Part shown: in pieces, positions 1 to 64,000 of the stretch | Layout of the letters: each line of letters opens with the position of its first letter | How positions within the stretch are numbered: the first letter of the stretch is position 1 | NCBI GenBank assembly: GCA_965216315.1 | Contig: CBDCFN010000016.1 | Coordinates: 1,600,001-1,664,000, forward strand | Source of the DNA: a bacterium | Lineage (GTDB): Bacteria > UBA10199 > 2-02-FULL-50-16 > JAJFLM01 | Direction: 5' to 3' | DNA: 64,000 nucleotides | Made by a program: the position numbers and the translations under genes | Notes under the pieces: model-generated | Databases searched by the model: none | Seen by the model: only the letters and a program-made list of their open reading frames with translations | Told to the model about the DNA's origin: nothing

Positions 1-40
1 TGAGTTCGTCATTGGAAATAATTTTACAAGCTTGAATCAT
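1..40 (-). CDS. 5' fragment of a gene running off the window (MIQACKIISNDEL...), possibly PyrK-like
   Basis: ATG at 40-38 just downstream of the rimI stop; open to the window edge; only 13 codons visible. Confidence 0.3.
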   Translation of the reverse strand, partial: MIQACKIISNDEL

Positions 41-55
41 AAGCGTCTTCTTGCA

Positions 56-502
56 CTATAATTTCAACTGCATTACCAGCGCGTCTTCCTCATTATCTTG
101 ATAGTAGCCTTTGCGTACATCAATCTGTTCGAAGTCGTGCTTCTTGTATAACTGGATGGCGGCCTGATTCGACTCGCGTACGTCCAAAAAAATCCGTTCA
201 ACCTGTTTTTTCCGACCGTAATCGATTAAATAAGTCATCAACGCAGTGCCTACGCCTTGTTGGCGGGCTTGCTGCCCTACGGCAATGTTGATCACATGCA
301 TTTCACTGTCAACATGCCAAAAATCAAGATAACCCAAGACGTCGGCGCCAGACTTCGCTACCATCATATGGGCTATCTTGAGGTCTAATTCCATCTGAAA
401 AAGATTCTCAGAAAACGGCAACGGAAAGGAGACACGTTCAATCTCGAGGACCTGAGGCAAATCCGTTCGCTGCATGGGAACAATCTTAAGTTTATCACCC
501 AT
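56..502 (-). CDS. rimI: Ribosomal protein S18-alanine N-acetyltransferase
   Basis: GNAT motifs (NIAV...QQGVG, LDVRESN..AI.LY) and C-terminal RKGYY...EDALVM. Confidence 0.92.
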   Translation of the reverse strand: MGDKLKIVPMQRTDLPQVLEIERVSFPLPFSENLFQMELDLKIAHMMVAKSGADVLGYLDFWHVDSEMHVINIAVGQQARQQGVGTALMTYLIDYGRKKQVERIFLDVRESNQAAIQLYKKHDFEQIDVRKGYYQDNEEDALVMQLKL

Positions 503-540
503 CGCTTGAGAGGAGACCCTTATCTCTCTTATTTTTAAAG

Positions 541-1881
<1,341 letters not shown>

Positions 1882-1939
1882 TCAATATTCGGACGACAGA
1901 CCAGGAACCTGGACTTTAGGACACCGTATCTGATAATTA

Positions 1940-3061
1940 GTGAATAGAGTCACCATGAAAGAAGCCAGTAAAAAAATCGAAACACTTACGGCAGAAGAGA
2001 AATCAATCGCACGCCATGTCCTCCTGGGTGAGTCTATCGTCGATAGCCTCCATCTCACTCTCGCGAAGCGTGAGGCTGTCGATCAATTTCTCAAAACCAA
2101 TGAATTCGACTGGAACGATTCTGAAGACCGCCGTCGCCTTCAGTCGATCCACAATGAAGCGGTTAGCTATCTCGAGTCAATATTGGTTCGACGCCTTGAC
2201 AAGAGTGTCGCCAAACCCGACGACATAAGAGAGCTTTTTAGCATCGCAGCGCAGGATGAATCAAACCGGCCCTTTCAACTCGATACTTTCCCGCCTTCCG
2301 AAGATTTGCCGTTAACCAAGCAAGCCTGCCTATTGCTCAAAGTCATGAATATCATTCACCATATTAATGGTCATGAACTGTTATACAGTTGTCCCATCAG
2401 TCGCCGGCAAATTGCCCAAAAAGTGGATGACAAAATTGGACGTGAACTCTCGCGACTTAAAGCCTCGGGTTTTCCGCTCACGTCTTTTGAAGGGGGACGA
2501 AAGCCCAAAGAGAGCCTTATTACCAAACTGCTGTGCAAGCGTACGACAATCGCCTCAAGGATTAACGACCGTTTGCGCTATCAGATTATCGTACCCGAGA
2601 AAAAAGACCTGGTTAGTCTCGTCGTCGAATTATTTAGTACGGTCTTACCCTGCAACTATCTCATGCCCGGCACGACGATCAATCAACTCATCGACCCGGA
2701 CTTGGTAATGAGCTCCCAGGAATTGATTTCTCATAAGGCGAGAGACATGGCCCATTCGATTGCGCGATCTGTTTCACATTTGCTACCCCACTCTCTAGAA
2801 GAAGTCGATTTCACCGGCAGTGACTATCGCATTCTCAAATTTGTTGTCGATGTCCCCGTGAGAATCGATACCCACACCGCGGCTATTAACGACTTACACA
2901 CGACTGAACTGGGAGTGATTATTTTTTCGCTGGTTGAAATGACACTCGTTGATGAAGCCACCCATGCGGCAAACCAGCGAGGTGCCAATGCGCACGATCA
3001 ATACAAGTCGCGTCAAAAACGGGGAGCCCTACAGCGCATGCTCGGGGGCAAACTCGAATGA
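1940..3061 (+). CDS. TIGR04552-like protein (RelA/SpoT-like nucleotidyltransferase fold); start may be ATG 1955
   Basis: GRKPKESLITKLL..K...A..I.DRLRYQII and DYRILKFVVDVPVR motifs. Confidence 0.7.
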   Translation: MNRVTMKEASKKIETLTAEEKSIARHVLLGESIVDSLHLTLAKREAVDQFLKTNEFDWNDSEDRRRLQSIHNEAVSYLESILVRRLDKSVAKPDDIRELFSIAAQDESNRPFQLDTFPPSEDLPLTKQACLLLKVMNIIHHINGHELLYSCPISRRQIAQKVDDKIGRELSRLKASGFPLTSFEGGRKPKESLITKLLCKRTTIASRINDRLRYQIIVPEKKDLVSLVVELFSTVLPCNYLMPGTTINQLIDPDLVMSSQELISHKARDMAHSIARSVSHLLPHSLEEVDFTGSDYRILKFVVDVPVRIDTHTAAINDLHTTELGVIIFSLVEMTLVDEATHAANQRGANAHDQYKSRQKRGALQRMLGGKLE

Positions 3062-3552
3062 GCGGCATCCTATTTGTTATTGGGATGGCCTTTGTCGTCG
3101 GCTTTTTACTTATTTTTGCAACATCGATGTCCGGCAAGAAGCGCTTTGATGGCATTGGCAAAATAGCCGACGATCAGCCACTCGTCTATGATCGCTTTAT
3201 TCGGGTTTGTAAAACCTTAGTCGAATCACTCAAACTTGAAATCGATAATATTGAACTTTCTCAAGACGAACAAACCATCGACATTTATGCACATAGCGCA
3301 ACACCGATTACTGGCTCTTCTTTTCTGATCCATGGGGCTTTGAAGACTCCTCAAGAACCCGTCTCTGCGGCGGAACTGGTTGAACTGTCGAGTGCGATTA
3401 TCCAGGACCGCTTGTCTAAAGGAATTTTCATTACGAATTCCACCTTTACCGAGGAGCTGCCCTCAATCTCGGAACTCGCGCCGATGGAATTTATCGATGG
3501 AAAGAAATTAGAAGAACTGGCGAAGAAATATAAGATCCCGCTGACAACTTAG
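3058..3552 (+). CDS. Membrane-anchored Mrr-like restriction endonuclease domain protein
   Basis: N-terminal TM helix; C-terminal KGIFITNSTFT...EFIDGKKL typical of Mrr_cat; ATGA overlap with upstream gene. Confidence 0.7.
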   Translation: MSGILFVIGMAFVVGFLLIFATSMSGKKRFDGIGKIADDQPLVYDRFIRVCKTLVESLKLEIDNIELSQDEQTIDIYAHSATPITGSSFLIHGALKTPQEPVSAAELVELSSAIIQDRLSKGIFITNSTFTEELPSISELAPMEFIDGKKLEELAKKYKIPLTT

Positions 3553-3719
3553 AATTGGGTCATCCGGTCGTAGATCTTGTCGCGTTCACCCTTCTTGATC
3601 AAACGATCATTGGCAATGATCTCACGAACAGCCGAAAAAACCGTCGCAATGGTAAAAAAGAACATGATGACGAGGGCGATATTGTCGGGCTTGGTCAGGT
3701 TGGCGATAAAGTGTTGCAT
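3549..3719 (-). CDS. 56-aa single-TM microprotein (MQHFIANLTKPDNIALVIMFFFTIATVFSAVREIIANDRLIKKGERDKIYDRMTQF), absent from the ORF track
   Basis: Hand translation; one TM helix; KPDN..NDR motif; TTGACA-N17-TAGTCA promoter directly upstream. Confidence 0.75.
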   Translation of the reverse strand: MQHFIANLTKPDNIALVIMFFFTIATVFSAVREIIANDRLIKKGERDKIYDRMTQF

Positions 3720-3808
3720 GGAGGGCGCTGACTAACACGCGTTCGCCAAGCTGTCAAATGGAGGGGTATTGACAAAGCCCTGCTTTTCAGTGCAGAAAGA
3801 CCCCTTCG

Positions 3809-4648
3809 ATGTTCCAAAAACTTCTAAAATTCGAGTATTTAGAACATTTAGAACAAATGGATCCTATTTGGTATTCCCTCGGCCCCCTCTTTGCTTTCAA
3901 CCTGCTGCTTTTAGCGACTTTAGCCTATTTTACCCTGACCTACGCCGAGCGAAAGACGAATCAAGCCGACATCGATAACAAAGAGCACAGCCGTCTACTG
4001 AGCCGCTTCCTTAAACAGTATTGGTACTGGTTTATTTCACCGGCCGAGAAGCTCTGTCTACGCTATGGAGTCTCTCCGAATGCCCTGACGCTAATGGGTT
4101 TCTTTACCTGTTGTGCCTCCGCTTATTTCTTTCACTTAGGCATGATCGGACTCGGCGGCTGGTTCATGATCTTTGGATCGACTTTCGATATGTTTGACGG
4201 TCGAATTGCCCGCCTAACGGGCAAAGAAAGCCCCTCAGGCGCCTTCTTTGACTCCGTAATGGACCGGTTCAGCGAGGCCGTTGTTTTCCTCGGCCTGGCC
4301 AGTTTCTACCGTAATACCTGGGTCCTCTACGCCATTTTCTTGGGCCTGATCGGCTCGATGATGGTCAGTTATACGCGGGCTCGTGGCGAAGGGATTGGTG
4401 TCGATTGTAAGATTGGGATTATGCAACGACCGGAACGCATCGTGTACTTAGGCGTCGGCTCCATCTTTAGCCCCGTATTCGCCTATTTCATCTCTTTCTT
4501 CTACCCGATGCGCTACGACTTCATGACCATCGGGGCCATCGCGATTATCGCTCTCCTGACCCCGTTATCGTCAGTGAGCCGCATGCGCTACATTATCAAG
4601 AAATCTGAAGCTCAGAACGCCAACCACAGCACCCCGGCGTCCGCCTAA
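3809..4648 (+). CDS. CDP-alcohol phosphatidyltransferase
   Basis: DMFDGRIAR...GAFFDSVMDR signature; SYTRARGEG; multiple TM helices. Confidence 0.93.
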   Translation: MFQKLLKFEYLEHLEQMDPIWYSLGPLFAFNLLLLATLAYFTLTYAERKTNQADIDNKEHSRLLSRFLKQYWYWFISPAEKLCLRYGVSPNALTLMGFFTCCASAYFFHLGMIGLGGWFMIFGSTFDMFDGRIARLTGKESPSGAFFDSVMDRFSEAVVFLGLASFYRNTWVLYAIFLGLIGSMMVSYTRARGEGIGVDCKIGIMQRPERIVYLGVGSIFSPVFAYFISFFYPMRYDFMTIGAIAIIALLTPLSSVSRMRYIIKKSEAQNANHSTPASA

Positions 4649-6660
4649 CTGGGCAGGACAACTTGGCTACGATAAGTCGGTAATCCACCGTCATCCGGCA
4701 CATCATCATCCTGAGGCAATGCAATCTCCGGCTTATGTTCCGGCACTGGCATAGCCCGGTTGCCGGCATAGACACCGTGTCGACCGTGTTTCTTATACCA
4801 CTCACCGACATCCGCATTCTTGAACATATTTTCGATGATCTGACGCCAGCCCACTCCTGTATTGTAGGCACAGAACGAGATTTCACCGATTTGAGTGGCA
4901 TAAGGAATGATACACATTTCCGTCCGGCGGAAATCATAATTGAAGAGGTCTTGGAACCACATGCCGGCGACAAACATAAAGTGCCACTTGTCACGTTTGC
5001 GCTCCTTGCCTTCACCGTAATCTCCACCACCGAGACCACCGCCCGATTGCTTATCAAACTTGCGCAGTAACTCGCGCAAGCCAAAACCTTTGGGCGCCTT
5101 GGAAGGATTATAATTGCGCAACAATGACATCGCGACTTGTGCCTTCGTCAGGGCTTCACCGCGATTGGCATCCGTAATCGTTCCCATATCATTTAATAAC
5201 TGTTCCAGATCAAGAAACTCGCTCAACGGCCACCATTCTTTGGTTTCCTTGTTGACCAACAAACCCATAATCGTTCCGCAGTTGGGATGGCAGCCACACT
5301 TCAAGGTTCCCCAATCCGCCTCAGGGCCCTTCATCATGTCCGCCAAGTCGGAAAACGGTGCCGCTGCAGAAATAGGAAACCAATCACGCAAGGGTTCACT
5401 GATTCCCGTCTGGTTTTTAACGTCGTGCGCCAAGTGAGACAACGTATAACGTTGTTTTCTGCGATCTTCATCACTAATATCTTCATCACGCCCGGTAAAA
5501 GAGACCGGCTGAAACGCACAGAAGGTAATTTTATCGGAATTCTGCACGGCAAATTCGACGATTTTACCAACCTGGTCGTTATTAATCGTATTAACAATCG
5601 TTGTAACTAAAACGACATCGATACCGGCTTTCGCCAAGTTGGTAATCGCTCGCAGTTTCACATCAAACAGATTGGATATTTTCCGATGGGCGTTACTTTC
5701 GTTGCTCACCCCATCAAATTGCAGATACGCGATGCGCATTCCCGCTTCATAGGCTTTTTCGGCATACTCAGGATCTTGCGCAAAGCGAATCCCGTTGGTC
5801 GCCGCTTGAATACTGAAATAACCGATATCCTTGCAGTACTTAACCGCCTTGAGAAAATGGGGTGACAGCGTTGGCTCTCCACCGGAGAACTGTACGGACA
5901 TCTGACGCCGCGGCTTGATCTTCAGCGAGTTATCCAAAATTTCCTGAATCTCTTCCCAGCTCAATTCGTGGACATAGCCAACCTGATTCGCATCCATGAA
6001 ACACGGATCACACATCATGTTACAACGATTGGTGAGATCGACCGTCAGGACCGAACCGCGGCCGTACTTAACCGAACTACTGCCGTGGTTCCGCAACAGT
6101 GTCTCCGGAGATTTGAAATCGCGACCCGGATAGCGCCGCTCAATATTTTCTAAGAAGTCGACATCCATGGCCATGATGTCTTCAAAGTGCCCATGTTTTG
6201 GGCAATCCTTGACCATCCAGACCTCACCGTCCCGTTCAATAATCTGCGATTTGATTTCGCCAGGATTTCCCTCAATCAGCTCCGTATAATCGCGATCACC
6301 CGCAATGATTTCTTCCCGCACTTCCTTCACACAACGAGGACATAAAGAATCGGTCTCACGCGGCCAACCCAGCGGCGGTTTGGTCTTCTCATGGCTTTTC
6401 AACAAAGGGGCCGGCGCCCATTTCGGCTGAAAAGGCTTGCCTTGTCGATATTTGTTAAAGAACTGAAAGGTCGGCCACGCGACACGAGCACTTGTACTGA
6501 TGACATGTTCGATCGCCCGCTGAAATATTCCCGGCTCCGGATAGGCCAACCAGCCCCCTTCAGGGGTCATGCTCGAAGGAACTGCCTCAACAGGAGCTCC
6601 CTGTTGCGTCTTCAGCACCTCTGCTTGCATCTTTTCGAGTTCTTTGCGGGCTACAGCCAT
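4645..6660 (-). CDS. Radical SAM protein of the Tes/GDGT-MAS (MJ0619) tetraether-lipid-synthase family
   Basis: N-terminal SLCPRC...CPKHG metal site, TNRCNMMCDPCF radical SAM motif, CGCHPNCG, C-terminal CIIPYAT...FCAYN. Confidence 0.8.
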   Translation of the reverse strand: MAVARKELEKMQAEVLKTQQGAPVEAVPSSMTPEGGWLAYPEPGIFQRAIEHVISTSARVAWPTFQFFNKYRQGKPFQPKWAPAPLLKSHEKTKPPLGWPRETDSLCPRCVKEVREEIIAGDRDYTELIEGNPGEIKSQIIERDGEVWMVKDCPKHGHFEDIMAMDVDFLENIERRYPGRDFKSPETLLRNHGSSSVKYGRGSVLTVDLTNRCNMMCDPCFMDANQVGYVHELSWEEIQEILDNSLKIKPRRQMSVQFSGGEPTLSPHFLKAVKYCKDIGYFSIQAATNGIRFAQDPEYAEKAYEAGMRIAYLQFDGVSNESNAHRKISNLFDVKLRAITNLAKAGIDVVLVTTIVNTINNDQVGKIVEFAVQNSDKITFCAFQPVSFTGRDEDISDEDRRKQRYTLSHLAHDVKNQTGISEPLRDWFPISAAAPFSDLADMMKGPEADWGTLKCGCHPNCGTIMGLLVNKETKEWWPLSEFLDLEQLLNDMGTITDANRGEALTKAQVAMSLLRNYNPSKAPKGFGLRELLRKFDKQSGGGLGGGDYGEGKERKRDKWHFMFVAGMWFQDLFNYDFRRTEMCIIPYATQIGEISFCAYNTGVGWRQIIENMFKNADVGEWYKKHGRHGVYAGNRAMPVPEHKPEIALPQDDDVPDDGGLPTYRSQVVLPS

Positions 6661-6833
6661 GGATTGCCTCCTGGTTGACTCGTTACGTTTTCAATGTTCA
6701 GAATCTTCTAAATAGCTAATATCATTGAGGAAAATTTGAGTGGGTGTACCAACGCCCACCCGCGCTGTCAATGTTTATTTCACGACGGATCCCTTGCTTA
6801 AGTCAGAGGGGAAGATTAGAGTCAGGGCTGGCT

Positions 6834-7193
6834 ATGAGCGCCCTGATTGAATTAAAAAAAAATAAGGTCTTTTCGCTCCTCGAAGCACAGGACCTGCTCC
6901 CCTTGATCAGAAGGATTACCGGAGATGCCGTCGAGCAAGTCACGCTCCTCGAAAACCAAGTCCATCAATTAGCCACCCATTCGGAGGAACGAAGCCAATT
7001 GGAAGGAAAACTTAATGGCATTGTCCGCCGCTGGGCTGACAAAGTCAGCAAATTGGGAGCGGTCCCCAAGGGTTTTTGGCTCGTCGACTTTGATAACGGG
7101 GAGGGATATTATTGTTGGAAATATGGGGAAGAAGACGTTAAGTTTTTCCACGAATACTCAACGGGTTTTAGCGGACGCACGAGAATCAACTAG
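6834..7193 (+). CDS. DUF2203 family protein
   Basis: FSLLEAQDLLP N-terminus; KGFWLVDF...YYCWKYGE...FFH...GFSGR C-terminus. Confidence 0.85.
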   Translation: MSALIELKKNKVFSLLEAQDLLPLIRRITGDAVEQVTLLENQVHQLATHSEERSQLEGKLNGIVRRWADKVSKLGAVPKGFWLVDFDNGEGYYCWKYGEEDVKFFHEYSTGFSGRTRIN

Positions 7194-7881
7194 TTAAGCT
7201 CTCCAAGCGCGGCAATAGTGACACATTAATATCGTTAATCCCTTTCAGAATCATATCCGCCGCTTTCATTTCTTTTTTAGAATAACTCGTGGTCACTCCG
7301 ACGCACGGCATTTTGGCCCGATGTGCCGCCGTTACTCCCCAGTGAGAATCTTCAATGACAAGACACTCACTGGCACGTAGTGGCCAATCAGGTGAAAATA
7401 TATTTTGATTGAGCCAATTCAATGCGCGCAAAAACCCGTCCGGATAAGGCTTGCCCCGCTTCACGTCTTCCGCGCTGACGATAAAACTAAAATAATCTTT
7501 GAGGTCGGCCCGCCTTAATGGAGCCACGATTTCTTGCCGCAAGGCTCCTGACACAACGGTAATCGGGTAGCGTCTCGACAACATTTTAATCACACGGCCG
7601 GCCCCCGGCATGAGAACGTTATTCTTTCTTAACCAATGCTGAAGCACGCGGGCCTTATGTTTCATCAGCTGAGAGAGTAATTTATTGGTCAAACGACTGC
7701 GCTGGTCCTGAAAATACCGTTTAAAAAAGGCAATGTCGTCATAGCCTAAATAACGTGCATAATAGGTTTTTTTGCTGAGAGTATGGCCGACATCGCGAAG
7801 AACCGTTTGAAACCCCATGAAATGGGCCGGCTCCGTGTCCGCAATGACCCCGTCAAAGTCAAATAAAATGGCTCGCAACAT
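7186..7881 (-). CDS. HAD-superfamily phosphatase (beta-PGM-like)
   Basis: FDFDGVIADTE, KPYPD, IEDS motifs. Confidence 0.9.
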   Translation of the reverse strand: MLRAILFDFDGVIADTEPAHFMGFQTVLRDVGHTLSKKTYYARYLGYDDIAFFKRYFQDQRSRLTNKLLSQLMKHKARVLQHWLRKNNVLMPGAGRVIKMLSRRYPITVVSGALRQEIVAPLRRADLKDYFSFIVSAEDVKRGKPYPDGFLRALNWLNQNIFSPDWPLRASECLVIEDSHWGVTAAHRAKMPCVGVTTSYSKKEMKAADMILKGINDINVSLLPRLESLTS

Positions 7882-8354
7882 CAGGAGTAGCTGATCCCTA
7901 AAATTTCGAATTCTCGTGGACCGCCGGGCGTTTGGACAGTCACGGCATCGCCCTCTTCCTTCCCTATCAAAGAACGCGCTATCGGAGAATCGACCGAAAT
8001 CTTCCCCTTGCTCACATCGGCTTCTACGGCACCAACGATCTGATAAGTTTTTTCCTCTTCGCTTTCTTCGTCCATCAAGCGCACGGTCGCACCAAACACA
8101 ACTTTGTCGTGATCTAAAGTTGATGGGTCAATCACCTGTGCCTCGGCGATATTATGTTCAACCTCGGCCATCTGAGCCGCGATCATCGCCTGTCTCTCCT
8201 TAGCGGCATGATACTCGGCATTCTCCGATAAATCGCCATGTGAACGTGCAACCTCTATATCTTTGATATTTTGGGGCCGCTCCACCGATTTGAGCTGCTT
8301 TAAGCGCTCCGTTAAAGCCTTATATCCCTCCGGTGTCATTGGAACCTTCGCCAT
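7881..8354 (-). CDS. greA: Transcription elongation factor GreA
   Basis: HGDLSENAEYHAAKE, ISVDSPIARSLIGK. Confidence 0.97.
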   Translation of the reverse strand: MAKVPMTPEGYKALTERLKQLKSVERPQNIKDIEVARSHGDLSENAEYHAAKERQAMIAAQMAEVEHNIAEAQVIDPSTLDHDKVVFGATVRLMDEESEEEKTYQIVGAVEADVSKGKISVDSPIARSLIGKEEGDAVTVQTPGGPREFEILGISYS

Positions 8355-8371
8355 AAATTACTCCTGAAATG

Positions 8372-8923
8372 TTAAGTCGATCTATTCCACGGAACGTCTG
8401 GTTGGCCCGATCGTTTATTCAGTAGTCGCGCCATCACAAAAACACAGTCCGATAGTCGATTGAGGTATTGTACAATAGCGGCGGATATATCAACATCCTG
8501 CATGAGCGCAACCACATCGCGTTCCGCTCGCCGCACCACTGTTCTCAGAATATGTGCCCGAGCCGCACCCTCCGAACCACCCGGCAAAATGAATCCTGTC
8601 AGCGCTTCCAGCTCCGCCTCCCAGGCATCAATAGCCTCCTCAAGCTCTTTGACATCTGGTTCATCAACAATCTGCGTACGTCCTTCAAGCCGTTGTCGCT
8701 CCGGAGTCGCTAATTCGGCACCTATATTAAAAAGGACATGCTGCGTCCGCTCCAACAGATCATCGATATCTTGATCCAAACCCAAGACACGTACCCAGCC
8801 GACATAAGCGTTGAGCTCGTCAACCGTTCCATAGGCCTTCAAGCGCGCATGGGCCTTAGAGACCCGTTCCCCGCCAAAGAGACCTGTTTCACCGCTATCC
8901 CCGGTCTTGGTATAGACTTTCAT
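8372..8923 (-). CDS. PduO-type ATP:cob(I)alamin adenosyltransferase
   Basis: KVYTKTGDSGET, YGTVDELN, RTVVRRAER, YLNRLSD. Confidence 0.95.
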   Translation of the reverse strand: MKVYTKTGDSGETGLFGGERVSKAHARLKAYGTVDELNAYVGWVRVLGLDQDIDDLLERTQHVLFNIGAELATPERQRLEGRTQIVDEPDVKELEEAIDAWEAELEALTGFILPGGSEGAARAHILRTVVRRAERDVVALMQDVDISAAIVQYLNRLSDCVFVMARLLNKRSGQPDVPWNRST

Positions 8924-8949
8924 AAGGCCACATTATATAGCATCTTCAC

Positions 8950-9840
8950 ATGCGTCAATCCATAGAGATCCCGACTTCATTGCCATTTTCGCAACGCTAT
9001 TGCCGTAAGGTCTGCCAAGAGAGTGACTCCAATTTCGTCAAAACATTTCGCTTTTTACCGAAACATCGCCGCCTCGGCTTTGAGGCCTTTTATGCTTTTT
9101 GTCGCCTCGTCGACGATGCCGTCGATGAAGCCCCCTCCCTTGAAGTGGCCGCAACCGAACTCGAACTTTGGACACGCGAGGTCAACGCAATTTATCAGGG
9201 CGACCCTCAAACCCCAGTCGGACGCGCCCTCGCCCCCGTCATCAAACGTTTTGATATCCCACGCCAATACGTCGATGACCTTGTCGATGGGTGTCGAATG
9301 GACCTGACAAAACATAAATATGAATCTTTTGAGGAACTCAAAGAATATTGTTACCGGGTCGCTTCGTGCGTCGGACTGGTTTGTCTTCATTTGTTTGAAG
9401 CGGATCTTTCTGAAAAAACTCAAACCGCTGCTATCTCATTAGGGTATGCCGTGCAGCTTACGAATATCTTGCGTGATGTCGCTGCAGATCTCCGGCAAGA
9501 TAGACTCTATTTGCCTATGGAAGATCTACGTCAATACCAGTTAACGCCCGAGGACTTACACCAAGTCAATGGGTCTCGCGATCGACTTATCAATCTTATT
9601 GAATTTGAAATTGGAAGAGCACGCGACTTCTATCAAAAAGCATGGTCCGGATTTCCAACCACAAAAAAACAAAATCGGCCCCTATTGACCGCCCACATGA
9701 TGGGTAAAATTTACGAAAACATATTAGATAAGATTGAGAGGCACCCACTACGAATTTTTCGGGAAAAAGTGGGGCTCTCGACCTGGCATAAACTGCGCAT
9801 CAGTATTGGCCTCGCGGCGCGCTTTTATAACCCACTATGA
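8950..9840 (+). CDS. Squalene/phytoene synthase family, HpnD-like presqualene diphosphate synthase
   Basis: YAFCRLVDDAVDE, YCYRVASCVG, QLTNILRDV..D...RLYLP. Confidence 0.85.
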   Translation: MRQSIEIPTSLPFSQRYCRKVCQESDSNFVKTFRFLPKHRRLGFEAFYAFCRLVDDAVDEAPSLEVAATELELWTREVNAIYQGDPQTPVGRALAPVIKRFDIPRQYVDDLVDGCRMDLTKHKYESFEELKEYCYRVASCVGLVCLHLFEADLSEKTQTAAISLGYAVQLTNILRDVAADLRQDRLYLPMEDLRQYQLTPEDLHQVNGSRDRLINLIEFEIGRARDFYQKAWSGFPTTKKQNRPLLTAHMMGKIYENILDKIERHPLRIFREKVGLSTWHKLRISIGLAARFYNPL

Positions 9841-10847
9841 CACTCGAAGAAATCCTCAAAGGAGTCTCCCGTTCATTCTACTTAAGCCTGCGCTTTTTAC
9901 CGCGCCGGGTTCGAACCTCCATGAGTCTTGCCTTTCTTGTCTGCAAAGCCGCTGATACCATTACCGATACGCGGCTGATCCCGCGAGAGCAAAGGCTGGC
10001 GATGTTAGCAGACTATCGGCAGCTCTTTACCGAAAGCCCTGACACGACTTACTTTGAACGCTTGAAAAAAGACGTCGCCGTTGCCGCTGATAATATCCAC
10101 GAAAAGCAACTCTTACTGCAGCTACCGGACCTCTTCAGCGCACTCAATGAATTAACCGCTCACGATCAGGAACATATCGCTTCACTGGCCACCGAACTGA
10201 CCCATGGCATGATATTTGATCTGACCCGTTTCTCCGGAGAAGACGCCAGCGAAATGCAGTTTCTTTATACCGACAAAGAATTAGACGACTATACTTACTA
10301 TGTCGCCGGCTGCGTTGGGCTTTTCTGGACGCGCATCTTGCGGGAACACTTCAAATTTGCGCGTGGCTGGGATCGGGAACTAATGAAGGAAATCGGCATC
10401 AACTTCGGCAAAGGCCTGCAGATGGTCAATATCTTACGAGACTTGCCGCGTGATCTCCAACAAGGTCGCTGCTATCTGCCGAGTGAGGCCCTACAACAGC
10501 GAAGCCTCGCTCCCCACCATTTACTGGACTCAGCTTCGTTAGAGCTAGTGAAACCTTATCTCCAACAACTGCTCAAACGGACCCGAGACTATTTGGCATG
10601 CGGCCGCCAATATGCCGGGGCGCACCCCTTGCACACCTTAAGACTCAAATGGGTTGTCCTCTTACCAATGAAATTGGGATTTCAGACCTTGGACTTGCTG
10701 GAAAAATCTGACTCTTGGCTGGACCCAGATGTCGTCCTCAAAGTCTCCCGCCCGCAGGTCTATCGGACGATGTTGACGGCATTTCTCAGTAGTTTCCGCC
10801 GCAAAGGGATCGCCAGACCTCTAACGGCACCGCCCTACGCCACCTGA
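9837..10847 (+). CDS. Farnesyl-diphosphate farnesyltransferase (squalene synthase-like)
   Basis: VSRSFYLS, ADTITD, YTYYVAGCVG.FWT, GLQMVNILRD, GRCYLP. Confidence 0.82.
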   Translation: MTLEEILKGVSRSFYLSLRFLPRRVRTSMSLAFLVCKAADTITDTRLIPREQRLAMLADYRQLFTESPDTTYFERLKKDVAVAADNIHEKQLLLQLPDLFSALNELTAHDQEHIASLATELTHGMIFDLTRFSGEDASEMQFLYTDKELDDYTYYVAGCVGLFWTRILREHFKFARGWDRELMKEIGINFGKGLQMVNILRDLPRDLQQGRCYLPSEALQQRSLAPHHLLDSASLELVKPYLQQLLKRTRDYLACGRQYAGAHPLHTLRLKWVVLLPMKLGFQTLDLLEKSDSWLDPDVVLKVSRPQVYRTMLTAFLSSFRRKGIARPLTAPPYAT

Positions 10848-10895
10848 TAAGCCCCTGATAACCAACAAAAATTTGCGAATCTTTGCGAAAATTAG

Positions 10896-10920
10896 CAACT
10901 TTCAGGCTCCCGCCGCGATA
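10896..10920 (+). promoter_or_regulatory. CAAC-N16-CGATA promoter-like motif (copy A)
   Basis: Same spacing as copies at 39956, 41906 and 57099; shares AAAATTAGCAACTTT with copy B. Confidence 0.65.
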
Positions 10921-10948
10921 AATTAGCTGCGTATTGGAGGTGTGTGCG

Positions 10949-11677
10949 ATGGGTGACAATCAAATCAACGCTGCGGGCTATCAATCTAACATCACTGGCA
11001 ATGAATCGTTAAGCTGGGCGGTCGCCGAAGAGACGACGATCGAGAGCTGCGAACTCGGCAAGACGTATGTCTTCCGGGATGGCGATACGCTCTGGGACAG
11101 CACTGACGGCAATGTCTCGCGTCTCAATGCCACACTCTTCTTGAATCATGAGCATGCCAGCGGAACTCTCAGGGAACGCTTGGGTATGGGGGAGACTCTA
11201 CTGGATGGAGATACCCTGTGTATCCCGAAGGCTCTCGGGGATTTTAATGACCTAATGGTAACTCAATTTTCCGCCTGGGGAGAACACGCTAACTCGACCT
11301 ACATGATTACGAGGCACAGCGTGAGCCTTTCCGGACAGGATCATGATCTCATTATTACTGTTGACCAGGTGGACGACTCATACGTCTGCGACGGAGACTT
11401 ACGCTATGAATATGACTCGCCTCATTATCGCGTTAGAATTTCCATTCAGTCTGATCATGAACAGACCTCTTTTGAGACCCGAATATCGGGTGATGGTCAT
11501 GAGGAAGTCTATAATCGAGCATTAGAACAAGTCTACTTGGCACGCATCAACGGAAAGTTACAACTCACCGGCGGCACAGGTCTTGAATTGCGTTATCCGG
11601 ATAATTTCATGCACGGGCTGAATGAGTATTACGACTACAGAGTCACAGAACCTGGGACATGCACTCTAAACTTCTGA
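10949..11677 (+). CDS. Hypothetical protein with LysM-like segment
   Basis: GGAGG RBS before ATG 10949; YVFRDGDTLW...LN...LLDGDTLCIP resembles LysM. Confidence 0.6.
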   Translation: MGDNQINAAGYQSNITGNESLSWAVAEETTIESCELGKTYVFRDGDTLWDSTDGNVSRLNATLFLNHEHASGTLRERLGMGETLLDGDTLCIPKALGDFNDLMVTQFSAWGEHANSTYMITRHSVSLSGQDHDLIITVDQVDDSYVCDGDLRYEYDSPHYRVRISIQSDHEQTSFETRISGDGHEEVYNRALEQVYLARINGKLQLTGGTGLELRYPDNFMHGLNEYYDYRVTEPGTCTLNF

Positions 11678-11713
11678 TTATTTCAGCTGAAAGATCACTT
11701 TACTAAAAAATTG

Positions 11714-11754
11714 AAAGGGCGAACCATGCGGCCAAGCCGCAGGTCCGCCCCTTC
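11714..11754. terminator. GC-rich hairpin between convergent genes
   Basis: Imperfect stem GAAGGGCG-AACC-ATGCGGC/GCCGCA-GGT-CCGCCCCTTC. Confidence 0.45.
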
Positions 11755-11769
11755 TCCCCCTAAGTAAAC

Positions 11770-13464
11770 TTAGCGGACATTCATCATGTCTTCAGGGCAC
11801 TGGATCACTTTGATATGGATCGTGATCGTCTCGTACTTCACCTCATTATGAGGGAAGGTATTGACGTCGGCCTCAAAAGTGACCGTCGTCGTGCCTATAC
11901 CCGTCGGAGTGATCGTCACACTTCCCGGGTCATTCTGCAGACCGATCGTGGCGACACCGTCATCGTCGGTCTGAGGATTGCGAACATTGGTCGAGTACTG
12001 GAAGCCACGCTGCCAGCTCATATCTTCTTCGCAAATGCAGATTACGAGATAGTAGACGTTGTCACCGGCGTGACGCAGCTTGTACAAGTCTTCAACACCC
12101 GCATTGTCGAGTCCCGCAAAGGGATCCGCCGGATCGACAACGGGGACTTTCTTCGGAGCACCGGCCGGGTCAGCGGCGGCTTCCTCTTCACACTTCGGTT
12201 CACAGTCAATGACCGTGACGTAGATCGTTCCAGAGACCCAATCCGTATTGGCGATCGGAAAGGTATGGGTGAGCGCTTCGAAGGTCACGGTCGTCGTTCC
12301 TACTTTGCGCCCACGAATCGCGACCGTTCCCGGATCATTGGTCATGCGAACACCGGCGGTAAACGGATTGGAATTGCCCCCGTTACGTAGTGACGTCTGC
12401 CACTTAAAGCCGCGATACCAGGTCTTCCCTTTACAGATAACCAGCTTGTAAGAGTTAGGACCAATCTTTTTCAATTTACCGATATTCTTCTTATCGATTC
12501 CGGGCTTACCGTCACCGTCAGGATCCGGATTGTCGGCATCGTCATCATCACCTGGCGCCGGACAAGGCTCATCACCATCGTCATCAGGATCAATGAGCTT
12601 ATCCGGATCAAAAGGATCATTGAAATCCTCCGGGCCGTCAGGATCTTCCGGAGGTAAAACGGGAGGGAAAAGCGGCGGATAAACCGTATCGTCGATTTCC
12701 ATCTCATTCATCGGAATATTCTGATAGTAATAGTCTTCCGTTTCTCCTTCTGCGAATTCACCGGTCCCATCCCAACCGTCAGGATAGGCACTTTCATCAA
12801 TCGGACGTTCAGAAAGAGTTACACGGTACCAAATATCATGGGTCTGAGAGCCCATCGTCGCAAACGGTGTCAACACGCGTTCGGAAGTGCCCGGCGCGAC
12901 ATGAACAGGATGGTTTTTCACGACCCACTCTTCTGTTCCCGTAGAAGTGGCATCATTCCATTCGAGATCACGATTCCAATCGGCTAACACGTTAATATAA
13001 CGCAATTGATCCGTCGCACCGGCAGCAACCGAAACAACGACCGGAAGCTGATATTGTCCTCCAGCGGGCAGCAACCCAATAAACAACCCATCGTCATAGC
13101 GGTCTTGGTCGGGATTTTCATCGAGATTAGGTTCCCCATCCGGGTCGCTCGGATCGGTCGCATCATCCTCGGCGCTGCTTGGCAGCGAACCATCTGCGAG
13201 AAAATATCCCAATGCAGACTGCGTCGTATCCAAATGACGCGCCCCATTGCTAGCGAGTTTGGTTGGAAACTTGGCACCGCTGACAGTCCCCGTATCATCG
13301 CGATCATCCGGAGCATCCCCGTAATCGGCGACGCTTTCAGCGGCAGCTTCCGGGCTTGTCAGGACTTTCTCCGCTTCAGGGCAGGCGGTTAAAGAAAAAA
13401 GCAGGACGAGGGAAATTCCTCCCGTCATCAATTTGTCGTAGAGTCTTCTGGTCTTGGCTAACAT
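11770..13464 (-). CDS. Surface lipoprotein with GEVED-like domain, acidic Pro/Asp linker and two Ig-like repeats
   Basis: Lipobox LTAC; DYGDAP; DWNRD; GETEDY; two repeats LVIC...RGF...NDPG.V.I...GTTTVTFEA...TFP. Confidence 0.75.
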   Translation of the reverse strand: MLAKTRRLYDKLMTGGISLVLLFSLTACPEAEKVLTSPEAAAESVADYGDAPDDRDDTGTVSGAKFPTKLASNGARHLDTTQSALGYFLADGSLPSSAEDDATDPSDPDGEPNLDENPDQDRYDDGLFIGLLPAGGQYQLPVVVSVAAGATDQLRYINVLADWNRDLEWNDATSTGTEEWVVKNHPVHVAPGTSERVLTPFATMGSQTHDIWYRVTLSERPIDESAYPDGWDGTGEFAEGETEDYYYQNIPMNEMEIDDTVYPPLFPPVLPPEDPDGPEDFNDPFDPDKLIDPDDDGDEPCPAPGDDDDADNPDPDGDGKPGIDKKNIGKLKKIGPNSYKLVICKGKTWYRGFKWQTSLRNGGNSNPFTAGVRMTNDPGTVAIRGRKVGTTTVTFEALTHTFPIANTDWVSGTIYVTVIDCEPKCEEEAAADPAGAPKKVPVVDPADPFAGLDNAGVEDLYKLRHAGDNVYYLVICICEEDMSWQRGFQYSTNVRNPQTDDDGVATIGLQNDPGSVTITPTGIGTTTVTFEADVNTFPHNEVKYETITIHIKVIQCPEDMMNVR

Positions 13465-13524
13465 GCTTGGCTCCTTTGTCGGGTGATAAACTATGGACCC
13501 ACGGTCCTTTCACGACAACAATAG

Positions 13525-13541
13525 TGCAAGCCTCGTGCCAA
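13525..13541 (-). promoter_or_regulatory. Sigma54 (-24/-12) promoter of the lipoprotein gene
   Basis: TTGGCACGAGGCTTGCA matches TGGCACG-N4-TTGC; IHF consensus AATCAATATATTA at 13568-13556 in an AT-rich tract. Confidence 0.8.
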
Positions 13542-13650
13542 AAATTTTATGGATGTAATATATTGATTTTATTAATATTCTCTTAATTGGACAGGTTAAA
13601 ATATATAAAAAATATTCATTTTTAATAAAAATTAATCTTAAAAATAGACA

Positions 13651-14079
13651 TCATGGGCCCGCTTCCGTCGTACTTTTGATCTCCCCAAACTGAGTCACGC
13701 GCCACTTGCCGGCGTGCAAGGCGACCTTGACGTAGCTTTTACGATGAAAGGCGTCGATCCCCTCGGGCTTCACCACAACCTCATAAACAAAACGCTTAGC
13801 CCCTTCAGGAGCCTCTAGCGTCTTTTTTAACTCCGCTTGGATATGGGGGCGCTTTGTATCACCGCTAATCGCTTGCCCTTCCCGCAAGGTCAGTTCCTGT
13901 TTGAGCGTTTCACAGGCCAGCCCCTCACAGTACGCCAGCGATTGTTTAATATCCGTATCCACGTAATAGGCCTGAACAAAGGCATTGGCCACCTCGACCG
14001 CATCCCGACCCATTTTGGGACCCGCCGAACAGGCCTGCGCGCAACAAAGAACCACTATCCACGCAATGAACTTACCCAT
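13651..14079 (-). CDS. Hypothetical lipoprotein
   Basis: Signal peptide MGKFIAWIVVLCCAQAC; co-oriented with HAD-IB gene. Confidence 0.7.
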   Translation of the reverse strand: MGKFIAWIVVLCCAQACSAGPKMGRDAVEVANAFVQAYYVDTDIKQSLAYCEGLACETLKQELTLREGQAISGDTKRPHIQAELKKTLEAPEGAKRFVYEVVVKPEGIDAFHRKSYVKVALHAGKWRVTQFGEIKSTTEAGP

Positions 14080-14090
14080 GGTATCCCCTG

Positions 14091-14780
14091 CTAGCCTAAA
14101 CACTCCTTATAATGAAGGATAGGCCAGCCTTTTTTCTCGGCAACACGTAATAATTTCTTATCTGGATTCACTGCATGAGGGTGGCCCACGGCCTCCAACA
14201 GCACAATATCATCAATGTTATCCGAATAAAAATAACAGTCCGCTAAGGATACCTTTTCTTGCTCCGCGATAAGGCGAGCGACGTCCAGTTTCCCGTCCCC
14301 GTAGGCAAGTGGCTCTTTAACCGTACTTTGCAAGACACCATCGCGAATCTCCGGTGCCGGCGCATAATCGGCATTTACACCCAGATAGTCGCCGAGCACT
14401 TTGACCGTCATATAGGGGGCCGCCGTCACAAAGTAAGAGTTATGCCCCTTATCTTGGTGTGATTTCACTAATTCAATCGCCCCTCGATACAATCGCGGCT
14501 TGATATCTTCCGTAAAACATTCACTACCGATCTCTAACACGCGTTCGAGTGGCCAGCCGGCCATATCACCCAAGACAAGCTCATACATCTTTCGCACGTC
14601 TCCGTGATAGATTGTACTTACAGCTTTATAGAAGATTGCCTTGGCAATGCGACGCTTTCGAATCGCACCACAGCGCATTAAACGCAGTGTCGTATAATAA
14701 CCGCTATACCCATCAACAAGCGTCTTATCGACGTCAAATAATGCAACTTTTTTAGGGGCTCGCATCTCGCTATGGAGCAT
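14091..14780 (-). CDS. HAD-IB family hydrolase (SerB-like)
   Basis: FDVDKTLV, GK, YSDNIDD..LL..VGHPHAVNPD. Confidence 0.9.
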   Translation of the reverse strand: MLHSEMRAPKKVALFDVDKTLVDGYSGYYTTLRLMRCGAIRKRRIAKAIFYKAVSTIYHGDVRKMYELVLGDMAGWPLERVLEIGSECFTEDIKPRLYRGAIELVKSHQDKGHNSYFVTAAPYMTVKVLGDYLGVNADYAPAPEIRDGVLQSTVKEPLAYGDGKLDVARLIAEQEKVSLADCYFYSDNIDDIVLLEAVGHPHAVNPDKKLLRVAEKKGWPILHYKECLG

Positions 14781-14802
14781 TCAATTCAATCCTTATGGAA
14801 AC

Positions 14803-15372
14803 TTAGTCGAGAGTGGCGCGACGCAGGATATCGATGTCCACTTTTTTACCTTGATAGAAGTCATCAAATATTTGGCTGGCAAGACTATAAAAACCCATTA
14901 GTAGATCAAGCTGCAACTTCATGAAATCCGCATCTTGGCGATCGTCACCAGTAATTTTGACAGTCGATGTTTCGAGATCCGAGCGGCACTCTTCAATAAT
15001 GCGCAAACTGTGCTCAATACCGTCGCGCACCCGATCGAAGAAGCCTTTGATGAGCTTTCGAGGATAGTCGCGCACGGCCTCGTAATAATCTCGACGACTG
15101 CCCTTAACCCAAACCTTACGAACCATACCCTGCTCTTCTAACAGTCGAATATTGACACTAACATTTCCCTTGGAGGTCTTCAGAAAATCACATATTTCAT
15201 CCAGGGATAGTGGCTGACGCATCATGAATAGCAAGGCATAGATCTGACCGCCTACCTTATTGACCATTCCCAACATGTTTGCAGAGATCTTCCCAGAACT
15301 CTCTATGAACGATTCCAGCGTCTTCTGTAATTCATCACTGATCGTTTTATTGATGGAAGGCTCAGCGGGCAT
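14803..15372 (-). CDS. GbsR/MarR-family transcriptional regulator
   Basis: GQIYALLF...PLSLDEI...SKGNVS...KGSRRDYY. Confidence 0.88.
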   Translation of the reverse strand: MPAEPSINKTISDELQKTLESFIESSGKISANMLGMVNKVGGQIYALLFMMRQPLSLDEICDFLKTSKGNVSVNIRLLEEQGMVRKVWVKGSRRDYYEAVRDYPRKLIKGFFDRVRDGIEHSLRIIEECRSDLETSTVKITGDDRQDADFMKLQLDLLMGFYSLASQIFDDFYQGKKVDIDILRRATLD

Positions 15373-15421
15373 TGAGCGAGGAATAGCAGCGGCTTAGCAG
15401 GATGTCAAACCTGCCCGCGGC

Positions 15422-15472
15422 AAAAAAAAGCCCCGTGAGATAGCCAAAACCGCTATCTCACGGGGCAAAAAA
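15422..15472 (-). terminator. Rho-independent terminator after the respiratory gene cluster
   Basis: 15-bp stem GCCCCGTGAGATAGC/GCTATCTCACGGGGC followed by T8 on the minus strand. Confidence 0.9.
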
Positions 15473-15490
15473 ACAAATAATCACTAGTAA

Positions 15491-16264
15491 TTACGATCCG
15501 ACTTTGAAGCTTGCATCGGCATTAGCCGCCGCACCGGCAGTCACTTTCACCGCCTTCGTCTGTTCGCCAAACTTCTCATGCCAAATTTTCACCGTATAAT
15601 CGCCGGCAGGAATATTCTTAATTTCAAATTTTCCATCGGCCTTCGTCGTTGCAAAGAAAGGATTCTTAGCAACCAAGGCATAAGCCGTCATCCACGGGTG
15701 AACATCGCATTTGAATTTAACGATATTGCCGGCCTTATTAAACTTATGCTTGATTGGGGCCATGCCTTGAAACATCGCCCGATTAAAACAAGTCGCCGTC
15801 CCTTCAAAGCAATGAACATTGTGCAATGTCTTGTCACTGTTTTTAATTTCCAGGGGTTGTCCGTCATAAAGCGCCAAGACATGGGGCGTATATTGACAAC
15901 CTTTTTGGTCAAGGACCACAGGAGTTTCGGGCGTCTTGAATTCGCCCTTCACTTCGTCCAGATAAACAATAACATTCGCCAACTCACCCGCGGCGCCAAC
16001 AACAACCTCTTCACTCGGAACCGCTGCACTATGTGCCTGCGCACAAACCGGATCCGCCTTCATATTAATAGGCCGCATTTTAGGGGCTGTCCCTTCTAAT
16101 TTTATCGTGCCTGTGATGGAACCGTTCGCACCACCGGCTGCAGCCGCCGGCGCCGGGGTATCCGCCGCCTTAACCTGAGTATCAGATCCCATACCACAGC
16201 CAATTGCGATAATAGCAGCCATGGCAATCCCTACATAAAACTTATTTTGATATTTCACGCTCAA
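15491..16264 (-). CDS. Cupredoxin-like / carboxypeptidase-regulatory-like domain lipoprotein
   Basis: Lipobox AIGC; DQKGCQY.PH, HNVH and CDVHPWM type-1-Cu-like motif; start may be GTG 16258. Confidence 0.8.
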   Translation of the reverse strand: MSVKYQNKFYVGIAMAAIIAIGCGMGSDTQVKAADTPAPAAAAGGANGSITGTIKLEGTAPKMRPINMKADPVCAQAHSAAVPSEEVVVGAAGELANVIVYLDEVKGEFKTPETPVVLDQKGCQYTPHVLALYDGQPLEIKNSDKTLHNVHCFEGTATCFNRAMFQGMAPIKHKFNKAGNIVKFKCDVHPWMTAYALVAKNPFFATTKADGKFEIKNIPAGDYTVKIWHEKFGEQTKAVKVTAGAAANADASFKVGS

Positions 16265-16340
16265 CTCCTCTCGTTAAAAAAATCCCGAAAAAACTAGCAG
16301 ACCGCCATTTAGACGTCAAGAGAGCCCCTCTCGAAGTATC

Positions 16341-19034
16341 CTAGCTTTTCCCCTTACCTTTCTTCGCCTTATTCACCTTCGGTTTGGTACTCGCTTGTGA
16401 TTTACGCGTAATTTTAAGCATATAATCCGCTATCGCCTGCGCCTGTTTTTCCACATCGCCCCCGAGTATATTGGGTGGACCGGAACCGGGCTCTGGCAAA
16501 AAGGCCGGCATTCTCACGCCGGGAGTAAACTGCTGCGCATTCTGCACCCAAGGCGCGATAAAGTCCGGCCGAATCCGTTCCGGTATCATATTCAGATCCG
16601 GCCCCCACATAGACTTTGGACCTGAAGGTGTTTTACTGCCCTGCACATGGCATGAAAAGCAGCTGAAATACTGTCCCGAAACCAGCGCCTCACCCGCGGC
16701 CAACATCTCCTCTGAGGCAGGCTCGTCCGGCAAAGTTACAAAGATATCTTCCTTATTATCGAGATAAGCAAAGTACTTCACCAACGTCTCCGTGTCTTCA
16801 TCATTGAAATCAAAGCTCGGCATTCGAATATCCAACCACGGGCGAATCTTCGTCTTGCCCGGATCCTTCAGGAAGTGAAACAACCAGTTCGGTTGGACCT
16901 TGGCCCCTTGGCCTGCAAGGTTGGGCGGAGCCGCACTGGGATCATCGTAAAGATTGGCAATATCACCGCCTTCGCCTTCAATCTGGTGACATCCGACGCA
17001 ATTCAAGCGTCGCGTCAAACGCCTCCCCTCATCAATCACCCGCTGATTAGAGCTGAGAGCCGAAGGAATATATTTTTCAGGGGGCGTATATCCCCGCAAG
17101 CCCTTAAGGAAAACAACGAGCGCCTTAATCTCATCATCCTTGAGCGGAAATTGAGGCATCACACTTGAAGCCCGCGTATGTACATAAGTCCGGGGATTTT
17201 TAATTTTATTATAGATCCAATCTTCCCAGGTATGTGGTATATCCGTGTCACCAAAATCCAACTTATCAGTTGTCTTTAGCCCAATCGATGACAGATCAAC
17301 GGATAATTTTGAGAGTCGCTCGGTCCCCTTGATGTCATGACATCCATAACAACCACGCTGCGTAATCAGCAGGTAACCTTTATCTTTATTTTCAGGATTA
17401 CTGAGTGCCGCGCGAATCGCCTCGTCGTCACTGGGTTTCTCACCCTTTGTAGCCAGATATGCCGTAATATCCGCAGCCTCCTGCTTCGTCAGGCGAAGCC
17501 GCGGCATGCGTGCTGTCGCATGATAGCTCTTCGGATCTTGGATCCAATTGTATACCCAATCCGCATTGGTTTTTTCCATAATGCGATCGAGGGTAGGCGC
17601 AAAAGCCGCTCCTTTATCTTCAAGACTGTGGCAGCCGAAACAACCAACTGCGCCAAATAATTTCTTCCCATTCTCCGCATTACCCGTACCCGGATAAGCT
17701 CCAAAGGGGTATTGGTAGTCACCCGATGCCTGCATCAGATAACTGGCAATCTGCGTCGCTTCCTCTTTGTTAACCTTCGCCTCGGGCATGCGCGTATGGG
17801 GATCATACGAACTTGGCTTCAATATCCACGGAACAATCCACTCAGGATTAATCTTGGCACCGACGTTTTCCAGTGACGGTCCCGCCTTGGGATAGTCTTC
17901 CAGTCCATTGACGTTATGGCAACCAACACAACCCATTTCCGCAAAAAGTCGCTTCCCCTTGATGGCGACGGGAGCATGTTCCAGGTTCCACTGATCGCCG
18001 TGACATTTGTGACAAGAAGATTGGACGTAATCTCCCCGCAACAGCGGGTTGAGCCAATGATGCTCAAAACCATGGGCAAAATCATCATGTCCAAAGGGTT
18101 CGTGTTTGATTTGGGTCGCACGGCCTTGCCCCCAGTGGCAGGTCGTGCAACCAAATTTATCGACAGGATGATTCTTGAGAAGCACATCGCGATGCGGATG
18201 CGTCCTGTGAAGCTTATTCTCCGCGTTCTCAAATCCTTTGCGATCAATCGCCGTATGACACGTCATGCAACGATCCACTTTACCCCACTCGACAACACCG
18301 ACAATCCCTAAATCAGGAATAACAACCTGTTTTATCTCGGTCCCTCTTCCGCTAATCGTATCCAAGCGCCGCTCGATAGTGCGCAACGGGGCAAAATGAT
18401 CTTCTTTGGCCTTCACCCAGCGCGCCACTTCGTTGTCGTATTTTGCCACCTTATCAGCGACAATCTTCAGCTCGGCAGCCGCCTTTTCAACCTCTTTACC
18501 AAGGCGCGCTATTTCCTCCTCAAGCTCCCAATATTTTTTTTCATACGGCTTATAGTCTTTGCCTTGGTGCTGGTGATGTTTCCAATGATAATAAATTTCA
18601 TCTTGATCAGCCTTAGCAAAGCCCCTCGTTTGGTTGATATCTTCGTATGCGATAGTCAGCTCGTCCCGCTCCTTCAGGAGTTTTTTATAGTCGGAAGATT
18701 CTTGTGCAATCTCGGCTTGTTCCAGTTTTAGCCCAACTTGTCTCAATGAAAGTTTTTTAGGATCGTTTGGCAATTCATCGACGGTCTTTCCCTTAAACTC
18801 TTCTTCGCGTTTTTTATCCGCCGCCTCGATCTTGGCCTTCAAGTCATCATATTCTTTTTGCACCAAGCCGTACTCGTACTTATTAAAGGCATTCTGAATC
18901 CCTTTATAGGTACGGCGAATAAAGGCGTCATCAATCATTGCATAGACGGAGATAACGAAAAATAATGAGCCGAGTAAGAATAAATACTTACTCATCGAGC
19001 GCTTTTCGACGGGATCTTTGTGTTCTTCAGCCAT
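16341..19034 (-). CDS. Membrane-anchored octaheme c-type cytochrome
   Basis: Eight CxxCH motifs (CMTCH, CTTCH, CHKCH, CVGCH, CFGCH, CYGCH, CVGCH, CFSCH); N-terminal TM helix and coiled coil. Confidence 0.92.
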   Translation of the reverse strand: MAEEHKDPVEKRSMSKYLFLLGSLFFVISVYAMIDDAFIRRTYKGIQNAFNKYEYGLVQKEYDDLKAKIEAADKKREEEFKGKTVDELPNDPKKLSLRQVGLKLEQAEIAQESSDYKKLLKERDELTIAYEDINQTRGFAKADQDEIYYHWKHHQHQGKDYKPYEKKYWELEEEIARLGKEVEKAAAELKIVADKVAKYDNEVARWVKAKEDHFAPLRTIERRLDTISGRGTEIKQVVIPDLGIVGVVEWGKVDRCMTCHTAIDRKGFENAENKLHRTHPHRDVLLKNHPVDKFGCTTCHWGQGRATQIKHEPFGHDDFAHGFEHHWLNPLLRGDYVQSSCHKCHGDQWNLEHAPVAIKGKRLFAEMGCVGCHNVNGLEDYPKAGPSLENVGAKINPEWIVPWILKPSSYDPHTRMPEAKVNKEEATQIASYLMQASGDYQYPFGAYPGTGNAENGKKLFGAVGCFGCHSLEDKGAAFAPTLDRIMEKTNADWVYNWIQDPKSYHATARMPRLRLTKQEAADITAYLATKGEKPSDDEAIRAALSNPENKDKGYLLITQRGCYGCHDIKGTERLSKLSVDLSSIGLKTTDKLDFGDTDIPHTWEDWIYNKIKNPRTYVHTRASSVMPQFPLKDDEIKALVVFLKGLRGYTPPEKYIPSALSSNQRVIDEGRRLTRRLNCVGCHQIEGEGGDIANLYDDPSAAPPNLAGQGAKVQPNWLFHFLKDPGKTKIRPWLDIRMPSFDFNDEDTETLVKYFAYLDNKEDIFVTLPDEPASEEMLAAGEALVSGQYFSCFSCHVQGSKTPSGPKSMWGPDLNMIPERIRPDFIAPWVQNAQQFTPGVRMPAFLPEPGSGPPNILGGDVEKQAQAIADYMLKITRKSQASTKPKVNKAKKGKGKS

Positions 19035-19041
19035 TGTTAAT

Positions 19042-19111
19042 AGGGGCTAGCGTCGCCCCCTCCACAAGGAGACCTTGCGGAGCCTCCCCCTCTCGCTCGC
19101 GTTGCTCGCTA
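19042..19111 (-). repeat. Structured ~70-nt repeat, copy 1 (intergenic)
   Basis: Near-identical to 19940-20010; internal hairpin CAAGG-aga-CCTTG. Confidence 0.9.
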
Positions 19112-19142
19112 TATCTGAGGTTTGTTCGGGTTAGTATTGTCA

Positions 19143-20051
19143 TTATATATTTAAGTTAATCCACGGGAATTTGACGATATATTTAATGTTAAAACTCCAA
19201 CGCAACAGCATTTTGACGACGGTTCCCATCATGGTCAGCCATAAAAAAGCAACGATGCCATAGCGTACCACCCCAAGCTTCTGGATCGTTTCAAAACGCT
19301 TCACGCCCCATAAATAGAACGGAATCGCGAGCCCATAGTACAAACCAATCAACAGGGTGCCAAAAATCGCCCCACCCCAGTCACCGCGCAGGAAATCAAT
19401 CCCCGACACCTGAGCGACCAGTACGTTTAAATCTACATTCGTCAGCGCCACGACCTTGTGAGCGTCCCACTCCTGCCAAGGCATAAAGAAGTTCCAACCC
19501 GGACCCCGCATGAAGGTCCCGACAAAGATCAGCATGATCCAGAGGACGAGAAACCCGAAATTGAAGGTCAGCATGGCAAACGGCCGATCGCGGAAAGTAT
19601 AGTAGCCATTGCCCTTCGGATTGACGTCCACGTAAGGAATTACCATCAGGCCGATGATGATAAAAGTTGGCAGTACGACGCCAGCAAACCAGGGATCAAA
19701 ATAAACCAACATCTCCTGTAGGCCGAGAAAGTACCAAGGCGCCTTGGACGGGTTCGGTGTATTGGTTGGATTGGCGGGTTCCTCGAGTGGCGCATCGATA
19801 AAAATAGACCACACCGTCACGGCAATCAGGGTCAGCAGGCCGATGACGAACTCGACTTTTACGAGGTGAGGCCAGGTATGCACCTTGTCCTTCGACAAGG
19901 CCGCAGCTGGCGGCATCTTCGGCGGAACCGGGACCTTAGAGGGGCTCGCGTCGCCCCCTCCACCGGCAGAGCCGGACGGAGCCTCCCCCTCCCGCTCGCT
20001 TTGCTCGCTAGGCTTCGCCACTGCTTCTGGAATTATTGTTTCTTCTGCCAT
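19143..20051 (-). CDS. Cytochrome b C-terminal (subunit IV/PetD-like) protein
   Basis: APLEEPANP..TPNPSKAPWYFLGLQE; start MAEE coupled to the cyt b stop. Confidence 0.88.
   Translation of the reverse strand: MAEETIIPEAVAKPSEQSEREGEAPSGSAGGGGDASPSKVPVPPKMPPAAALSKDKVHTWPHLVKVEFVIGLLTLIAVTVWSIFIDAPLEEPANPTNTPNPSKAPWYFLGLQEMLVYFDPWFAGVVLPTFIIIGLMVIPYVDVNPKGNGYYTFRDRPFAMLTFNFGFLVLWIMLIFVGTFMRGPGWNFFMPWQEWDAHKVVALTNVDLNVLVAQVSGIDFLRGDWGGAIFGTLLIGLYYGLAIPFYLWGVKRFETIQKLGVVRYGIVAFLWLTMMGTVVKMLLRWSFNIKYIVKFPWINLNI
19940..20010 (-). repeat. Structured ~70-nt repeat, copy 2 (in frame inside the subunit IV gene)
   Basis: Encodes SEQSEREGEAPSGSAGGGGDASP; hairpin CCGGC-aga-GCCGG. Confidence 0.9.
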
Positions 20052-20053
20052 AA

Positions 20054-20857
20054 TCACAACGGTCCGGATATTCCCCCGTCCTTACGGACGCGCCAGAAAT
20101 GTACGATGATGAATACCGCCGTTGCGACGGGTATAAATATGCAATGTAAAACGTAAAAACGCAGCAAGGTCGGCGCACCGACAACGGTTCCACCGAGCAG
20201 TACAGAACGCGCATCGTAGCGCGGCGTGATAACCCCCGTTAAGGCCTGCATCTGTTCCGCCATCGGGCCCTCATGACCGGCCAAGGGTGTAGCGCGCGCC
20301 ATATTTGTTCCGACGGTCACGGCCCAGATCGATAACTGATCCCAAGGCAAAAGATACCCGGTAAAGCTCAGCAAGAAGGTTAAAACTAATAAGATAACCC
20401 CGATGATCCAGTTGAACTCACGGGGGGGCTTATAAGAACCCGTCAAGAATACCCGAAACATGTGGAACATCACCATCATGACCATCAAATGGGCCGACCA
20501 GCGATGCATATTCCGCATGACCATGCCGAAAGGCACGTCAAACTGCAGATACTTCATGTCGACGTAGGCATATTCAGCAACCGGACGATAATAAAACATG
20601 AGAATAATGCCCGTAACCGTCAGGATAATAAAAAACAGGAAGGTCAATCCGCCCGCACACCAAGTATAGTTAATCTTAATAGAGTGACGACGCACTTTAG
20701 AAGGATGAAGATGCAAAAATACATTAGACGCCGTCATCAAGATACGATTACGCCCGGTATCTTTATAACCATGGCGAAAAATTGACTTCCAGACGTCCGA
20801 AGTCACAATCTGGCGACGAATTTCATCGGCCTTAGCCTTAAGCTCTACGAGACTCAT
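20054..20857 (-). CDS. Cytochrome b N-terminal (b6/PetB-like) subunit
   Basis: WCAGG (heme ci Cys position), [32 protein letters not shown]...HFW. Confidence 0.93.
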
Positions 20858-20876
20858 ATCAACCCTACTTCCCCAA

Positions 20877-21419
20877 TTACGAATACTTTACGAACGAACC
20901 AGGTTTTCCCCACTCGCCTTTTTCATAGCGATACTTTTTACTTTTATCGACCAGTAACTCACCCTCGTCGTTAACCCATATTTTCAAGCGTTCCAGTGGT
21001 CGCGGCGCAGGCCCTTCAAAATTAATCCCTTTTTTAGTAAAACCACTTCCATGACAGGGGCATTTAAATTTACTCTCGAGACTAAGCCACCGCGGGGTAC
21101 AGCCGAGATGGGTGCAAATCGCTAAGAGCGCAACAATTTCAGTCGGCGTGCGTTCGATCCAAACTCGATATTCCGTCTTGTATTTTTCGCTGACTTCACC
21201 GACGACGTAATCCTCAGGCCGACCGACTTTAACGATGGGTGAGGGTTCGAACAAAACCCGTGGAAACATGAAACGAAGAAACGCCAGGAGTCCGAGCCCA
21301 ATACCACCCAAAAAAGCACCCCAACCCGCAAAGCCAAAAAAATCACGGCGCGTCCACAGATTGCGTTCGTCGCGATCCTTTTTGAGCTGTCCCGATTCTG
21401 GGATAGTACTGCCCGACAT
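20877..21419 (-). CDS. Rieske 2Fe-2S subunit
   Basis: Tat motif TRRDFF; CTHLGC and CPCHGS; GPAPRPL. Confidence 0.95.
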
Positions 21420-21528
21420 AACTTAGCTAACCCCTTGGAATTACTAGTAATTTTACACTGAGGCCGAAAGCGCTGACATACTAGCAATCTGACCTTTATT
21501 GTCAAGAATATGGGGCATTTGGCCTGAT

Positions 21529-22458
21529 TTAGCTCATAAAAACGACTGATCTGAGTACTTGACTCGCACTTTTTCCGACATCCACCCACTGGAGCTCCGG
21601 CTCTCCACGCAACCAGGTCAGCTGGCGTTTCGCATAGTGACGACTCGCTTGTTGGATCGCCGGAATCACTTGGTCCGCTGGGCGGACGCCCTCAAAAAGT
21701 TCGCGCCATTCACGATAACCAATGAGTTGAAATGCCGCGACCGCGCCACCCCATTTATCGAAAAGCCGTTGCGCTTCAGCTTGCCAACCTGCCGCAACCA
21801 TTCGCTCCACTCTCTCATTCACCCGCTTATAGAGCTCTTCGCGTTCACGCTGAAGCCCTATCATGACGTATTCATAGCGATGCTCTTGAAAGCGATGCGC
21901 CTGTTGATGATCTGAAATAGTCGTGCCGGTCTGCTCGTAAACTTCTAAGGCCCGCACGAGCCGAACGGGATCATTGGGATGAATGCGCTGGGCGGCTTCT
22001 GGATCAACTTCTTTAAGCCGGGCATGGAGCGCGCTTCCACCCTGCTGCTCAAATTCTTGTTGAAGTCGTTCTCGAATTTGCGGCTCAGGATCGGGCCCGC
22101 CAAACAGGCCCCGTAATAAGGCCTTTATATAGAAGGCTGTCCCCCCCACAACGAGCACCCGTTTGCCACGCTGGTGAATCTCTTGAATCGCCTGATCCGC
22201 TGCCCGCTGCCAGATCATCGCATCGGACTGAACATCGGCATCCCAAAGATCGATACAATGATGAGGGATACGAAGCTGCTCCTCTGCACTCGGCTTGGCC
22301 GTTCCAATATCGAATCGCCGATAAACCTGTCCCGCATCAGCACTCACAATCTCGGCATCCATCGCCTCCGCCATCTCAAGCGCCAATTCCGTCTTGCCGA
22401 CGCCCGTCGGACCACAGAGAATCAATAGTTTTTCCGCTATAGACACAGTATCCCGCAT
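21529..22458 (-). CDS. miaA: tRNA dimethylallyltransferase
   Basis: GPTGVGKT, DIGTAKP, VGGTAFY, RLVRALEV, YAKRQLTW. Confidence 0.96.
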   Translation of the reverse strand: MRDTVSIAEKLLILCGPTGVGKTELALEMAEAMDAEIVSADAGQVYRRFDIGTAKPSAEEQLRIPHHCIDLWDADVQSDAMIWQRAADQAIQEIHQRGKRVLVVGGTAFYIKALLRGLFGGPDPEPQIRERLQQEFEQQGGSALHARLKEVDPEAAQRIHPNDPVRLVRALEVYEQTGTTISDHQQAHRFQEHRYEYVMIGLQREREELYKRVNERVERMVAAGWQAEAQRLFDKWGGAVAAFQLIGYREWRELFEGVRPADQVIPAIQQASRHYAKRQLTWLRGEPELQWVDVGKSASQVLRSVVFMS

Positions 22459-22476
22459 ATATTATGTTTAAAATCG

Positions 22477-24411
22477 ATGCCTACCAAAGAGATTTCAAGC
22501 TCTCAGAAGGCGGCCACAAAGGGACGAAACGCCCTGATGCGCATTGGCATGTGGTTCCAGCGCAATTGGCTCCGCTTTAAGCGCTGGATGACCAATTACC
22601 TTAAAAGTAAGGCCAAGAATTTCCCGACAATCCCCCCTAAATCACGGCGCAAAGTCGTCGAAGAGATAATCCGAAATCCCGTTTTTATCAAGGCAACGGA
22701 GCAATTTGTAAGGGAAACCGGTTTCTCGGCCGATGAAGTCCAGGAAAAAGCCCGCGAGTACGTCAAAGAGATTGCCTCGGACCTCAACTACCTCAGCTTT
22801 CCACTCTGGGACGTTCTGCTAACCTGGGTATTCAACAAACTCTATGACGGTCTCCTTATAGATGAAGAGTCACTCGAAAAAATAAAGGCTCATGTCGGCA
22901 AGGCCCCTATTGTATTCGTCCCCAACCATCGCTCACACATGGACTATTTGTTGCTCTCTTATGTATTTTATTACCGGCAACTCCCGATGCTTTATATCTG
23001 CGCGGGAAAAAATATGAATTTTTGGCCGTTAGGAACATTGTTTCGCAAATCAGGCGCGTTTTTCATCCGGCGCAGTTTTGAAGGGAACCGGCTCTACCAG
23101 GCAGCGCTTTACTCCTACCTTCATTATCTACTCAAGGAAAAAGCTTTATTGGAATTTTTCATTGAGGGAACACGGAGCCGAACCGGCAAACTGCTTTCTC
23201 CCAAGCTCGGCATCTTATCGCTTCTCGTCAAGGCCTTTCAAGAGCAGGAAGACATCAAAGACGTCGTCTTCGTTCCCACGTCTGTCGTCTATGAATCGGT
23301 GATCGAAGAGAGAACTTACGAAAGCGAATCTCAGGGCAGCACCAAAAAAAATGAGAGTATTTGGGACGTTTTTCGCATCCGCAAGTATCTACGTGGCCGC
23401 TACGGCAAGGTTTATATCCGTTTTGCGGAACCGATCTCGGTTAAAGAGCTGCCGGCAACACAAGGTGAAGACGAAAGCGATCTGTTTGTTCCGCGACTCG
23501 CCAATAAAATTGGTTATGCCATCAATAGACACACAGTCGTCACTCCGACTTCGTTGGTTGCTATGTCTATTCTCACTCATGCCAATCCCGTCATTACTCG
23601 CGATGAAATTGAACTGCGCTGTAATCGTTTTCTGGATTACTTAAAATATAAGAACGCGCCCGTTTCCGACCTGATCATCAAACATCCTAAGGAGACAATT
23701 GAGGCCGCTATCGAGCAGTTTGTCCACTCGCGCGTCTTAAAGGAGCATGAAGATGATGACGGCATTTTTTACCGGCTTCCTCATAGTCGCCGCCGTAATC
23801 TCGAATTTTACAAGAATACCGGGGTTCATTTTTTTACATCGGCCGCCGCCGTTGCAAACATCCTGAATGCCGAGGAGTCCGCGCTCGTCTCTCAGCAGAG
23901 AATCGAGTCCGATATTGTTTTTTTACGTGATTTATTCAGTGACGAGTTCCGCTTTAGCAGCAGGAAAAGCCTGCATGAGCACATCAGCGCCATACTCGAC
24001 TTTTTTACCCAACAGGGCATCATCCATCAGGAAGGAACGGATTATCGTGTCAATCCTGACAAGCATCTGCTCCAGGAATATGCCGCCCTGATAGACAGCA
24101 CTCTCTCATTTTATTGGGGCCTCTTTAAAGTCATCTCTAATCTTCCAGATGAGAGCTTTAGCGAAGCGGATATAGTCAATCGATTACAAGATCGAATCCG
24201 CCTCCTCCTGATGCGCCACTTCATAATGCGGCAGGAAGCCATCTCGACTTTCTCGGTCCGTAACGCCTTACAAACCTGCGTGCGTTTCGGTTTTCTTGCG
24301 ATGGAAAAGGAAACGTCGGGTCGTCGCGTGCGCCGCCGTTACAAAAAAGCCGACAACCCGCAACTCCATGAATTCATCGCACATCTGCAACGCTACGTCA
24401 GTGCGACCTAA
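22477..24411 (+). CDS. PlsB-like glycerol-3-phosphate/DHAP acyltransferase
   Basis: PNHRSHMDY, GAFFIRRSF, FFIEGTRSRTGK. Confidence 0.88.
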   Translation: MPTKEISSSQKAATKGRNALMRIGMWFQRNWLRFKRWMTNYLKSKAKNFPTIPPKSRRKVVEEIIRNPVFIKATEQFVRETGFSADEVQEKAREYVKEIASDLNYLSFPLWDVLLTWVFNKLYDGLLIDEESLEKIKAHVGKAPIVFVPNHRSHMDYLLLSYVFYYRQLPMLYICAGKNMNFWPLGTLFRKSGAFFIRRSFEGNRLYQAALYSYLHYLLKEKALLEFFIEGTRSRTGKLLSPKLGILSLLVKAFQEQEDIKDVVFVPTSVVYESVIEERTYESESQGSTKKNESIWDVFRIRKYLRGRYGKVYIRFAEPISVKELPATQGEDESDLFVPRLANKIGYAINRHTVVTPTSLVAMSILTHANPVITRDEIELRCNRFLDYLKYKNAPVSDLIIKHPKETIEAAIEQFVHSRVLKEHEDDDGIFYRLPHSRRRNLEFYKNTGVHFFTSAAAVANILNAEESALVSQQRIESDIVFLRDLFSDEFRFSSRKSLHEHISAILDFFTQQGIIHQEGTDYRVNPDKHLLQEYAALIDSTLSFYWGLFKVISNLPDESFSEADIVNRLQDRIRLLLMRHFIMRQEAISTFSVRNALQTCVRFGFLAMEKETSGRRVRRRYKKADNPQLHEFIAHLQRYVSAT

Positions 24412-24540
24412 CGCCAACGAACGCACCGCCTCCGCACATCCCCTCAGCGTCAGGAATCAGTGTGATTAAATAATAGGCAAAGTGAAGAACTAGTGATTTT
24501 ATAAACGAAAAAATTCTCGGCTCGCGCCCCAGCTAATAAG

Positions 24541-24655
24541 TTATCCACAGAAAATGGGGACAACTCACAGCCCAAAATCGCTAAAAATGCACTGATTATA
24601 CGCACTTAGAGTGACCATACATGACCATACATGACCATACACAGCTTTATCCACA
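24541..24655 (+). promoter_or_regulatory. DnaA-box cluster with a 10-bp tandem repeat
   Basis: TTATCCACA at 24541 and 24647, degenerate boxes between; (TGACCATACA)x3 at 24612-24641. Confidence 0.55.
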
Positions 24656-24666
24656 GCACATCTTTT

Positions 24667-24738
24667 GGGTCGACACATAGGTCGACCCCTACGTATAAAG
24701 AAGACCTATGCTGTAGGGGCAGACTCATGTGTCTGCCC
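24667..24738. repeat. Pair of outward-facing GTAG-type REP elements
   Basis: GTAGGGGTCGACCTATGTGTCGACCC (minus, 24692-24667) and GTAGGGGCAGACTCATGTGTCTGCCC (plus, 24713-24738). Confidence 0.75.
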
Positions 24739-24759
24739 TTTTATCAAAGGAGATTCCCC

Positions 24760-25908
24760 ATGCCAGAAGCTTATATCGTTGATGCCTGTCGGACCCCGCG
24801 CGCCAAACGCAAAGGTTCCTTAAGTTTCACTCACCCGATTGATGTCGCGGTCACGCCCCTCAAGGCCATTGTGGAACGGAACCAACTCGACCCCGCCCTC
24901 GTCGAAGATGTCATCTTTGGGTGTGTCTCCCAGCGAGAAGAGCAAGACAACGTCATCGCCCGCGAAGCCATTTTGGCCGCCGGCTTTCCGGAATCCGTGC
25001 CTGGATTTACGATCAATCGCTTCTGCGCCTCGGGACTCACGGCTTGTAATATGGCGGCTCATACGGTCATGGCGGGACAGGCGGACCTGGTCGTTGCCGG
25101 CGGCGTTGAACACATGACGCGAGTTCCGATGAATATTAATTTTGATATGAAAGGCTCGCTCCTTGCCGAACGCTATCCGAAACTTGTCCCGCAAGGCGTC
25201 AGCGCCGAGATGATTGCCGAAAAGTATCAGTTCACGCGCGATGAACTCGACGGCTTTGCAGTTGAAAGTCAGAAGCGCGCGGCCGAGGCATGGGAAAAAG
25301 GTAAGTTTGATCGCAGCATTATTCCCGTACAGGCCAAAGGGGAAGACGGGGCACGTTTTGAATTTAAACAAGACGAGCACATGCGTCCCGGCACGACCAA
25401 AGAAGCGCTGGCGGGCCTTAAGACTATCTTCAAGGAAGATGGCGGCGTCATCCACGCCGGCAACTCTTCAGGCATTGTCGACGGCGCCGCCGCGGTCATG
25501 TTTGCCTCTAAAAAGGCGTGTGAGCAATACGGGCTCAAGCCGCGCGCTAAAATCACCTCCACGCAAACCATCGGGTCGGAACCCATTATCATGTTACTCG
25601 GACCCATCCCCTGCACCGAAAAAATCTTGGCTAAAAGTGAGCTCAACATCGGTGACATCGATCTCTTTGAGGTCAACGAGGCCTTCGCACCGGTTCCGCT
25701 CGCGTGGTCCCGTGACATGAAGGCGTCGCTTGAGAAGACGAACGTCAATGGCGGGGCCATCGCCCTTGGGCATCCCCTCGGCGCAACCGGAGCGATGTTG
25801 TTGGGAACCTTGCTAGACGAATTGGAAGCCCAGGATAAAAAACGCGGTCTTGTAACCCTATGCGTTGGACTTGGTATGGCGAGTGCAACGATAATTGAAC
25901 GAGTGTAA
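24760..25908 (+). CDS. Acetyl-CoA C-acyltransferase (thiolase)
   Basis: NRFCASG, NEAF, GGAIALGHPLGATG, LCVGLG; AAGGAG RBS before MPEAY. Confidence 0.96.
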   Translation: MPEAYIVDACRTPRAKRKGSLSFTHPIDVAVTPLKAIVERNQLDPALVEDVIFGCVSQREEQDNVIAREAILAAGFPESVPGFTINRFCASGLTACNMAAHTVMAGQADLVVAGGVEHMTRVPMNINFDMKGSLLAERYPKLVPQGVSAEMIAEKYQFTRDELDGFAVESQKRAAEAWEKGKFDRSIIPVQAKGEDGARFEFKQDEHMRPGTTKEALAGLKTIFKEDGGVIHAGNSSGIVDGAAAVMFASKKACEQYGLKPRAKITSTQTIGSEPIIMLLGPIPCTEKILAKSELNIGDIDLFEVNEAFAPVPLAWSRDMKASLEKTNVNGGAIALGHPLGATGAMLLGTLLDELEAQDKKRGLVTLCVGLGMASATIIERV

Positions 25909-26013
25909 GGCCCAACGTAATCGGTTGTGAACGAGGATCGGATTCATTCCGTCCGAGTGGAACCCTATTCGGGGTTTGGGGGTGTTGGGCGCAGCACACA
26001 CCCCCATTATGAA

Positions 26014-26058
26014 GTTGGACTTGGGATGGCAAGCGCGACGATTATTGAGAGGGTGTAG
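26014..26058 (+). repeat. Synonymously recoded duplicate of the thiolase last 14 codons plus stop
   Basis: Encodes VGLGMASATIIERV*, same as 25864-25908, with 9 silent nucleotide differences. Confidence 0.9.
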
Positions 26059-29000
26059 CAGCGGATCGAAGCCGTTCATAGGCCTCACTTTCGTACCAAC
26101 TCTTTAACTCTTGCGTGATGACACCGCGGATGCGATCGGCAGAGACCACCGCTGTAAAAGAGCCATCGGCCTCCGCGCGCTCTAAGGTACTCATCCACCC
26201 AATCACGGTATCAACCATTTTTTCAGCCAATATACCCGCTTCCGATTCAGGCCGCCCTTGTTCAATCAGAATATGGGTCATCTGCCGCACCGTCGCCTTG
26301 TAAAATCCAATCCCCTTCCAACCCTTGGCATCCAATACCGCTTCATAAGAAGAAGGATCCGCGTAGACCTTAATATGACCTGCATCGGCTAGCGTTTCCA
26401 GTTTACGGAGATCAACCTCAGTCCCATCTTCTAACGGAACCTTCAATTTCATCCCCAATTCTTTCGCTACCGTGACCTTCATACCGCCTAGTACTTTCTT
26501 ACGTGGGCCAGCCCAAAGATAGACAGGGGCGGGATGATTGACAATGGCCGATAACAACCGCGCCCCATTCTGACCACTACCCGCCACCGACCGCGGATCA
26601 TATCCCGACGCCGCCAAATCACCGACAATGGGCACCCAGGGAAAGTGTTGGGTCATGAACTCGATAAAGCTGGCTAAGTCACCCGCCCCGCGCGGACTCA
26701 GTGTCATCGGTGGATTCCAGTTGAGGTCCTTTCTTGTCAGCTTATTGCCATCCGCATCATAAACTTCGCGGTCAATGTACTGAATGTCGCCCGCTTCATC
26801 CCGGGGAAATTCCATGATCATCTGGGCGCCAACGCCGGCGACGGGAAAGCCGCTCATGCGTGCCATCCCGGCGATGGCATAATGATCCGTGTCAGAAATG
26901 CGATTAAAGGTCCCGGCATCAAAAAGGGCTTCCAACTCGTCGGCCACATCATAGTTGCCACTCTGGGGATCAACCGGCAGACCAAGCTCCTTTCGTTCTT
27001 GATTCACGCGCGTTACGGACGCCTCAATACGGGCATTGATGTCATTTGATCCACGCGGCGTGAAAGGTCTCACCTCTGAAACGATTTCACTCAGCTGCTC
27101 CCAGCTATAAGGTTGTGTAATATCGGGTATGGTTTGGTTGGCCGGGTCGTCCAAGCCCTTTAACACGGCAAGCAAGGCATCCACTTCCGAATGAGCGACT
27201 TGAGTCGTCAGGCCTTCGGCCTTCATGCGGTTGGCCCCGCCTAATTCGATGGTATCGAAGAAGAGTGCCTGTCCGAATATATTGTTAATCGCATCGGCTC
27301 CCGTCAGCAACATGACAGCGCCATCTAATAAGGCACGCTCCGCCGCGCTCATTTCGTCTTCCCGAAGCTCGTTGTTCGGATCGCCTCGCTGAATGCGCAT
27401 GGCACGTGCCAGGATGTAAAGGTACATCCCGATGCCAACTACGGTCACGCGATTGCGGCCGCGCCCTTTCCCTCCCAGCACCGCACTAAACGTCGGAACT
27501 TCTGCAGCCGCTCGGGCCATCGCGCCCGCAGTCAAACCCGATCCCAATAAACTTTTTTGATTCACGCCACCTTGCAACAAACTACAGGGCCGAAAATTGG
27601 ATTGACCCTCCGCTCCTTCCCAATCTCCTTTAAAGACCTCCTGCCATGACGCTGCACCCAAGGCACGAACGACGGCCTCGACCTGCTTCGCCGTCAGATA
27701 AATATCCTCGCCAGTCTCATCACTGCTCAAACGCGCAGGCTGACCCGGATGACGCGGAATCAGCGCGTGAGGCAGGGCCATTTGCGCGCCGGGAGTTTCC
27801 GCCAAATAAATCGGCGGATACCCCTGTTGCCGGGCATATTCCATCGCCAGCCAAAAAAACTTGGCACTTTCAATATCAACCGCGGCTCTTTTGGCCACAG
27901 GATGAGTTGGGTCGTTCCCAATCACCACGCAAGTGATCCCTTCCGGGTGGTTCGGAAGTTTCAATCTCACCTGAAAAGCCGCTACCCCGGTCGGATTAAG
28001 CCCAGCGGGACGCCGGCCAATCCGAAAAAGGCCTTCATCATCGATATACATCTCTCGAATCGCATCCATGTCGAGTGGCGGCGCCGGTGATCCGACATCT
28101 TCCCATAATTTTTCATAGGCCTCGGGTAAAAGCCTTTGCACACGGTCATAAACAAACACCCCACCTAGATTTTTCGCCAAAGTCCGCCGTTTATCGATTG
28201 GAGATTTATCCTCCATTTGTTCTTCGGCATCACGGTAATCATCATCCGGGCTTAAATGAATATTACCCGTACGAAGCATGCGTTCTAATACATTGCGCCG
28301 AACCAAAACCCAACGTCTTCCACTGGGTGTCTCCGCCGAGACAATATACCGTACACTGACGAGGGGTGAACCGATATCAGTATCACTTATAAAGGTCAGG
28401 GCAGTTACACGTCGTGGCGGCATTCTCTCATCTAAGCTCACTTCAAGGCGGGCCTGAATCACAAGTTGTTCTAAATCGATGCCCGCTCGATCATAGGAAG
28501 ATTCTCTCGCAAAGGCGGCCATTAATTCTTCCCAGACAGCAGGAGTTTGATACTGAACACCTTCGACATAGATTCTCATGCGTTGCCATTGAGAAACTTC
28601 ACCCGTCTCCAACTGACGGTGCAATTCCTCACTCATGCGGCGATGGCGCCTCAACAGTCCGGGCATTCGGCCGTGCTTAGACACCAAGGCATCATCCGGG
28701 GCCAGTAAATACGAAGCCATATAAAGAGATGTTTGGTCGGACTGACTGCTATGGAGACGCAAGATCAACGCCGTTTTCACCTCAAAAGGCTGCACATAAT
28801 CAATGTGCCGGTAGTTGCCCAGACGTTGCAATCCGTAGCGATGCCCAAAGGCCGGATCGATCCCGAGCAATGCGGGATCTACCGCAAATGAGCGCTCGCC
28901 GGGCAATGTAATATGGTAACCCAAGCGAAATTTTTCCTGATCATAGCGCACCCGGTTACGTAGAGTAACGTATTGAGGCCTGTTACCCCGTCCCCGATCA

Positions 29001-32000
29001 ATCACAAAAGTCAGGCGCCACACTCGATCACGAATGGAATCCCATTCCGGTGATTCAACAATACTATTAAACACGTTGTTTAAATGTGCCGCGCGGTCTT
29101 GAATAGGATCTTCTCGACTTGTCGGACCGCGCGCCATCCTGACGGATCCAGAAAAAATCTTATCCGGTACGATAATTTTTATCGTCCTATCATCGCTAAT
29201 GGTCCGGCTATCATCCTTTACTTGTGCGAGTATCGTGCGATACGCGTCTTCGAGAGTTTCCCGGTGAACAATATAATGATAGTGGCATTGGGCGTAACGT
29301 CTATCCCCTTCGACGCGCTTCATATCCTTGACAACAGCGCGACGCAGCTTCGGTGATAGCTGAACGACTTCCGGAATATCATAACCTCGCGCCTCCATCG
29401 GGCGCAGAAACTCTATTTCCGCAGCGAGGTCCTGCACTTCGGGTGTCCAGCGCGTATGCGGCCTCAAGAAGCGCAATAACCGCCCGAGCATGGGATAGGG
29501 AGATCGTGATGTAACGCGAATCAGGGCCTGGCGTTCCGGATCACCTGGATTACGCTGCGCCGCCTCTTCAAATGTCGCGATAAATTGTTGTTCGATGAAA
29601 CGTCGAAACGGACCGCGCGCCAATGGAGCCAACGCAACTAGGTCCTCGACAATCTGCGCCATCGTTCGTGCACTATCTGCATCATAGCGCGGCAAAGCGA
29701 GCACAAAGCCCTCCGCTTTATCTCCCTGGACATAAAGTCGACGTCTCTGTTGTGACTCCAGCACCCCAACCCGCATACCCGCTGTATCGTGGCTTAAAAA
29801 ATGTCCTTCGAGAAGATGTCGTGACCCAAGAGGAAGCTGTCGTGGTTGAAAGGATACCGACTCGACTCGGCGACCACTGTAGTCGAGTAGTTGCAAATGG
29901 AGATTGCGATTTTCTTTCGCGGCACGTTCGACCTTGAGATGGAATAAAAGAGGTACGCTCGCATCCTGCTCTCCATCAAGCCCGCGCCACAAGGGAAACA
30001 AAGTCGCAACCGGCTGCCCATGCTCATACAAGACGACATTATCAATATTAATACGCCCATCGACTTCCGTGATGACAGGCCATACCTCAAACTTCTTGCG
30101 CAAAGCCCGTATGCCGAAAAGTCGATGCCAACGGCCCCGCTGACTCGCTAAAGCATGTGCAAGAGGTCCCGAAGCGATTGAGTCATCTCCACGTAAGAGC
30201 CGTTGATATAATGCAACAGCGCCATCGTCACCGTCTATGACGGTCAAGACCGTATTCCTGAAGCCACTCTGTTCCGGACTCACGACAAACCGATTATCCT
30301 CGTCCGCCCTCGGCGGAAAGCGCTCCATAAGTCCTGCACGTTGGTGGCCCTGTTCTAATAAAACCGGAATCGTTCTGATCAGAGCCAAGCGCTCCGGATC
30401 CAGCAGCGCCCTAAGCTCAGCATCTTGATGAAACGTCTCAAAACGTTGGGGGACAGATTCGGGAAGATTATCCGGTAGCTGCGTCACCCAATCATCATAT
30501 AGTTTGCTTTGCCTGAATGAATCGATCTGACTGAGTGTTCCGCGTAAAGTCACTGCATCGTTGGCATCAACGTCTCGCAACGTCTCATGGAAACGCCACG
30601 GTTTCAGGGCAAAAACCCAGCGTAACAGATGACGCCAAACATATTTGAGGCCCTCTCGTTCTTGCCGACTGGTAGAATTCTGATACTCCTTATCTATTGC
30701 CATCATCTCGGTGACGACATGTGGCAGGGCTTGCACGAGCGCCGCAAGAGCTTGAGGCGTGTGCTCGCGTTGCGCTCGTTCAACGATGCCCACAAGACGG
30801 GTTCGATTGAGTCCCCTCTCCAGGAGAGCCGGCATATCCACTCCCCAACGAACGTGGCTTCGTACCATACGTTCTGCGGCACTACTGCGGCCACTCCGAA
30901 ATGGCGTTGTTGTACCGCGACGATGCGTCAGCCACATAAAACTGATCGGATAAGTCAGGCCATCGAGCTCTGCATAGAGTTCTTTTGAAAACACCCCACC
31001 CTGCGCTTGGTTTGCTTCAGTAATCCGCTGCATGACGTCTTGCTGAACCGCTGCAGCGACGACAGCGCGAATCAACGAATTAACTTCACTGAACTGATGC
31101 GGTGGCTGAAAAAATTCACTCAAACGTCGTTCATGGAGTTGTAAGACTTGGGCATCCCAACGAAAGCTAACGGCGGGTCGAGCTTCCATCTTAATCGGCT
31201 CATCGCGCGAATCTATTGTCATCAATTCTGTGTAAAGGGCCTTCCCCTCCCAAATGATCTGAAGCGTCATCTCTCCAAGATCATCACAATCTGGAGCTGA
31301 TAACGCACGACCGTAATGCGACCACTCAGCAACGAACTCTGGCCAGGCCATTGCTTTCAATTGCTCAACATCATTCTTCGCGATAAGCCCTCTAAGATAG
31401 CGTTGGACCGCGTGAGCGGCATAGAGACGCACCAATAAATCGCAGCGAGTGACCTGTTTGGGTAATTGAAAGAAGAGCTTGAGGCGCTCTTGGCCAAGAG
31501 GATGCGGTCCAAAGTCATAGGGGCCGAGTCGCGGCAACAGGTGGTCTCCATTGAGCCATGTGTCGGCACCCTGAGTGAGGCGAACAACATAACTCTCTTC
31601 AGCCTCACTTGACCCTGTCTCTGCAGCGATTTCCGGATAGATAAAGGAAGGAACAATCGCACGTCGGGCTCGTGCGAGCTGACCGATAATAGCAACATAT
31701 GTTTTCCCATACTGCGGTGATGTTTCAGCCTGAACCAGCTGAATTGATAAAGCGCTCGCCTCCCGCGCCGCAGCGCGAACCGTGTCGACATCAATAGCAC
31801 GGTCGATACATCCTAATTGTAAGTTAACGAGCGGTAAGAGCTGTCGATTAAATTCATTGGCTTGAGTTATCGAGAAGGACTCACCGTGGAGGAGTGATTC
31901 GGCACGATCAAGGCGGGCGATGAGTTGCGGTCGATGAAGTGTAGCGAGACTCGCACTCGCTAGTTGAAGCGAACCTGATGACAGCCCCTGCAAAGCCTGA

Positions 32001-32017
32001 ATGGAATACAGGCTCAT
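26042..32017 (-). CDS. 1991-aa protein: novel N-terminal region plus divergent eukaryotic-ACC-type carboxyltransferase domain; no BC or BCCP recognised
   Basis: From ~28200: KRR...VYD, PAGLNPTGVAAF, VVIGND, EYARQQGYP.IYLA, LLGSGLTAG, VGIGMYL, LLTGADAIN..FG, ELGG, LFDAGTF, G.ARMSG.P. Confidence 0.75.
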   Translation of the reverse strand: MSLYSIQALQGLSSGSLQLASASLATLHRPQLIARLDRAESLLHGESFSITQANEFNRQLLPLVNLQLGCIDRAIDVDTVRAAAREASALSIQLVQAETSPQYGKTYVAIIGQLARARRAIVPSFIYPEIAAETGSSEAEESYVVRLTQGADTWLNGDHLLPRLGPYDFGPHPLGQERLKLFFQLPKQVTRCDLLVRLYAAHAVQRYLRGLIAKNDVEQLKAMAWPEFVAEWSHYGRALSAPDCDDLGEMTLQIIWEGKALYTELMTIDSRDEPIKMEARPAVSFRWDAQVLQLHERRLSEFFQPPHQFSEVNSLIRAVVAAAVQQDVMQRITEANQAQGGVFSKELYAELDGLTYPISFMWLTHRRGTTTPFRSGRSSAAERMVRSHVRWGVDMPALLERGLNRTRLVGIVERAQREHTPQALAALVQALPHVVTEMMAIDKEYQNSTSRQEREGLKYVWRHLLRWVFALKPWRFHETLRDVDANDAVTLRGTLSQIDSFRQSKLYDDWVTQLPDNLPESVPQRFETFHQDAELRALLDPERLALIRTIPVLLEQGHQRAGLMERFPPRADEDNRFVVSPEQSGFRNTVLTVIDGDDGAVALYQRLLRGDDSIASGPLAHALASQRGRWHRLFGIRALRKKFEVWPVITEVDGRINIDNVVLYEHGQPVATLFPLWRGLDGEQDASVPLLFHLKVERAAKENRNLHLQLLDYSGRRVESVSFQPRQLPLGSRHLLEGHFLSHDTAGMRVGVLESQQRRRLYVQGDKAEGFVLALPRYDADSARTMAQIVEDLVALAPLARGPFRRFIEQQFIATFEEAAQRNPGDPERQALIRVTSRSPYPMLGRLLRFLRPHTRWTPEVQDLAAEIEFLRPMEARGYDIPEVVQLSPKLRRAVVKDMKRVEGDRRYAQCHYHYIVHRETLEDAYRTILAQVKDDSRTISDDRTIKIIVPDKIFSGSVRMARGPTSREDPIQDRAAHLNNVFNSIVESPEWDSIRDRVWRLTFVIDRGRGNRPQYVTLRNRVRYDQEKFRLGYHITLPGERSFAVDPALLGIDPAFGHRYGLQRLGNYRHIDYVQPFEVKTALILRLHSSQSDQTSLYMASYLLAPDDALVSKHGRMPGLLRRHRRMSEELHRQLETGEVSQWQRMRIYVEGVQYQTPAVWEELMAAFARESSYDRAGIDLEQLVIQARLEVSLDERMPPRRVTALTFISDTDIGSPLVSVRYIVSAETPSGRRWVLVRRNVLERMLRTGNIHLSPDDDYRDAEEQMEDKSPIDKRRTLAKNLGGVFVYDRVQRLLPEAYEKLWEDVGSPAPPLDMDAIREMYIDDEGLFRIGRRPAGLNPTGVAAFQVRLKLPNHPEGITCVVIGNDPTHPVAKRAAVDIESAKFFWLAMEYARQQGYPPIYLAETPGAQMALPHALIPRHPGQPARLSSDETGEDIYLTAKQVEAVVRALGAASWQEVFKGDWEGAEGQSNFRPCSLLQGGVNQKSLLGSGLTAGAMARAAAEVPTFSAVLGGKGRGRNRVTVVGIGMYLYILARAMRIQRGDPNNELREDEMSAAERALLDGAVMLLTGADAINNIFGQALFFDTIELGGANRMKAEGLTTQVAHSEVDALLAVLKGLDDPANQTIPDITQPYSWEQLSEIVSEVRPFTPRGSNDINARIEASVTRVNQERKELGLPVDPQSGNYDVADELEALFDAGTFNRISDTDHYAIAGMARMSGFPVAGVGAQMIMEFPRDEAGDIQYIDREVYDADGNKLTRKDLNWNPPMTLSPRGAGDLASFIEFMTQHFPWVPIVGDLAASGYDPRSVAGSGQNGARLLSAIVNHPAPVYLWAGPRKKVLGGMKVTVAKELGMKLKVPLEDGTEVDLRKLETLADAGHIKVYADPSSYEAVLDAKGWKGIGFYKATVRQMTHILIEQGRPESEAGILAEKMVDTVIGWMSTLERAEADGSFTAVVSADRIRGVITQELKSWYESEAYERLRSAATPSQ

Positions 32018-32041
32018 CCCTCACCCCGATCTTTGTTGAGC

Positions 32042-32070
32042 TAAGGGGGAGAAACGTTCTCTCCCCCTTA
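32042..32070. other. Intergenic hairpin between the two giant carboxylase genes
   Basis: TAAGGGGGAGA-N7-TCTCCCCCTTA, no U-tract. Confidence 0.6.
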
Positions 32071-32120
32071 ACCACCCTCCTCGCCTTGTGACCACTCCAA
32101 CCCCAGAGCGGCCGAAAAAA

Positions 32121-35100
32121 CTATTTGCGCTCCGGCGGTCTCGAGGCCCTGTCCAGTTCGACCGTTCCGCTTGTAATGACCTCAATCTTACCTTTGGCCT
32201 CCAGCAACAGCGAACCATCAGGAGACACATCACGTACAATCCCGGAGGCCGTAATCTCGTCACCATTCATTATATGAACCCGCTTATCTTTTAAATAAGA
32301 GCGTCCGCGGACATAGCTTACAATATCCGGCCACCCACCTTCGTTAAGGCGTTGCATTTCGCTTTCTAAGGCTTCCAGGAGACGTTTCAAGACCATTGCT
32401 TGATCCCAACTCTTGCCGGTATCAATGGCAAGCGAGGTCGCAGGTTTACCGATACCACTAAGATCTTCAACGGTCGCATTCGTATTCAGGCCAATTCCGA
32501 CCACGAAGGCTCCGTCACCGTGCTGTTCAATCAAAATTCCCGCCAGTTTAGCATCGCGCAGATAAATATCGTTAGGCCACTTGATAGTCGGTTGTGAATC
32601 CGAAATAGCTCCAACCGCCCTAGCAACGGCGGCAGCCGTAGCAAAGGTCATCTTAGGTATCACATTTTTTTCGACGGACGGCCTTATCGCGACGGACATG
32701 TAAATACCGGCTCCTTTGCGCGAAACCCAAGTATTACCCGTACGTCCCCGCCCGGCCTTTTGTTGATCAGCAATAACAACCGTCCCTAACATGACATTCT
32801 GATCCAATAACGCCTTCGCAACATCATTGGTTGATCCCACCGATTCGAAAGCAAAAATGCTACGCCCGATCCGACCTGCAGCAATACCCAAATCAAGCGA
32901 CCGAAACCCCTCACCAAGAGTTTTGATAGCGTCAATATCAATACTATCCGCATCTTTCACTGGTCTAGGGGACTCTACCAGAGGCTTATCAACCGCAACC
33001 GCTCTCGGGACAGGTCTCTCCGGACTTTCGCTGCGGGGCGTGTCTTGACGTCTAGTCAAAATGAAGGGGCCGAGCCCCATGCTTTTGACGGCCTTCTCCC
33101 ACTGCTCAACTCCGGCATCCCCCATCGCGGCAAACGTTGTAAATGAATTTAGCCAAACATCGATCTGCGCGTCAACCTGAGCCCGATAGACTTCGCGCCC
33201 TTCATTTAAATTGCGGATATACCAGGGGCGGATTTGATTCGCCGGCACAACTTCATGAATGGCCCCAACGGCCACAGCCTTATCGACAGTGTGGATCCCG
33301 TCATATTCAAGTCGGAAACTTTCTTCCACCTCATCACGGGCCGCGCGTCTAATCTTTTCAATATCTTGAGGAGATGTTACTTTTTGCAGTCGTAACTGCC
33401 AAGACGAATCCGTCTTTAGTAATTCCTCGGCAGCCGCATTAATTTTGCGGGGGAAAATCAACTTTGTAGCGATGTTGCCTCCGATCACGGAAGCAAATGT
33501 ATTATCAACCGCTCCAACCGTAGCGTTGTCATTGATCACCCGCGAAAAGACAACATAAGCGCCACCATGGTAACGTGTCGTCACCAAGAAAGCGAGCTTG
33601 CCTTTATAATTCCGAACCGCCTCCTCAATTGCCGTGCCCCATTCCAATTGATTATTCATCAGTGATTCGGGACTACCATCAAAACCCGAGAGATTAGCGA
33701 CGACAACCAAATCGGTACGGCCACTCGCCGCGTTAATTGCACGCGCAACTTTTTTAGATCCTTCCGGAAACAGCGTCGATCCACTCCAACTATCAGGATA
33801 CCCTGGTGGAATCTCACCCTCACGTGGGAGGCTCTGCGCATCAATACCGATCATCGTCGTGGGGATACCTCCAATCGCCGTTTCTTCGACGCGAATCAGA
33901 TCAGCCCCGCCTTTTTTCCAGAGATGCCAGCGCTGTAACACAGGAGCATCCTGATCGCGGATTGATGCCATTACGGCAGCCACTGGAAACGGCTTCTTTT
34001 TTTCCTTATCCGCGAGGATCTCGCCAATGTCATAGACAGTTATCGTGGGAATGCTCGCCAGTTCCTCTAGCCTATTCAAGATCTTTCCCATCTCAGTCGC
34101 GTCTGCAGAACTAATGCCTTCATCAGACTCCGCTTGAAGTTCCAAGGCCTCCAGCGCCTTCTCTAATTGTTCTTTCTCTGCCGCTCTTGCCGCCTGTTCT
34201 GCCAGCACCTCTTCCGCTGATTTATCCGTTAAGGCCGGATCGACATAACGGTACTTCGTTACATCCCGACCATGGTGGTCGGATGTTTCCCATTGATCAA
34301 CAAGTATCTGACCCGGTGCATGCCAGGTCAAATCATGATGTTGCCAAAGCAGGCGCCTGCCCTCCGAGATCGTCTCAACGTAAAATTGGGTTTCACCAAT
34401 CGGTCCTGTCACCCGTTCCGCCCCGGCGAGACCAAGATTATCTTCGGCACCGACAGATCCCGAAATCATCTGGGCACGATTCCCGGTCAGGGCTGTATAG
34501 GAATTAGCGGCCTTAATCAGGACACCACGGCGGGTCATCTCCATCGTCGCGTTGGCATCCCAATAAGACTGGGCCCCGATGTTGCCTCCATCAACGAGGA
34601 TATTTACGACCCCGCCCGCATCACAAAACTCACCAAGACGTCTCATGACGAGAGCTGTCCAGTCCAGATTCTCAACACCCTTATCCATCGAAATACCGGC
34701 ACCACTTGAGGTGGCTTTCCAATCGATCTCAAGTCCGTGTTTTTCAGCATAATCAATGGCGGCAATGATGCGCGCACATTCAGGCTCTTGAAGCGGACAG
34801 AGTCCATAAGTCGCGTCATTGACTATTTGCATGATACGAATCCCCTCGGGATGTCGCTGTGTCGGCCGTTTCAATTCACCAAAAACGACCTTACCGGTGT
34901 TATTCCCCCGTTCCCGATTGACCTCAATGAGATCGTACGTGGCTCGATGTTCTCCGGTCTGCTCATCCTTAATCAAACGCGGGTTTTCAATATCCAGTTC
35001 ATGAAATTCTCCGCGCCCGTAGCCTTCATCGGCTGTCAGGTCTTGAACATATTGATAGGCCTCAACCAACCCAAGGCCCTCATTGCGCGCGACGCGCATT

Positions 35101-38100
35101 TTATAGGCACTACGCGGTTTGACGTAACCCTCTGGTTTACCCAAGGGCTTGACCGCTTTCATCTTCAGTCCTGTACCGCCGGGATTGCGAATCCGAAATA
35201 GCATATCTTGAAAAGGTTGATCTTCGGACGGTCGCCACCGCATCAAGCGCACGTTCGTTTCTTCGATCTGCATGCCGCGGATGCGCGGCGCAAGCCGCGC
35301 AATTGCACGCTTCATCTGGTCCGGAGTGGCCGTCACTTCGGCCCGTATCAACATATGGATGCGGTGTGCCGCCCAACCCTCTTGAGACTCGGACCGAATC
35401 GAGTGAATTGCCTGTCCAAAGGCCAAATCAATTTCGGGATAGCGCAGCGTTCCATTCCCATCACTTTGGGGGGACAAATGGCGGACAATCGAATAGGCAA
35501 AGAGCCGACGATCGGGTTTTTTCTTCTTCCCCGATGGATCTTTTTCAGTCAACTTAAAGAGGTGATTCCATTCCCACGGTGTCTGCGAGCGTTCCACCTC
35601 CCAATGTCGCCGCAATCGCCAGAGCTCTAATTGAGCCGCCCGATAGGGGTGAATCCCTCTAAAGAGTACGTCTTCAACAAACATCCCCTGGCGTTCCAAG
35701 TCAGGTCGATACGTCAGATAGAACGTTCCCGCTTCACCCATGACAAAGGTCAACGTAATCCGCTTAATTTGGCGATTGGGATCGACAAAGCCAATCAGCG
35801 AAGGAATACGCTCTGCAAGCCGCTCAATATCTCTCATGTCGCCGGTCAATTCCGGAATAATAAGCTCCAGCGTATTGTCGACCGTCTCCTGGGCACCCAG
35901 ATCGGTCGCTCCACGGTGAAAATCTTCCAGGCTCTTGATCCCCCGCTTGATTAAGTTTTTGATTCCATTCTGTCCCAAGGGATCACGGCCGGCAGAGAGA
36001 CCAACCACCGCACGCCTGACCCCGGATTCCTGATCCTTAAAAATCCCGAAAGAATAAAGATCCTGTTCTTTCACATTCAAAGTATGCGCTTCGATGTTGT
36101 GACGATCGCCATAGAGCCGCTGAAAACGGATCGCCGCGGCGATTTCGGCTGCCTCCGCATCATTTCCAAGGATGTGATCGATAATTCCTAAAATCGTAGC
36201 ATCTGCCAGCGACGAAACTTCCTTAATCACTCCCCGCCGTTCAGCGGAGCCCGCCCGGAATCCTTTGGCTTTTTTGATAAGCTCAGCAACTCGTTGGTCG
36301 GCATCGTCACGACTGACCTTGCCTAACTCCGATTCGTTGAGTGTAAAAAGGAGCCCTTGAGCGGCATGCGTCAGCTTTACGACATCACGGTCGAGATGAT
36401 TGAATTTTTCTAATGTCGCCACGAGTTTGCCTTGAGGCCCTCTCAAGGCACCCGCGTCCCACAAGGACTGCAACCAATCGAATACCCGCAGCATTAACAT
36501 CTGGCGAATTTTCGTTTCTTCGCGGGCGATCCGCATTCTGACTAAGGCACGGTCAAGGCCTTCCGAGGGTTCATCGATGGAACTCACGCCGTGGTGGCTC
36601 AAGGCCTGAGACAAAATGGCTCCAAAAGCAGGATCGGAGACCTGACGCGTTTGAATAAAATCATCAAATTGATCGAATAATGAGCGCTTCTCAACGCTTC
36701 CCCTTAAGGCATGGCGCTGAAACAACATCTCAACGTCAATGAAGGCATCGAGAATCTTAACCGCTTCTTCAGCGATGAGTTCATCTCCAACGTCTTGATT
36801 GACCGCATGTCCTAAAGCGTCGAAAATTCCCTGGGCATAGGGGCTTAATTCATCTTGCCGCTCGAAACCCTTAGGAACGGAGGTATAGAGTCGCTGCAAC
36901 GGATCATAGTTGAGACTGGCATCGCGCAATAAAGCCGTCATCTCCCGGTAGCTTTCAGGAAAGTTGCCTACAATGTTTACGATGCCTGCCGCAAAATCTT
37001 CTGTTCCCGGAGCTACGTGAAAGAGTTGCTGCACTTCCGTCTCTCCCGTCGGCCTGAATTCAAGCTGAGGGGCCTCAGGAGGAGGACGATCATCCGGTTC
37101 CTTGATGCGGACGAGTAATTTGCCTTGGAGCACGGCAGCATTTTCAGAAACCAAGTATTCTTCGAGTATGCCGGGGACCTGCGCCTTCAGCGGTTGTTCG
37201 ATCTTCATAACCTCTAGAACGGCAATAACATCACCCACGTTGACAACATCACCCGGCTTTTTCTCATACCGAAGTACGGTTCCATTTTGGGTCGCGCGCA
37301 CTTCTCCGACAGGAGGATTATCGACAGTAAACGCGACTCCATTGACAGAAATTGGATAAGCGCCTTGTTTCTCCGATCCAATGATGGGAACGCGCTTGCC
37401 ATCAATCGTCATGTTAAACTCGGAACCGCTGGGCCCCTTCGTCTCCAAGTCAACTGTGTAGTCGCGACCATTAATACTCACTAAATAGTCGCCTGACCTT
37501 TCACTGACAGAAAGCCTATATTCGCGGCCAAACAGGGCAAATACAAATTCCGCTTCTTTGCGGGGCGGCAACTTCGGCAGACGTCCCTTGCGCAAGGTCG
37601 CAAGCACACCATTATCATATGCACTGCGCTGTTTACGGTAGGCGAGAATCGCCGCAGCCACGAGTGCTTCATGAGAGTACTGTTTGACTTCCCAAGGCTT
37701 GCGCATCGGCATGTAGTGGTCCTGGAGCCATTTATTTGAATAGGCAATGTCACCAAATACCTGATGTCCCATCACCTCGATGGCAAAGCCACGCATCGTG
37801 CGCACGCCGTCAACGGCGAGATCCGTCAAGCCACGCATGGTGACCGCGCGCGCTGAATTGCGGTCGCGACCTTTTCCGATCAATTTAAGGAGCGTCGGAT
37901 CATATCCCGCGGTAATGACATCTCCCTGACGTACCGCGACGTCGGCACGTATGCCTTTGCCCGTGGGCGGCCGAAACAATTTAAGGGTTCCACTGGTTGC
38001 GGCAAACTCCTCATCGGCATCCTGGGCATAGATGCGCACCTCAAAGGCCGTTCCTCTGGGTTCCGGAGTCGATTTCACGGACAAACGATAGCCTTCCGCA

Positions 38101-39887
38101 ACCCGAATCTGTTCTTTCACCATATCAACGCCGGTAACTTCTTCGGTAATCGTGTGTTCGACTTGGAGGCGGGCATTGATCTCCATCGGATAAAAGTCCA
38201 TCCCGTCATAGAGACCTTCAAAGGTCGCAGCCCCGATGTAATCCGCTTCATGGAGCACGCGGACCGCATGTTGATGCATGCCTTGACGTTGACCGTTAGG
38301 AATATTCGGCGCCGGCGCCTCTTCGATGATCTTCTTGTTCTTCCATTGAATGGAACAGTCACGATCACCGACGGCAACACAATTGCCATGTTGATCTCGA
38401 ATCAGCTGAATCTCAACATGCCGCGGTGCAATGAGTTTGTTGACATAAACCGAGGCATCATCGTCATTGTCGATGGCTTTACGTTGGATATATTCGAAGG
38501 CCTGCATGAACTCGCGACGATCATAAAGAAAGACGATATGTTCATGTGGATTGTCGCTGGCTTTTAGCTGCTCTTCCGATAAATGGGACAGCACCAGCGG
38601 ATAACCTAGTTCATTCGCAACCGCCTCACCCTGTGACTGTGTCGCCACTTTATGCCACGGCTCATCCGACGGTCTCGGCAAGATAGCCTTTTCGATAAAG
38701 ACGGTGGGATTACCAAAGGCACGCAGTGCTCCCGCCTGTGCCTTTGAAAAGGCATCTCTCAACTCCGCTTCGTTGTGCACAAAGTAGATTCCTTCACCAC
38801 CGCCTCCCGCTGTGGCCTTAATCACGACAGGATATCCCAACCGCTCTGCAACCTGAATTGCCTGCTCAAGCGTATCCGCCTCACCCCAGGTTAATTGATC
38901 CGGATCGGCCAGCCGTTTGAAACCAATCTTATCACCAACTAATTCCATCGCCGACTTGCGAGGGCCGAGAAAGCGAGAGCCAAGCTCAGTCACCAACGCC
39001 GAAAGCTCCGGATTCTCCGAGGCAAAGCCCCAACCGGGCCACACTCCGATGTCGTTAGCCGAAAGCCCTTCCGCCTCCGCTTGTCTAATCACCTGCTCCA
39101 AGGCTTCGCGCAGGATGACATCAACATCGTTGTAGGCAAGGAGCTTCTTGGTCTTATCGGGATCATCATCCGTCGGATCCGGCACATCGCGACTATCCGG
39201 CACAAGTATCGCTTGATCCGCGTCGACCACAAACGGAGCCCCGGCATCCGCCTGCGTATACATGACGATCACTTCGATTTTTTCACCGCGTTCACGTTCC
39301 AACTCACGAACCGCGGTAATCAGACGCGAAGCCGCCTCACCCCGATTGGGTACAAAGATCTTCCGTAAATGACTTACCTCCGGCTCAACCGTTTCACCCG
39401 GGTCCGCATTCAACTGAACCGCCGCTATGACATTAAGTGGAGCCGGCTCGCCCACAACTGCCGACGTGCCAGCCATTGCAGACGTATCGACGACTGTATG
39501 ACTCCCGGCAAGGGCTTCCGGAGACAAAGCCGCCCTCATTTCCATTAACTTCTCTTCAATGAGCTGTTGAAGTAGGGGTGATTGATCGGATGCCTTCCCT
39601 TCTGTCGCCAGTTCATGCCCATGGTCGAGTACTTCTATCGCTCGAGCGCGAATGACAGCCGCATCAGTTTCTGGATGGAGCTGATCCGCTGTCAGCGAAG
39701 TCAACGGTTGAAGATGGCCGCGGAATGTATCTAAGCCGCGTTGCAAATAAGGATCATCTTGCAGAAGCGTTTGTGTCGACTGAATGTTGTTGAGTATTTG
39801 CGGCTCTTGAAGAACACCGGAGGCCGCTAAGATTCCGGTAGAAGTGAGCGACAATGAGGAGGTCGCTCCGATGGTAAATAGACCCAT
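32121..39887 (-). CDS. 2588-aa single-chain acyl-CoA carboxylase (N-domain-BC-BCCP-central-CT) fused to C-terminal BirA-type biotin ligase
   Basis: NRGEAA, PGWGFASEN, KATAGGGG, RDCSIQ, EINARLQVEH (BC); EVMKIE (biotin Lys ~37204); CT motifs ANLSGFDGSPES, YHGGAYVVFS; BirA STND, QKAGRGR, KWPND, KLAGILIE, GIGLN. Confidence 0.9.
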   Translation of the reverse strand: MGLFTIGATSSLSLTSTGILAASGVLQEPQILNNIQSTQTLLQDDPYLQRGLDTFRGHLQPLTSLTADQLHPETDAAVIRARAIEVLDHGHELATEGKASDQSPLLQQLIEEKLMEMRAALSPEALAGSHTVVDTSAMAGTSAVVGEPAPLNVIAAVQLNADPGETVEPEVSHLRKIFVPNRGEAASRLITAVRELERERGEKIEVIVMYTQADAGAPFVVDADQAILVPDSRDVPDPTDDDPDKTKKLLAYNDVDVILREALEQVIRQAEAEGLSANDIGVWPGWGFASENPELSALVTELGSRFLGPRKSAMELVGDKIGFKRLADPDQLTWGEADTLEQAIQVAERLGYPVVIKATAGGGGEGIYFVHNEAELRDAFSKAQAGALRAFGNPTVFIEKAILPRPSDEPWHKVATQSQGEAVANELGYPLVLSHLSEEQLKASDNPHEHIVFLYDRREFMQAFEYIQRKAIDNDDDASVYVNKLIAPRHVEIQLIRDQHGNCVAVGDRDCSIQWKNKKIIEEAPAPNIPNGQRQGMHQHAVRVLHEADYIGAATFEGLYDGMDFYPMEINARLQVEHTITEEVTGVDMVKEQIRVAEGYRLSVKSTPEPRGTAFEVRIYAQDADEEFAATSGTLKLFRPPTGKGIRADVAVRQGDVITAGYDPTLLKLIGKGRDRNSARAVTMRGLTDLAVDGVRTMRGFAIEVMGHQVFGDIAYSNKWLQDHYMPMRKPWEVKQYSHEALVAAAILAYRKQRSAYDNGVLATLRKGRLPKLPPRKEAEFVFALFGREYRLSVSERSGDYLVSINGRDYTVDLETKGPSGSEFNMTIDGKRVPIIGSEKQGAYPISVNGVAFTVDNPPVGEVRATQNGTVLRYEKKPGDVVNVGDVIAVLEVMKIEQPLKAQVPGILEEYLVSENAAVLQGKLLVRIKEPDDRPPPEAPQLEFRPTGETEVQQLFHVAPGTEDFAAGIVNIVGNFPESYREMTALLRDASLNYDPLQRLYTSVPKGFERQDELSPYAQGIFDALGHAVNQDVGDELIAEEAVKILDAFIDVEMLFQRHALRGSVEKRSLFDQFDDFIQTRQVSDPAFGAILSQALSHHGVSSIDEPSEGLDRALVRMRIAREETKIRQMLMLRVFDWLQSLWDAGALRGPQGKLVATLEKFNHLDRDVVKLTHAAQGLLFTLNESELGKVSRDDADQRVAELIKKAKGFRAGSAERRGVIKEVSSLADATILGIIDHILGNDAEAAEIAAAIRFQRLYGDRHNIEAHTLNVKEQDLYSFGIFKDQESGVRRAVVGLSAGRDPLGQNGIKNLIKRGIKSLEDFHRGATDLGAQETVDNTLELIIPELTGDMRDIERLAERIPSLIGFVDPNRQIKRITLTFVMGEAGTFYLTYRPDLERQGMFVEDVLFRGIHPYRAAQLELWRLRRHWEVERSQTPWEWNHLFKLTEKDPSGKKKKPDRRLFAYSIVRHLSPQSDGNGTLRYPEIDLAFGQAIHSIRSESQEGWAAHRIHMLIRAEVTATPDQMKRAIARLAPRIRGMQIEETNVRLMRWRPSEDQPFQDMLFRIRNPGGTGLKMKAVKPLGKPEGYVKPRSAYKMRVARNEGLGLVEAYQYVQDLTADEGYGRGEFHELDIENPRLIKDEQTGEHRATYDLIEVNRERGNNTGKVVFGELKRPTQRHPEGIRIMQIVNDATYGLCPLQEPECARIIAAIDYAEKHGLEIDWKATSSGAGISMDKGVENLDWTALVMRRLGEFCDAGGVVNILVDGGNIGAQSYWDANATMEMTRRGVLIKAANSYTALTGNRAQMISGSVGAEDNLGLAGAERVTGPIGETQFYVETISEGRRLLWQHHDLTWHAPGQILVDQWETSDHHGRDVTKYRYVDPALTDKSAEEVLAEQAARAAEKEQLEKALEALELQAESDEGISSADATEMGKILNRLEELASIPTITVYDIGEILADKEKKKPFPVAAVMASIRDQDAPVLQRWHLWKKGGADLIRVEETAIGGIPTTMIGIDAQSLPREGEIPPGYPDSWSGSTLFPEGSKKVARAINAASGRTDLVVVANLSGFDGSPESLMNNQLEWGTAIEEAVRNYKGKLAFLVTTRYHGGAYVVFSRVINDNATVGAVDNTFASVIGGNIATKLIFPRKINAAAEELLKTDSSWQLRLQKVTSPQDIEKIRRAARDEVEESFRLEYDGIHTVDKAVAVGAIHEVVPANQIRPWYIRNLNEGREVYRAQVDAQIDVWLNSFTTFAAMGDAGVEQWEKAVKSMGLGPFILTRRQDTPRSESPERPVPRAVAVDKPLVESPRPVKDADSIDIDAIKTLGEGFRSLDLGIAAGRIGRSIFAFESVGSTNDVAKALLDQNVMLGTVVIADQQKAGRGRTGNTWVSRKGAGIYMSVAIRPSVEKNVIPKMTFATAAAVARAVGAISDSQPTIKWPNDIYLRDAKLAGILIEQHGDGAFVVGIGLNTNATVEDLSGIGKPATSLAIDTGKSWDQAMVLKRLLEALESEMQRLNEGGWPDIVSYVRGRSYLKDKRVHIMNGDEITASGIVRDVSPDGSLLLEAKGKIEVITSGTVELDRASRPPERK

Positions 39888-39955
39888 GCCTGAAAACCCC
39901 AGACCTTTCGAATGTAACGATCCTCCCCATGAGGAGGCCCTCGACGCAGTTCTTT

Positions 39956-39980
39956 GTTCGGACTCAAGGGGTAAAAGTTG
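39956..39980 (-). promoter_or_regulatory. CAAC-N16-CGAAC promoter-like motif (copy B)
   Basis: Same spacing as other copies; IHF consensus TATCAATTAGTTA at 40032-40020. Confidence 0.65.
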
Positions 39981-40049
39981 CTAATTTTTTCGAAATCGAA
40001 ACGGCGAAGATAGTAAGTTTAACTAATTGATATAATTAAATTTATGCTG

Positions 40050-41882
40050 CTATTCGGTCACGATGTTGTCGAGGCGGTCGAGGGCCTTGATGACAACCTC
40101 CCGCAAGATCGCATTGTGGGCCTTATAGGGGGCCCGCGGGACGCTCCGCAAGAACACGATGCGGGCGGGTGCCAATCCCTTGACCCCGGGCCCGGCAACA
40201 TTTTCCATATGTCTGAGCAGCTCAACCTCGGTATACCGAGCCCCCCGGGCGAGCACAACGGCAGCGACAACCATTTCTCCCAGTTTCTTGTCCGGGATTC
40301 CAACGACGTGACAATCCTGAATTCCCGACATCCCACGCATATGATTTTCAATCGTCCGTGGAAAGACGGCCTGGCCATTGGTCACGATCTTTTCGATCGA
40401 GCGCCCAAGTACCGTAAGGAAGCCGTCCTCATCCAACTTACCGAAGTCATCGCCCTCACGGAATCGCCCATCGGTCAGTGCGTTCTTGACGTAGATCGTC
40501 CCGACTTGACCCGGACCCAGGATCGTACCGCCCTGGTCGCGAATCTGAATCTCAACTCCCGGTGCGGGGCGCCCCACGGTCTCTTTATGGGCGAGTAATT
40601 GATCCGGTCTAAGGACGGTTACCAAACCAAATTCCGTCGTCGCATAATTTTCCCAGATGATGGGCCCGAACACGCCGACAGCAAGCTCCTTCAATGAAGG
40701 ATGAAACGGAGCCGCTCCGACGTAAATGGCCCGCAACGAATCAAGTTTATAATCGTGGTGAGAATCGGCAACAAACATACACAAGCTTTTCAACCAATGC
40801 GGCGAGGTCCAAAAGTTGGTGAGTTGATGGTTATCAATCAAATCTAAAGTCGCTTCCGGATCAAAGGCGAGGCTCGGGGTTTCATCGAGCATCACCATTG
40901 CCCCGCGATTGAGATGTCCCTTCGCCCAGGAGTGCGCACCGCCATGATAGAGTTGGCCCACAACGAGGTTTTTGTCTCTTTCAGTAATTTGAAACAGGCG
41001 GTTCGCCTTGCGTCCGACGTTCGCATCGCGCTTAACACGGACTAGCTTGGGCTCACCGGTCGTTCCCGAACTCATCATCACGGGACCCGGATACTCAGGC
41101 GCAACCATATCCGCACTCGCGGCTGGCGGTCGTTTAAATTCTTTAATGATACTTCGGTAGTGAAGAACGTTCGGATACTTGTTATCAATGTCGACCACAA
41201 TCGTTCCCATCGCCTCAAGCAAGGGAAGATAGAGTTCGATATGCAGTAAACTTTCATGATCGAGAAACAACACGCGATACGGCTGAGCCCGTAGTTTCTC
41301 CATGATCTGATCGCGTGATAGATAAGAATGAAAATTGGTGTACGCCACACCGGCACGCTTGGCTCCAATATTGATCGAGAAATGTTCAACGCGATTCCGA
41401 CTGAAGAAGATGGCGACTTGTTGATCATCCGAGTCACGACAACCCGCAATGAAGCGACCGAGGATATCCGCATGGGCGTCCAACGTCCCATAGGTTAACC
41501 CTTCCGTGCCTTGTCGCACTGCCACACGCTGTCCCCAACTAAAGGCATTTTGCGCAATCGGATCGGTTCGATTGATCGGACCCGGCGTCATCCGACTCGT
41601 CAGGTCGCTCAATACACCACGAATTTGCTCGCGGGTCGGTATGCTGAGCAGCGTCGGCAACGTATAACTCCCTAAAAAGGGATGGACTATCTGGGACTCG
41701 TGACCGCGCCAGTAGAGATCCTGGACGTCTTCCCAGATTTCTCCGTCGGTGAGCTGATCATCCGAGTGCATGTGCCGTTCGATTTGCGCAAGCTCCTCCG
41801 TAAAGGCCGCGACGTTGAAAGTCCCGCGGCTGGCACAGAGCATAGGGGCAACCATGAGCTGGGTCGCCAAATTGGATGACAT
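40050..41882 (-). CDS. Divergent AMP-binding acyl-CoA synthetase with ~100-aa N-terminal extension
   Basis: SSGTTGEPK, YATTE, TVGRP, LDEDGFL.V.GR; start moved to MSSNL (41882) because the upstream ATG lies inside the promoter motif. Confidence 0.8.
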   Translation of the reverse strand: MSSNLATQLMVAPMLCASRGTFNVAAFTEELAQIERHMHSDDQLTDGEIWEDVQDLYWRGHESQIVHPFLGSYTLPTLLSIPTREQIRGVLSDLTSRMTPGPINRTDPIAQNAFSWGQRVAVRQGTEGLTYGTLDAHADILGRFIAGCRDSDDQQVAIFFSRNRVEHFSINIGAKRAGVAYTNFHSYLSRDQIMEKLRAQPYRVLFLDHESLLHIELYLPLLEAMGTIVVDIDNKYPNVLHYRSIIKEFKRPPAASADMVAPEYPGPVMMSSGTTGEPKLVRVKRDANVGRKANRLFQITERDKNLVVGQLYHGGAHSWAKGHLNRGAMVMLDETPSLAFDPEATLDLIDNHQLTNFWTSPHWLKSLCMFVADSHHDYKLDSLRAIYVGAAPFHPSLKELAVGVFGPIIWENYATTEFGLVTVLRPDQLLAHKETVGRPAPGVEIQIRDQGGTILGPGQVGTIYVKNALTDGRFREGDDFGKLDEDGFLTVLGRSIEKIVTNGQAVFPRTIENHMRGMSGIQDCHVVGIPDKKLGEMVVAAVVLARGARYTEVELLRHMENVAGPGVKGLAPARIVFLRSVPRAPYKAHNAILREVVIKALDRLDNIVTE

Positions 41883-41905
41883 GAGACCTGTAAACACAGT
41901 GGGCT

Positions 41906-41930
41906 CATCGCACATTTTCGGAAAAAGTTG
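41906..41930 (-). promoter_or_regulatory. CAAC-N16-CGATG promoter-like motif (copy C)
   Basis: CAACTTTTTCCGAAAATGTGCGATG, 23 nt before ATG 41882. Confidence 0.6.
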
Positions 41931-42032
41931 TTTATTTCTTAGGGGTTATCTTCGAATCCTTGCGAAAGAATCGCCGGTTGAGGCTTCGCGATAGATCTGC
42001 TAAGGACTCGATTCACATAAGGAGCTAAGTTC

Positions 42033-42413
42033 ATGAAAAAGATATTCATTCTCGGTGCCGGCCTCATTCTCGCGACCGGCCTCTCTGCTTGCCAGAAATC
42101 AACGGATCCAGCCAAATCAGAGCCGACTTCCACCCTAGAATCAACGAGTTCGGGAGACAAAATCTCCGGCGAGGCCTTCAGCGGTGATTATGTCACGGTC
42201 CTGTGCCGCAAATACAAAGAATGTGGCATCAATGCCTTTAAAACGGATAAGGATTGTCACAATCGTATCAAGGCGGTTCTCGACAAGGATGCCAAATGGC
42301 AAGAGCTCAACTTGGACAAGTCAGCGCTAGCCACGTGCTTAAAGGACTTTAAGGACTTCTCGTGCGACAATTTTAAGGCAGGCAAGGCCCCGGATAGCTG
42401 TCAAAAGCTCTAG
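42033..42413 (+). CDS. Small Cys-rich lipoprotein
   Basis: AAGGAG RBS; lipobox LSAC; six further Cys. Confidence 0.8.
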   Translation: MKKIFILGAGLILATGLSACQKSTDPAKSEPTSTLESTSSGDKISGEAFSGDYVTVLCRKYKECGINAFKTDKDCHNRIKAVLDKDAKWQELNLDKSALATCLKDFKDFSCDNFKAGKAPDSCQKL

Positions 42414-42495
42414 GATATTGTTTTTCCTTGCGTATTTTGGGGTTAACTCGATATAAGGCCCCCGCCTTTTTCATTAATTTATAAGGAGATCTTCA

Positions 42496-44502
42496 ATGGA
42501 AGCGTGGATTCAATGGGCACCTATAATCGGTGTCATCGGGTTGGTGACGGCAGGACTACTCTACGTAGGACTCAAACGTCACTCGGTAGGAACAGAACGA
42601 ATGGAAGAACTGGCGGAGCAGATTCATAAAGGCGCCATGGTCTTTCTCAAACGAGAGTACATGATCTTGGTGTTCTTTATTATACTCGTCGGGCTGCTCT
42701 TGGGCTTTTATATATCGCGGAACACAGGATTCGCCTTCTTAGCGGGCGCCATCTCCTCAATGCTGGCCGGTTTTATCGGCATGAAAGCCGCCACGCGAGC
42801 CAATGTCAGGACGACCGCCGCAGCCAACCAGGACGGGACAGCCTCCGCCCTCAACGTGGCTTTCTTTGGCGGTTCGGTCATGGGACTCTCAGTTGCCGCT
42901 CTGGGCCTGATTGGATTAGGCGTCTCTTTTTACTTGTACCGACTTGGTTATATCCAGGCCGCCGAAATCAATGGTTTTGCCATGGGCGCCTCTTCAATCG
43001 CCCTCTTCGCCCGCGTCGGTGGCGGGATTTATACCAAAGCCGCTGATGTCGGTGCCGACCTCGTCGGTAAGGTTGAAGCCGGCATCCCCGAAGATGATCC
43101 ACGCAACCCGGCTACCATTGCCGATAACGTCGGTGATAATGTCGGCGATATCGCCGGCATGGGCGCAGATATCTTTGAATCTTACGTCGGCTCGGTTATT
43201 GCAGCGATTGCCATTGCCTCTACCGGCGCCGCCTACGCATCATTAAAACTGGCCTATATGACCTTCCCCTTAGCCCTCGTCATGATCGGCTTGGTCGCTT
43301 CGATCATCGGTGTCCTCTCTATGAAGGTTCTTCGAGGATTGGGACCGGAAGCTGCGATCCGCTATGTGCCCTTAGCGCCACTCATAGGTTTCCTAGTTGG
43401 TGCTTACTTCCTCGCGGACGCGTTGGGGATTCCTCAGGGAACGGTCGTCGCCGTTGTCTCCGGTTCCGTTGCGGGAGCGTTGATCGGTCTCGTCACTGAG
43501 TACTACACCTCGGCAAAACCGATTCGTGACATCGCTGCGGCCTCTCAAACAGGTCCGGCCACGACCATCATTTCCGGAATTGGCGTAGGCATGAAGAGTT
43601 GCGTGCTCCCGATTTTGATAATCTGTATTGCGATTTACTTAGGTTACACCTACGCGGGCCTCTACGGAATTGCCATTTCGGCTGTGGGCATGTTGGCCAC
43701 AGTTGGTGTCACGATGTCAGTCGATGCTTACGGTCCAATTGCTGATAATGCAGGTGGTATTTCAGAAATGGCCGAGCTTGGCCCCGAAACACGTAAAATT
43801 ACGGACGGTCTTGACGCTCTCGGCAACACGACTGCTGCCATCGGTAAAGGCTTTGCCATTGGCTCTGCGGCACTGACCGCCTTGGCCCTGTTCTCTGCCT
43901 ACGCTTCAGCCGTTGGACTGAGCACTTCGGGAATTAACATCATGGACCCGCGCGTCGTCATCGGCCTCATGGTCGGCGGTGTTCTGCCCTTCTTGATTGC
44001 CGCGCTGACCATGGATTCAGTCGGTAAAGCCGCCTATGCAATGGTTGAAGAAGTCCGGCGCCAGTTCAAAGAGATCAAAGGACTCATGGAAGGAAAGGCC
44101 AAACCCGACACGGAACGTTGTGTCGACATTTCCACCAGTGCCGCACTGAAGGAAATGATTCTCCCTGGCATCAGCGCAATCCTCGGACCTATCTTGGTCG
44201 GTGTCCTCCTCGGCAAAGAAGCCGTTGGGGGCTTACTCGCCGGCGCAACGGTTACCGGTGTATTGCTTGCCCTGTTCATGGCGAATTCAGGCGGTGCCTG
44301 GGATAATGCCAAGAAGTACATCGAAGGCGGTGCTCATGGCGGTAAAGGATCCGATCCGCATAAAGCCGCCGTCGTTGGTGACACCGTCGGTGATCCTTTT
44401 AAGGATACCAGCGGACCTTCAATGAATATCCTGATCAAGTTGATGAGTGTTGTCAGTCTCGTGTTGGCACCACTCTTTGCAACCCTGACACCGTTGCTGT
44501 AA
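42496..44502 (+). CDS. hppA: K+-dependent membrane-integral (Na+/H+) pyrophosphatase
   Basis: [35 protein letters not shown] (Ala = K+-dependent class), [14 protein letters not shown]. Confidence 0.95.
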
Positions 44503-44509
44503 TTTTATT

Positions 44510-44537
44510 GTAGGGGCGACCGGCCGGTCGCCCCTAC
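44510..44537. repeat. Perfect 28-bp GTAG-type REP palindrome between convergent genes
   Basis: GTAGGGGCGACCGGCCGGTCGCCCCTAC; supplies the permease stop codon. Confidence 0.85.
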
Positions 44538-45835
44538 TTCCGTTTACGGTGAAAACTGTACAAAACAACCCCAACCGCCAACAAGCCTGCCGCTCTTAGA
44601 TAAGCCCCGGTCGAAAACTGCGCAGCCATATAGAGCGTGATAACGGTGCCAAGAATGGGAACCGGCAAGGGTACCTTAAAGAATGATCTGGCCGGGTTGT
44701 CCGGGTAGACCTTTTTAACTTTTACGGCAATCAGCGACACATTCACCAGACAAAATGCCAACAAGATAATGACATTCGTTGACTCGGCAAGAACCTTTAA
44801 AAACCCAGTGAGTGCAAAAGCCATGGCGAGCAGACCCGCAACCAACACCCCCGTCGTTGGTGTTTGGCGACGCGCATGAACGCGGCCAAAGCCATCGGGA
44901 ATCCAACCCGAACGCGCCATCCCGTACAAGATACGCGAACACATAATCATATTAAAGAGTGCGCTGTTAAAGACCGCAAACAGGGCAATGCCACTGAGCC
45001 ACTTGGTGGAGAAAAACGGTAGGAGTCGTTCAGCCACGATCGCGAGCGGCACCTCCGATCTCGCTAACTCAATAGGCGAAGCCACTGAAACAACCGTCAA
45101 TCCGACACCAATATAAACAATAGTTGAAATGATCACCGCTAAGATAATGGCACGAGGAATCGTTCGTTCAGGTTGAATGACCTCTTCGGCAACGTTACAA
45201 ATATCCTCAAACCCTATATACGCATAGAAGGCCAAGGCCGCCCCGGTAACAATGAGGCCGCTCGGATTGCCATGCAAAGTGCCAGTACTGGTGTCAAAGT
45301 AATCAACACTTCCCCACTTGGGGAGGGCATAGATTACAAGGACGATCAAGGCCCCTACCGAAACTACCGTGCAAAGAACATTCACCCAGGTCGCTTCTCG
45401 AATGCCGCGGTGATTCAATCCCGTAATAAGCGATAAGAAAATCAGAATAATCGACCAACGTGGGAGATCGATAAATTGCGCGAAGTACCCTGCAAAGCCA
45501 TGACTTAAGGCTGCTGTCGATGCAATGCCACTGGCGAGGATTAAGAAGCCAACGATAAACGAAAGGGTCCCACTCTTAAAGGCGCGATTTGCGTAAACCG
45601 CCTCCCCTGCCGATTTCGGATAGCGACTCGCCAGTTCCGCGTAGGAAAGGCCGGTTGGCAACGCCGCACAGGCCGAGGCCACGAAAACAATCCACACCGC
45701 ATTACCGGCGACCCCTGCAATCTTACCAACCAACACGTAAATGCCCGCACCGATGATAACACCGACTCCGTATAATGTAAGGGTTGTCGTCTTCAGATGA
45801 CGCCGCAGGCTTGGGGCTTGTATCTCCCGACTCAT
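44534..45835 (-). CDS. APC-family amino acid permease
   Basis: GVIIGAGIY, SYAELASRYP, FYAYIGFED, EEV..PERTIPRAI. Confidence 0.92.
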   Translation of the reverse strand: MSREIQAPSLRRHLKTTTLTLYGVGVIIGAGIYVLVGKIAGVAGNAVWIVFVASACAALPTGLSYAELASRYPKSAGEAVYANRAFKSGTLSFIVGFLILASGIASTAALSHGFAGYFAQFIDLPRWSIILIFLSLITGLNHRGIREATWVNVLCTVVSVGALIVLVIYALPKWGSVDYFDTSTGTLHGNPSGLIVTGAALAFYAYIGFEDICNVAEEVIQPERTIPRAIILAVIISTIVYIGVGLTVVSVASPIELARSEVPLAIVAERLLPFFSTKWLSGIALFAVFNSALFNMIMCSRILYGMARSGWIPDGFGRVHARRQTPTTGVLVAGLLAMAFALTGFLKVLAESTNVIILLAFCLVNVSLIAVKVKKVYPDNPARSFFKVPLPVPILGTVITLYMAAQFSTGAYLRAAGLLAVGVVLYSFHRKRK

Positions 45836-45865
45836 TGCGCTAGACCCTATCTCAGGAGGAAAGCA

Positions 45866-46288
45866 ATGTCGATTGAACAAATTACCCCTACGATTGCTAA
45901 AGAAATGCTCGATAAAGATGCGGACACCATCTACTTAGACGTCCGTTCCATCCCTGAATTTACTCAAGGTCACGCTGAAGGAGCCATTAATATCCCTCTC
46001 CTCCACCTCAATGAACAAAGTGGCACGATGGAGCCCAACCAAGACTTCGCCAAGGTCGCCCAGGCCGTTCTTCCTCCGGAAAAAACTTACGTCGTTGGTT
46101 GCAAAATGGGAGGCCGCTCCCAAAAGGCCTGCGAACTGCTCACTATGCTGGGTTACCAGAATCTATTCAACATCGATGGCGGATTTGTCGGCAATGATCA
46201 TCAGCCCGGTTGGCAAGCCGAGGGGCTTCCAACCAGCACCGATAACGGCGAGGGCGTCAGTTACGAATCCTTAGCTGCTAAGGCATAA
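45866..46288 (+). CDS. Single-domain rhodanese
   Basis: AGGAGG RBS; LDVR..EF..GH..GA.NIP; active-site CKMGGRS. Confidence 0.92.
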   Translation: MSIEQITPTIAKEMLDKDADTIYLDVRSIPEFTQGHAEGAINIPLLHLNEQSGTMEPNQDFAKVAQAVLPPEKTYVVGCKMGGRSQKACELLTMLGYQNLFNIDGGFVGNDHQPGWQAEGLPTSTDNGEGVSYESLAAKA

Positions 46289-46350
46289 GGAGGAAAACTA
46301 GACTCTCGCCTTGACAGGCCTTCTTGGTTTATAATACAGCGCCTAAGCTT

Positions 46351-46647
46351 ATGAGAACACTTCGTCGCCATCGATGGATCGCAGCACTGAGCGTCGCCAG
46401 TCTTTTGTGCTTGAGCCTTATCACGGGCTTCCATCATCATGATCATGACGACACCTCCGCCCATGAGGCCACTCAAGACTGTACGGTCTGCCTCGCAGCA
46501 TCTCAGTTAAGCACGGATACAAAAGTCGGCACGCTCCGTATTGAAACAGCGCCCCCTCATTTCTACTATCTCGTTACAAGTCACAACCATGCGGTAAGCC
46601 GTCTTCAACAAAGTCCCTTTAATTCCCGCGCTCCTCCTCACGCCTAA
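46351..46647 (+). CDS. DUF2946-like leader peptide (signal/TM, His tract, CxxC, C-terminal RAPP)
   Basis: FHHHDHDD, DCTVC, SRAPPHA*; first ORF of the metal uptake operon. Confidence 0.8.
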   Translation: MRTLRRHRWIAALSVASLLCLSLITGFHHHDHDDTSAHEATQDCTVCLAASQLSTDTKVGTLRIETAPPHFYYLVTSHNHAVSRLQQSPFNSRAPPHA

Positions 46648-46739
46648 GTTCACTCACAACTTAGGTTAATCAAACAATCATTCAAGCAATGGGTTTTGCC
46701 CGTATTCAACTGCGCACGCACCCATTTGAGGAGCTTCAT

Positions 46740-47510
46740 ATGTTTAAGCATTTTTTACGTCTCTTATTTATTGCCACTTGTACTTGTACTTGCGCGGCAA
46801 TGATGTCCTGTGCCTCAGGCCAGGGCGGCACGGGAAACACCACTAACAATACGAGCACAGGTACGGCAGCACTTTCTCTACAGTTAGAAGAAGGCGCCAC
46901 CGGCCTCAGCCAGAACAACTACCAACTAGATTTCACGACCTTCGCGTTGGCTTTCTCCAAGATCACTCTCGGGGATCAGGAGGTTACAGAGAGCTTCACC
47001 GCCGATTTCTTCGACGAAGAAATCACCGACGTCATCGAGATGGAAGACGTCCCGACCGGCGAATATAATACGGCAACGCTTACCTTGGGCACCGCCAGTG
47101 GGCTCAGCGGCGCGGCCGCGCTCGTGGCCCACAATCTTCAGGCGGCCACTGTGGGAAGCGATGTCACCTCCAGCTTAAATGGCTTATCGGTACTGATCAT
47201 CGCGGATGCCCAAAACGGTGCGGACACTTGTACGCTGCGAGTAGAACTCGTCAGCGATGCGACGATTACTGTCGGTAATGATGCTGCCGCTGATATTGAT
47301 GTTGGCGCCAACGAAGAAACCGAAGTCCTTGTCGCCGTCGACCCGGATGCCATTTTCGGAACCATCACAGTCCCCGCCACTTGCTCAGGTGATGCGACGG
47401 TGACTATTTCGGCTACTGAAAATGCAGCCCTGGGAACGACACTACTGAGCAACCTCAAAACGGCCTTTGAACTTGAAAGTACAGATGGCCATTCCCACTC
47501 ACACGATTAA
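46740..47510 (+). CDS. Acidic lipoprotein with C-terminal His tail
   Basis: GAGGAG RBS; signal peptide ending MMSC; GHSHSHD C-terminus. Confidence 0.75.
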   Translation: MFKHFLRLLFIATCTCTCAAMMSCASGQGGTGNTTNNTSTGTAALSLQLEEGATGLSQNNYQLDFTTFALAFSKITLGDQEVTESFTADFFDEEITDVIEMEDVPTGEYNTATLTLGTASGLSGAAALVAHNLQAATVGSDVTSSLNGLSVLIIADAQNGADTCTLRVELVSDATITVGNDAAADIDVGANEETEVLVAVDPDAIFGTITVPATCSGDATVTISATENAALGTTLLSNLKTAFELESTDGHSHSHD

Positions 47511-47525
47511 ACGAGGAGGCTCAAG

Positions 47526-48680
47526 ATGAAACGACTCTGCGCAATTTTCGTCATCGGGGGGCTCCTTTGGAGCCCCTCCATCACCGCAAAGGCCTCCGAC
47601 TCGCTCGATGCCGAGATTCAACAAATCGAGCAAGGCTTAAGTTCCCGGCCCGGCAGCGGAACGACACGCTATCTCGGCCCGGTTGCCTATAATACGCCTG
47701 CAACCGGCCTCTATAAATTGCTTCCCGACATTAGCTTGATCGGAACTTTTGCAGGCGCCTACTTCACACAAGACCCGACGGGCGAAACCGGACATGATCC
47801 GGGACGGACGGGTTTTACGCTTCAAGAGATCGAAGTGGCGTTTCAGTCCTACATCGATCCCTACTTTCGAGCGGATATCTTTCTAGCGTTCACCGAGTTC
47901 GGCGTGGAACTCGAGGAAGGTTTTGCAACCACACTAGGACTCGTCAAAGGCCTGCAAATTCGCGCCGGAAAAATGTTGTTGCCCTTTGGGCGTCAGAATC
48001 CGAAGCACCTAGAAATGTGGAGTTTCGCCGACAATATGTTGGCTAACAAACTCCTCTTGGGGGCTGAAGGCCTGGCAGAAATCGGTATGGAAATCGCTTA
48101 TACGTTTCCGATTCCGTTTTTCCTCCAATTACAAGGAAGCTTCACCAATGGAGACAACGAAACAAGTTTTGGCGGCAACCGGAAAGAAGACTTCCTCTAT
48201 CAGGGCCGTGTCTCCAGCAGCTTTGATCTTAACGAAGACCTAACTTTACTCATCGGTGGCTCTACGGCCTTCGGATTTAACGACACCGGTCCGGGAAACC
48301 GTACGAATCTCTTTGGTGGCGACCTTTACCTGAAATGGAAACCCTCGGCCTCTAAGGCGGTCTCCTGGCAGAGCGAGTATATCTACCGCAAAATGGAATT
48401 CCCCGGTGTTACGCGCACCGACGGTGGCCTCTATTCTTTCGTGGATGTGCAATTCGCCAAACGTTGGCATGCCGGTGTTCGACTCGATCAGATGGGATTC
48501 CCGGCGGGACAATTTCAGCGTCGCACTCGGGTCACGCCGGCCTTGACCTTCAACCCATCGGAGTTCTCTCGAATCCGGGTCCAATACGAATGGGATAAAG
48601 AACGCTTTCAGTCGAGCGAACATGCCGCTATCGTGCAGTTACAATTCAGCATGGGCCCCCACGGGGCTCATCCGTTTTAA
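47526..48680 (+). CDS. Outer-membrane beta-barrel metal receptor/porin
   Basis: Signal peptide; PDISLIG, QEIE...IDPYF; alternating beta strands; ends GPHGAHPF. Confidence 0.8.
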   Translation: MKRLCAIFVIGGLLWSPSITAKASDSLDAEIQQIEQGLSSRPGSGTTRYLGPVAYNTPATGLYKLLPDISLIGTFAGAYFTQDPTGETGHDPGRTGFTLQEIEVAFQSYIDPYFRADIFLAFTEFGVELEEGFATTLGLVKGLQIRAGKMLLPFGRQNPKHLEMWSFADNMLANKLLLGAEGLAEIGMEIAYTFPIPFFLQLQGSFTNGDNETSFGGNRKEDFLYQGRVSSSFDLNEDLTLLIGGSTAFGFNDTGPGNRTNLFGGDLYLKWKPSASKAVSWQSEYIYRKMEFPGVTRTDGGLYSFVDVQFAKRWHAGVRLDQMGFPAGQFQRRTRVTPALTFNPSEFSRIRVQYEWDKERFQSSEHAAIVQLQFSMGPHGAHPF

Positions 48681-48691
48681 AGGAGCTGACC

Positions 48692-49585
48692 ATGAAAAAA
48701 TTATTACCCCTCTTACTATTGTGTTTTGTTACTACGGCGCAGGCCGCCGACCGGGTCAAAGTCGTCACGACCTTACCGGTCTTCGCCTCAATTGCTCAAG
48801 AAATCGGTGGTGAGCGTATTGACATTGACTCGTTGGCGCCGCCCAACAAAGATCCGCATTTTCTTGATGCCAAACCTTCCTACGTCGTCAAACTAAATCG
48901 CGCCGACGTCTTGATAGAAGGCGGAATGGGTCTCGAAAACGGTTGGCTCCCTCCCATACTTATGCAGGCCCGTAATGCCAAGGTCATGCCAGGCCGGGCC
49001 GGCTACGTGAATCTCGCGACCGGAATAGCACCACTTGAAATTCCCACGGCCGCCGGACGCGCCTTAGGAGATGTTCATCCGGCTGGAAATCCTCATACCT
49101 GGTTGGATCCCCGCAATATCAAGATCATGGCCGTCAACATCCAGAAACATTTGATTGAAGTTGATCCTGCGGGACGGGCTCACTATCAAGCCAATCTCCG
49201 CGCCTTTCTACAACGTCTCAACGACAAGATCAGCGATTGGGAAAAGCGTGGCCGCCAACTCAAAGGAGTCGCCGTACTCACTTATCATAAGAGTTTGAGC
49301 TATTTTTCGAAGTGGATCGGCATTACAATTGTCGATACCATCGAACCACGCCCAGGTATTCCACCGAGTTCGCGACGCGCCGACAAACTCCTACAAAAAA
49401 TCCCGTCTTGGCAGATCAAAGCGGTTATCGCCGAGCCCTTTTACCCAAAAAAACTCCCGCGCTATATCGCGGAAAAAGGCGGCATCCCGCTTTTAATTGT
49501 TGAGACCGATACCGGGGACCAAGGGATTCACAACTACTTTGACTTGATGGATCGCTTGATCGATCAACTCATCCAGGTCCTGTAA
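48692..49585 (+). CDS. Zn/Mn ABC transporter substrate-binding protein (ZnuA-like)
   Basis: DPHF, GDVHP.GNPHTWLDP, YH. Confidence 0.92.
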   Translation: MKKLLPLLLLCFVTTAQAADRVKVVTTLPVFASIAQEIGGERIDIDSLAPPNKDPHFLDAKPSYVVKLNRADVLIEGGMGLENGWLPPILMQARNAKVMPGRAGYVNLATGIAPLEIPTAAGRALGDVHPAGNPHTWLDPRNIKIMAVNIQKHLIEVDPAGRAHYQANLRAFLQRLNDKISDWEKRGRQLKGVAVLTYHKSLSYFSKWIGITIVDTIEPRPGIPPSSRRADKLLQKIPSWQIKAVIAEPFYPKKLPRYIAEKGGIPLLIVETDTGDQGIHNYFDLMDRLIDQLIQVL

Positions 49586-50290
49586 ATGAGTCAGACCATA
49601 CTGGAATTGAAAAACTTTCGAGTCGGTTACGGCAACCAAGCGGTCACACCACCGATCGATCTGCAGCTTCCCGCCGGAATTCGTTGTGGTATTATTGGTC
49701 CTAACGGTTGTGGTAAAAGTACCCTGCTGCGCACCTTACTCGGTCTGATGCCGCCAGTCACCGGATCACTGCACTGGCACCGAACCGTTCGCTTTGGCTA
49801 CGTCCCGCAACAAAGCCGCATTGATCCGCTTTTTCCTTTAACGGTCGATGACTACCTCAAAATGGGACAGATGGGCCCACCGAACCTCCAAGCGTCGATT
49901 AACGAGCTGGAGCAAATCACGCAAGCTTTAGAAATGGCTCCTCTGAAAACGCGACTTGTCCGCGATCTCTCTGGCGGCGAGCGTCAACGGGTCTTACTGG
50001 CTCGTGCACTGGAACAAAACCCTGAGGTCCTCGCCTTTGATGAAGCCTGGAGTTCACTCGACATCGTTTTCAAAGCAAAGATCCAAGCTTTGCTGGAAAA
50101 CTTGCGACCCACTGGCTCTTTTACCGTATTTCTCGTCGAGCACGATCTCCACCGCATCGCTCCGTTAACAGATTGGCTCATCCTCATCGGTTCCGAACAA
50201 GTCGTCTGCGGACCCAAACAAGAGATTCTGACTCAAGATAAACTTCGTGCTGCCTTTGGCCACGAACTGCCAGGGGAGGCTTCCAAATGA
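49586..50290 (+). CDS. Metal ABC transporter ATPase (ZnuC-like)
   Basis: GPNGCGKST, GYVPQ, LSGGERQR, DEA, EHD. Confidence 0.92.
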   Translation: MSQTILELKNFRVGYGNQAVTPPIDLQLPAGIRCGIIGPNGCGKSTLLRTLLGLMPPVTGSLHWHRTVRFGYVPQQSRIDPLFPLTVDDYLKMGQMGPPNLQASINELEQITQALEMAPLKTRLVRDLSGGERQRVLLARALEQNPEVLAFDEAWSSLDIVFKAKIQALLENLRPTGSFTVFLVEHDLHRIAPLTDWLILIGSEQVVCGPKQEILTQDKLRAAFGHELPGEASK

Positions 50291-51225
50291 ATCTGCCTCG
50301 GCTTGGCTACTATGTCTTATTCACCTTAGTCATGCTCACGGCAGCGACGGCCTGGCAATGGTCTGACGCCATTCGCTTCGCCCAAGTGCCTCAGTTGTGG
50401 TGGGAACCTATCGCAGCGGGAATCTTGACCGGCTGGCTCAGCGCGCTCTTGGGGGCCTACTTGGTCCTGAATCGGGTCGCCTTTCTCGGCCTCGCCGTCT
50501 CCCAAGGCGCTGGCCTCGGGATTTTCTTAGTGTTCTTAATTGGGGGTTGGCTCGGCTGGGCGGTCGAACCGACGCTTTGGCCAGTCCTCGGTGGTATTGT
50601 CCTCGCCACCGGTACGGCTGGCCTCTTCGCTTGGTTGCGCGGACGCCCCCATATCTCAGAAGAGGCGATCACCGGTCTACTATACGTGGTCGCCGCCGGA
50701 CTCACGATCATGATCGGAGATCGTCTCAGTCACGGTCATCACGAGATTGATGACTTTCTACTCGGAAATGCCGTTGCCGTGTTGCGCCGTGATCTCATCA
50801 CAATTGCCACGGTCACAATAACCTTGAGTGGGATCCACTTCGCTGCAAAAAAATATTTTATTTATTGCTCGGCTGACGAAGAGTTCATGCGGAGTCGGGG
50901 AATCCCGACCCGCCGTTGGCTTGGATTACTGTTCGTGACACTAACCATTGGCATCACCTTTGCCGTCAAAACCTTAGGGCTCCTGCCAGTCTTCGCCTTA
51001 CTGCTCATCCCGGCCTTTATTGGACTGAAAGGGGCACGGAATATGTTGGACGCCTTTAGTGTCGCCCTCTTTATCGGCGCAGTCTGCCCGCCATTGGGCT
51101 ATTATTTTTCGTTCTTATTCGCTTTTCCAACCGGGGCCACAATTATCTTTGTGAGTGGACTTTATTTGCTGTTCAGCTGCTTGAAGTTTAGGCCCGTCTT
51201 CGCCCAAGCAGTTAGAGAGAGATGA
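50287..51225 (+). CDS. Metal ABC transporter permease (ZnuB-like)
   Basis: Polytopic; LGAYLVL.R..F, LLG, D.EF...G. Confidence 0.88.
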   Translation: MNLPRLGYYVLFTLVMLTAATAWQWSDAIRFAQVPQLWWEPIAAGILTGWLSALLGAYLVLNRVAFLGLAVSQGAGLGIFLVFLIGGWLGWAVEPTLWPVLGGIVLATGTAGLFAWLRGRPHISEEAITGLLYVVAAGLTIMIGDRLSHGHHEIDDFLLGNAVAVLRRDLITIATVTITLSGIHFAAKKYFIYCSADEEFMRSRGIPTRRWLGLLFVTLTIGITFAVKTLGLLPVFALLLIPAFIGLKGARNMLDAFSVALFIGAVCPPLGYYFSFLFAFPTGATIIFVSGLYLLFSCLKFRPVFAQAVRER

Positions 51226-51502
51226 CAAACGGAGGTACACGCGGTGCAAAATCGAGTAGTGGTTGGCGGGGAGTAAGAGATTCTGTTTCCGGAACGTCGG
51301 AATCAATTGACTCCAATGAAATCGGAATGGTGCTCGGCTCAACCGCGTCGAATGTATTGAGGTCCTGACCGGCATGACAAACCGAACAAGGAACTTCTTT
51401 GGCAGCCGCATGCGCTTCATGCGCATGGAAAACTAAAACGAGCTGACTGCACAATACCGCAGCAGCAACGAATATAGCCCATTTTTTACTAACCTTACCC
51501 AT
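51212..51502 (-). CDS. Second DUF2946-like peptide (96 aa)
   Basis: MGKVSKKWAIF..TM..FHAHEAH..CSVCH..APRVPP; own TTGACT-N17-AATAAG promoter candidate. Confidence 0.7.
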   Translation of the reverse strand: MGKVSKKWAIFVAAAVLCSQLVLVFHAHEAHAAAKEVPCSVCHAGQDLNTFDAVEPSTIPISLESIDSDVPETESLTPRQPLLDFAPRVPPFVISL

Positions 51503-51536
51503 TGGAGCGGGCTTATTCTCTAGAAAAGGAAAGAAG

Positions 51537-52028
51537 TCAAGCGTCGTCTTTGGCTTCTTCGGCAGGTGCCTCTTCTTTTGGCTTTTCTTGGGGCTCTTCT
51601 TTCGCAGCTTCAGCGGGATTTTCTTCGGCTTTCTCTTCCGCAGGCGCCTCTTCCGGCTTGGCCTCCTCCTTGGGAGCTGCTTCGGCCTTTGCCTCTTCCG
51701 CGGGGGTTTCCTCTGCCGGCGCTTCAACTGCAGGAGCCGCCTCTTCCGCTGGCTTCTCGGGCTCCGGTTCCTTGACCTTAATCTTGCCCGCAGCAACCAG
51801 CTTGGCCTTCAATTTTTTGAGTTTCGGAGACAGCTTCTTTTCTTCACGATCGGTAAGAAACTTTGTAATCCCGCCCGCCTCGTCCAAAGCCTTGAGCCCT
51901 GCCACTGAAATTTGCAGGCGAACCGTCTTTTTCAGCTCAGGCACCTCAATCTTGCGTCTGAGCAGATCCGGACGCTTCTGGCCCTCAGGTGTCTGGTCCT
52001 TTTTGAGTGTAATTTCACAAAGATTCAT
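51537..52028 (-). CDS. Divergent ribosomal protein bL28-like protein with Glu/Ala/Pro/Lys-rich tail
   Basis: CEIT.K...P.L.R.KI.VPELKKTVRLQIS..GLKALD..GG resembles L28. Confidence 0.65.
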   Translation of the reverse strand: MNLCEITLKKDQTPEGQKRPDLLRRKIEVPELKKTVRLQISVAGLKALDEAGGITKFLTDREEKKLSPKLKKLKAKLVAAGKIKVKEPEPEKPAEEAAPAVEAPAEETPAEEAKAEAAPKEEAKPEEAPAEEKAEENPAEAAKEEPQEKPKEEAPAEEAKDDA

Positions 52029-52082
52029 GGCGCTATCACTTAATATCTATGCCTACTCGACGCAACTAAAAAATAGCCTGCA

Positions 52083-52682
52083 TTAAAACGAGCTTCCAGG
52101 CTGACTGAGGAATTCTTCCTCAGCAGGGGTTGTTTCGCGACCAAGGATCTTGTTGCGATGGGGAAAACGGCCATAGCTCTCGATAATCTCAAAATGGCGC
52201 ACGGCGAATTCATAGGCACTTTCCAAGGCCTGATGGATCTCAGGTAACTCTGCAGATTCATCGGACAAACGTCGATAGGTCTCAACGGAGCGCTGCTGCA
52301 TGATCAAGCTCTCAGAATGCATCATCGGCATGTAAAAAAACCATCTCTCGACCATGTTTAATTGATCTGCAAAACCTTGTTCCTGACCGGAAACAGAGGT
52401 CGCTAATGCGAGTTCATCATAAAAAAACATGCTTTGCGTATCCCGATAGATATTCCGGGAAAACTGGTCGGTTAGGATGATAAAGGCCAAACAACTCTTC
52501 GCGGCATTTTTCCAACTATCCAACTGGCCACTCGCGGCCGCGGCGAGATCATCCTCAAATGATATCTTAATTTGAAGATCTAACTCTGGATCCTTCGTCC
52601 ACCACATCTTGACGTTCTTGAGCGGTTGCTGTTCATCCGTACCAAACCAAAAATCAAGAATCTCTTGAGAACGGCTCATCAC
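52083..52682 (-). CDS. DUF924 family protein
   Basis: ILDFWF, DQFSRNIYR, FFYMPMMHSE, GRFPHRN.ILGR. Confidence 0.93.
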   Translation of the reverse strand: MMSRSQEILDFWFGTDEQQPLKNVKMWWTKDPELDLQIKISFEDDLAAAASGQLDSWKNAAKSCLAFIILTDQFSRNIYRDTQSMFFYDELALATSVSGQEQGFADQLNMVERWFFYMPMMHSESLIMQQRSVETYRRLSDESAELPEIHQALESAYEFAVRHFEIIESYGRFPHRNKILGRETTPAEEEFLSQPGSSF

Positions 52683-52689
52683 AGCCTCA

Positions 52690-53115
52690 CTAAGGAAGTT
52701 TCCAATTGGCTAAAGATCCATCATATTCTAATAATGGGCCATCTTCTTCATTTGTATAATTAGCCTCGATCATCACTTCGCCCTCAACTTCTTCTTGAGG
52801 AACTCTCAAGGCAATTCTCTCCACATGAATCGATTGCGTATCGCTCCTAAAGCGCAAATTAACTTGTTCCGGACGTATCGGCGACAGCATAATCACACCC
52901 ATGTGTTGCTTATTCGAATTAAACTCGACTGTCGCATACCGCCGGTCTTGGCCAGTCACATGAACATCCACAGTCAAACCGTAACCCAGGATTGTCTTAT
53001 ATGTCTTGACCGGCCGGGCTCCCAATTCACTAACGTACGTGAACGCCAGCATCAAAGTGGTCACCAACACCAGATTAAATCGATACGCCTTATTCATTGA
53101 TTGCTTTCGTATCAC
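52690..53115 (-). CDS. Hypothetical exported protein
   Basis: N-terminal hydrophobic segment; co-oriented with DUF924; start may be MNKAY 53097. Confidence 0.65.
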   Translation of the reverse strand: MIRKQSMNKAYRFNLVLVTTLMLAFTYVSELGARPVKTYKTILGYGLTVDVHVTGQDRRYATVEFNSNKQHMGVIMLSPIRPEQVNLRFRSDTQSIHVERIALRVPQEEVEGEVMIEANYTNEEDGPLLEYDGSLANWKLP

Positions 53116-53139
53116 AATCGCGACATGAATTCCACATCC

Positions 53140-53231
53140 GTCCCATAATGAGACTTAGTCGTCTCATTCTTAGACGCTTCACGCGCTATCATTAAGTAAA
53201 TAAAGCATTTTTTCTTGGTCTCCAATTTGCA
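53140..53231 (+). promoter_or_regulatory. Putative sigma54 promoter with tandem enhancer sites
   Basis: GTCCCATAATGAGAC (53140) and GTCTCATTCTTAGAC (53161) palindromes; TTGG-N10-GC at 53215-53230. Confidence 0.55.
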
Positions 53232-53243
53232 TTACTTCATTAT

Positions 53244-54215
53244 ATGAAGTTAATAGGCACCTGCAGCCTTGCCCTCCTCATATCAATCCTCGCGTGCCTT
53301 GACCCGAGAGCGGCCTTTGAGACTTCTCGTAACACCGGCAATCCATTACAAGCGACAAACTCACTCAAAATCATCGCACTCGATGTCGGTCAGGGAGATG
53401 CAACCTTAGTCCTGGGGCCCGACGGTCGGGTCGGCCTTATCGATGCCGGCCCCCCCGGCGCAGGCCTGACCAAGATTCTCCCCGTGCTTCGCTCTATGGG
53501 CATTGATTCACTGACCTGGGTGCTTATTTCACACTATGATGCCGACCATCTAGGCGGCCTTCTCGAAGTCTTGCGCGGCGAAGATCAAGCCTGGGATACT
53601 GATGACGATATCCACTTGTTTGACTCCGTTTGGGACCGCGGTGGAAACAAGCTGGAAAGCACACCCTGGTTTGAAGAGTATGCGCGCGAATTAGGAATGG
53701 CTGATTATCGCCGCACAATATCCGTCGGGCATACGTTTGAGCTCGGCCATGGGGCCCAGGCAAAAGTCATCCTGGTTAAGGGGCGATACAACGATGGGAC
53801 CTTAATCCATTTGAATGCCGACGAAGAAAATGAATCGTCTCTGGCGGTCCTGATCGAATATGATAACTTTCGTTATTTAAGCGCTGGAGACTTATCGGGT
53901 GGAGGATTCAGCGGTACTAACGAAACCAAAGACCTAGAAACAAAACTCGCGCAATTAACCGGCGCTGTCGATATCGTACACCTCAATCATCATGGAAGTC
54001 GAACGAGCAGTAATGAAAATTTTCTCGACCGACTTCAACCTGATGCCGCTATCGCAAGCGTCGGCGTCGATAATGACCATAACCACCCGCACCCAGAAAT
54101 CATTGAACGGCTCAATGAACGCAATATCAACCTCTTTCGCACGGATACGGGTACTATCACGATTAGCAGCGACGGTGAATCGTATTCAATTCAGTCATTT
54201 TCCTCTTCAAATTAG
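53244..54215 (+). CDS. Exported ComEC/Rec2-like metallo-beta-lactamase-fold hydrolase
   Basis: DVGQGDA, SHYDADH.GG, GDL, HHGS, HPH. Confidence 0.88.
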   Translation: MKLIGTCSLALLISILACLDPRAAFETSRNTGNPLQATNSLKIIALDVGQGDATLVLGPDGRVGLIDAGPPGAGLTKILPVLRSMGIDSLTWVLISHYDADHLGGLLEVLRGEDQAWDTDDDIHLFDSVWDRGGNKLESTPWFEEYARELGMADYRRTISVGHTFELGHGAQAKVILVKGRYNDGTLIHLNADEENESSLAVLIEYDNFRYLSAGDLSGGGFSGTNETKDLETKLAQLTGAVDIVHLNHHGSRTSSNENFLDRLQPDAAIASVGVDNDHNHPHPEIIERLNERNINLFRTDTGTITISSDGESYSIQSFSSSN

Positions 54216-54259
54216 CCTCGAAACCTGTATAAACACTCTTCAATGAATGGGGCTCAATC

Positions 54260-55261
54260 GTGACCGATACCTTTGGAAAGATAAATAACCTCTGCCTCGT
54301 CGTCCTGGCTGGAGTCGCAATAACGGTCGGCCTGATTTTCACTCGAAGCATACTTGTTCCCTTTGTTATCTCGATATTTATCTACGCCCTGCTTTCGCCA
54401 GCGCTGCATTGGCAACAAAACACGCTCCGCTTACCGCGTGTTCTCGCTATTTTATTAACCGCCTTTCTATTTCTTCTGTTCGCTACGATCATCTTCTATC
54501 TCGTCTCTTCATCCCTCAACAGCTTCATGATGAGTGCGGATGTCTATCGAGATAAAATTATAGCCTTCATCCAAGAGCTAGGCGGATTTGCCAGCAAGTG
54601 GGGCATTAAACTAGACAGTAAAGCGATCCAAGGCGCTATCGATAAAATTCCCGTGCTTACGATGGCCCAAAATATTACCGGCAGTGCCGTCTCTCTTGTC
54701 GGCAACACAATGCTGGTAATCGTCTTCGTCCTCTTTATGATCACTGGAGATGGAACACAACGTCAGCAGAACCAGTTAATGGTGGAAATTCAAGGCAAGG
54801 TGTCTCGCTATGTCGCCACAAAATTTCTCGTCTCGCTCGCGACAGGCATCCTCGTCGGAGCGGTGCTCGGCGGATTCGGCGTCGAGTTGACCTTGATGTT
54901 TGCGGTCTTAACGGTCTTATTTAATTTCATTCCTAACATCGGCTCTGTCATGGCAACGTTACTCCCCCTACCCGTCTTACTCCTTCAGTTTGGCCTTGGC
55001 TGGCAAACACCTGTCGTTATTAGTCTTCTCGCCATCATTCAGTTCAGCATAGGCAATATTCTCGAACCCAAAGTCATGGGGGAAAGCCTGGATCTGCATC
55101 CCGTTGCTATCCTCCTCTTCCTGATGTTTTGGGGTCTTGTCTGGGGCCTAGCGGGGATGTTTTTGGCTGTTCCAATTACGGCAATTCTAAAAATTATCAT
55201 GAGTCGCATTCAAACGACCAAACCGGTCGCCGAATTGCTAGCGGGCCGGCTTCCGGCCTAG
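54260..55261 (+). CDS. AI-2E family transporter
   Basis: NFIPNIGS, GNILEPKVMG..LDLHP, GMFLAVP. Confidence 0.92.
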   Translation: MTDTFGKINNLCLVVLAGVAITVGLIFTRSILVPFVISIFIYALLSPALHWQQNTLRLPRVLAILLTAFLFLLFATIIFYLVSSSLNSFMMSADVYRDKIIAFIQELGGFASKWGIKLDSKAIQGAIDKIPVLTMAQNITGSAVSLVGNTMLVIVFVLFMITGDGTQRQQNQLMVEIQGKVSRYVATKFLVSLATGILVGAVLGGFGVELTLMFAVLTVLFNFIPNIGSVMATLLPLPVLLLQFGLGWQTPVVISLLAIIQFSIGNILEPKVMGESLDLHPVAILLFLMFWGLVWGLAGMFLAVPITAILKIIMSRIQTTKPVAELLAGRLPA

Positions 55262-55273
55262 GAGGCATCAACT

Positions 55274-57070
55274 CTAACCGAGTAAATCACCGGATGAAAA
55301 CTCGAAATCCGCTTCTGGAATATAAAGCGTAAACACACTTCCCTCATCAAGCGCACTTTCCACGGTAATGAATCCCTTCGATTCATTCACGATACTTTGA
55401 ACAATAGCGAGACCAAAACCGCGACGATTTTCTTCGAGAGTCGGATCATTGTGGCTGGATACTCTGAACTCGAAGATATTGAGCAGCTTATCCTGCTCAA
55501 TTCCATGGCCGGTGTCACTAAAGTCTATCCGGACATACCGCCCCGCCCTAATATTGTGTCTGTTAAGCCGATGCTTAGGCATATTTCGCATCGCCTCGCG
55601 GTCAAGTTCAAGGCTCTGCACGCTTATTTCCAAGTATCGCTCACTTGACTCCCTCATCGCATCAATCGCATTCTGAACCAGAGCTCTTATCGCCTCTCTA
55701 AAACGACTCGGATCGACTTCGACCATCGGAGCCGGTGAGTTAACCTTGACCTTCATCTGCACACGATCATCCGTGAGCAAATCTTGCAGCGCCTCTTCAG
55801 AAATCAATTCAGCAACCTGAAAGCGATAAGCGTCACCCGCGCCGCTACTCATGCTACGCAGGCTTTCTATTTTACGAGCGGTCTCTTCAACGGTTTCTTG
55901 AGGGAGAAGCAACTGTGGAATCAGCATATCAATGATGGCTATGAGCAGTGCTTTTGCCGTCGTTGCCCTTTCCATGCGCTCTTGAGGTGCTGCTTGGGCA
56001 AACCGTGCAATTCTCTGGGCTGCCGCATTGAGCGCCACAGCAAGCTCGTCTTCACCAACTTTTATCACTAAATCTCGAAGCATTTGGAGCAAACGCCGCG
56101 GTTTTTGGACCTGCATAGAAATTTTCTGGTTTGAATTCTGGACATCATGGGCAATTCCCGCGGCGACCTCTCCAAGTATTTGCAAGACGCGCCACCTCGC
56201 GCTCCGCTTCTTCTCTTTTAATTTGTTCAGTCAAATCATCGTATGACCGACGCATGGCTGCCATCGCTTTTTTGCTTTTACTCCGGTCAATACAAAAATA
56301 GATCCCGAAATTATTGCCTGTTATCATGCGCGCGTAGAGATCCACCGAAACATAAGAACCATCACTCTCTAAGCAACCGTATATCGTTCACGTAAACTCC
56401 AGATGTCATGATATCACTGAGCACGGATCCCAAAGCGACCTAAGTCCTCGGGGTGAATATTTTTCATAAAATCTCTGTCGGTTAGCTCTGCCTCCGTGAA
56501 GCCTGAGATCCGTTCGTTAGCTTGGTTGCACATCATCAGGCCGACACCCTCGGGCCCAATGACAAAGGCACCCGCCGCGACACTCAGGCTTTCAATCATA
56601 GCGCGAAGTGGCAATACGATCTCATCATGGGTCTCAACTTCAATGATTTCAGGTTCGACCGGCAATTGGTTGACGTCGACGCGTATCATCGAAGGCTGAG
56701 AGGGCCGCCGTTTAAAGCTTCGACTCGTCGGCGGCGTTGTGGAATGCAGTGGACTCACACCCTGTCCAATCAAATCCGTTAATTCTTGGAATTTGGTGTA
56801 ATCAAAGTTGTCTGCAAGGGTCGACGCGGCCGCCCCAAGGGCCATAAAAACTCTTTGCCTTAATTCCGGAGTTTCCTCCGTCTGAGCCGCACTGGCTAAG
56901 GCCGGCGCCAGAATCTGAACCGGTTCGGCCAACAAGACGGCACTGCTCAAACGATCCCAATTGTTTCGCAAACCCTCTGTCGCCTGGCTAATCGATTGCC
57001 CCGCCTGCAACCCCGTCGTGGCTTGGAGCAGATTACTGACCAGTAAATTGTATGTCGAAATGTGAGACAC
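55274..57070 (-). pseudogene. PAS-HisKA-HATPase sensor kinase with N-terminal extension, broken by three frameshifts (real or assembly artefact)
   Basis: PAS IHPED...R..DGS, H-box AHDVQN, NAIDA, DTGHGI, GFGL spread over ORFs 56414-57070, 56145-56345 and 55274-56185. Confidence 0.8.
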
Positions 57071-57098
57071 CGCTATTTACCCTGACCCTTGCGGATCT

Positions 57099-57123
57099 CA
57101 TCGGAGCAAGCTCGAAAATGTTG
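57099..57123 (-). promoter_or_regulatory. CAAC-N16-CGATG promoter-like motif (copy D)
   Basis: CAACATTTTCGAGCTTGCTCCGATG, 28 nt before GTG 57070. Confidence 0.62.
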
Positions 57124-57316
57124 TGGGGTATTTTTGCCTATTTTTTCAGCTACTTAAGAGAGATATCTCGACTCGCAGGCCCACTTTCGCTCCTGCCCCC
57201 AGCTGATTAAAATCATTATATTTTTTAGACTTATCCACAGATCGTTCTCAAATTAATCTGCAACAAAAACGGTTAAATATTTGTCCTTTGATTCAGATAG
57301 CGCTAGTCAGGGGCCC

Positions 57317-58366
57317 ATGTTAGCCCCACCGCGCATTAACGGACTTGCAACGGCCGCCCCCGCAACAAAAGTTCCGCAGCCAGATGCGAAAGCGTATTTC
57401 ACCGAACTTTTTCGGAAGGGACTTGCGGACGTCGACCGCCTGAGTTCCGTCTTCGACAACGGCCGCGTCGATAACCGTTACATTGCAGAATCGTTAGAAT
57501 GGATGGGAAGTCAGCACAGCTTTGAAGAAAAGAATCGGCTCGTCATTGATCACTCGGTCGAAGTGGCCGCTGAAGCCGCCGAGAAGGCCTTTGCTGATGC
57601 CGGTATCCATGCCAAGGATATCGAAGCCTTAGTGGTCGTTTCATCCTCGTCAGTCGCCACACCGAGTCTTGATGCCTTACTAATCGAACGATTGGGTCTT
57701 TCGCGGCATACGGTGCGTCAACCGATGTTCGGGTTAGGCTGTGCTGGCGGCGTTGCCGGCATTTCTCATGCGGCGGATCTGGCACGCAGCATGCCGGGAC
57801 GCAATGTCCTCTTCATCGCCGTAGAAATGAACACCCTCACCTTTCAATGCAACGACATGTCGAAGACCAACTTTATCAGTTCGAGTCTCTTTGGCGATGG
57901 GGCTGCTGCCGTCGTGCTTAATACCTGGGGAGACGGTCCCAAATTTATCGGTCGCCACAATACTTTACTGCCAAAATCCGAATGGGTCATGGGCTGGGAG
58001 GTCATCGAAACAGGCCTCAAGGTCCGCATCTCTACCGATATTCCTTCGGTCGTCGATATCCAACTGCCACAGCTCTTTGAAGATGCCTGTGATCGCTGGG
58101 GCGTGTCCCGACAACAAATCCGTCACTTTATCTTGCATCCTGGCGGCGCCAGAGTACTGGATGCCTATGTTAACACCCTGGACCTCAGTGAAGAAAATCT
58201 TAAACATTCGAGTGACGTGCTTCGGGAATTTGGCAACATGTCGAGCCCAACCGTCTTATTTGTACTCGATCGATTCCTAAGAGAACCTCCTGAAGCTGGT
58301 GAGTATGGTATCTTGCTGGGCTTTGGCCCCGGCTTCAGCGCTGATCAAGCCCTCCTCCAATGGTAA
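57317..58366 (+). CDS. Type III polyketide synthase (BpsA/SrsA-like)
   Basis: GLGCAGG, LFGDGAAA, HPGG, GNMSS catalytic Cys-His-Asn. Confidence 0.93.
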   Translation: MLAPPRINGLATAAPATKVPQPDAKAYFTELFRKGLADVDRLSSVFDNGRVDNRYIAESLEWMGSQHSFEEKNRLVIDHSVEVAAEAAEKAFADAGIHAKDIEALVVVSSSSVATPSLDALLIERLGLSRHTVRQPMFGLGCAGGVAGISHAADLARSMPGRNVLFIAVEMNTLTFQCNDMSKTNFISSSLFGDGAAAVVLNTWGDGPKFIGRHNTLLPKSEWVMGWEVIETGLKVRISTDIPSVVDIQLPQLFEDACDRWGVSRQQIRHFILHPGGARVLDAYVNTLDLSEENLKHSSDVLREFGNMSSPTVLFVLDRFLREPPEAGEYGILLGFGPGFSADQALLQW

Positions 58367-58875
58367 GCCTATTCTTTTGGATCTTCATTGCCGTTGTTAC
58401 GGTACAACGCTTATTTGAATTATGGTTGGCCCAACGAAATCAGAAAATTGCCCTCGCCGCAGGTGGAGTGGAACACGGTACCAGTCACTACCCTCTTATC
58501 GTCGCCCTTCATGCCCTCTGGCTGGTGGCCTGGATCATTGAAAGCTTGGCTCGCGGACCCTATCTCAATAGTTACTGGATTATTTTTCTCGTCTTAGTAA
58601 TGCTTGCACAAGCTCTGCGTTATTGGGCGATCAGCTCGCTTGGGAGCGCCTGGAATACCCGCATCATCGTCATCCCTGACGGCGAACGGGTCAAACGAGG
58701 CCCCTATCACTTTGTTTCACACCCTAATTACGTCGCCGTCACCATTGAACTCGTCTGCCTCCCGATGATCTTTGGGGCCTGGATCACAGCCATCGTAGCG
58801 ACTATCATTAATGCCATTGTCCTGCTTGGAATTCGTATTCCTGCGGAAAATCGCGCGCTAAAAAGTCTTCAATAA
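58360..58875 (+). CDS. Isoprenylcysteine carboxyl methyltransferase family (BpsB-like)
   Basis: QRLFEL, LG..WNTRI, GPY..V.HPNY, RI..E. Confidence 0.9.
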   Translation: MVSLFFWIFIAVVTVQRLFELWLAQRNQKIALAAGGVEHGTSHYPLIVALHALWLVAWIIESLARGPYLNSYWIIFLVLVMLAQALRYWAISSLGSAWNTRIIVIPDGERVKRGPYHFVSHPNYVAVTIELVCLPMIFGAWITAIVATIINAIVLLGIRIPAENRALKSLQ

Positions 58876-58913
58876 AAAAAGGCCGGATTTTCTTTACAGA
58901 AAACCCGGCCTTT
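58874..58913 (-). terminator. Intrinsic terminator, stronger on the minus strand
   Basis: AAAGGCCGG..CCGGCCTTT stem; T7 on minus strand, only T3 on plus. Confidence 0.75.
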
Positions 58914-58985
58914 GGGAGACGGCTGAAAGGCGCAAAGCCTTCTGCCGACCTATTGGTCACTTGCCTGGTGTGTGTCTTTATTGTC
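58874..58985 (-). ncRNA. Candidate ~110-nt small RNA
   Basis: TTGAAT-N16-TAACAT promoter, internal hairpins, minus-strand terminator, no ORF. Confidence 0.4.
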
Positions 58986-59121
58986 GAAGCATGTTATAAA
59001 TTGTTCCGCACTATTCAAGTCAGTCCGCCAAAATCTGTTTACTTGAGTTAACAATCATCGCTATAAACAACGCTAAAGAGACTATTCTAACCCTGCGTAT
59101 TTAAGAGTGTTTTTCACTGAT

Positions 59122-59150
59122 TGAACCGAATGTCCTCTCAGAGCGTCTAA
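59122..59150 (+). promoter_or_regulatory. ECF-type promoter (TGAAC-N17-CGTCTAA), probably autoregulatory
   Basis: AAC/CGT ECF consensus upstream of the spy-ECF-antisigma operon. Confidence 0.65.
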
Positions 59151-59203
59151 ATTAATGTCTGAAATGCTAAACTAACGAGCAAAGTATTTTATAAGGAGGG
59201 CTC

Positions 59204-59626
59204 ATGAGACACGTAACCCCCGGCATATTAATGGCCGTCTGCTTAAGCTTAATGATCGGATCTACAGCGTTGGGCCATAAAGATGGCGACGGTGACCGCA
59301 AGTCAAGGTGGACGGAAAAACTGGATCTGACGGAGGCGCAGCAAGCCGAGTTGGATAAGATTAAAGAAAGTCATGGCACTAAGATGAAGGAAAAGCGTAA
59401 GGCCATGAAAGAAGCCAAACGAAAACTCGGCGAGGCGCTTAAGACTGATGCGTCGGAAGACATGCTTTGGGCCCAGTTTAAACAGCTTCAGCAACTGAAG
59501 AGCGACTTTGGCACAGCGCGTTTCGAAAAGATCCTGGCAATCCGTAAGATCTTAACACCGGAACAACGTGCCAAATTCAATGCGATGAAACGACATCATC
59601 GTCGGCACAAGAAACACAAGGATTAA
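59204..59626 (+). CDS. Spy/CpxP-family periplasmic protein
   Basis: Signal peptide; LDLTEAQQ and ILTPEQR (LTxxQ) motifs. Confidence 0.88.
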   Translation: MRHVTPGILMAVCLSLMIGSTALGHKDGDGDRKSRWTEKLDLTEAQQAELDKIKESHGTKMKEKRKAMKEAKRKLGEALKTDASEDMLWAQFKQLQQLKSDFGTARFEKILAIRKILTPEQRAKFNAMKRHHRRHKKHKD

Positions 59627-60144
59627 TGACTGAAGCCAAAGCAGTCTATCTGACGACGGATCATGCTGGAGACGGATTGACGGCCCTTTATCAGGAATAC
59701 CAGGGCCTCGTCCGCCAGCTGATCTTTAATATCTGCGGCGCCGAGCATTTGGATGACCTGGTTCAAGAAGCGTGGCTGCGGGCGTGGAAAGGTCTGCCTA
59801 AATTCCGGCAACAAGCCAGCCACAAAACGTGGATCTATCGCATTGCAGTCAATACCGCCCTTGATCATTGCCGACGGCTCAAACCAGCACTCGAGTTGTT
59901 TGAGGAGCCGGCTATGAACGAAGGAACGGAGCAACGGGTAGCCAACCAGGAGCTGGTACAAAGAGCCCTACAAAAACTATCACCCGAGCATCGGAGCGTC
60001 ATGGTCTTGTCGTGCTACGAAGACCTCTCGGTTCGTGAGATCGCAGCAGTGACTGAATCAGCCGAGGGAACGGTTAAATCGCGCCTCCATTATGCACGTC
60101 AGCAATTAAAGAAATTTTTGAGCGATAATGGAGCTAACTTATGA
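59626..60144 (+). CDS. ECF RNA polymerase sigma factor
   Basis: DDLVQE, TWIYRIAVN, EIA...GTVKSRLHYAR. Confidence 0.95.
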   Translation: MTEAKAVYLTTDHAGDGLTALYQEYQGLVRQLIFNICGAEHLDDLVQEAWLRAWKGLPKFRQQASHKTWIYRIAVNTALDHCRRLKPALELFEEPAMNEGTEQRVANQELVQRALQKLSPEHRSVMVLSCYEDLSVREIAAVTESAEGTVKSRLHYARQQLKKFLSDNGANL

Positions 60145-60482
60145 ATAAGCCACATGACGTAGAGCATAAAGTGGATCAGTTCTTACGGGCTAACCGGCCG
60201 CTAGCGCCGCGTGCACCCCTTGATGAACTGGAACAGATTCACAATGCCATTACAAAAAATACCGAGCCACGGTGGTGGCATTTTGCCATTCCGAGTCTCG
60301 TCGCGGCGAGTCTTGCCCTAATGCTAATTGTCCCAGCATCGCAGCAGGATGTTAAAACTCCGTATGGAAATAATCTTGATACGTTCCTCGCAGAGACGGT
60401 CGGAAGCTTCTACGGGACCGATGAACAAGATGAGGCGAATCTGACTATCGGTGGTGATTGGCTCGACCTGACGGACGACTAA
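60141..60482 (+). CDS. Putative single-TM anti-sigma factor
   Basis: Overlaps the ECF stop; central TM helix. Confidence 0.7.
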   Translation: MNKPHDVEHKVDQFLRANRPLAPRAPLDELEQIHNAITKNTEPRWWHFAIPSLVAASLALMLIVPASQQDVKTPYGNNLDTFLAETVGSFYGTDEQDEANLTIGGDWLDLTDD

Positions 60483-60527
60483 GCAACTTGACGATTCGGT
60501 CGCTTTAAGCCTAAATCCGGAGCGTCT

Positions 60528-61235
60528 ATGTGGAAATACCTACTTATACCCTGTGCCGCCTTAGTGGTCGGCTGTGGTTTTGGAGACATCACGGCCAATA
60601 CGATCACCGGCACGGCGGGTGATGACACCCTCCAAGGCAATTTCTCGCAAAATGAGATGCTCGGCCTTGATGGCGACGATGTGATGCGTGGTGGTGGCGG
60701 CGATGACACCTTGCACGGTGGCGCCGGCAACGATCAGCTTTTTGGCGATATCGATAATGACACGCTGAATGGCGGTCCTGGAAATGATCAACTCTTTGGT
60801 GGTACGGGCAATGACATCCTCGATGGGGGTAACGGCAACGACAGCCTTTTCGGTGAGCAAGGCGACGACACGCTCACGTATACAACGGATGTCGTCGAGT
60901 TAGATGGTGGAAGTGGAACGGATGCGCTCGTTCCCGATGATATTGACTCACTCGATCTCGGCACGCTGACAAACACCGTCTCGAATATCGAAATGGTGGA
61001 TCTTCGTGATAGTGCGGGCGATGTCACCGTCACACTTGAGGCGAGTGATCTCGAGACTCTCTCCAATGATGCTGATAAATTTTTGATTCGCGGCGATGCC
61101 GATGATGCTGTCATGGCCACGGGTTTTTCTCTTGATGTCAACAACATCAAGGAAGCCGGAATTTCATACAACCGTTACCTCTCTATCGACAGCAGTATTG
61201 AACTTCTCATTGAACAGGGCATTCAAATCCTCTGA
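60528..61235 (+). CDS. Lipoprotein with RTX (GGxGxD) Ca-binding repeats
   Basis: Lipobox VVGC; tandem GGxGND.L nonapeptides. Confidence 0.85.
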
Positions 61236-61244
61236 GACAACCGC

Positions 61245-61682
61245 ATGAAAACCGTCATTCAACGTGTCAGTCGCGCCGCCGTCACTGTCGATGGCAAAAA
61301 AGTCGCTAGTATCGAGACGGGCCTCCTCGCCCTCGTCGGCTTTCACCGCGATGATCAAGAAAAGACCTGCGAAAAATTCCTTGATAAATTGCTCCGCCTG
61401 CGCGTCTTTGAAGACGAAAGTGATAAAATTAATCTCTCGGTACGTGATGTCGGCGGCAGCGTCCTGTTAGTCCCGCAGTTCACGCTCTATGGCGATACCA
61501 ACAAAGGCAATCGCCCTTCTTTCGTAGCAGCTGCCTCTCCAGAACGCGGCCAAGAACTCTTTGCCAGCCTCACGGCTCTCAGTAAAGCCGTCGACGTGCC
61601 GATTCAAACCGGTGTCTTTCAAGCGAGCATGGACGTGGAACTCGTCAATCAAGGGCCGGTAACCATTATAATGGAGATATAA
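61245..61682 (+). CDS. dtd: D-aminoacyl-tRNA deacylase
   Basis: VIQRV, LRVF.D, QFTL, GNRPSF, NQGPVT. Confidence 0.95.
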   Translation: MKTVIQRVSRAAVTVDGKKVASIETGLLALVGFHRDDQEKTCEKFLDKLLRLRVFEDESDKINLSVRDVGGSVLLVPQFTLYGDTNKGNRPSFVAAASPERGQELFASLTALSKAVDVPIQTGVFQASMDVELVNQGPVTIIMEI

Positions 61683-61683
61683 A

Positions 61684-62127
61684 CTAAGCAGACAACGGCT
61701 GAACGACCGACAAAGTCACCGTGCTCTTCGCGACCAAGGTCTTGGGGCTGGGCTCAATCCGATACACTTCTGACTCACAGACGGTCACCGACTTGCCGGG
61801 TTTCAGCACGTCGCTCCGACAAAAGAGCCTCTCGCCGCGTGCCGGTCGCAACAGATTGATTTTGAACTCAAGTGTCAGCACAATTTGATCCGGCGTAACG
61901 AGAGTGCCGGCAGCGGCCCCGGCCGTATGGTCGGCCATCGCTGCGAGCACCGCGGCATGCACGACTTCATCCTGTTGCAAATGCTGGGCGCGGAGAGCTA
62001 ATTCCGATTCACACCAACCGGGTCCGACATCCACTAACTGCGCCCCCAACTCATTCATGAAGGCGGCCTTGCTAAATATCTCTCGAACACGTTGCTGATA
62101 TTGAGGATCTCTCGGTTCCATGGCCAC
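61684..62127 (-). CDS. PaaI-family hotdog thioesterase
   Basis: HLQQ..VVHA....MADH, EFKINLLRPA. Confidence 0.9.
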   Translation of the reverse strand: MAMEPRDPQYQQRVREIFSKAAFMNELGAQLVDVGPGWCESELALRAQHLQQDEVVHAAVLAAMADHTAGAAAGTLVTPDQIVLTLEFKINLLRPARGERLFCRSDVLKPGKSVTVCESEVYRIEPSPKTLVAKSTVTLSVVQPLSA

Positions 62128-62139
62128 TCACCCTAATAG

Positions 62140-63192
62140 CTAAGACCCAATCCGGTCAAGAACCATGCGCGCCAACGCCGGCGCGGCCGTTAGCCCCGGT
62201 GATTCAATTCCTAACAGATGAATCCAGGCTCCCTCTTGCTTGACGACAAAATCATGGACCGCCTCGTCATTATAAAACAACTTGGGACGATTACCAGCAT
62301 AGGCCGGCTGCAGCGGTCGACTTTGCAAGTCAGGTAGATAATAATCGACCGCCTGCTCAAACACTTCCGCATCGGAGTTATGCTTGTAATCTAATTTTTC
62401 ATCGATAAAAAAAGCATTGGGCCCTATCAGGGTTTGCCCATCAAGCGTCGGTGTTAGGTGCACCCCCAGCCCCGGCGCATCTTTATAGGGGAGATGATAG
62501 ATGGGCCGACAGATCAGGTTTTTATTCATAATATAATAATCACCGCGACACGGGCGCACCTCGTAGCCTTCTACGCCAGCCATGGCCGCAACTCTATCCG
62601 CAAACAAACCGGCACAATTAACGGCAAGCTCAAACTCCATCTCACCCCGGCTTGTCTTGACTTTTTGTTCGTGGATTTCTTCGACTTGGCAAGCTGTCAA
62701 AACCTGAACCCCATTATTCTCGGTATACACAGCAAGCGCCTTCACATAAGCCGCCGCATCGACCAAGCCGGTGGAGGGCACCTCAATCGCCGGGAGGGCT
62801 CGTAACTGCGGTTGCAGGTCCTTGACTTGCGTGGGCGATAAGAGGCGTGGCGTCGGGATGGGAAGTCCGAGAATCTTCTCAAAAGACGGTTCCAGTTCCG
62901 CTTCTTGTCCCGCTTCAGGCACGAGCCACTTACCGCAGGCGCGGTGTTTCAGTTTAAGCCGCTCGAGCCATTCATAGGTGAGGCGATTCCCTTCGATGCT
63001 ACTTTGTTCCTTGAGACTGTCCGACGGATAGAAAATGCCCGCGTGGATGACACCGCTGTTGCGCCCACTCGTCTGCTCCCCGAGTGTCGCATCCCGTTCT
63101 AATACAAAAACGTCGTAGCCCTGCTCATTGAGGACATGGGCAACATGAAGACCGACAATACCGGCTCCAACGACGATAACTGTCTTAGGCAC
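62140..63192 (-). CDS. FAD-dependent oxidoreductase, LhgO/L-2-hydroxyglutarate oxidase-like
   Basis: VVGAGIVG, TSGRNSGVIHAG, GLGVHLT, GIESPGLTAAPA; GTG start right after upstream stop. Confidence 0.88.
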   Translation of the reverse strand: MPKTVIVVGAGIVGLHVAHVLNEQGYDVFVLERDATLGEQTSGRNSGVIHAGIFYPSDSLKEQSSIEGNRLTYEWLERLKLKHRACGKWLVPEAGQEAELEPSFEKILGLPIPTPRLLSPTQVKDLQPQLRALPAIEVPSTGLVDAAAYVKALAVYTENNGVQVLTACQVEEIHEQKVKTSRGEMEFELAVNCAGLFADRVAAMAGVEGYEVRPCRGDYYIMNKNLICRPIYHLPYKDAPGLGVHLTPTLDGQTLIGPNAFFIDEKLDYKHNSDAEVFEQAVDYYLPDLQSRPLQPAYAGNRPKLFYNDEAVHDFVVKQEGAWIHLLGIESPGLTAAPALARMVLDRIGS

Positions 63193-63194
63193 GC

Positions 63195-63581
63195 CTACCA
63201 GTGCCAAACATGATCATACTGCTCGACAAACTTTGCCAATTGGGAACGCGTAATCGCCTCCGCTTCGCCGATCATGTTCTCGCTGGCAATGCCCCGTTCT
63301 TCCACATCCTCGCGAACATAAAAAACGGGAACTCCCTTGCCGACGAGCTTCTTAAGGTCCTCGTCTAACTTCGGGGGATGCGGAATTCCACCCTTTCCGA
63401 ACTGGAGACTTTCAGCTTGCTGACCCATGACCGTATAGTTGACCGCATTTCCGGTCAGCAGCACGGTAAGGTCCGCACCGGCGCCTTTGCAAGCAGCGGT
63501 AAACCACAGTGTCGTATCATCCTGTTCTTCCAATGTGCCTCGATAGGCCGAATCGACTATGCATAAGATTTTTTTCGCCAT
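63195..63581 (-). CDS. DsrE/DsrF-like protein
   Basis: AYRGTLEEQDD, LTGNAVNY, EDVEERGI. Confidence 0.78.
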   Translation of the reverse strand: MAKKILCIVDSAYRGTLEEQDDTTLWFTAACKGAGADLTVLLTGNAVNYTVMGQQAESLQFGKGGIPHPPKLDEDLKKLVGKGVPVFYVREDVEERGIASENMIGEAEAITRSQLAKFVEQYDHVWHW

Positions 63582-63588
63582 AACATCC

Positions 63589-63993
63589 TCACCTCGTTGG
63601 GATTACGACCGTGTTGTCACTCGCATCAACAAACTTGATGAAATCCGCCGGCCCTCCTCGCGTGGGACCCTCAACCCATTCACCAACGCCGCGTTCATCG
63701 ACGCAAAGTCCACAATTGACCCAGTTAAGCGTCTGCCCCTCTCGAACCATCTCAAAGAGCCCCGAAACCATATCTTTAGGCAACGGATGCTCTTCTTCCT
63801 CGACGGAAGTTCCCTTGACTGCATTCGGATGCGCTTGTTGCTTCTCAAATGACAGATTAACCGCCCCTTCATAAGCAAATACGTTTACGTTGTGTCCTTG
63901 ACGAAGCGCTGATTCAATCATCCGAAAGGCCGTGGTCGAATTAGCTGATTCGTAGGGGGGATCCATTAATAATAATGTTAACGTTTTACTCAT
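63589..63993 (-). CDS. DsrE/TusD-like sulfur relay protein
   Basis: DPPY, VFAYEGAV, NCGLCVDERG. Confidence 0.82.
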   Translation of the reverse strand: MSKTLTLLLMDPPYESANSTTAFRMIESALRQGHNVNVFAYEGAVNLSFEKQQAHPNAVKGTSVEEEEHPLPKDMVSGLFEMVREGQTLNWVNCGLCVDERGVGEWVEGPTRGGPADFIKFVDASDNTVVIPTR

Positions 63994-64000
63994 AATAGAC

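Follow-up and report, generated by a model that had tools for sequence, protein, structure and literature searches.

Sigma-28-type promoters and an uncharged N-terminal leader suggest a candidate regulon coupled to type III secretion in an uncultured, non-flagellated bacterium

We analysed a 64-kb stretch of bacterial DNA (the window) in which four copies of the bipartite pattern CAAC-N16-CGAW lie in front of genes for an orphan protein, a giant carboxylase, an AMP-binding enzyme and a histidine kinase (Table 1). The original prediction had listed these copies, and all four are present and are the only strong ones in the window. There are seven more matches to the bare pattern, which brings the total to 11 against 5.75 expected. 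Since 2 of 100 shuffles of the window also reached 11 matches, the bare pattern is, in the window alone, weakly above chance. A weight matrix sets the four sites apart (18.5-23.7 bits); no other window site reaches 18 bits, and the remaining five matrix matches (13.2-14.4 bits) are mainly intragenic. The sequence said to be common to two copies, AAAATTAGCAACTTT, was confirmed. The claim that three sites lie 23-28 nt from a start codon holds or fails with the start codon that is picked. Just 5' of the first promoter there are two copies of TTTGCGAA.

Table 1. Predicted promoters and genes in the window, with distances from CGAW to the first usable start codons
Feature	Position	Strand	Remarks
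Predicted sigma-28-type promoter	10895..10921	+	22.0 bits; CAAC-N16-CGAW at 10896-10919; -35 GCAACTTT, -10 CGCGATAA; would serve the ORF 10934/10950-11677; gap 14 nt (TTG 10934) or 30 nt (ATG 10950 behind GGAGG)
Orphan ORF	10934/10950-11677	+	No leader; no Pfam family
Protein of 1991 aa, directly 3' of the carboxylase	26042..32017	-	No Pfam family
Single-chain acetyl/acyl-CoA carboxylase (BC-BCCP-central-CT) with fused biotin protein ligase, 2588 aa	32121..39887	-	Assigned with Pfam
Predicted sigma-28-type promoter	39955..39981	-	18.5 bits; CAAC-N16-CGAW at 39957-39980; giant carboxylase gene 69 nt downstream
Acyl-CoA synthetase-type AMP-binding enzyme	40050..41897	-	Assigned with Pfam; uncharged leader 41897-41829, leader profile 16.5 bits
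Predicted sigma-28-type promoter	41905..41931	-	23.7 bits; CAAC-N16-CGAW at 41907-41930; GTG 41897 9 nt past CGAT, ATG 41882 24 nt past
PAS/HATPase histidine kinase	55274..57070	-	31-residue uncharged leader 57070-56978; HATPase_c on 55274-56185
Predicted sigma-28-type promoter	57098..57124	-	22.7 bits; CAAC-N16-CGAW at 57100-57123; GTG 57070 29 nt downstream

The product behind the first site had been described as LysM-like, a label that falls away since Pfam gives no family for 10934-11677. The carboxylase opens with 27 uncharged residues (39887-39807, MGLFTIGATSSLSLTSTGILAASGVLQE; 21.1 bits with the leader profile). Its Biotin_carb_N domain begins at residue 174, leaving about 170 surplus N-terminal residues, and in an alignment to an ordinary 1863-aa single-chain carboxylase its residue 410 corresponds to residue 149 there. 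In the acyl-CoA synthetase-type enzyme the AMP-binding domain begins at residue 116-122, with about 110 surplus residues. The extra N-terminal residues that had been claimed for the enzymes are thus real. P0001, a relative with 93% identity, has kept the leader. When the giant carboxylase was used as a query against a collection of genome contigs, no related locus was found; its first 700 residues matched only ordinary biotin carboxylases in 30 relatives, with no full-length orthologue.

The 1991-aa protein also has a leader-like uncharged N-terminus (32017-31934, leader profile 8.8 bits). The best promoter score upstream of its gene is 3.4 bits; having no promoter of its own, the gene is probably co-transcribed with the carboxylase. 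An Atlas feature search related the protein to ACC central/carboxyltransferase clusters at 0.86, which is a lead only. As GTG 41897 lies so close to the CGAT, the mRNA of the AMP-binding enzyme may be leaderless. The leader of the histidine kinase is among the 48 best members of the leader profile, and three-frame translation shows that the kinase reading frame requires two compensating frameshifts near 56186-56413.

The spacing of the motif is sharply defined in the genome. CAACTTT-N13-CGAW occurs 67 times, against 2-9 times at each other spacing from 6 to 23, and the 532 occurrences of CAAC-N16-CGAW compare with 221-351 for the other spacings. The genome-wide scan called for in the original prediction, made with a weight matrix trained on this same genome, gave 187 sites of at least 18 bits (6 in the reversed-genome control) and 465 of at least 13 bits (83 in the control), well above background. 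The regulon of four orphan genes that had been proposed is therefore much too small: strong sites number about 190, and the sites above control may number as many as about 380. The density in the window, 4 strong sites per 64 kb, equals the genome mean (187 in 2.96 Mb). In 364 of the 465 cases the match precedes a gene start or falls within the 5' edge of the gene, and in 92 of these 364 the start codon is 7-13 nt away. In each of the 31 relatives searched, the motif was enriched.

The canonical sigma-28 consensus is TAAAGTTT-N11-GCCGATAA, and the consensus found here is GCAACTTT-N11-GnCGATAA. Among 516 matrix-selected sites the -10 element reads C in 479, G in 459, A in 513 and T or A in 304 and 160, followed by A/G and A; a G stands two bases 5' of it in 290. 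This element is GCCGATAA-like, and the distance of 11 nt that separates the 8-mers agrees with TAAAGTTT, as does the trailing TTT. The -35 element is (A/C)GCAACTTT, with GCAAC in place of the TAAAG core of sigma-28. The earlier assignment to promoters for an alternative sigma factor resembling sigma-28 is supported, and it is highly likely that the four window sites are promoters of this class.

The genome has five sigma-70-family genes. For one of them, encoding 299 aa, the best-scoring family is FliA_WhiG (TIGR02479), at 133 bits under a cut-off of 189.6. Its residues 49-264 match PDB entries of WhiG and FliA with unbroken coverage, and the best match among solved structures is WhiG of Streptomyces (PDB 6pfj, 6pfv, 7lq4; E 3.6e-24). 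Pfam finds regions 2 and 4 in it, and region 3 (PF04539) is detected in RpoD alone. Orthologues are present in 31/31 relatives (52-81% identity) and, in a phylum-wide sample, in 80 of 81 genomes, and it is the only alternative sigma factor found in all 31 relatives. The gene itself does not carry the motif. A FliA-like sigma factor had been foreseen, and one is indeed present, but it is a distinct paralogue rather than the flagellar FliA, in a lineage mostly without flagellin. The three of 31 relatives that have flagellin possess a second sigma factor, 26-32% identical, adjoining a second FHIPEP gene (flhA). Neither kind of sigma-28 site occurs in the roughly 200 nt upstream of 10 flagellin-family genes of these flagellated relatives (0/10).

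A divergent FliA/WhiG-family sigma factor probably reads the motif. The original prediction had taken the AAC of the -35 element as a sign of an ECF sigma factor. Many ECF promoters do have AAC in the -35 and CGA in the -10 element, both of which occur here, and one of two ECF sigma factors is encoded in the window (59626-60144). However, homologues of the two are found in 13/31 and 19/31 relatives, against 31/31 for the motif, which remains enriched in genomes with neither homologue (78 versus 5 in the control in G004, 81 versus 4 in G012). Moreover, no site of at least 13 bits lies upstream of the ECF operon in the window, and the extended -10 element GnCGATAA with the 11-nt spacer matches sigma-28. 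We consider it most improbable that either ECF factor reads the motif.

The sites are numerous enough to raise the question of a housekeeping promoter read by the primary sigma factor of this lineage. A crude scan for TTGACA-N17-TATAAT showed neither enrichment nor a spacing peak, which would fit, although this is a weak test that says little. Against this idea, the motif is absent from all 45 tRNA genes, from the single 16S rRNA locus (best score 4.1 bits) and from the operons of the type III secretion system (T3SS) apparatus. Orphans make up 90 of 136 strongly marked genes and 7 of 41 unmarked genes in the window; the other 46 marked genes have Pfam annotation, and no ribosomal protein or RNA polymerase gene is among them. 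RpoD itself is conventional (587 aa, 53-67% identical to RpoD of other former Deltaproteobacteria). A housekeeping role is thus very unlikely.

The gene of the FliA-like sigma factor lies inside a non-flagellar T3SS cluster, and the type III export system that the original prediction had told us to look for is thereby present. None of the results that would have refuted that prediction by its own terms turned up. SctV scores 806 bits (cut-off 692) against 698 for FlhA, which is under its cut-off of 772. SctN reaches 620 bits (cut-off 605) and the SctR subfamily 227 (cut-off 179); SctS, T, L, Q and J match under their cut-offs, and SctU/FlhB lies at C16:805026-806048. The core export apparatus (SctV, R, S, T, U, N, L, Q and J) is accordingly represented. 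FHIPEP is found in 31/31 relatives. In 14 of these genomes it shares a contig with the sigma gene, at most 18 kb apart; in the other 17 the sigma gene and the T3SS are on separate contigs, and two of these assemblies consist of just 3 and 8 contigs. The two genes directly 3' of sctT have strong sites, and the first encodes a 39-residue uncharged N-terminus. The cluster contains no secretin, the two secretin-domain genes of the genome being located outside it; no needle or translocon genes were identified, and the small conserved ORFs of the cluster belong to no family. Flagellin_N, Flagellin_C and Flg_bbr_C are absent from the genome, which is 98% complete. The lineage is an uncultured, single-class phylum with small genomes, and a literature search for T3SS in it returned nothing relevant.

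No FlgM-like anti-sigma factor was found. An ORF of 162 aa, which overlaps the sigma gene at its end, was considered as an anti-sigma factor; it matches neither FlgM nor another family, and in relatives 4 of 5 loci have preserved it.

The original prediction had proposed testing motif genes for an enrichment of N-terminal extensions. Uncharged N-termini are enriched among them: at least 19 uncharged N-terminal residues open 72 of the 136 strongly marked genes, compared with 162 of all 2422 genes. These leaders are rich in S, T, A, L and G and share a recurring core, hydrophobic-L-A-[S/A]-[S/T], about 14-20 residues from the start. Of the 72 proteins, 53 are BLAST singletons. The remark that the leaders lack Sec, Tat and lipoprotein signals is also supported. 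Residues 2-25 of the 72 leaders contain 0.8% K+R, with a median maximal 15-residue hydropathy of 1.24, while conventional signals in the same gene list, judged by eye, start with K/R followed by a hydrophobic run. A self-built leader profile matched 81 ORFs at 10 bits or more (5 in the reversed control). Outside the training set there were 26 matches, 14 of them with the promoter, against a baseline of 10%. On 10 flagellin-family N-termini of flagellated relatives the profile gave at most 9.1 bits, which lends no support to a derivation of the leader from flagellin N-termini.

Gene calls and start choices were our own, with the start set as the first in-frame start after the promoter, and the leader might on that account be untranslated 5' sequence read in frame from a wrong start codon. 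Often the start codon lies 7-13 nt past the -10 element, and 39 of the 72 starts are at the spacing of a leaderless transcript, which argues against such an artefact; so does the presence of the leader behind 5' leaders of 69-92 nt as well. The core is written with the full variety of synonymous codons (Leu by all six, Ser by both codon families), so its conservation is at the peptide level; for the same reason an origin of the LLASS core as a DNA or RNA palindrome was ruled out. In other genomes leader orthologues keep the core (P0001, L202). An artefact of start codons is accordingly a slim prospect, and the leader is quite likely a real peptide-level targeting signal.

By genome, the leader profile gave 24 matches here, 2 and 1 in two members of the same family, and 0-2 weak ones elsewhere. 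Among 19 promoter-proximal genes of another family, none encodes the core and 4 encode long uncharged N-termini. The core looks restricted to the family of this bacterium. Since the promoter and the T3SS are phylum-wide, any T3SS signal would be clade-specific in sequence.

That roughly half of the best-marked genes share an uncharged tag on their products suggests that many enzymes are exported or sent to a special location. Among the bearers are divergent second copies of metabolic enzymes, together with numerous signalling enzymes (hybrid kinases, response regulators, GGDEF proteins, RelA/SpoT, cyclases). Extension-free paralogues exist in the genome for biotin carboxylase, BirA, PFK, GDH, malic enzyme, aminotransferase and RtcB. 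Our best reading is a sigma regulon coupled to the T3SS, in which the leader would signal export or targeting. On the model of the flagellar hierarchy, the secretion machine and the sigma factor would be made first, and the sigma factor would then turn on a late gene class. The leader, with the 50-170-residue extension behind it, would route the products to the T3SS: orphan proteins, signalling enzymes, second divergent metabolic enzymes and the carboxylase with its built-in biotin ligase, all of which would be bound for a prey or host cell. Indirect evidence for this route comes from the co-regulation, from the position next to sctT, from the composition of the N-termini and from the absence of other injection systems, since neither T6SS sheath nor VirB4 was found. 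We give this explanation as a whole, divergent FliA/WhiG-type promoters together with a T3SS-routing leader, an even chance; for the T3SS as the route of the leader, taken by itself, the chance is somewhat below even. Histidine kinases, response regulators and enzymes of 2500-3900 residues are unusual T3SS cargo.

With the same promoter and sigma factor, the leader could instead be an intracellular tag for localisation, association with the membrane or pole, or timed turnover, on proteins that act inside the bacterium in a developmental phase like the attack phase of Bdellovibrio. Many bearers are signalling proteins of the cell's own kind, enzymes of 2588 and 3856 aa would be awkward cargo, and the T3SS extends over the phylum while the core is confined to the family. 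Bdellovibrio also shows that a general life-cycle programme can be run as a sigma-28 regulon. Against this stand the ordinary, tag-free second copies of the same enzymes and the fact that the carboxylase brings its own biotin ligase despite a stand-alone ligase in the cell, which fits work beyond the cell's own cytoplasm. The modest hydropathy of the leaders speaks against it too, as does the absence of compartment shell genes of known type: neither encapsulin nor microcompartment shell genes were found in the genome. We regard the intracellular tag as a weaker candidate.

Returning to the T3SS-coupled regulon, a bolder form of it is possible but rather doubtful. A duplicated flagellar sigma factor would be the master switch of the T3SS in this phylum, and about 100 proteins would be injected in this family through a conserved N-terminal signal. 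The injected set might, no less tentatively, comprise phosphofructokinase, glutamate dehydrogenase, malic enzyme and the self-biotinylating acetyl-CoA carboxylase; with similar reserve, it might extend to a giant resembling type I fatty acid synthase and to makers of bacterial second messengers. If true, a T3SS export signal would here for the first time show a recognisable motif, on effectors that rewire the metabolism of the target cell.

Parts of this arrangement resemble known systems. In E. coli and Salmonella, flagellar genes follow a class 2/class 3 hierarchy with FliA and FlgM. As there, apparatus and sigma genes here lack the sigma factor's own promoter and late genes carry it; here, however, there is no flagellum and no FlgM-like factor was found, and the late class has hundreds of genes. 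WhiG is likewise a FliA-family sigma factor used for development and not for flagella, but in another phylum and without a link to a T3SS. Chlamydia trachomatis is non-flagellated, has a T3SS and uses sigma-28 for a developmental late class; the abstracts mention neither a shared leader nor a T3SS-embedded sigma gene (PMC12282069, PMC10597470). In the attack phase of Bdellovibrio bacteriovorus HD100, TTAAG-N16-CCGATA was reported in 92 of 140 mapped promoters (Karunker et al. 2013, PMC3627812). Its FliA regulon is also a large, mostly non-flagellar set behind a sigma-28-type promoter, with many uncharacterised proteins. It belongs, however, to the flagellar FliA of a flagellated cell, whereas here flagellin was not found and a separate paralogue lies in a non-flagellar T3SS cluster; its -35 is TTAAG against GCAAC here, where half of the products share a leader. 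Since large non-flagellar sigma-28 regulons are known from Bdellovibrio, the promoter class itself is not new.

What is new is a sigma-28 paralogue that is conserved phylum-wide (80/81), whose -35 specificity has changed and whose gene is in physical linkage with a non-flagellar T3SS. It would be a concrete example of flagellar regulatory logic that was perhaps kept at the origin of the injectisome, and its promoter is a simple sequence marker by which the late or secreted genes can be listed for any member of the phylum. Also new is a motif-bearing leader on about 70-100 unrelated proteins, duplicated enzymes of central metabolism included. It would be an export signal of a new type or else a new tag for targeting inside the cell, and the set hints at bacteria that live by manipulating other cells.

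To our knowledge, known T3SS signals have no conserved motif. The Hop effectors of Pseudomonas syringae follow three rules: residues 1-50 are rich in Ser, position 3 or 4 is occupied by Pro or an aliphatic residue, and positions 1-12 are free of acidic residues. Hop signals are not known to have a conserved sequence core, whereas the hydrophobic-L-A-[S/A]-[S/T] core recurs here. All three rules hold for 34 of the 72 leader proteins, compared with 177 of 2286 other genes.

By itself, the window count of CAAC-N16-CGAW is weak evidence above chance, with 11 matches vs 5.75 expected and 2 of 100 shuffles reaching 11. The four sites named in the original prediction, which had proposed a dispersed regulon, are among these matches. 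Genome-wide, the motif stands out through its spacing. In the host genome (2.96 Mb, 16 contigs, 98% complete; the window is C16:1600001-1664000), a 13-nt gap between CAACTTT and CGAW occurred 67 times and each other gap from 6 to 23 nt 2-9 times, and the shorter CAAC...CGAW pair was found 532 times at 16 nt vs 221-351 times at other gaps. The consensus derived from the 67 sites is (A/C)GCAACTTT(T/C)-N10-G-n-CGA(T/A)AA. We built a promoter weight matrix iteratively on the host genome, with the reversed genome as a control, and obtained 187 vs 6 matches at ≥18 bits, 264 vs 13 at ≥16 bits and 465 vs 83 at ≥13 bits; these scores are partly circular because the training genome is also the scored genome, while the spacing test is free of circularity. 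The genome-wide scan that had been suggested places the motif frequency above background. The four predicted sites are the only ones in the window with at least 18 bits, and the density of such sites there equals the genome-wide density.

Features of the host genome (G000; C10, C15 and C16 are its contigs, L numbers are extracted loci). Locations without a contig name are window positions; bits are scores of our weight matrix
Feature	Location	Strand	CAAC-N16-CGAW site
Motif-free genes	8950-10847; 42496-44502; 57281-58875	+	
Two TTTGCGAA copies upstream of the first window promoter	10866-10895	+	
First window gene (orphan)	10934/10950-11677	+	10896, 22.0 bits
1991-aa protein	26042-32017	-	
Carboxylase	32121..39887	-	39980, 18.5 bits
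Acyl-CoA synthetase	40050..41897	-	41930, 23.7 bits
PAS/HATPase kinase	55274-57070	-	57123, 22.7 bits
Two frameshifts in the kinase gene	around 56186-56413	-	
ECF sigma	59626-60144		
FliA-like sigma	C16:350511-351410		
162-aa ORF	L089:9408-9896 (G000:C16:351407-351895)		
38-kb orphan run	L153, L154 (G000:C16:2159181-2196937)		
3856-aa protein	L108:1-11571 (G000:C15:370001-381571)		strong promoter
Second copy of the acyl-CoA synthetase promoter region	C10, around 7355		

The E. coli sigma-28 promoter is TAAAGTTT-N11-GCCGATAA, and the motif has the same architecture except for its -35 element, GCAAC. This element also differs from that of the published Bdellovibrio promoter, TTAAG-N16-CCGATA; the -10 elements match. 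The data clearly support a predicted sigma-28-type promoter class with conserved spacing. A housekeeping promoter was ruled out, since no site lies within 200 nt of any of the 45 tRNA genes and the best score at the single 16S locus is 4.1 bits. TTGACA-N17-TATAAT showed neither enrichment nor a spacing peak in a crude genome-wide scan. In the upstream regions of 910 motif-free genes, strand bias was strongest for the 6-mers TGGCAC, TGGCAT, TTGGCA and CTTGCT, which are words of sigma-54-type promoters.

The host genome encodes five sigma-70-family proteins: RpoD (587 aa), a sigma that we read from its sequence as RpoH-like, two ECF sigmas (one encoded in the window) and a 299-aa protein that matches FliA_WhiG best, in line with the FliA-like sigma that the original prediction proposed to look for. 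With 133 bits, this 299-aa protein stays under the TIGR02479 cut-off of 189.6, and among solved structures WhiG and FliA are its best relatives. The motif is enriched over the reversed control in all 31 related genomes examined (e.g. 78 vs 5 and 81 vs 4), and all 31 have an orthologue of the 299-aa sigma (52-81% identity). Across the phylum, which is a single class, a FliA-like sigma was found in 80 of the 81 genomes sampled, the one miss being a 73%-complete genome. Homologues of the two ECF sigmas were found in 13 and 19 of the 31 relatives only. This phyletic pattern points to the FliA-like protein as the reader of the motif, and the phylum-wide sigma is the only fitting candidate.

Gene neighbourhood clearly links the predicted FliA-like sigma to a non-flagellar T3SS, whose cluster surrounds the sigma gene. 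The cluster encodes FHIPEP/SctV, two FHA/YscD-like proteins, SctJ, SctL, the ATPase, YscO/FliJ-like, FliK/HpaP-like and FliM-like proteins, FliN/SctQ, a FliO-like protein, SctR, SctS and SctT; SctU is encoded elsewhere in the genome. SctV passes the NCBIfam SctV equivalog cut-off and fails the FlhA one, and SctN and an SctR subfamily are above their NCBIfam cut-offs. No flagellin N, flagellin C or rod/hook C-terminal domain was found in the host genome. FHIPEP is present in 31/31 relatives; it lies on one contig with the sigma, within 18 kb, in 14 of them and on a different contig in 17, including assemblies of 3 and 8 contigs. Flagellin was found in only three relatives, and these carry a second FHIPEP with an adjoining second sigma, 26-32% identical to the 299-aa protein of the host. 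The 299-aa sigma is therefore a separate paralogue, and the possibility that it is the flagellar FliA was rejected. No site of at least 13 bits was present within the T3SS apparatus operons or ahead of the sigma gene, and the pair of genes that directly follows sctT carries sites of 22.7 and 23.1 bits. Such a layout would be that of a late class under a machine-linked sigma. A 162-aa ORF without a family overlaps the sigma stop codon by 4 nt and is kept behind the sigma gene in 4 of 5 relatives' loci; its C-terminus may resemble T3SS rod/needle-type proteins.

A site of at least 13 bits lies within 150 nt of the start of 253 genes, and 136 of these have at least 18 bits. We annotated all 136 strongly marked genes (Pfam, E 1e-5 or better) and found a family in 46 and none in 90, vs a family at the same threshold in 34 of the 41 window genes that lack a strong site. 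The signalling members are hybrid histidine kinases, response regulators, two adenylate cyclase-AAA-TPR giants, GGDEF and RelA/SpoT proteins and a Ser/Thr kinase. Metabolic enzymes are represented by PFK, GDH, malic enzyme, class-V aminotransferase, cysteine dioxygenase, RtcB, the carboxylase and acyl-CoA synthetase of the window, and a 3856-aa protein with acyltransferase and MaoC domains. Other members are patatin, diacylglycerol kinase, GNAT and Exo_endo_phos enzymes, LamG and TSP3 surface proteins, two DUF4423 regulators and a few ordinary genes (UvrA, PanD, Ddl). The predicted regulon is large and orphan-rich and comprises neither T3SS apparatus genes nor tRNA genes nor the rRNA locus.

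Strong promoters of their own precede all 16 orphan genes (265-1131 aa) of a 38-kb run, and a Pfam family (FHA) was found in only one of them. Several of them share a Cys-containing N-terminal motif, M-G/T-C-D-L-Y-G-A-S ... G-L-C-R-A-N-P-G-T-A-Y-G. Window genes without the motif include two tandem squalene/phytoene synthase genes, an H+-pyrophosphatase gene, and a type III polyketide synthase gene followed by one for an ICMT-family methyltransferase.

Our own simple gene caller, which also chose the starts, places 287 of the 465 sites upstream of a gene, 77 just inside the 5' end of an over-long ORF and 100 internally, with one unassigned. The start codon is 7-13 nt past CGAW in 92 of the 364 sites that have a downstream start. 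A sigma-28 promoter should begin transcription at this distance, and many of the regulon mRNAs should therefore be leaderless. The 7-mers TTGCGAA/TTCGCAA occur within -35..+22 of 28 of the 187 strong promoters (about 2 expected), with favoured offsets of -14, -4 and +5/+6, and are probably an operator overlying a subset of these promoters.

The uncharged N-termini noticed in the window proved to be a genome-wide feature. The first 19 or more residues lack D, E, K and R in 72 of the 136 strongly marked proteins, vs 162 of all 2422 genes read from the longest start, regulon genes included. The composition of residues 2-25 in these 72 leaders is 16.5% L, 15.8% A, 14.6% S, 10.2% T, 7.2% G and 1.4% charged, and their maximal 15-residue hydropathy has a median of 1.24. 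When 48 of them were aligned, a core recurred about 14-20 residues past the start, hydrophobic-L-A-[S/A]-[S/T]. Leu is encoded in this core by all six codons, Ala by all four and Ser by both codon families, and the core is therefore conserved as a peptide and not as DNA or RNA. A crude leader pattern went together with strong promoters (odds ratio 10.4; counts of 40 and 89 against 95 and 2198). A profile from the 72 leaders matched 81 ORFs at 10 bits or more vs 5 in the reversed control, and 14 of 26 non-seed matches have a promoter of at least 13 bits vs a baseline of about 10% of genes. The start is 7-13 nt past CGAW in 39 of the 72 leader genes vs 14 of 64 other strongly marked genes, and the leader is also found behind 5' leaders of 69-92 nt. 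The 72 proteins do not form a paralogue family: by full-length BLAST 53 of them are singletons, and two pairs only are alike in the first 160 residues. We conclude that a predicted peptide-level N-terminal leader is strongly associated with the regulon. In the window it is borne by the carboxylase, the acyl-CoA synthetase and the kinase, and in a weaker form (8.8 bits) by the 1991-aa protein behind the carboxylase; the first window gene has none.

In the leader enzymes the catalytic domain starts at residue 79 (PFK), 85 (aminotransferase), 86 (GDH), 116 (acyl-CoA synthetase), 146 (cysteine dioxygenase), 174 (carboxylase) or about 200 (kinase and cyclases). Copies without the extension are encoded in the host genome for PFK, GDH, malic enzyme, aminotransferase and RtcB, as well as AccC-like proteins of 501 and 588 aa and a BirA of 266 aa; the identities are 23-35%. 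Carboxylases on a single chain of about 1860 aa are widely distributed among bacteria, and the fusion to a biotin ligase was found in a few of the best matches only (P0002-P0004). The leader is kept in P0001, a 93% identical carboxylase relative, and the N-terminus of P0003 is similar.

At E 1 or better, the leader profile has 24 matches in the host genome (its seeds), 2 and 1 in the two same-family genomes, and 0-2 weak ones in the remaining 28. The same-family matches look convincing: one has the promoter, with the start 11 nt past CGAT, and another is the orthologue of the 3856-aa protein in G001, where the leader is kept. A leader-like N-terminus was present in 1 of 12 promoter-proximal ORFs of G001 and G003. 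In one genome of another family, 19 such ORFs had no core by eye, and 4 had at least 19 uncharged residues. From these small samples, the leader core seems specific to the host's family; promoter, sigma and T3SS are phylum-wide.

We infer that the FliA-like sigma would act as the late-gene switch of the T3SS and that leader and extension would serve as its export signal. This route is favoured because no encapsulin, microcompartment shell, T6SS sheath or VirB4 was found in the host genome, and because the rules for effector N-termini are followed far more often by leader proteins (34/72) than by other genes (177/2286). It is also favoured by the kinds of enzymes, which are similar to known effector activities, by the duplicated enzyme copies and by the fusion of the carboxylase to its own biotin ligase. 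The main rival explanation is that the leader is an intracellular targeting or turnover tag in a life-cycle programme of the Bdellovibrio kind. Counting against export are the clade-limited core, a conserved motif, which is not typical of T3SS signals, the unusual size and kind of the cargo, and the fact that no needle, translocon or cluster-linked secretin was identified. T3SS export of the leader proteins is the reading we prefer.

The 3856-aa protein, which carries the leader, may be a type I fatty-acid-synthase-like enzyme. The 1991-aa protein has no Pfam family, and an Atlas feature search (0.86) led to ACC central/carboxyltransferase clusters, which is a lead only; it could represent a second carboxylase-like giant that has diverged strongly, in line with the predicted carboxylase pair. 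Two compensating frameshifts, about 200 nt apart, are needed to read through the kinase, whose middle part, in which the PAS domain ends, is open in another frame. A pair of assembly indels or decay of the gene may explain this. On an 8.8-kb contig, the acyl-CoA synthetase promoter region recurs in a near-identical form, which may reflect strain variation or duplication in the assembly.

Follow-up and report, generated by a model that had tools for sequence, protein, structure and literature searches.

Genes and features at the locus

The window, a 64,000-nucleotide stretch of a bacterial contig, carries a gene for a protein of 1991 residues, here called P0001, that lies 103 nt downstream of the gene for a giant ACC fused to BirA (P0002). 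The positions of these and neighbouring features are collected in Table 1. The open reading frame of P0001 is real, and its product includes a part of the ACC central domain (CD) and a final carboxyltransferase (CT) module, without BC or BCCP.

Table 1. Features of the P0001 locus, with positions in the window
Feature	Position	Strand	Basis and remarks
P0001, CD-CT protein, 1991 aa	26042..32017	(-)	ORF list and translation; ATG start; stop codon included
P0001 residues 1-145, N-terminal module in common with the P0002 N-extension	31583..32017	(-)	Smith-Waterman, BLASTP
P0001 residues 146-803, family-specific region	29609..31582	(-)	Conservation among family members
P0001 residues 804-1270, homologue of ACC central domain (CDL/CDC1/CDC2)	28208..29608	(-)	hhalign, AF2, Foldseek
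P0001 residues 1271-1991, complete CT of multidomain-ACC type, N and C halves	26045..28207	(-)	phmmer, hhalign, AF2, Foldseek, invariant motifs
P0002, ACC-BirA, 2588 aa: N-extension, BC, BCCP, ACC_central, CT and BirA in one chain	32121..39887	(-)	Pfam, NCBIfam
Spacer between P0002 and P0001, 103 nt	32018..32120	(-)	Two stable hairpins, without U tract; GGTGAGGG Shine-Dalgarno-like site before the ATG
Thiolase, convergent with P0001	24631..25908	(+)	Pfam; member of conserved block
PlsB/GPAT-type glycerol-3-phosphate acyltransferase, same block	22477..24411	(+)	Pfam; orthologues in L053 and G031

A sequence-only reading of this DNA had proposed that P0001 lacks both BC and BCCP, and this is borne out. 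No BC family from Pfam or NCBIfam was matched, the NCBIfam search of P0001 giving no match at all, and the Pfam family PF00364, used to look for BCCP, did not match P0001, a genome-wide scan with it picking up P0002 instead. When residues 1-803 were compared with 13 multidomain ACCs by hhalign the result was only E 0.6, and comparison with the BT/BCCP region of ACCs gave E 0.2. Likewise, a profile built from the N-terminal regions of five family members revealed no BC when set against ACCs. A Kyte-Doolittle scan of P0001, in which the best 19-residue window reached 1.52, disclosed no hydrophobic segment resembling a signal peptide or membrane helix. The idea that the protein might mimic or inhibit a host ACC is thus left without support, and the gene sits in a conserved chromosomal block of lipid genes (ACC/BirA, thiolase, GPAT) that free-standing relatives share.

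The carboxyltransferase domain

Comparison of P0001 with the PDB using phmmer returned 21 sequences at E<=1, of which 20 are eukaryotic ACC or ACC-CT chains, in agreement with the eukaryote-type CT first suggested. The best of them, the human ACC1 CT (4asi_A; E 4.7e-23), aligns between residues 1273-1655 of P0001 and 13-366 of the chain; the 21st, a PCC beta chain (E 0.18), is the sole PCC beta match. With hhalign, residues 1271-1971 were aligned to residues 1493-2131 of Schizosaccharomyces octosporus ACC, across both CT halves, with Prob 100 and E 1.3e-51. The AF2 model of residues 801-1991 (mean pLDDT 81.7, pTM 0.75) was used for a Foldseek search, and its best matches, at E 8.6e-55 to 1e-43, were the ACC holoenzymes of yeast and human together with crystal structures of CD-CT. 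By sequence and model, the C-terminus of P0001 is a complete eukaryote-type ACC CT and not a first half alone.

The eukaryotic ACC CT motifs listed in the sequence-only reading are indeed present, and VGIGMY, LTGADAIN, LGG, AASGYD (in the form AA[SAK]GYD), GARL and LGGM are invariant across the family. The same reading had taken the motifs of the second half to be eroded, which does not hold: the hhalign alignment spans both halves, LGGM is invariant, and the apparently aberrant LAASGYDP is the family's fixed counterpart of ANWRGFSG, AA[SAK]GYD being found in all members. The glycine motifs of oxyanion-hole type in the two halves, VGIGMY and LGGM, are unchanged in all five members. We take GIG..Y in the N half and GG in the C half to be backbone oxyanion-hole motifs, as in PccB and yeast CT, where the second-half GG (here LGGM) presumably forms the biotin oxyanion hole.

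A more quantitative view was obtained from 22 reference CTs, in which 35 columns reach at least 85% conservation. Twenty of these are kept by all five family members, including GIG..Y, LTG, LGG, G[FY], GA and the second-half GG, while P0001 itself keeps 26. One change affects the Lys of the SA.KTAQAI stretch, present in 20 of the 22 reference CTs, which is replaced by Asp or Glu in every family member (Asp1780 in P0001); other changes fixed in the family are Phe to Tyr in the RGF motif (Tyr1806 in P0001) and a Val to Thr (Thr1849). Scores against Pfam PF01039 (Carboxyl_trans), whose gathering threshold is 22.3 bits, were 52.5 for P0004, 53.7 for G077c and 49.3 for L053c, so that three of the five members lie above it, and 17.6 for P0001 and 19.0 for P0005, which fall below. 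Since the catalytic-type motifs are invariant in proteins just 30-50% identical to each other, selection acts on them. The fixed substitutions, together with a long stem branch (see below) and the sub-threshold Pfam scores, are also what one would expect if the chemistry had changed or activity had been lost.

The central domain

The central domain has been kept in P0001 ahead of the CT. Residues 804-1270, when compared alone with the 13 ACCs, aligned to residues 1018-1450 of S. octosporus ACC (Prob 95.5, E 1.5e-8), and Pfam ACC_central weakly matches the family member from genome G077 (E 0.0017). In the AF2 model four helices, forming a CDL-like bundle, are followed by two alpha-beta domains that resemble CDC1 and CDC2. 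The Foldseek alignments (E 8.6e-55) cover about 1250 columns where the target is the holoenzyme of yeast ACC or a CD-CT structure, as against about 760 for CT-only entries. Detection was limited to CDL, CDC1 and CDC2, CDN not being detected in P0001.

The N-terminal region

Preceding the central domain are 803 residues that have no match in Pfam, NCBIfam, PADLOC or the ESM Atlas, and for which a profile search of the PDB gave a best E of just 0.029. The first part of this region is shared with P0002: from residue 1 to about 145 in both proteins the Smith-Waterman score is 84, compared with a mean of 32.5 (sd 5.7, maximum 69) in 2000 shuffles, and BLASTP gives E 2e-4. Among the 18,054 open reading frames of the genome the two are reciprocal best non-self matches over this module (E 0.014 and 0.24), and the peptide occurs in no other of these frames. 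Within the family it is confined to this genome's member and absent from the others.

Residues 146-803 are mostly helical to about residue 600 and then include a conserved beta-rich part at about 640-775; conservation in P0004, P0005, L053c and G077c begins at about residue 480-600. The AF2 model of the N-terminal region is poor (mean pLDDT 45.4), with blocks in 600-780 reaching 51-73. A VIA-align search with this model gave generic helical matches of Z <= 8.6, under the tool's noise level for helical models, and these barely covered residues 640-775. The family's N-terminal profile weakly matched the part that follows BC in one ACC (E 0.0013, small database), but hhalign did not confirm this (E 0.2) and the match was discarded. 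Of the roughly 1250 N-terminal residues originally described as unassigned, then, some 650 continue to deserve the description, while 804-1270 can be assigned to the central domain and 1-145 to the module in common with P0002.

Phylogeny and distribution

In the CT tree the P0001 family forms a long-branched clade (support 100/100) within the radiation of multidomain ACCs, with a stem of 1.36-1.73 substitutions per site. It is split at 100/100 from the genome's three PccB-like CTs, so the expectation that P0001 would not group with CTs of PccB/AccD type is confirmed. The CTs of P0001 and P0002 were rightly judged unlike one another and fall in different deep clades; that of P0002 was, however, mistaken for bacterial-type, since the protein matches ACC_central and its CT belongs to the multidomain-ACC group, apart from the PccB-like CTs at 100/100. 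A clade of P0001 with its neighbour is rejected by the AU test (p 8.75e-44) and BLASTP aligns only 77 residues of the two CTs (E 0.004), so that a recent duplication of the neighbour does not account for P0001. The best explanation is that P0001 is a paralogue of the phylum's eukaryote-type multidomain ACC.

The family has five members so far, namely P0001, P0004, P0005, L053c and G077c, and is found in two of 93 genomes of its phylum. Its frames are intact, at 1687-1991 residues, in four independent sources, to which is added a 1329-residue fragment ended by a contig end. The L053 locus came from a metagenome scan with a C-terminal alignment, an earlier metagenome scan having yielded none. 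Word-based homologue searches gave P0001 and a few eukaryote-type ACCs only, and a profile of the central domain, at longer lengths, gave P0001 only, both being weak evidence by the nature of these searches. A search of genome contigs for related loci with P0001, A1 or P0002 found nothing.

Genomic context

The 103-nt spacer has a predicted folding energy of -43.9 kcal/mol (z -3.2; 1 of 200 shuffles was equally stable) and no promoter- or terminator-like consensus site was found in it. The fusion of ACC to BirA is seen also in P0006, a 93%-identical relative. The wider arrangement, consisting of ACC or CD-CT, BirA in some cases, thiolase and GPAT, recurs in L053 and G031. In L053 the family member occupies the slot held by the ACC in G031 and lies directly upstream of a separate BirA; a transposase, not an ACC, is upstream of it, and the thiolase is two genes away. 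In G077, whose thiolase at the corresponding position is 66% identical to that of the present genome, no giant ACC was seen in an assembly that is 95% complete, and a probable N-terminal fragment of the family member has unrelated genes upstream. At least two members, those of G077 and L053, therefore appear to have no adjacent giant ACC, and the description of P0001 as companion of the 2588-residue protein suits this genome but not the family as a whole.

A thiolase working specifically with P0001 was considered and rejected: since the thiolase-GPAT pair flanks an ordinary ACC-BirA in G031 too, it marks the locus and not the P0001 family. Elsewhere the genome carries a divergent type I FAS of 3856 residues and three CTs of PccB type; no AccA-type CT was found in it.

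Proposed function and alternatives

Our preferred reading, to which we give a little short of an even chance, is that P0001, a CD-CT protein, is a stand-alone carboxyltransferase to which carboxybiotinyl-BCCP is delivered in trans. The BC, BT, BCCP and CDN of an ancestral ACC would have been replaced by the family-specific N-terminal region, with CDL, CDC1, CDC2 and the whole CT retained from the multidomain enzyme. The protein would form the usual CT homodimer and move CO2 from carboxybiotinyl-BCCP supplied in trans to an acyl-CoA, or run the reverse reaction. Since P0001 has neither of the biotin-handling modules, it probably borrows those of P0002, which is the likely donor in this genome, and the shared module of about 145 residues may bring the two proteins together. 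Two different CTs would then depend on a single BC-BCCP, as in the acyl-CoA carboxylases of actinobacteria, where several beta subunits share one alpha subunit. Catalysis, the BCCP partner in trans, the substrate and binding between P0001 and P0002 are all things that we infer.

The trans-fed reading is supported by the complete CT, the retained central domain and the invariant motifs, by the N-terminal module common to P0001 and P0002, and by the genome's need for malonyl-type extenders, given its type I FAS and the failure to find an AccA-type CT. The ACC-BirA gene next to P0001 and the BirA adjoining the L053 member argue for a link to biotin. A precedent is mycobacterial LCC, in which one BC-BCCP subunit works with more than one CT subunit. 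Doubt arises from the fixed Lys to Asp/Glu, Phe to Tyr and Val to Thr changes, the long stem and the sub-threshold Pfam score of P0001 and, as regards P0002 as partner, from the restriction of the shared module to this genome's member. Since G077 and L053 offer contexts without a giant ACC, the trans partner, if any, is not always an ACC of P0002 type. A bolder version, which we think unlikely, has P0001 and ACC-BirA joined as one machine through the shared module. Its single BC-BCCP, biotinylated in cis by the fused ligase, would swing between two unrelated CT dimers and make two different extender units for the type I FAS, such as malonyl-CoA and a malonyl-CoA bearing a substituent, and free BC/BCCP would be used in relatives without a giant ACC. 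If true, nature would here have 'split' a eukaryote-type ACC, with a central domain able to function apart from BC-BCCP.

Of the roles initially offered for P0001, partner subunit, decarboxylase or pseudo-enzyme, the first is thus favoured, the other two continuing as live rivals. A pseudo-enzyme with a regulatory or scaffolding task, tuning malonyl-CoA output by binding ACC through a CT heterodimer, the shared module or the holding of BCCP, strikes us as rather unlikely. It would explain the replacement of a near-universal Lys by Asp or Glu in all five members, the long stem branch, the low Pfam scores of P0001 and P0005 and the module shared with P0002, and would agree with the role of the central domain as a regulatory hinge region in fungal ACC (PMC4833862). 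Yet backbone-type catalytic motifs invariant in both halves at 30-50% identity would be unexpected in a pure binder, the CTs of P0001 and P0002, which can hardly be aligned and belong to separate deep clades, are unlikely to form a composite heterodimer, and at least two members seemingly have no adjacent giant ACC to regulate.

The lack of BCCP in cis and the altered biotin-side residues of the second half could instead point to a biotin-independent acyl-CoA decarboxylase, or another enolate-forming enzyme of crotonase type, one example being decarboxylation of malonyl-CoA to supply a decarboxylative condensation by the adjacent thiolase. CT-fold enzymes without biotin exist, malonate decarboxylase MdcD-MdcE being one such case, and the thiolase is convergent in this genome and G077 and two genes off in L053. 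We nevertheless hold this to be quite improbable, as the thiolase-GPAT pair also accompanies the ordinary ACC-BirA of G031, the adjacent BirA in L053 and ACC-BirA here point to biotin, and the second-half GG motif is invariant. Lastly, the loss of BC and BCCP, the long branch and the rarity of the family might be read as signs of a duplicated ACC gene in decay, whose product no longer has a function of its own. Such decay seems very improbable indeed in view of the intact frames from four independent sources, to which the contig-end fragment is added, the conserved motifs and the conserved family-specific N-terminal region.

Comparison with known systems

A full-text literature search, limited in coverage and terms, found no earlier description of a CD-CT protein without BC and BCCP. 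To our knowledge the task of the ACC central domain is poorly understood and the domain has been seen until now only in complete single-chain ACCs. P0001 provides a handle on the work of a central domain that has no BC-BCCP beside it, on whether eukaryote-type CTs accept BCCP in trans, and on the routes by which multidomain ACCs have been put together or broken up over evolutionary time. That a little-known phylum combines eukaryote-like ACCs with a fungal-type FAS I is relevant to where these megaenzymes came from.

Like P0001, the biotin-dependent decarboxylase and transcarboxylase subunits GcdA and 12S and the biotin-independent MdcD-MdcE have the CT fold and are encoded apart from BC, and they illustrate that an enzyme of this fold can work in the reverse direction or dispense with biotin. 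They show no specific sequence relation to P0001, none being among its PDB matches at E<=1. The logic proposed here, by which a separate CT has a specificity of its own and draws on a shared BC-BCCP, is that of the actinobacterial acyl-CoA carboxylases. There, several beta subunits (CT) are served by one alpha subunit (BC-BCCP), as with AccA3 and AccD4, AccD5 or AccD6, and in LCC. The actinobacterial CTs, however, are hexamer-forming subunits of PccB type, about 520 residues long and without central domain, from which the P0001 CT is clearly separate.

The closest likeness, in both sequence and fold, is to the eukaryotic homomeric ACCs (yeast Acc1, human ACC1/2; PDB codes 5csl, 5i6f-5i6i, 6g2d and 4asi), which have the same order of CDL, CDC1, CDC2 and two-half CT. 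P0001 differs in having no BC, BT, BCCP or recognisable CDN, in its roughly 800 unrelated N-terminal residues, and in the three substitutions fixed in its family. It may be regarded as a natural likeness of the engineered 'CD-CT' constructs crystallised for Chaetomium ACC (PMC4833862). Among bacteria, the multidomain ACC SACE_4237 of Saccharopolyspora erythraea (PMC6491548) shares the CT and central-domain lineage of P0001, and the P0001 family nests in the same radiation as the giant ACCs of its own phylum (P0002 and those of G031, G025, G027, G011 and others). The bacterial multidomain ACCs are complete BC-BCCP-CD-CT homodimers, whereas P0001 is without the first half-reaction and the carrier.

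Domain content of P0001

P0001, the 1991-residue protein under study, is a CD-CT protein without BC-BCCP. The sequence-only reading of it holds: neither Pfam nor NCBIfam finds BC or BCCP, and the CT is of the eukaryotic ACC type. Its residues 1273-1655 correspond to the first half of the CT in eukaryotic ACCs, which account for 20 of the 21 PDB sequences at E<=1 (the best being human ACC1 CT, E 4.7e-23). The second CT half, earlier described as eroded, proves to be present in full. When a profile of P0001 and two relatives was set against 13 multidomain ACCs, residues 804-1991 proved colinear with Schizosaccharomyces ACC 1012-2131, and with the CT part alone (1271-1991) the alignment spans both halves (Prob 100, E 1.3e-51). 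The description of some 1250 N-terminal residues as unassigned holds for about 650 of them, but not for residues 804-1270 (467 residues), which on their own align with positions 1018-1450 in the central region of ACC (Prob 95.5, E 1.5e-8). Residues 1-803 alone gave no match among the 13 multidomain ACCs (E 0.6).

AlphaFold2 gives residues 801-1991 a confident model (mean pLDDT 81.7, pTM 0.75) that passes from four helices through two alpha-beta domains to the CT; the helices and alpha-beta domains fit the published descriptions of CDL, CDC1 and CDC2 (PMC4833862). In the fold comparison with yeast ACC to which the sequence-only reading had pointed, the top Foldseek matches are the ACC holoenzymes of yeast and human and the CD-CT crystal structures of Chaetomium, with about 1250 columns aligned (E from 8.6e-55 to about 1e-43); for CT-only entries about 760 columns align (E about 1e-34). 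Global TM-scores stay low (0.25-0.45, at an rmsd of about 25 A), as hinged domains set at different angles would lead one to expect.

Conserved and altered CT motifs

Selection acts on the CT motifs of the family formed by P0001 and four relatives. This was assessed over the 35 alignment columns whose conservation reaches 85% or more among 22 reference CTs, which comprise 13 multidomain ACCs, the neighbour's six-member clade and the genome's three PccB-like CTs, omitting one very long-branched ACC at locus L034. Twenty of the columns are retained throughout the five members and 26 in P0001, among them the GIG..Y, LTG, LGG, G[FY], GA and GG motifs. The glycines of GIG..Y and GG, singled out earlier for checking, are retained in all five; from the PccB and yeast CT literature, we take these motifs to be the oxyanion holes. 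Fixed changes also run through all five members: a lysine found in 20 of the 22 references is Asp or Glu (P0001 D1780), the RGF-motif Phe is Tyr (Y1806) and a Val is Thr (T1849). LAASGYDP is the fixed family form of ANWRGFSG.

Distribution and origin of the family

Residues 1-1200 were the query of an exhaustive HMMER search over 1.84 billion cluster representatives, which recovered three proteins, each a singleton cluster: P0001 itself and, from short assembly contigs, P0004 (1687 aa, E 1.1e-66) and P0005 (1770 aa, E 4.6e-37). A family profile gave family-level matches in two of 93 genomes, these being all that were scanned for the single-class phylum: the genome of the window (G000) and G077, whose family gene is interrupted by a contig end (1329 aa). 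A probable N-terminal fragment of the latter, a weak match (E 4e-6), lies on another contig with unrelated genes upstream. A metagenome scan yielded a full-length member of 1728 aa at locus L053. Pairwise identities among the five are 30-50%, and their architecture is common from about P0001 residue 480-600 onward.

In a CT tree (27 rows, 656 columns, LG+G4, the long-branched L034 ACC left out) the five members form one clade (100/100) on a long stem (1.36), inside a multidomain-ACC group that is split from PccB-like CTs at 100/100; the mutual relations of the main ACC subclades are left open by this tree. A quick tree under a mixture model agreed with this. Constraining the family to group with P0002 (the neighbouring ACC-BirA fusion), its relative P0006 and the orthologue in genome G031 costs 111.6 log-likelihood units (p-AU 8.75e-44). 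The separation from PccB-like CTs thus rules out that the family is an ordinary bacterial CT, and the constraint test that it arose by recent duplication of P0002; both possibilities had been raised in the sequence-only reading.

The four eukaryote-type ACC CTs in the tree, two of them fungal, nest beside the ACCs of the phylum genomes G025 and G011 (joint clade 100/100). This grouping might be informative about how eukaryote-type ACC originated or was transferred, though four eukaryotic sequences are far too few to tell.

Locus, gene order and lipid genes

Coordinates of the features discussed, in the window unless a locus (L) is named
Feature	Location	Strand	Remarks
P0001, 1991 aa	26042-32017	-	103 nt downstream of P0002
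P0002, 2588 aa	32121-39887	-	complete multidomain ACC with C-terminal BirA
P0002 domains (Pfam, NCBIfam)	residues		BC 174-722; BCCP 861-928; ACC_central 1371-1569; CT about 1660-2240; BirA 2344-2578
Acyl-CoA synthetase-like gene, 621 aa	40050-41915	-
Thiolase	24631-25908		convergent with P0001/P0002
PlsB/GPAT-type acyltransferase	22477-24411		convergent with P0001/P0002
P0002-P0001 spacer	32018-32120	-	103 nt; two strong hairpins, -43.9 kcal/mol, z -3.2
N-terminal peptide sites	39800-39887; 31930-32017	-
N-terminal peptide sites	L023 ~8480; L034 ~15000
Rieske/split cytochrome b operon	16341-21419	-	b6-like and subunit IV-like; last gene 897 aa, several cytochrome c domains
G027 ACC and FAS I-like gene	L029:1131-14276 (C4)		FAS I-like, 4382 aa
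G011 ACC and FAS I-like gene	L030:1000-16737 (C31)		FAS I-like, 5246 aa
G000 FAS I-like ORF	L056:5002-16572 (C15)	+	3856 aa; AT, MaoC-DH, KR, NMO-type ER domains
Two ORFs between BirA and thiolase	L053:11349-13209	+	327 and 295 aa; no Pfam match
G022 ACC-like protein	L033:6482-17938 (C18)	-	3819 aa; ~1370 extra N-terminal residues before BC
Gene downstream of the 3819-aa protein	L033:3717-6527	-	937 aa; Ser/Thr kinase fused to FGE-sulfatase-type domain

Gene order ties the family to BirA and to ACC. In G031, ACC (2381 aa) and a separate BirA are followed by convergent thiolase and GPAT and by MutL. L053 shows this series with the family member in place of ACC and with two unknown ORFs between its separate BirA and the thiolase. 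The L053 member thus fills the ACC slot directly before BirA, and upstream of it lies a transposase, not an ACC. In G000 the ACC-BirA fusion is followed by P0001 and the convergent thiolase and GPAT, and in G077 the family member by a convergent thiolase 66% identical to that of the window. The G077 assembly (95% complete) carries two heteromeric BC/BCCP/PccB sets, and a giant ACC was not found in it. By phmmer, the two unknown L053 ORFs have no counterpart in G000.

The fusion in P0002 is not an assembly slip, since P0006, 93% identical, likewise continues from ACC into BirA sequence. For an ACC to carry its own biotinylating ligase in one chain seems unusual; in G031 the ligase gene is separate and overlapping. 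The hairpin spacer, which contains no U tract, may serve in processing, stabilisation or attenuation and so set the P0001/P0002 protein ratio.

Residues 1-145 of P0001 and P0002 align from the first residue with a Smith-Waterman score of 84, reached by none of 2000 shuffles (mean 32.5, sd 5.7, max 69); no other 150-aa window from the two proteins scores above 49. The first ~30 residues, uncharged and rich in Ser/Thr/Gly/Leu, also open the ACC orthologues of G031 and G001, in the form M-[GSA]-x-[FY]-[ST]-I, then ~20 Ser/Thr/Gly/Leu-rich residues, then L.EP; it may serve docking, targeting or another role. Since this peptide is on no other ORF of G000 and the module is absent from the other family members, the module is a feature of the G000 pair, and is the best hint in the sequences that P0001 and P0002 may act together there.

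Giant ACC-like frames (1800-3800 aa) are common in the phylum, and in G027 and G011 one is directly followed by a giant, fungal-type FAS I-like gene, that of G027 having the full fungal Fas1/Fas2 Pfam domain set in one chain. The divergent FAS I-like ORF of G000 is weakly colinear with it. Neither an AccA-type CT nor an ordinary ketosynthase was matched in G000 (PF00109 matches thiolases only), so its fatty-acid synthesis appears to rest on this very divergent type I FAS.

Possible function

Our tentative reading, given somewhat less than an even chance, is that P0001 is a CT dimer, fed by BCCP in trans, that carboxylates acyl-CoA or runs the reverse reaction. It would dimerise through the CT, as in every known ACC-type CT, and receive carboxybiotin from a BCCP in trans, that of P0002 in G000; free BC/BCCP proteins would be the source where a giant ACC is missing. 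Acyl-CoA might then be carboxylated with P0001's own specificity, or the reaction reversed.

Two further explanations draw on the fixed exchange of Lys for an acidic residue, on the long branch and on the low Pfam scores. One, a non-catalytic regulator of ACC, has a low chance that should still be taken seriously; the other, an enolate enzyme such as a biotin-independent decarboxylase, we consider improbable. Intact, conserved frames in several sources make a dead remnant very improbable indeed. The proposal of a secreted mimic of host ACC found no support, the protein showing no hydrophobic stretch of signal-peptide or membrane-helix type and the gene lying in a conserved chromosomal context.

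Comparison with known systems

The full-text literature searched, of limited coverage, yielded no description of a CD-CT protein lacking BC and BCCP. Closest to P0001 are complete eukaryote-type ACCs and SACE_4237, a bacterial multidomain ACC described as a homodimer including the central region (PMC6491548). Compared with a multidomain ACC, P0001 is without BC and BCCP but has the central domain and two-half CT; with two ACC-defining features missing and two present, it is therefore classed as a variant derived from ACC and not as an ACC itself. In function its nearest counterparts would be the stand-alone CT subunits found in actinobacterial acyl-CoA carboxylases, yet it is not of their PccB type.

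Follow-up and report, generated by a model that had tools for sequence, protein, structure and literature searches.

Multidomain ACCs of eukaryotes, such as those of yeast (5csk) and human (ACC1 CT, 4asi), carry biotin carboxylase (BC), biotinyl carrier (BCCP), central and carboxyltransferase (CT) regions in one order and are biotinylated by a separate holocarboxylase synthetase. SACE_4237 of Saccharopolyspora erythraea, termed an 'actinobacterial homodimeric multidomain ACC' in the accessible part of PMC6491548, and a family of ~1860-aa bacterial ACCs are likewise single chains with BC, BCCP, an ACC central region and CT; not one of 116 listed members of the ~1860-aa family contains the ligase domain PF03099. 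A natural carboxylase-ligase fusion is known from archaea: according to the accessible part of PMC11237513, which explains it by gene neighbourhood, the PycA-BirA protein of Methanocella contains only the BC subunit of pyruvate carboxylase, with the carrier on another subunit, so that by this account the ligase is not tethered to its own acceptor domain. BirA also occurs fused to type III pantothenate kinase (NCBIfam NF009862; P0129-P0131, with PF03309) and to QRPTase, SNARE-like or GAF domains, none of these partners being a biotin acceptor. These other natural fusions show that the ligase domain is fusion-prone. To our knowledge, all biotin enzymes studied to date need a separate ligase for activation.

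Here we describe P0001, a protein encoded in a 64,000-nt stretch of bacterial DNA (the window), in which an ACC-like chain is followed by a group-I biotin-protein ligase (BPL) and which is probably self-biotinylating. Its gene starts with ATG and is a single open frame whose translation contains no internal stop; GC content at the locus is ordinary. From the N- to the C-terminus the protein consists of a leader, BC, biotinyl carrier, ACC central region, CT, Pro-rich linker and ligase:

32121..39887, minus strand: whole ORF of P0001, 2588 aa (leader, BC, BCCP, central region, CT, linker, BirA)
39369..39887, minus strand: N-terminal extension, residues 1-173, without a known domain
37722..39368, minus strand: biotin carboxylase domain, residues 174-722 (Pfam Biotin_carb_N, CPSase_L_D2, Biotin_carb_C)
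38430..38678, minus strand: 83-aa BC insertion, residues 404-486, within the ATP-grasp part (alignment A1)
37104..37307, minus strand: biotinyl carrier domain, residues 861-928 (Pfam Biotin_lipoyl PF00364, 44.1 bits)
35181..35777, minus strand: ACC central region, Pfam-matched part, residues 1371-1569 (PF08326 ACC_central, 41.9 bits against a cut-off of 23.2)
33063..34970, minus strand: carboxyltransferase of eukaryote ACC type, residues ~1640-2275 (PF01039 and yeast ACC CT 3tv5)
32883..33062, minus strand: Pro/Arg/Asp-rich linker, residues ~2276-2335, ~60 aa, predicted to be disordered
32124..32882, minus strand: group-I BPL (BirA) with C-terminal SH3-like subdomain, residues 2336-2588 (TIGR00121, 2eay, model)

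The size of P0001 is ~285 kDa. An earlier note on this DNA had proposed that BC, BCCP, CT and BirA lie in one polypeptide, and the uninterrupted frame together with Pfam and NCBIfam domains above their cut-offs (all Pfam matches listed here for P0001 exceed theirs) bears this out. All of the motifs it had named were located (EVMKIE at residues 892-897, GSTND at 2351-2355, GRGR at 2379-2382, KWPND at 2436-2440 and KLAGILIE at 2447-2454). It had known of no described example of such a fusion; for ACCs this stands, no description of an ACC-ligase fusion having been found in the literature searched, but for carboxylases at large it does not, since Methanocella PycA-BirA is in print (accessible part of PMC11237513). 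P0001 is unlike the PycA-BirA type in that the carrier, the central region and an acyl-CoA-type CT lie between BC and ligase. It shares 28-37% identity over the aligned parts with the ~1860-aa bacterial single-chain ACCs and, compared with the SACE_4237 type, possesses in addition a 173-aa leader, the 83-aa BC insertion, the linker and a 250-aa ligase.

The BC part is recognised by PF00289 Biotin_carb_N (residues 174-314), PF02786 CPSase_L_D2 (204 bits, split over two stretches) and PF02785 Biotin_carb_C (residues 616-722), and matches MCC alpha (3u9s) at 3e-79 in a phmmer comparison with the PDB. It contains the motifs NARLQVEH and KKIIEEAP, and its Gly-rich loop has the sequence GGGGEG. The insertion, limited to P0001 and its sister-strain counterpart P0002 in alignment A1, repeats the segment before it in degenerate form, without the Gly-rich loop (28% identity over 76 aa, E 7e-9, BLASTP). 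Lys895 (codon 37203-37205), within EVMKIE, is the predicted biotinyl-lysine; it and Met894 are invariant across alignment A1. The domain order and the EVMK-type carrier are those of the eukaryotic ACCs, and the carrier is otherwise atypical, reading LEVMKIEQP without PMPG, while the two other biotin carriers of the genome have EAMKME and PMPG. Within the non-catalytic middle (residues ~940-1600), the PF08326 match covers only profile positions 497-693 of 726. As for the CT, of which both halves had been claimed, the C-terminal half is established and the N-terminal half only suggested, because the latter is weakly recognisable: PF01039 matches the C-half only (residues 1963-2171, 45.7 bits against a cut-off of 22.3), and the comparison with yeast ACC CT 3tv5 (E 1.7e-14) gives 37 bits for the C-half (1995-2148) and a weak 16.7 bits for the N-half (1652-1738). 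SSGAGISM, GGIPTTMIG, SGFDGS and HGGAYVV are all located in P0001; the C-half aligns with the yeast CT including GGIP, GF.G and GG..VV, whereas the N-half is very divergent.

The supposed Pro-rich linker between CT and ligase is indeed there (8 Pro among the 70 residues 2271-2340), and AlphaFold assigns it pLDDT values of 43-59 across the first ~40 residues of the model. What follows likewise justifies the description of an intact-looking ligase, with a full-length NCBIfam match, invariant motifs and a confident fold model. Residues 2344-2578 match TIGR00121 (birA_ligase) along model positions 2-234 of 235 with 168.7 bits, the cut-off being 83.1; PF03099 BPL_LplA_LipB scores 68.2 bits over residues 2348-2462 and PF02237 BPL_C 23.3 bits over residues 2535-2578; the Aquifex BPL 2eay aligns with the domain end to end (E 1.3e-28). 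The ligase model has a mean pLDDT of 86.5 and superposes in Foldseek on the P. horikoshii BPL (2deq/2e41) with a target TM of 0.93-0.94, an rmsd of 1.7-1.8 Å and an E of 3e-24. Compared with the group-I BPLs of Aquifex aeolicus (2eay/3efs) and Pyrococcus horikoshii (1wnl/2ejg), the catalytic and C-terminal SH3-like domains are covered fully, an N-terminal HTH (DNA-binding) domain is absent, and the ligase differs in being the C-terminal domain of its presumed substrate. Over 25 ligases including the fused ones (alignment A4), the elements Q, G.GR, W, WPND, K, G.L.E and G.G.N are invariant, the last reading GIGLNTN in P0001; in such ligases GRGR.GR.W is the biotin-binding loop, the Lys of KWPND is catalytic and G.G.N is the adenylate loop.

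The architecture of P0001 was also found in five other proteins, P0003, P0004, P0005, P0134 (genome G031) and P0283 (G001), which are 24-45% identical. No fused relative departs from P0001 in the catalytic Lys of KWPND, the GRGR loop or the Met-Lys acceptor. The core fused ligases (P0001, P0133, P0134, P0003, P0004, P0005 and the fragment P0150) form one clade (support 99/84 in the careful, 99 in the quick tree); G000's stand-alone BirA falls outside this clade, grouping with those of G002, G010 and G025. P0283, only 24% identical to P0001 and with an ordinary PCC-beta-like CT, does not robustly place its ligase in the clade (62/81 in the careful tree, outside in the quick tree), which could reflect multiple fusion events or strong divergence. 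The fusion is real but very rare: fusion genomes number three of 93 in the phylum (G000, G001 and G031), and a single fused member appears among the best 150 ligase representatives. Scanning contigs with an alignment of CT end plus ligase (ligase-motif patterns) left 80 loci, all of them ordinary BirA and none a fused relative, and a metagenome contig scan with CT-tail references gave 496 pattern matches and 0 confirmed relatives. A ligase-domain search of proteins of 455-2000 aa returned nine matches, none with a carboxylase domain, which is weak evidence because the fused proteins exceed 2000 aa. A word-index search with the ligase region among proteins of 1423-4529 aa recovered P0003 and P0283 alone and overlooked P0004, P0005 and P0134, so its count is too low.

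We infer that the fusion arose when a carboxylase gene was joined to a birA gene immediately downstream. This gene-neighbourhood origin is supported by three observations: in G031 a second birA directly follows the fused gene; in G075 the BC, BCCP, central-CT and BirA parts are colinear over 7.76 kb; and a convergent thiolase adjoins the locus in G000, G031 and G075. Several frame changes interrupt the G075 locus, and the branch of its ligase is very long. In a sister strain (93% identical), P0002 ends where the ligase starts, and the ligase remainder P0133 (228 aa, 92% identical) forms an ORF of its own; both are on one 21,950-nt contig. A frameshift at the GSTND motif could account for this split, which may mean that the fused ligase is dispensable, or may be an indel error in that assembly.

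It had been suggested that the fusion lets the enzyme activate itself where the cell's own ligase is absent, as would fit an exported enzyme. The idea of self-activation is favoured by a genuine, conserved and intact-looking fusion, but its rationale is not supported: there is no support for export (see below), and a stand-alone 266-aa BirA, as well as bioB, is encoded in the same genome. The fused ligase is in fact an extra, dedicated copy, because only the three fusion genomes, of the 93 in the phylum, hold two BirA matches. Taking sequence and fold model together, we consider it reasonably probable that P0001 is a cytoplasmic BC-BCCP-central-CT single-chain acyl-CoA carboxylase with a captured C-terminal group-I BPL, which biotinylates itself. 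Self-biotinylation is the most economical reading, favoured by the full conservation, in every fused relative, of the catalytic Lys, the GRGR loop and the Met-Lys acceptor. The tethered ligase would form biotinyl-5'-AMP and pass its biotin on to Lys895 of the carrier, on its own chain or on that of the dimer partner, such that holo-enzyme would be made stoichiometrically and without dependence on the housekeeping BirA. We infer an active ligase that acts on its own carrier, a dimeric enzyme and an acyl-CoA substrate. Several observations count against this explanation, namely the ligase break in the sister strain, the Asn in the ligase loop (see below), the 83-aa BC insertion, the GGGGEG loop, the weak N-half of the CT, the divergent P0283 and a FabF/KS-type enzyme not found.

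If true, a natural carboxylase with a tethered ligase would offer a model for the sharing of one carrier among ligase, BC and CT sites and a system for studying biotinylation in cis versus across a dimer. It would also allow study of how tethering relaxes the hold of a ligase on biotinyl-AMP, a retention that BioID-type tools have been engineered to lose. P0001 could in addition serve as a self-biotinylating carboxylase for heterologous malonyl-CoA production, and it points to an uncultured lineage whose lipid metabolism is unusual.

It is unlikely that the ligase is instead a decaying remnant, or a regulatory module sensing biotin or biotinyl-AMP, with the housekeeping BirA carrying out biotinylation. 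Apart from the presence of that BirA and the break at GSTND in the sister strain, this explanation draws on the ligase being less conserved than any other part of the protein (39% identity with P0134, against 53% for the C-half of the CT) and on the Arg of the G-R-x-W loop, which is replaced by Asn in P0001 (GRGRTGNTW, against GRGRLGRKW in Aquifex), Lys in P0134 and Ser in P0283, with His also occurring among fused members. That position, however, is Arg in 17 of 20 aligned stand-alone ligases and varies in the other three, and the other catalytic and binding motifs are invariant among fused proteins that are 24-45% identical. The confident fold model likewise argues against decay, as does the severed P0133, which is still 92% identical and shows no second break.

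A different role for the whole locus, which we regard as quite unlikely, is suggested by the gene downstream of P0001. The flanking genes of interest are:

26042..32017, minus strand: downstream gene P0122, 1991 aa (shared leader, ~1200-aa middle, eukaryote-type CT)
40050..41915, minus strand: upstream acyl-CoA synthetase (AMP-binding), 621 aa (Pfam AMP-binding, 134.6 bits, and AMP-binding_C)

P0122 has no BC, BCCP or ligase; residues 1273-1655 match the human ACC1 CT (4asi) at E 4.7e-23, residues 1-1250 gave no usable match in the ESM Atlas, and one clear homologue exists in the phylum (G077, 38% identity). It is possibly a partner of P0001. The first ~85 aa of the P0001 leader resemble the P0122 N-terminus (28% identity over 86 aa, E 2e-4, in a single BLASTP comparison), and a start motif, M-[GSA]-[LSP]-[FY]-[TSA]-[IL], is common to P0001, P0122, P0134 and P0283; it occurs in 4 of the 1868 long frames of the source genome. 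A FabF-type condensing enzyme is the textbook consumer of malonyl-CoA; none of FabF/KS type was found in the source genome (98.3% complete), so this consumer is missing from it. In 56 of the 93 phylum genomes no KS domain was seen, and most KS present lie in giant frames; in the relatives G020 and G027, giant lipid enzymes of many domains have N-terminal modules in common. On the strength of the common leader, the FabF-type synthase not found and these giant lipid enzymes, P0001 might work beyond the reach of the housekeeping BirA, hence its built-in ligase, with the leader as a docking or targeting tag that assembles P0001 and P0122 into a self-priming megacomplex with two CTs or delivers this complex to a compartment or another cell. 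In such a complex the carrier would move CO2 from one CT site to the other, the tethered ligase keeping biotin loaded.

It is distinctly improbable that the fused ligase acts chiefly in trans, as a second general ligase whose fusion merely secures co-expression. BirA enzymes generally accept carriers of other species, and the colinear locus of G075 holds the sole BirA match of that genome, so its ligase would have to serve all carriers; but that locus is frame-broken with a very long ligase branch, the genomes with an intact fusion retain a separate BirA, and attachment to a dimer of ~570 kDa would make the ligase a poor diffusing catalyst.

Export or injection into a compartment or another cell devoid of biotin ligase, for which the enzyme would carry its own, is very unlikely, and the earlier idea of an exported enzyme is not supported. 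One FHIPEP-type export gate is encoded in the genome, the 173-aa extension begins with ~30 Ser/Thr-rich, uncharged residues, the rare start motif is common to P0122 and to the fused relatives P0134 and P0283, and the FabF-type fatty-acid synthesis not found would fit a dependent lifestyle. Against this, no Sec/Tat-like signal was found in P0001 (K/R are absent from the first 30 residues, and hydropathy over 19 residues peaks at 1.25), the leader (first 175 aa) has no Pfam match at E<=10, and GC is ordinary. P0001 is surrounded by genes of core metabolism (enolase, cytochrome bc, MiaA, GPAT, thiolase and squalene-synthase-like genes), the cell has its own BirA, and a 285-kDa enzyme with a need for ATP, bicarbonate, CoA esters and biotin would make an improbable cargo.

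Finally, Logan contigs from two samples of one study, which may include the source sample of the assembly, cover positions 32000-34500 and differ there by 0 substitutions and 0 indels; a single contig spans this whole interval, and others cover 32214-34500 and 32792-33283. Among the sequencing runs listed for this sequence, none is of RNA. This agreement answers the question of coverage across the CT-ligase junction: no stop is hidden there and, as far as these contigs tell, the junction is genuine. An assembly or sequencing error masking a stop or frameshift between two genes is extremely unlikely, for although the assembly is of metagenome type with heterogeneous strains, contig depth is low (~3-5) and the sister strain has two ORFs, the contigs of both samples agree, the sister-strain break lies inside the ligase, ~75 residues past the junction, and the identical single-frame architecture recurs in five other assemblies. 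Strain heterogeneity is seen in contig C10, a 90%-identical variant of window positions 40462-46000.

Promoter and terminator scans of 25800-42600 gave counts not above those of shuffles and are thus uninformative on operon structure, and Rfam had no match in the whole window. A possible link of the leader to flagellar proteins found no support: three ORFs at C16:360-367 kb, one with the start motif, gave no Pfam matches. The upstream 621-aa synthetase has a ~110-aa N-terminal extension, and its NCBIfam acyl-CoA ligase matches are all below cut-offs. The separate birA of the genome is adjoined by a gene of 255 aa, which by its sequence encodes a putative type III pantothenate kinase.

The gene for P0001, the 2588-aa carboxylase-ligase fusion protein, is a single ATG-started frame of 2588 codons (window 32121-39887, minus strand) whose translation contains no internal stop. 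Its Pfam domains, every one of which exceeds its cut-off, follow one another in the order from biotin carboxylase (BC) to ligase, and the motifs named in the earlier note (EVMKIE, STND, GRGR, KWPND and KLAGILIE) were all located in the protein:

Residues 174-314, Biotin_carb_N, 66.9 bits
Two stretches, CPSase_L_D2, 204 bits
Residues 616-722, Biotin_carb_C, 79.5 bits
Residues 861-928, Biotin_lipoyl, 44.1 bits
Residues 892-897, motif EVMKIE
Residues 1371-1569, ACC_central, 41.9 bits (cut-off 23.2)
Residues 1963-2171, Carboxyl_trans, 45.7 bits (cut-off 22.3)
Residues 2348-2462, BPL_LplA_LipB, 68.2 bits
Residues 2351-2355, motif GSTND
Residues 2379-2387, motif GRGRTGNTW
Residues 2436-2440, motif KWPND
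Residues 2447-2454, motif KLAGILIE
Residues 2535-2578, BPL_C, 23.3 bits

The NCBIfam birA_ligase model TIGR00121, of 235 positions, is matched from position 2 to 234 at 168.7 bits (cut-off 83.1). The BC-carrier-carboxyltransferase (CT)-BirA polypeptide proposed from the sequence is borne out by one stop-free frame and by domains above the Pfam and NCBIfam cut-offs. CT and ligase are indeed separated by the Pro-rich linker that had been described: it is rich in Pro, Arg and Asp (8 Pro per 70 residues) and is modelled by AlphaFold with a pLDDT of 43-59. The ligase part is modelled confidently (mean pLDDT of the whole ligase model, 86.5) and superimposes on the Pyrococcus horikoshii biotin protein ligase with a target TM of 0.93-0.94 and an rmsd of 1.7-1.8 A; by sequence, the Aquifex ligase comes nearest among solved structures (E 1.3e-28), and the closest solved enzymes are the group-I ligases of Aquifex and Pyrococcus. 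The protein appears to be a complete eukaryote-type carboxylase with a complete ligase on a tether predicted to be disordered. As to the two CT halves claimed earlier, the C-terminal half matches the yeast ACC CT (37 bits), whereas the N-terminal half aligns weakly with it (16.7 bits). The ATP-grasp part of the BC contains an 83-aa insertion (window 38430-38678, minus strand), a degenerate internal duplicate of the segment before it (28% identity, E 7e-9) in which the Gly-rich loop is no longer present; among the aligned relatives it was seen only in P0001 and in its 93%-identical sister P0002.

That the CT-ligase fusion is an assembly artefact is very unlikely, because Logan contigs (four runs, two samples, one study) show 0 substitutions and 0 indels over window 32000-34500 and because five other proteins share this single-frame architecture. 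One contig spans the entire region, another covers 32214-34500 and a third (32792-33283) crosses the junction, at a low depth of 3-5 and with one of the samples possibly being the source of the assembly. In the sister strain, P0002 (93% identical to P0001) stops three residues past the GSTND point of P0001, and the remainder of the ligase forms a separate ORF, P0133 (228 aa, 92% identical). This split has the appearance of a frameshift by one base at the GSTND motif, which would cost the ligase its first ~25 residues. Both ORFs lie on one sister-strain contig of 21,950 nt.

The single-frame carboxylase-ligase architecture recurs in five further proteins:

P0003, 2361 aa, 41-45% identity to P0001, PF03099 on record
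P0004, 2381 aa, 41-45% identity to P0001, PF03099 on record
P0005, 2460 aa, 41-45% identity to P0001, PF03099 on record
P0134, ORF of genome G031, 2381 aa, ligase part 39% identical to that of P0001
P0283, ORF of genome G001, 2456 aa, 24% identity to P0001

The architecture is conserved but rare. Among the best 120 long homologues listed (2794 matches among 7999 scored candidates), three carry the ligase family, a fourth is the near-identical sister P0002, and the remaining 116, bacterial single-chain ACCs with lengths of 1694-1910 aa, have no ligase. When a library of 1.84 billion proteins was searched with the ligase domain, the 150 best-matching representatives included one giant, P0134, the others being 222-357 aa long. 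Among 93 genomes of the phylum, all of one class, a ligase match inside a frame of >2000 aa occurs in 3 (G000, which is the host genome, G001 and G031), and no fused relative was found in a scan of JGI metagenomes. Giant proteins with words common to the ligase domain were P0003 and P0283 only, an undercount, as known members were missed.

The known parts of this real, intact-looking fusion are a multidomain ACC and a group-I ligase. Among characterised enzymes, the nearest counterpart is SACE_4237 (S. erythraea), a multidomain ACC that is homodimeric and has a central region (PMC6491548). A passage of Lombard and Moreira (PMC3199775) calls the ligase 'an independent protein', and a search of openly available full texts, main articles only, found no publication describing a single-chain ACC joined to a ligase domain. 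The earlier note knew of no described example; this agrees with that literature for single-chain ACCs, but not for carboxylases at large: in Methanocella, PycA is fused to BirA/Bpl, which the excerpted text of PMC11237513 ascribes to gene colocalisation. The fusion described there is without an acceptor domain, whereas P0001 has the carrier in the same chain. The P0001 fusion should be of moderate to good relevance for specialists of biotin enzymes.

The acceptor Met-Lys is unchanged in all six aligned sequences, and the ligase motifs are unchanged across the fused and free ligases aligned. Judging from these motifs, self-biotinylation is the best reading of P0001 and a fairly probable one. 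The tethered ligase would adenylate biotin and then transfer it to K895, the predicted biotin-accepting lysine of the mobile carrier. In ACC, the carrier swings between BC and CT, and a C-terminal tether beside CT would place the ligase within its reach. The carrier of P0001 (LEVMKIEQP, without PMPG) differs from the two other biotin carriers of the host genome (EAMKME with PMPG), and a dedicated ligase serving a divergent carrier is therefore plausible. Points that weigh against this reading or leave it less certain are the split ligase of the sister strain, the BC insertion and the Arg of the G-R-x-W motif, which is Asn in the P0001 ligase; of the 20 free ligases aligned, 17 keep this Arg and three have H, N or A instead.

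While self-activation stands as the favoured reading, the reason first offered for it, an exported enzyme working where the cell's own ligase is absent, is unsupported. The host genome (2.96 Mb, 98.3% complete) encodes a biotin synthase (388.9 bits) and a stand-alone 266-aa BirA in which KWPND and a GKGRMGRKW loop are both present; BioY was not found in it. The housekeeping gene is one of an overlapping pair, located as follows:

L001 401-1959 (minus strand), G000:C16 about 184.6-186.2 kb, birA (266 aa) and a 255-aa gene, the start of which birA overlaps by 10 bases

We take the 255-aa gene, named by eye from its sequence, to be a type III pantothenate kinase; the BirA/type III pantothenate kinase pair is fused in some other bacteria. 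As for export, the 173-residue N-terminal leader of P0001 (unmatched in Pfam even at E values as high as 10) is devoid of a Sec/Tat-like signal, K and R being absent from its first 30 residues and its peak 19-residue hydropathy being 1.25, and the GC content of the gene matches its flanks. The neighbours are of core-metabolic type: enolase, cytochrome bc subunits, MiaA, a PlsB-type acyltransferase, a thiolase, an H+-PPase, squalene/phytoene-synthase-like genes and a type III polyketide synthase. The last three genes and P0122 are placed as follows:

Window 8950-10847, plus strand, two adjacent squalene/phytoene-synthase-like genes
Window 26042-32017, minus strand, P0122 (1991 aa), directly 3' of the P0001 gene
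Window 57281-58366, plus strand, type III polyketide synthase (chalcone-synthase-like), 17 kb from the P0001 gene

P0122 possesses a eukaryote-type CT (E 4.7e-23 to the human ACC1 CT) but neither a BC nor a carrier nor a ligase; a middle part of ~1200 aa matches no family, and one clear homologue is present in the phylum (G077, 38% identity). The P0001 leader is unusual all the same: its first ~85 residues resemble the start of P0122 (28% identity, E 2e-4, in a single comparison). P0134 and P0283 also have the leader start motif, which the host genome shows in only 4 of its 1868 long frames, two of which are P0001 and P0122. P0122 could be a second carboxyltransferase fed by the P0001 carrier. 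On a less likely reading, which would make the fusion more interesting, the common leader and the CT-only P0122 mark a sequestered, self-priming complex. The thiolase and P0122 genes converge, and between their ends is an ~88-nt element (window 25924-26010) that recurs at six or more other sites of the host genome with 80-89% identity and has no match in Rfam.

Two BirA matches occur in only 3 of the 93 genomes (G000, G001 and G031), and the fused ligase is thus an additional copy. Maximum-likelihood analysis of 48 ligase domains places those of P0001, P0133, P0134, P0003, P0005 and P0004 in one clade (99/84), and a quick tree with one extra row recovers this clade with support 99. The clade also holds P0150, a 222-aa fragment. 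The stand-alone BirA of the host falls elsewhere, beside G002, G010 and G025 (98/91), and in G031 the stand-alone BirA encoded 3' of the fused gene does not branch as sister of the fused domain. The P0283 ligase is long-branched, joining the fused clade weakly in one tree (62/81) and lying outside it in the other; because of this unstable placement, a second fusion event is possible for the divergent G001 protein. An origin through gene neighbourhood is suggested by the separate birA of G031, which overlaps the 3' end of the fused gene, and by the colinear pieces in G075:

G075 locus L109 (G075:C1:119000-134999), 3188-10950, minus strand, BC, BT-BCCP, central-CT and BirA colinear

At 7.76 kb, this locus equals the P0001 gene in span and carries the sole BirA match of its genome. 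CT and BirA are in one frame with one stop and three codons between them, and the BC part is disrupted by frame changes; indel errors of the assembly, a pseudogene or a split operon could each account for this locus. A convergent thiolase neighbours the locus in G000, G031 and G075, and an H+-pyrophosphatase does so in G000 and G001, which fits descent of one locus.

No AccA-family protein was detected in the host genome, PF03255 giving partial matches within three PCC-beta-like genes only. As FabF (best 18.4 bits) and the KS C-terminal domain (found in 10 of 10 bacterial control genomes) are absent from it, P0001 is predicted not to supply a conventional type II synthase; malonyl-CoA might, by conjecture, be used by the type III polyketide synthase. 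Across the phylum, no KS domain was detected in 56 of 93 genomes and the KS matches that occur are mostly part of giant frames, roughly 1000-6400 aa long, and the lineage seems to be without ordinary type II fatty-acid synthesis. Two further genomes possess giant ACC loci:

L022 (G020:C83), 2244-18946, giant ACC locus
L023 (G027:C2), 4365-18084, giant ACC locus

Their ACCs (2431 and 2424 aa, respectively) have an ~540-aa N-terminal extension and no ligase, no biotinyl domain was detected in them, and they are adjoined by giant KS-containing proteins (1736 and 1784 aa). The G020 locus also encodes a MaoC-containing protein of 1081 aa. An N-terminal 'ERDPELFG..LLNLA' module is common to the G020 proteins, with variants in those of G027. 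The giant-protein load of the host is itself unusual, with 29 frames of at least 1500 aa (longest, 6227 aa) in 2.96 Mb. Finally, its 8.8-kb contig C10 is a 90%-identical variant of window 40462-46000, which points to a second strain in the bin.
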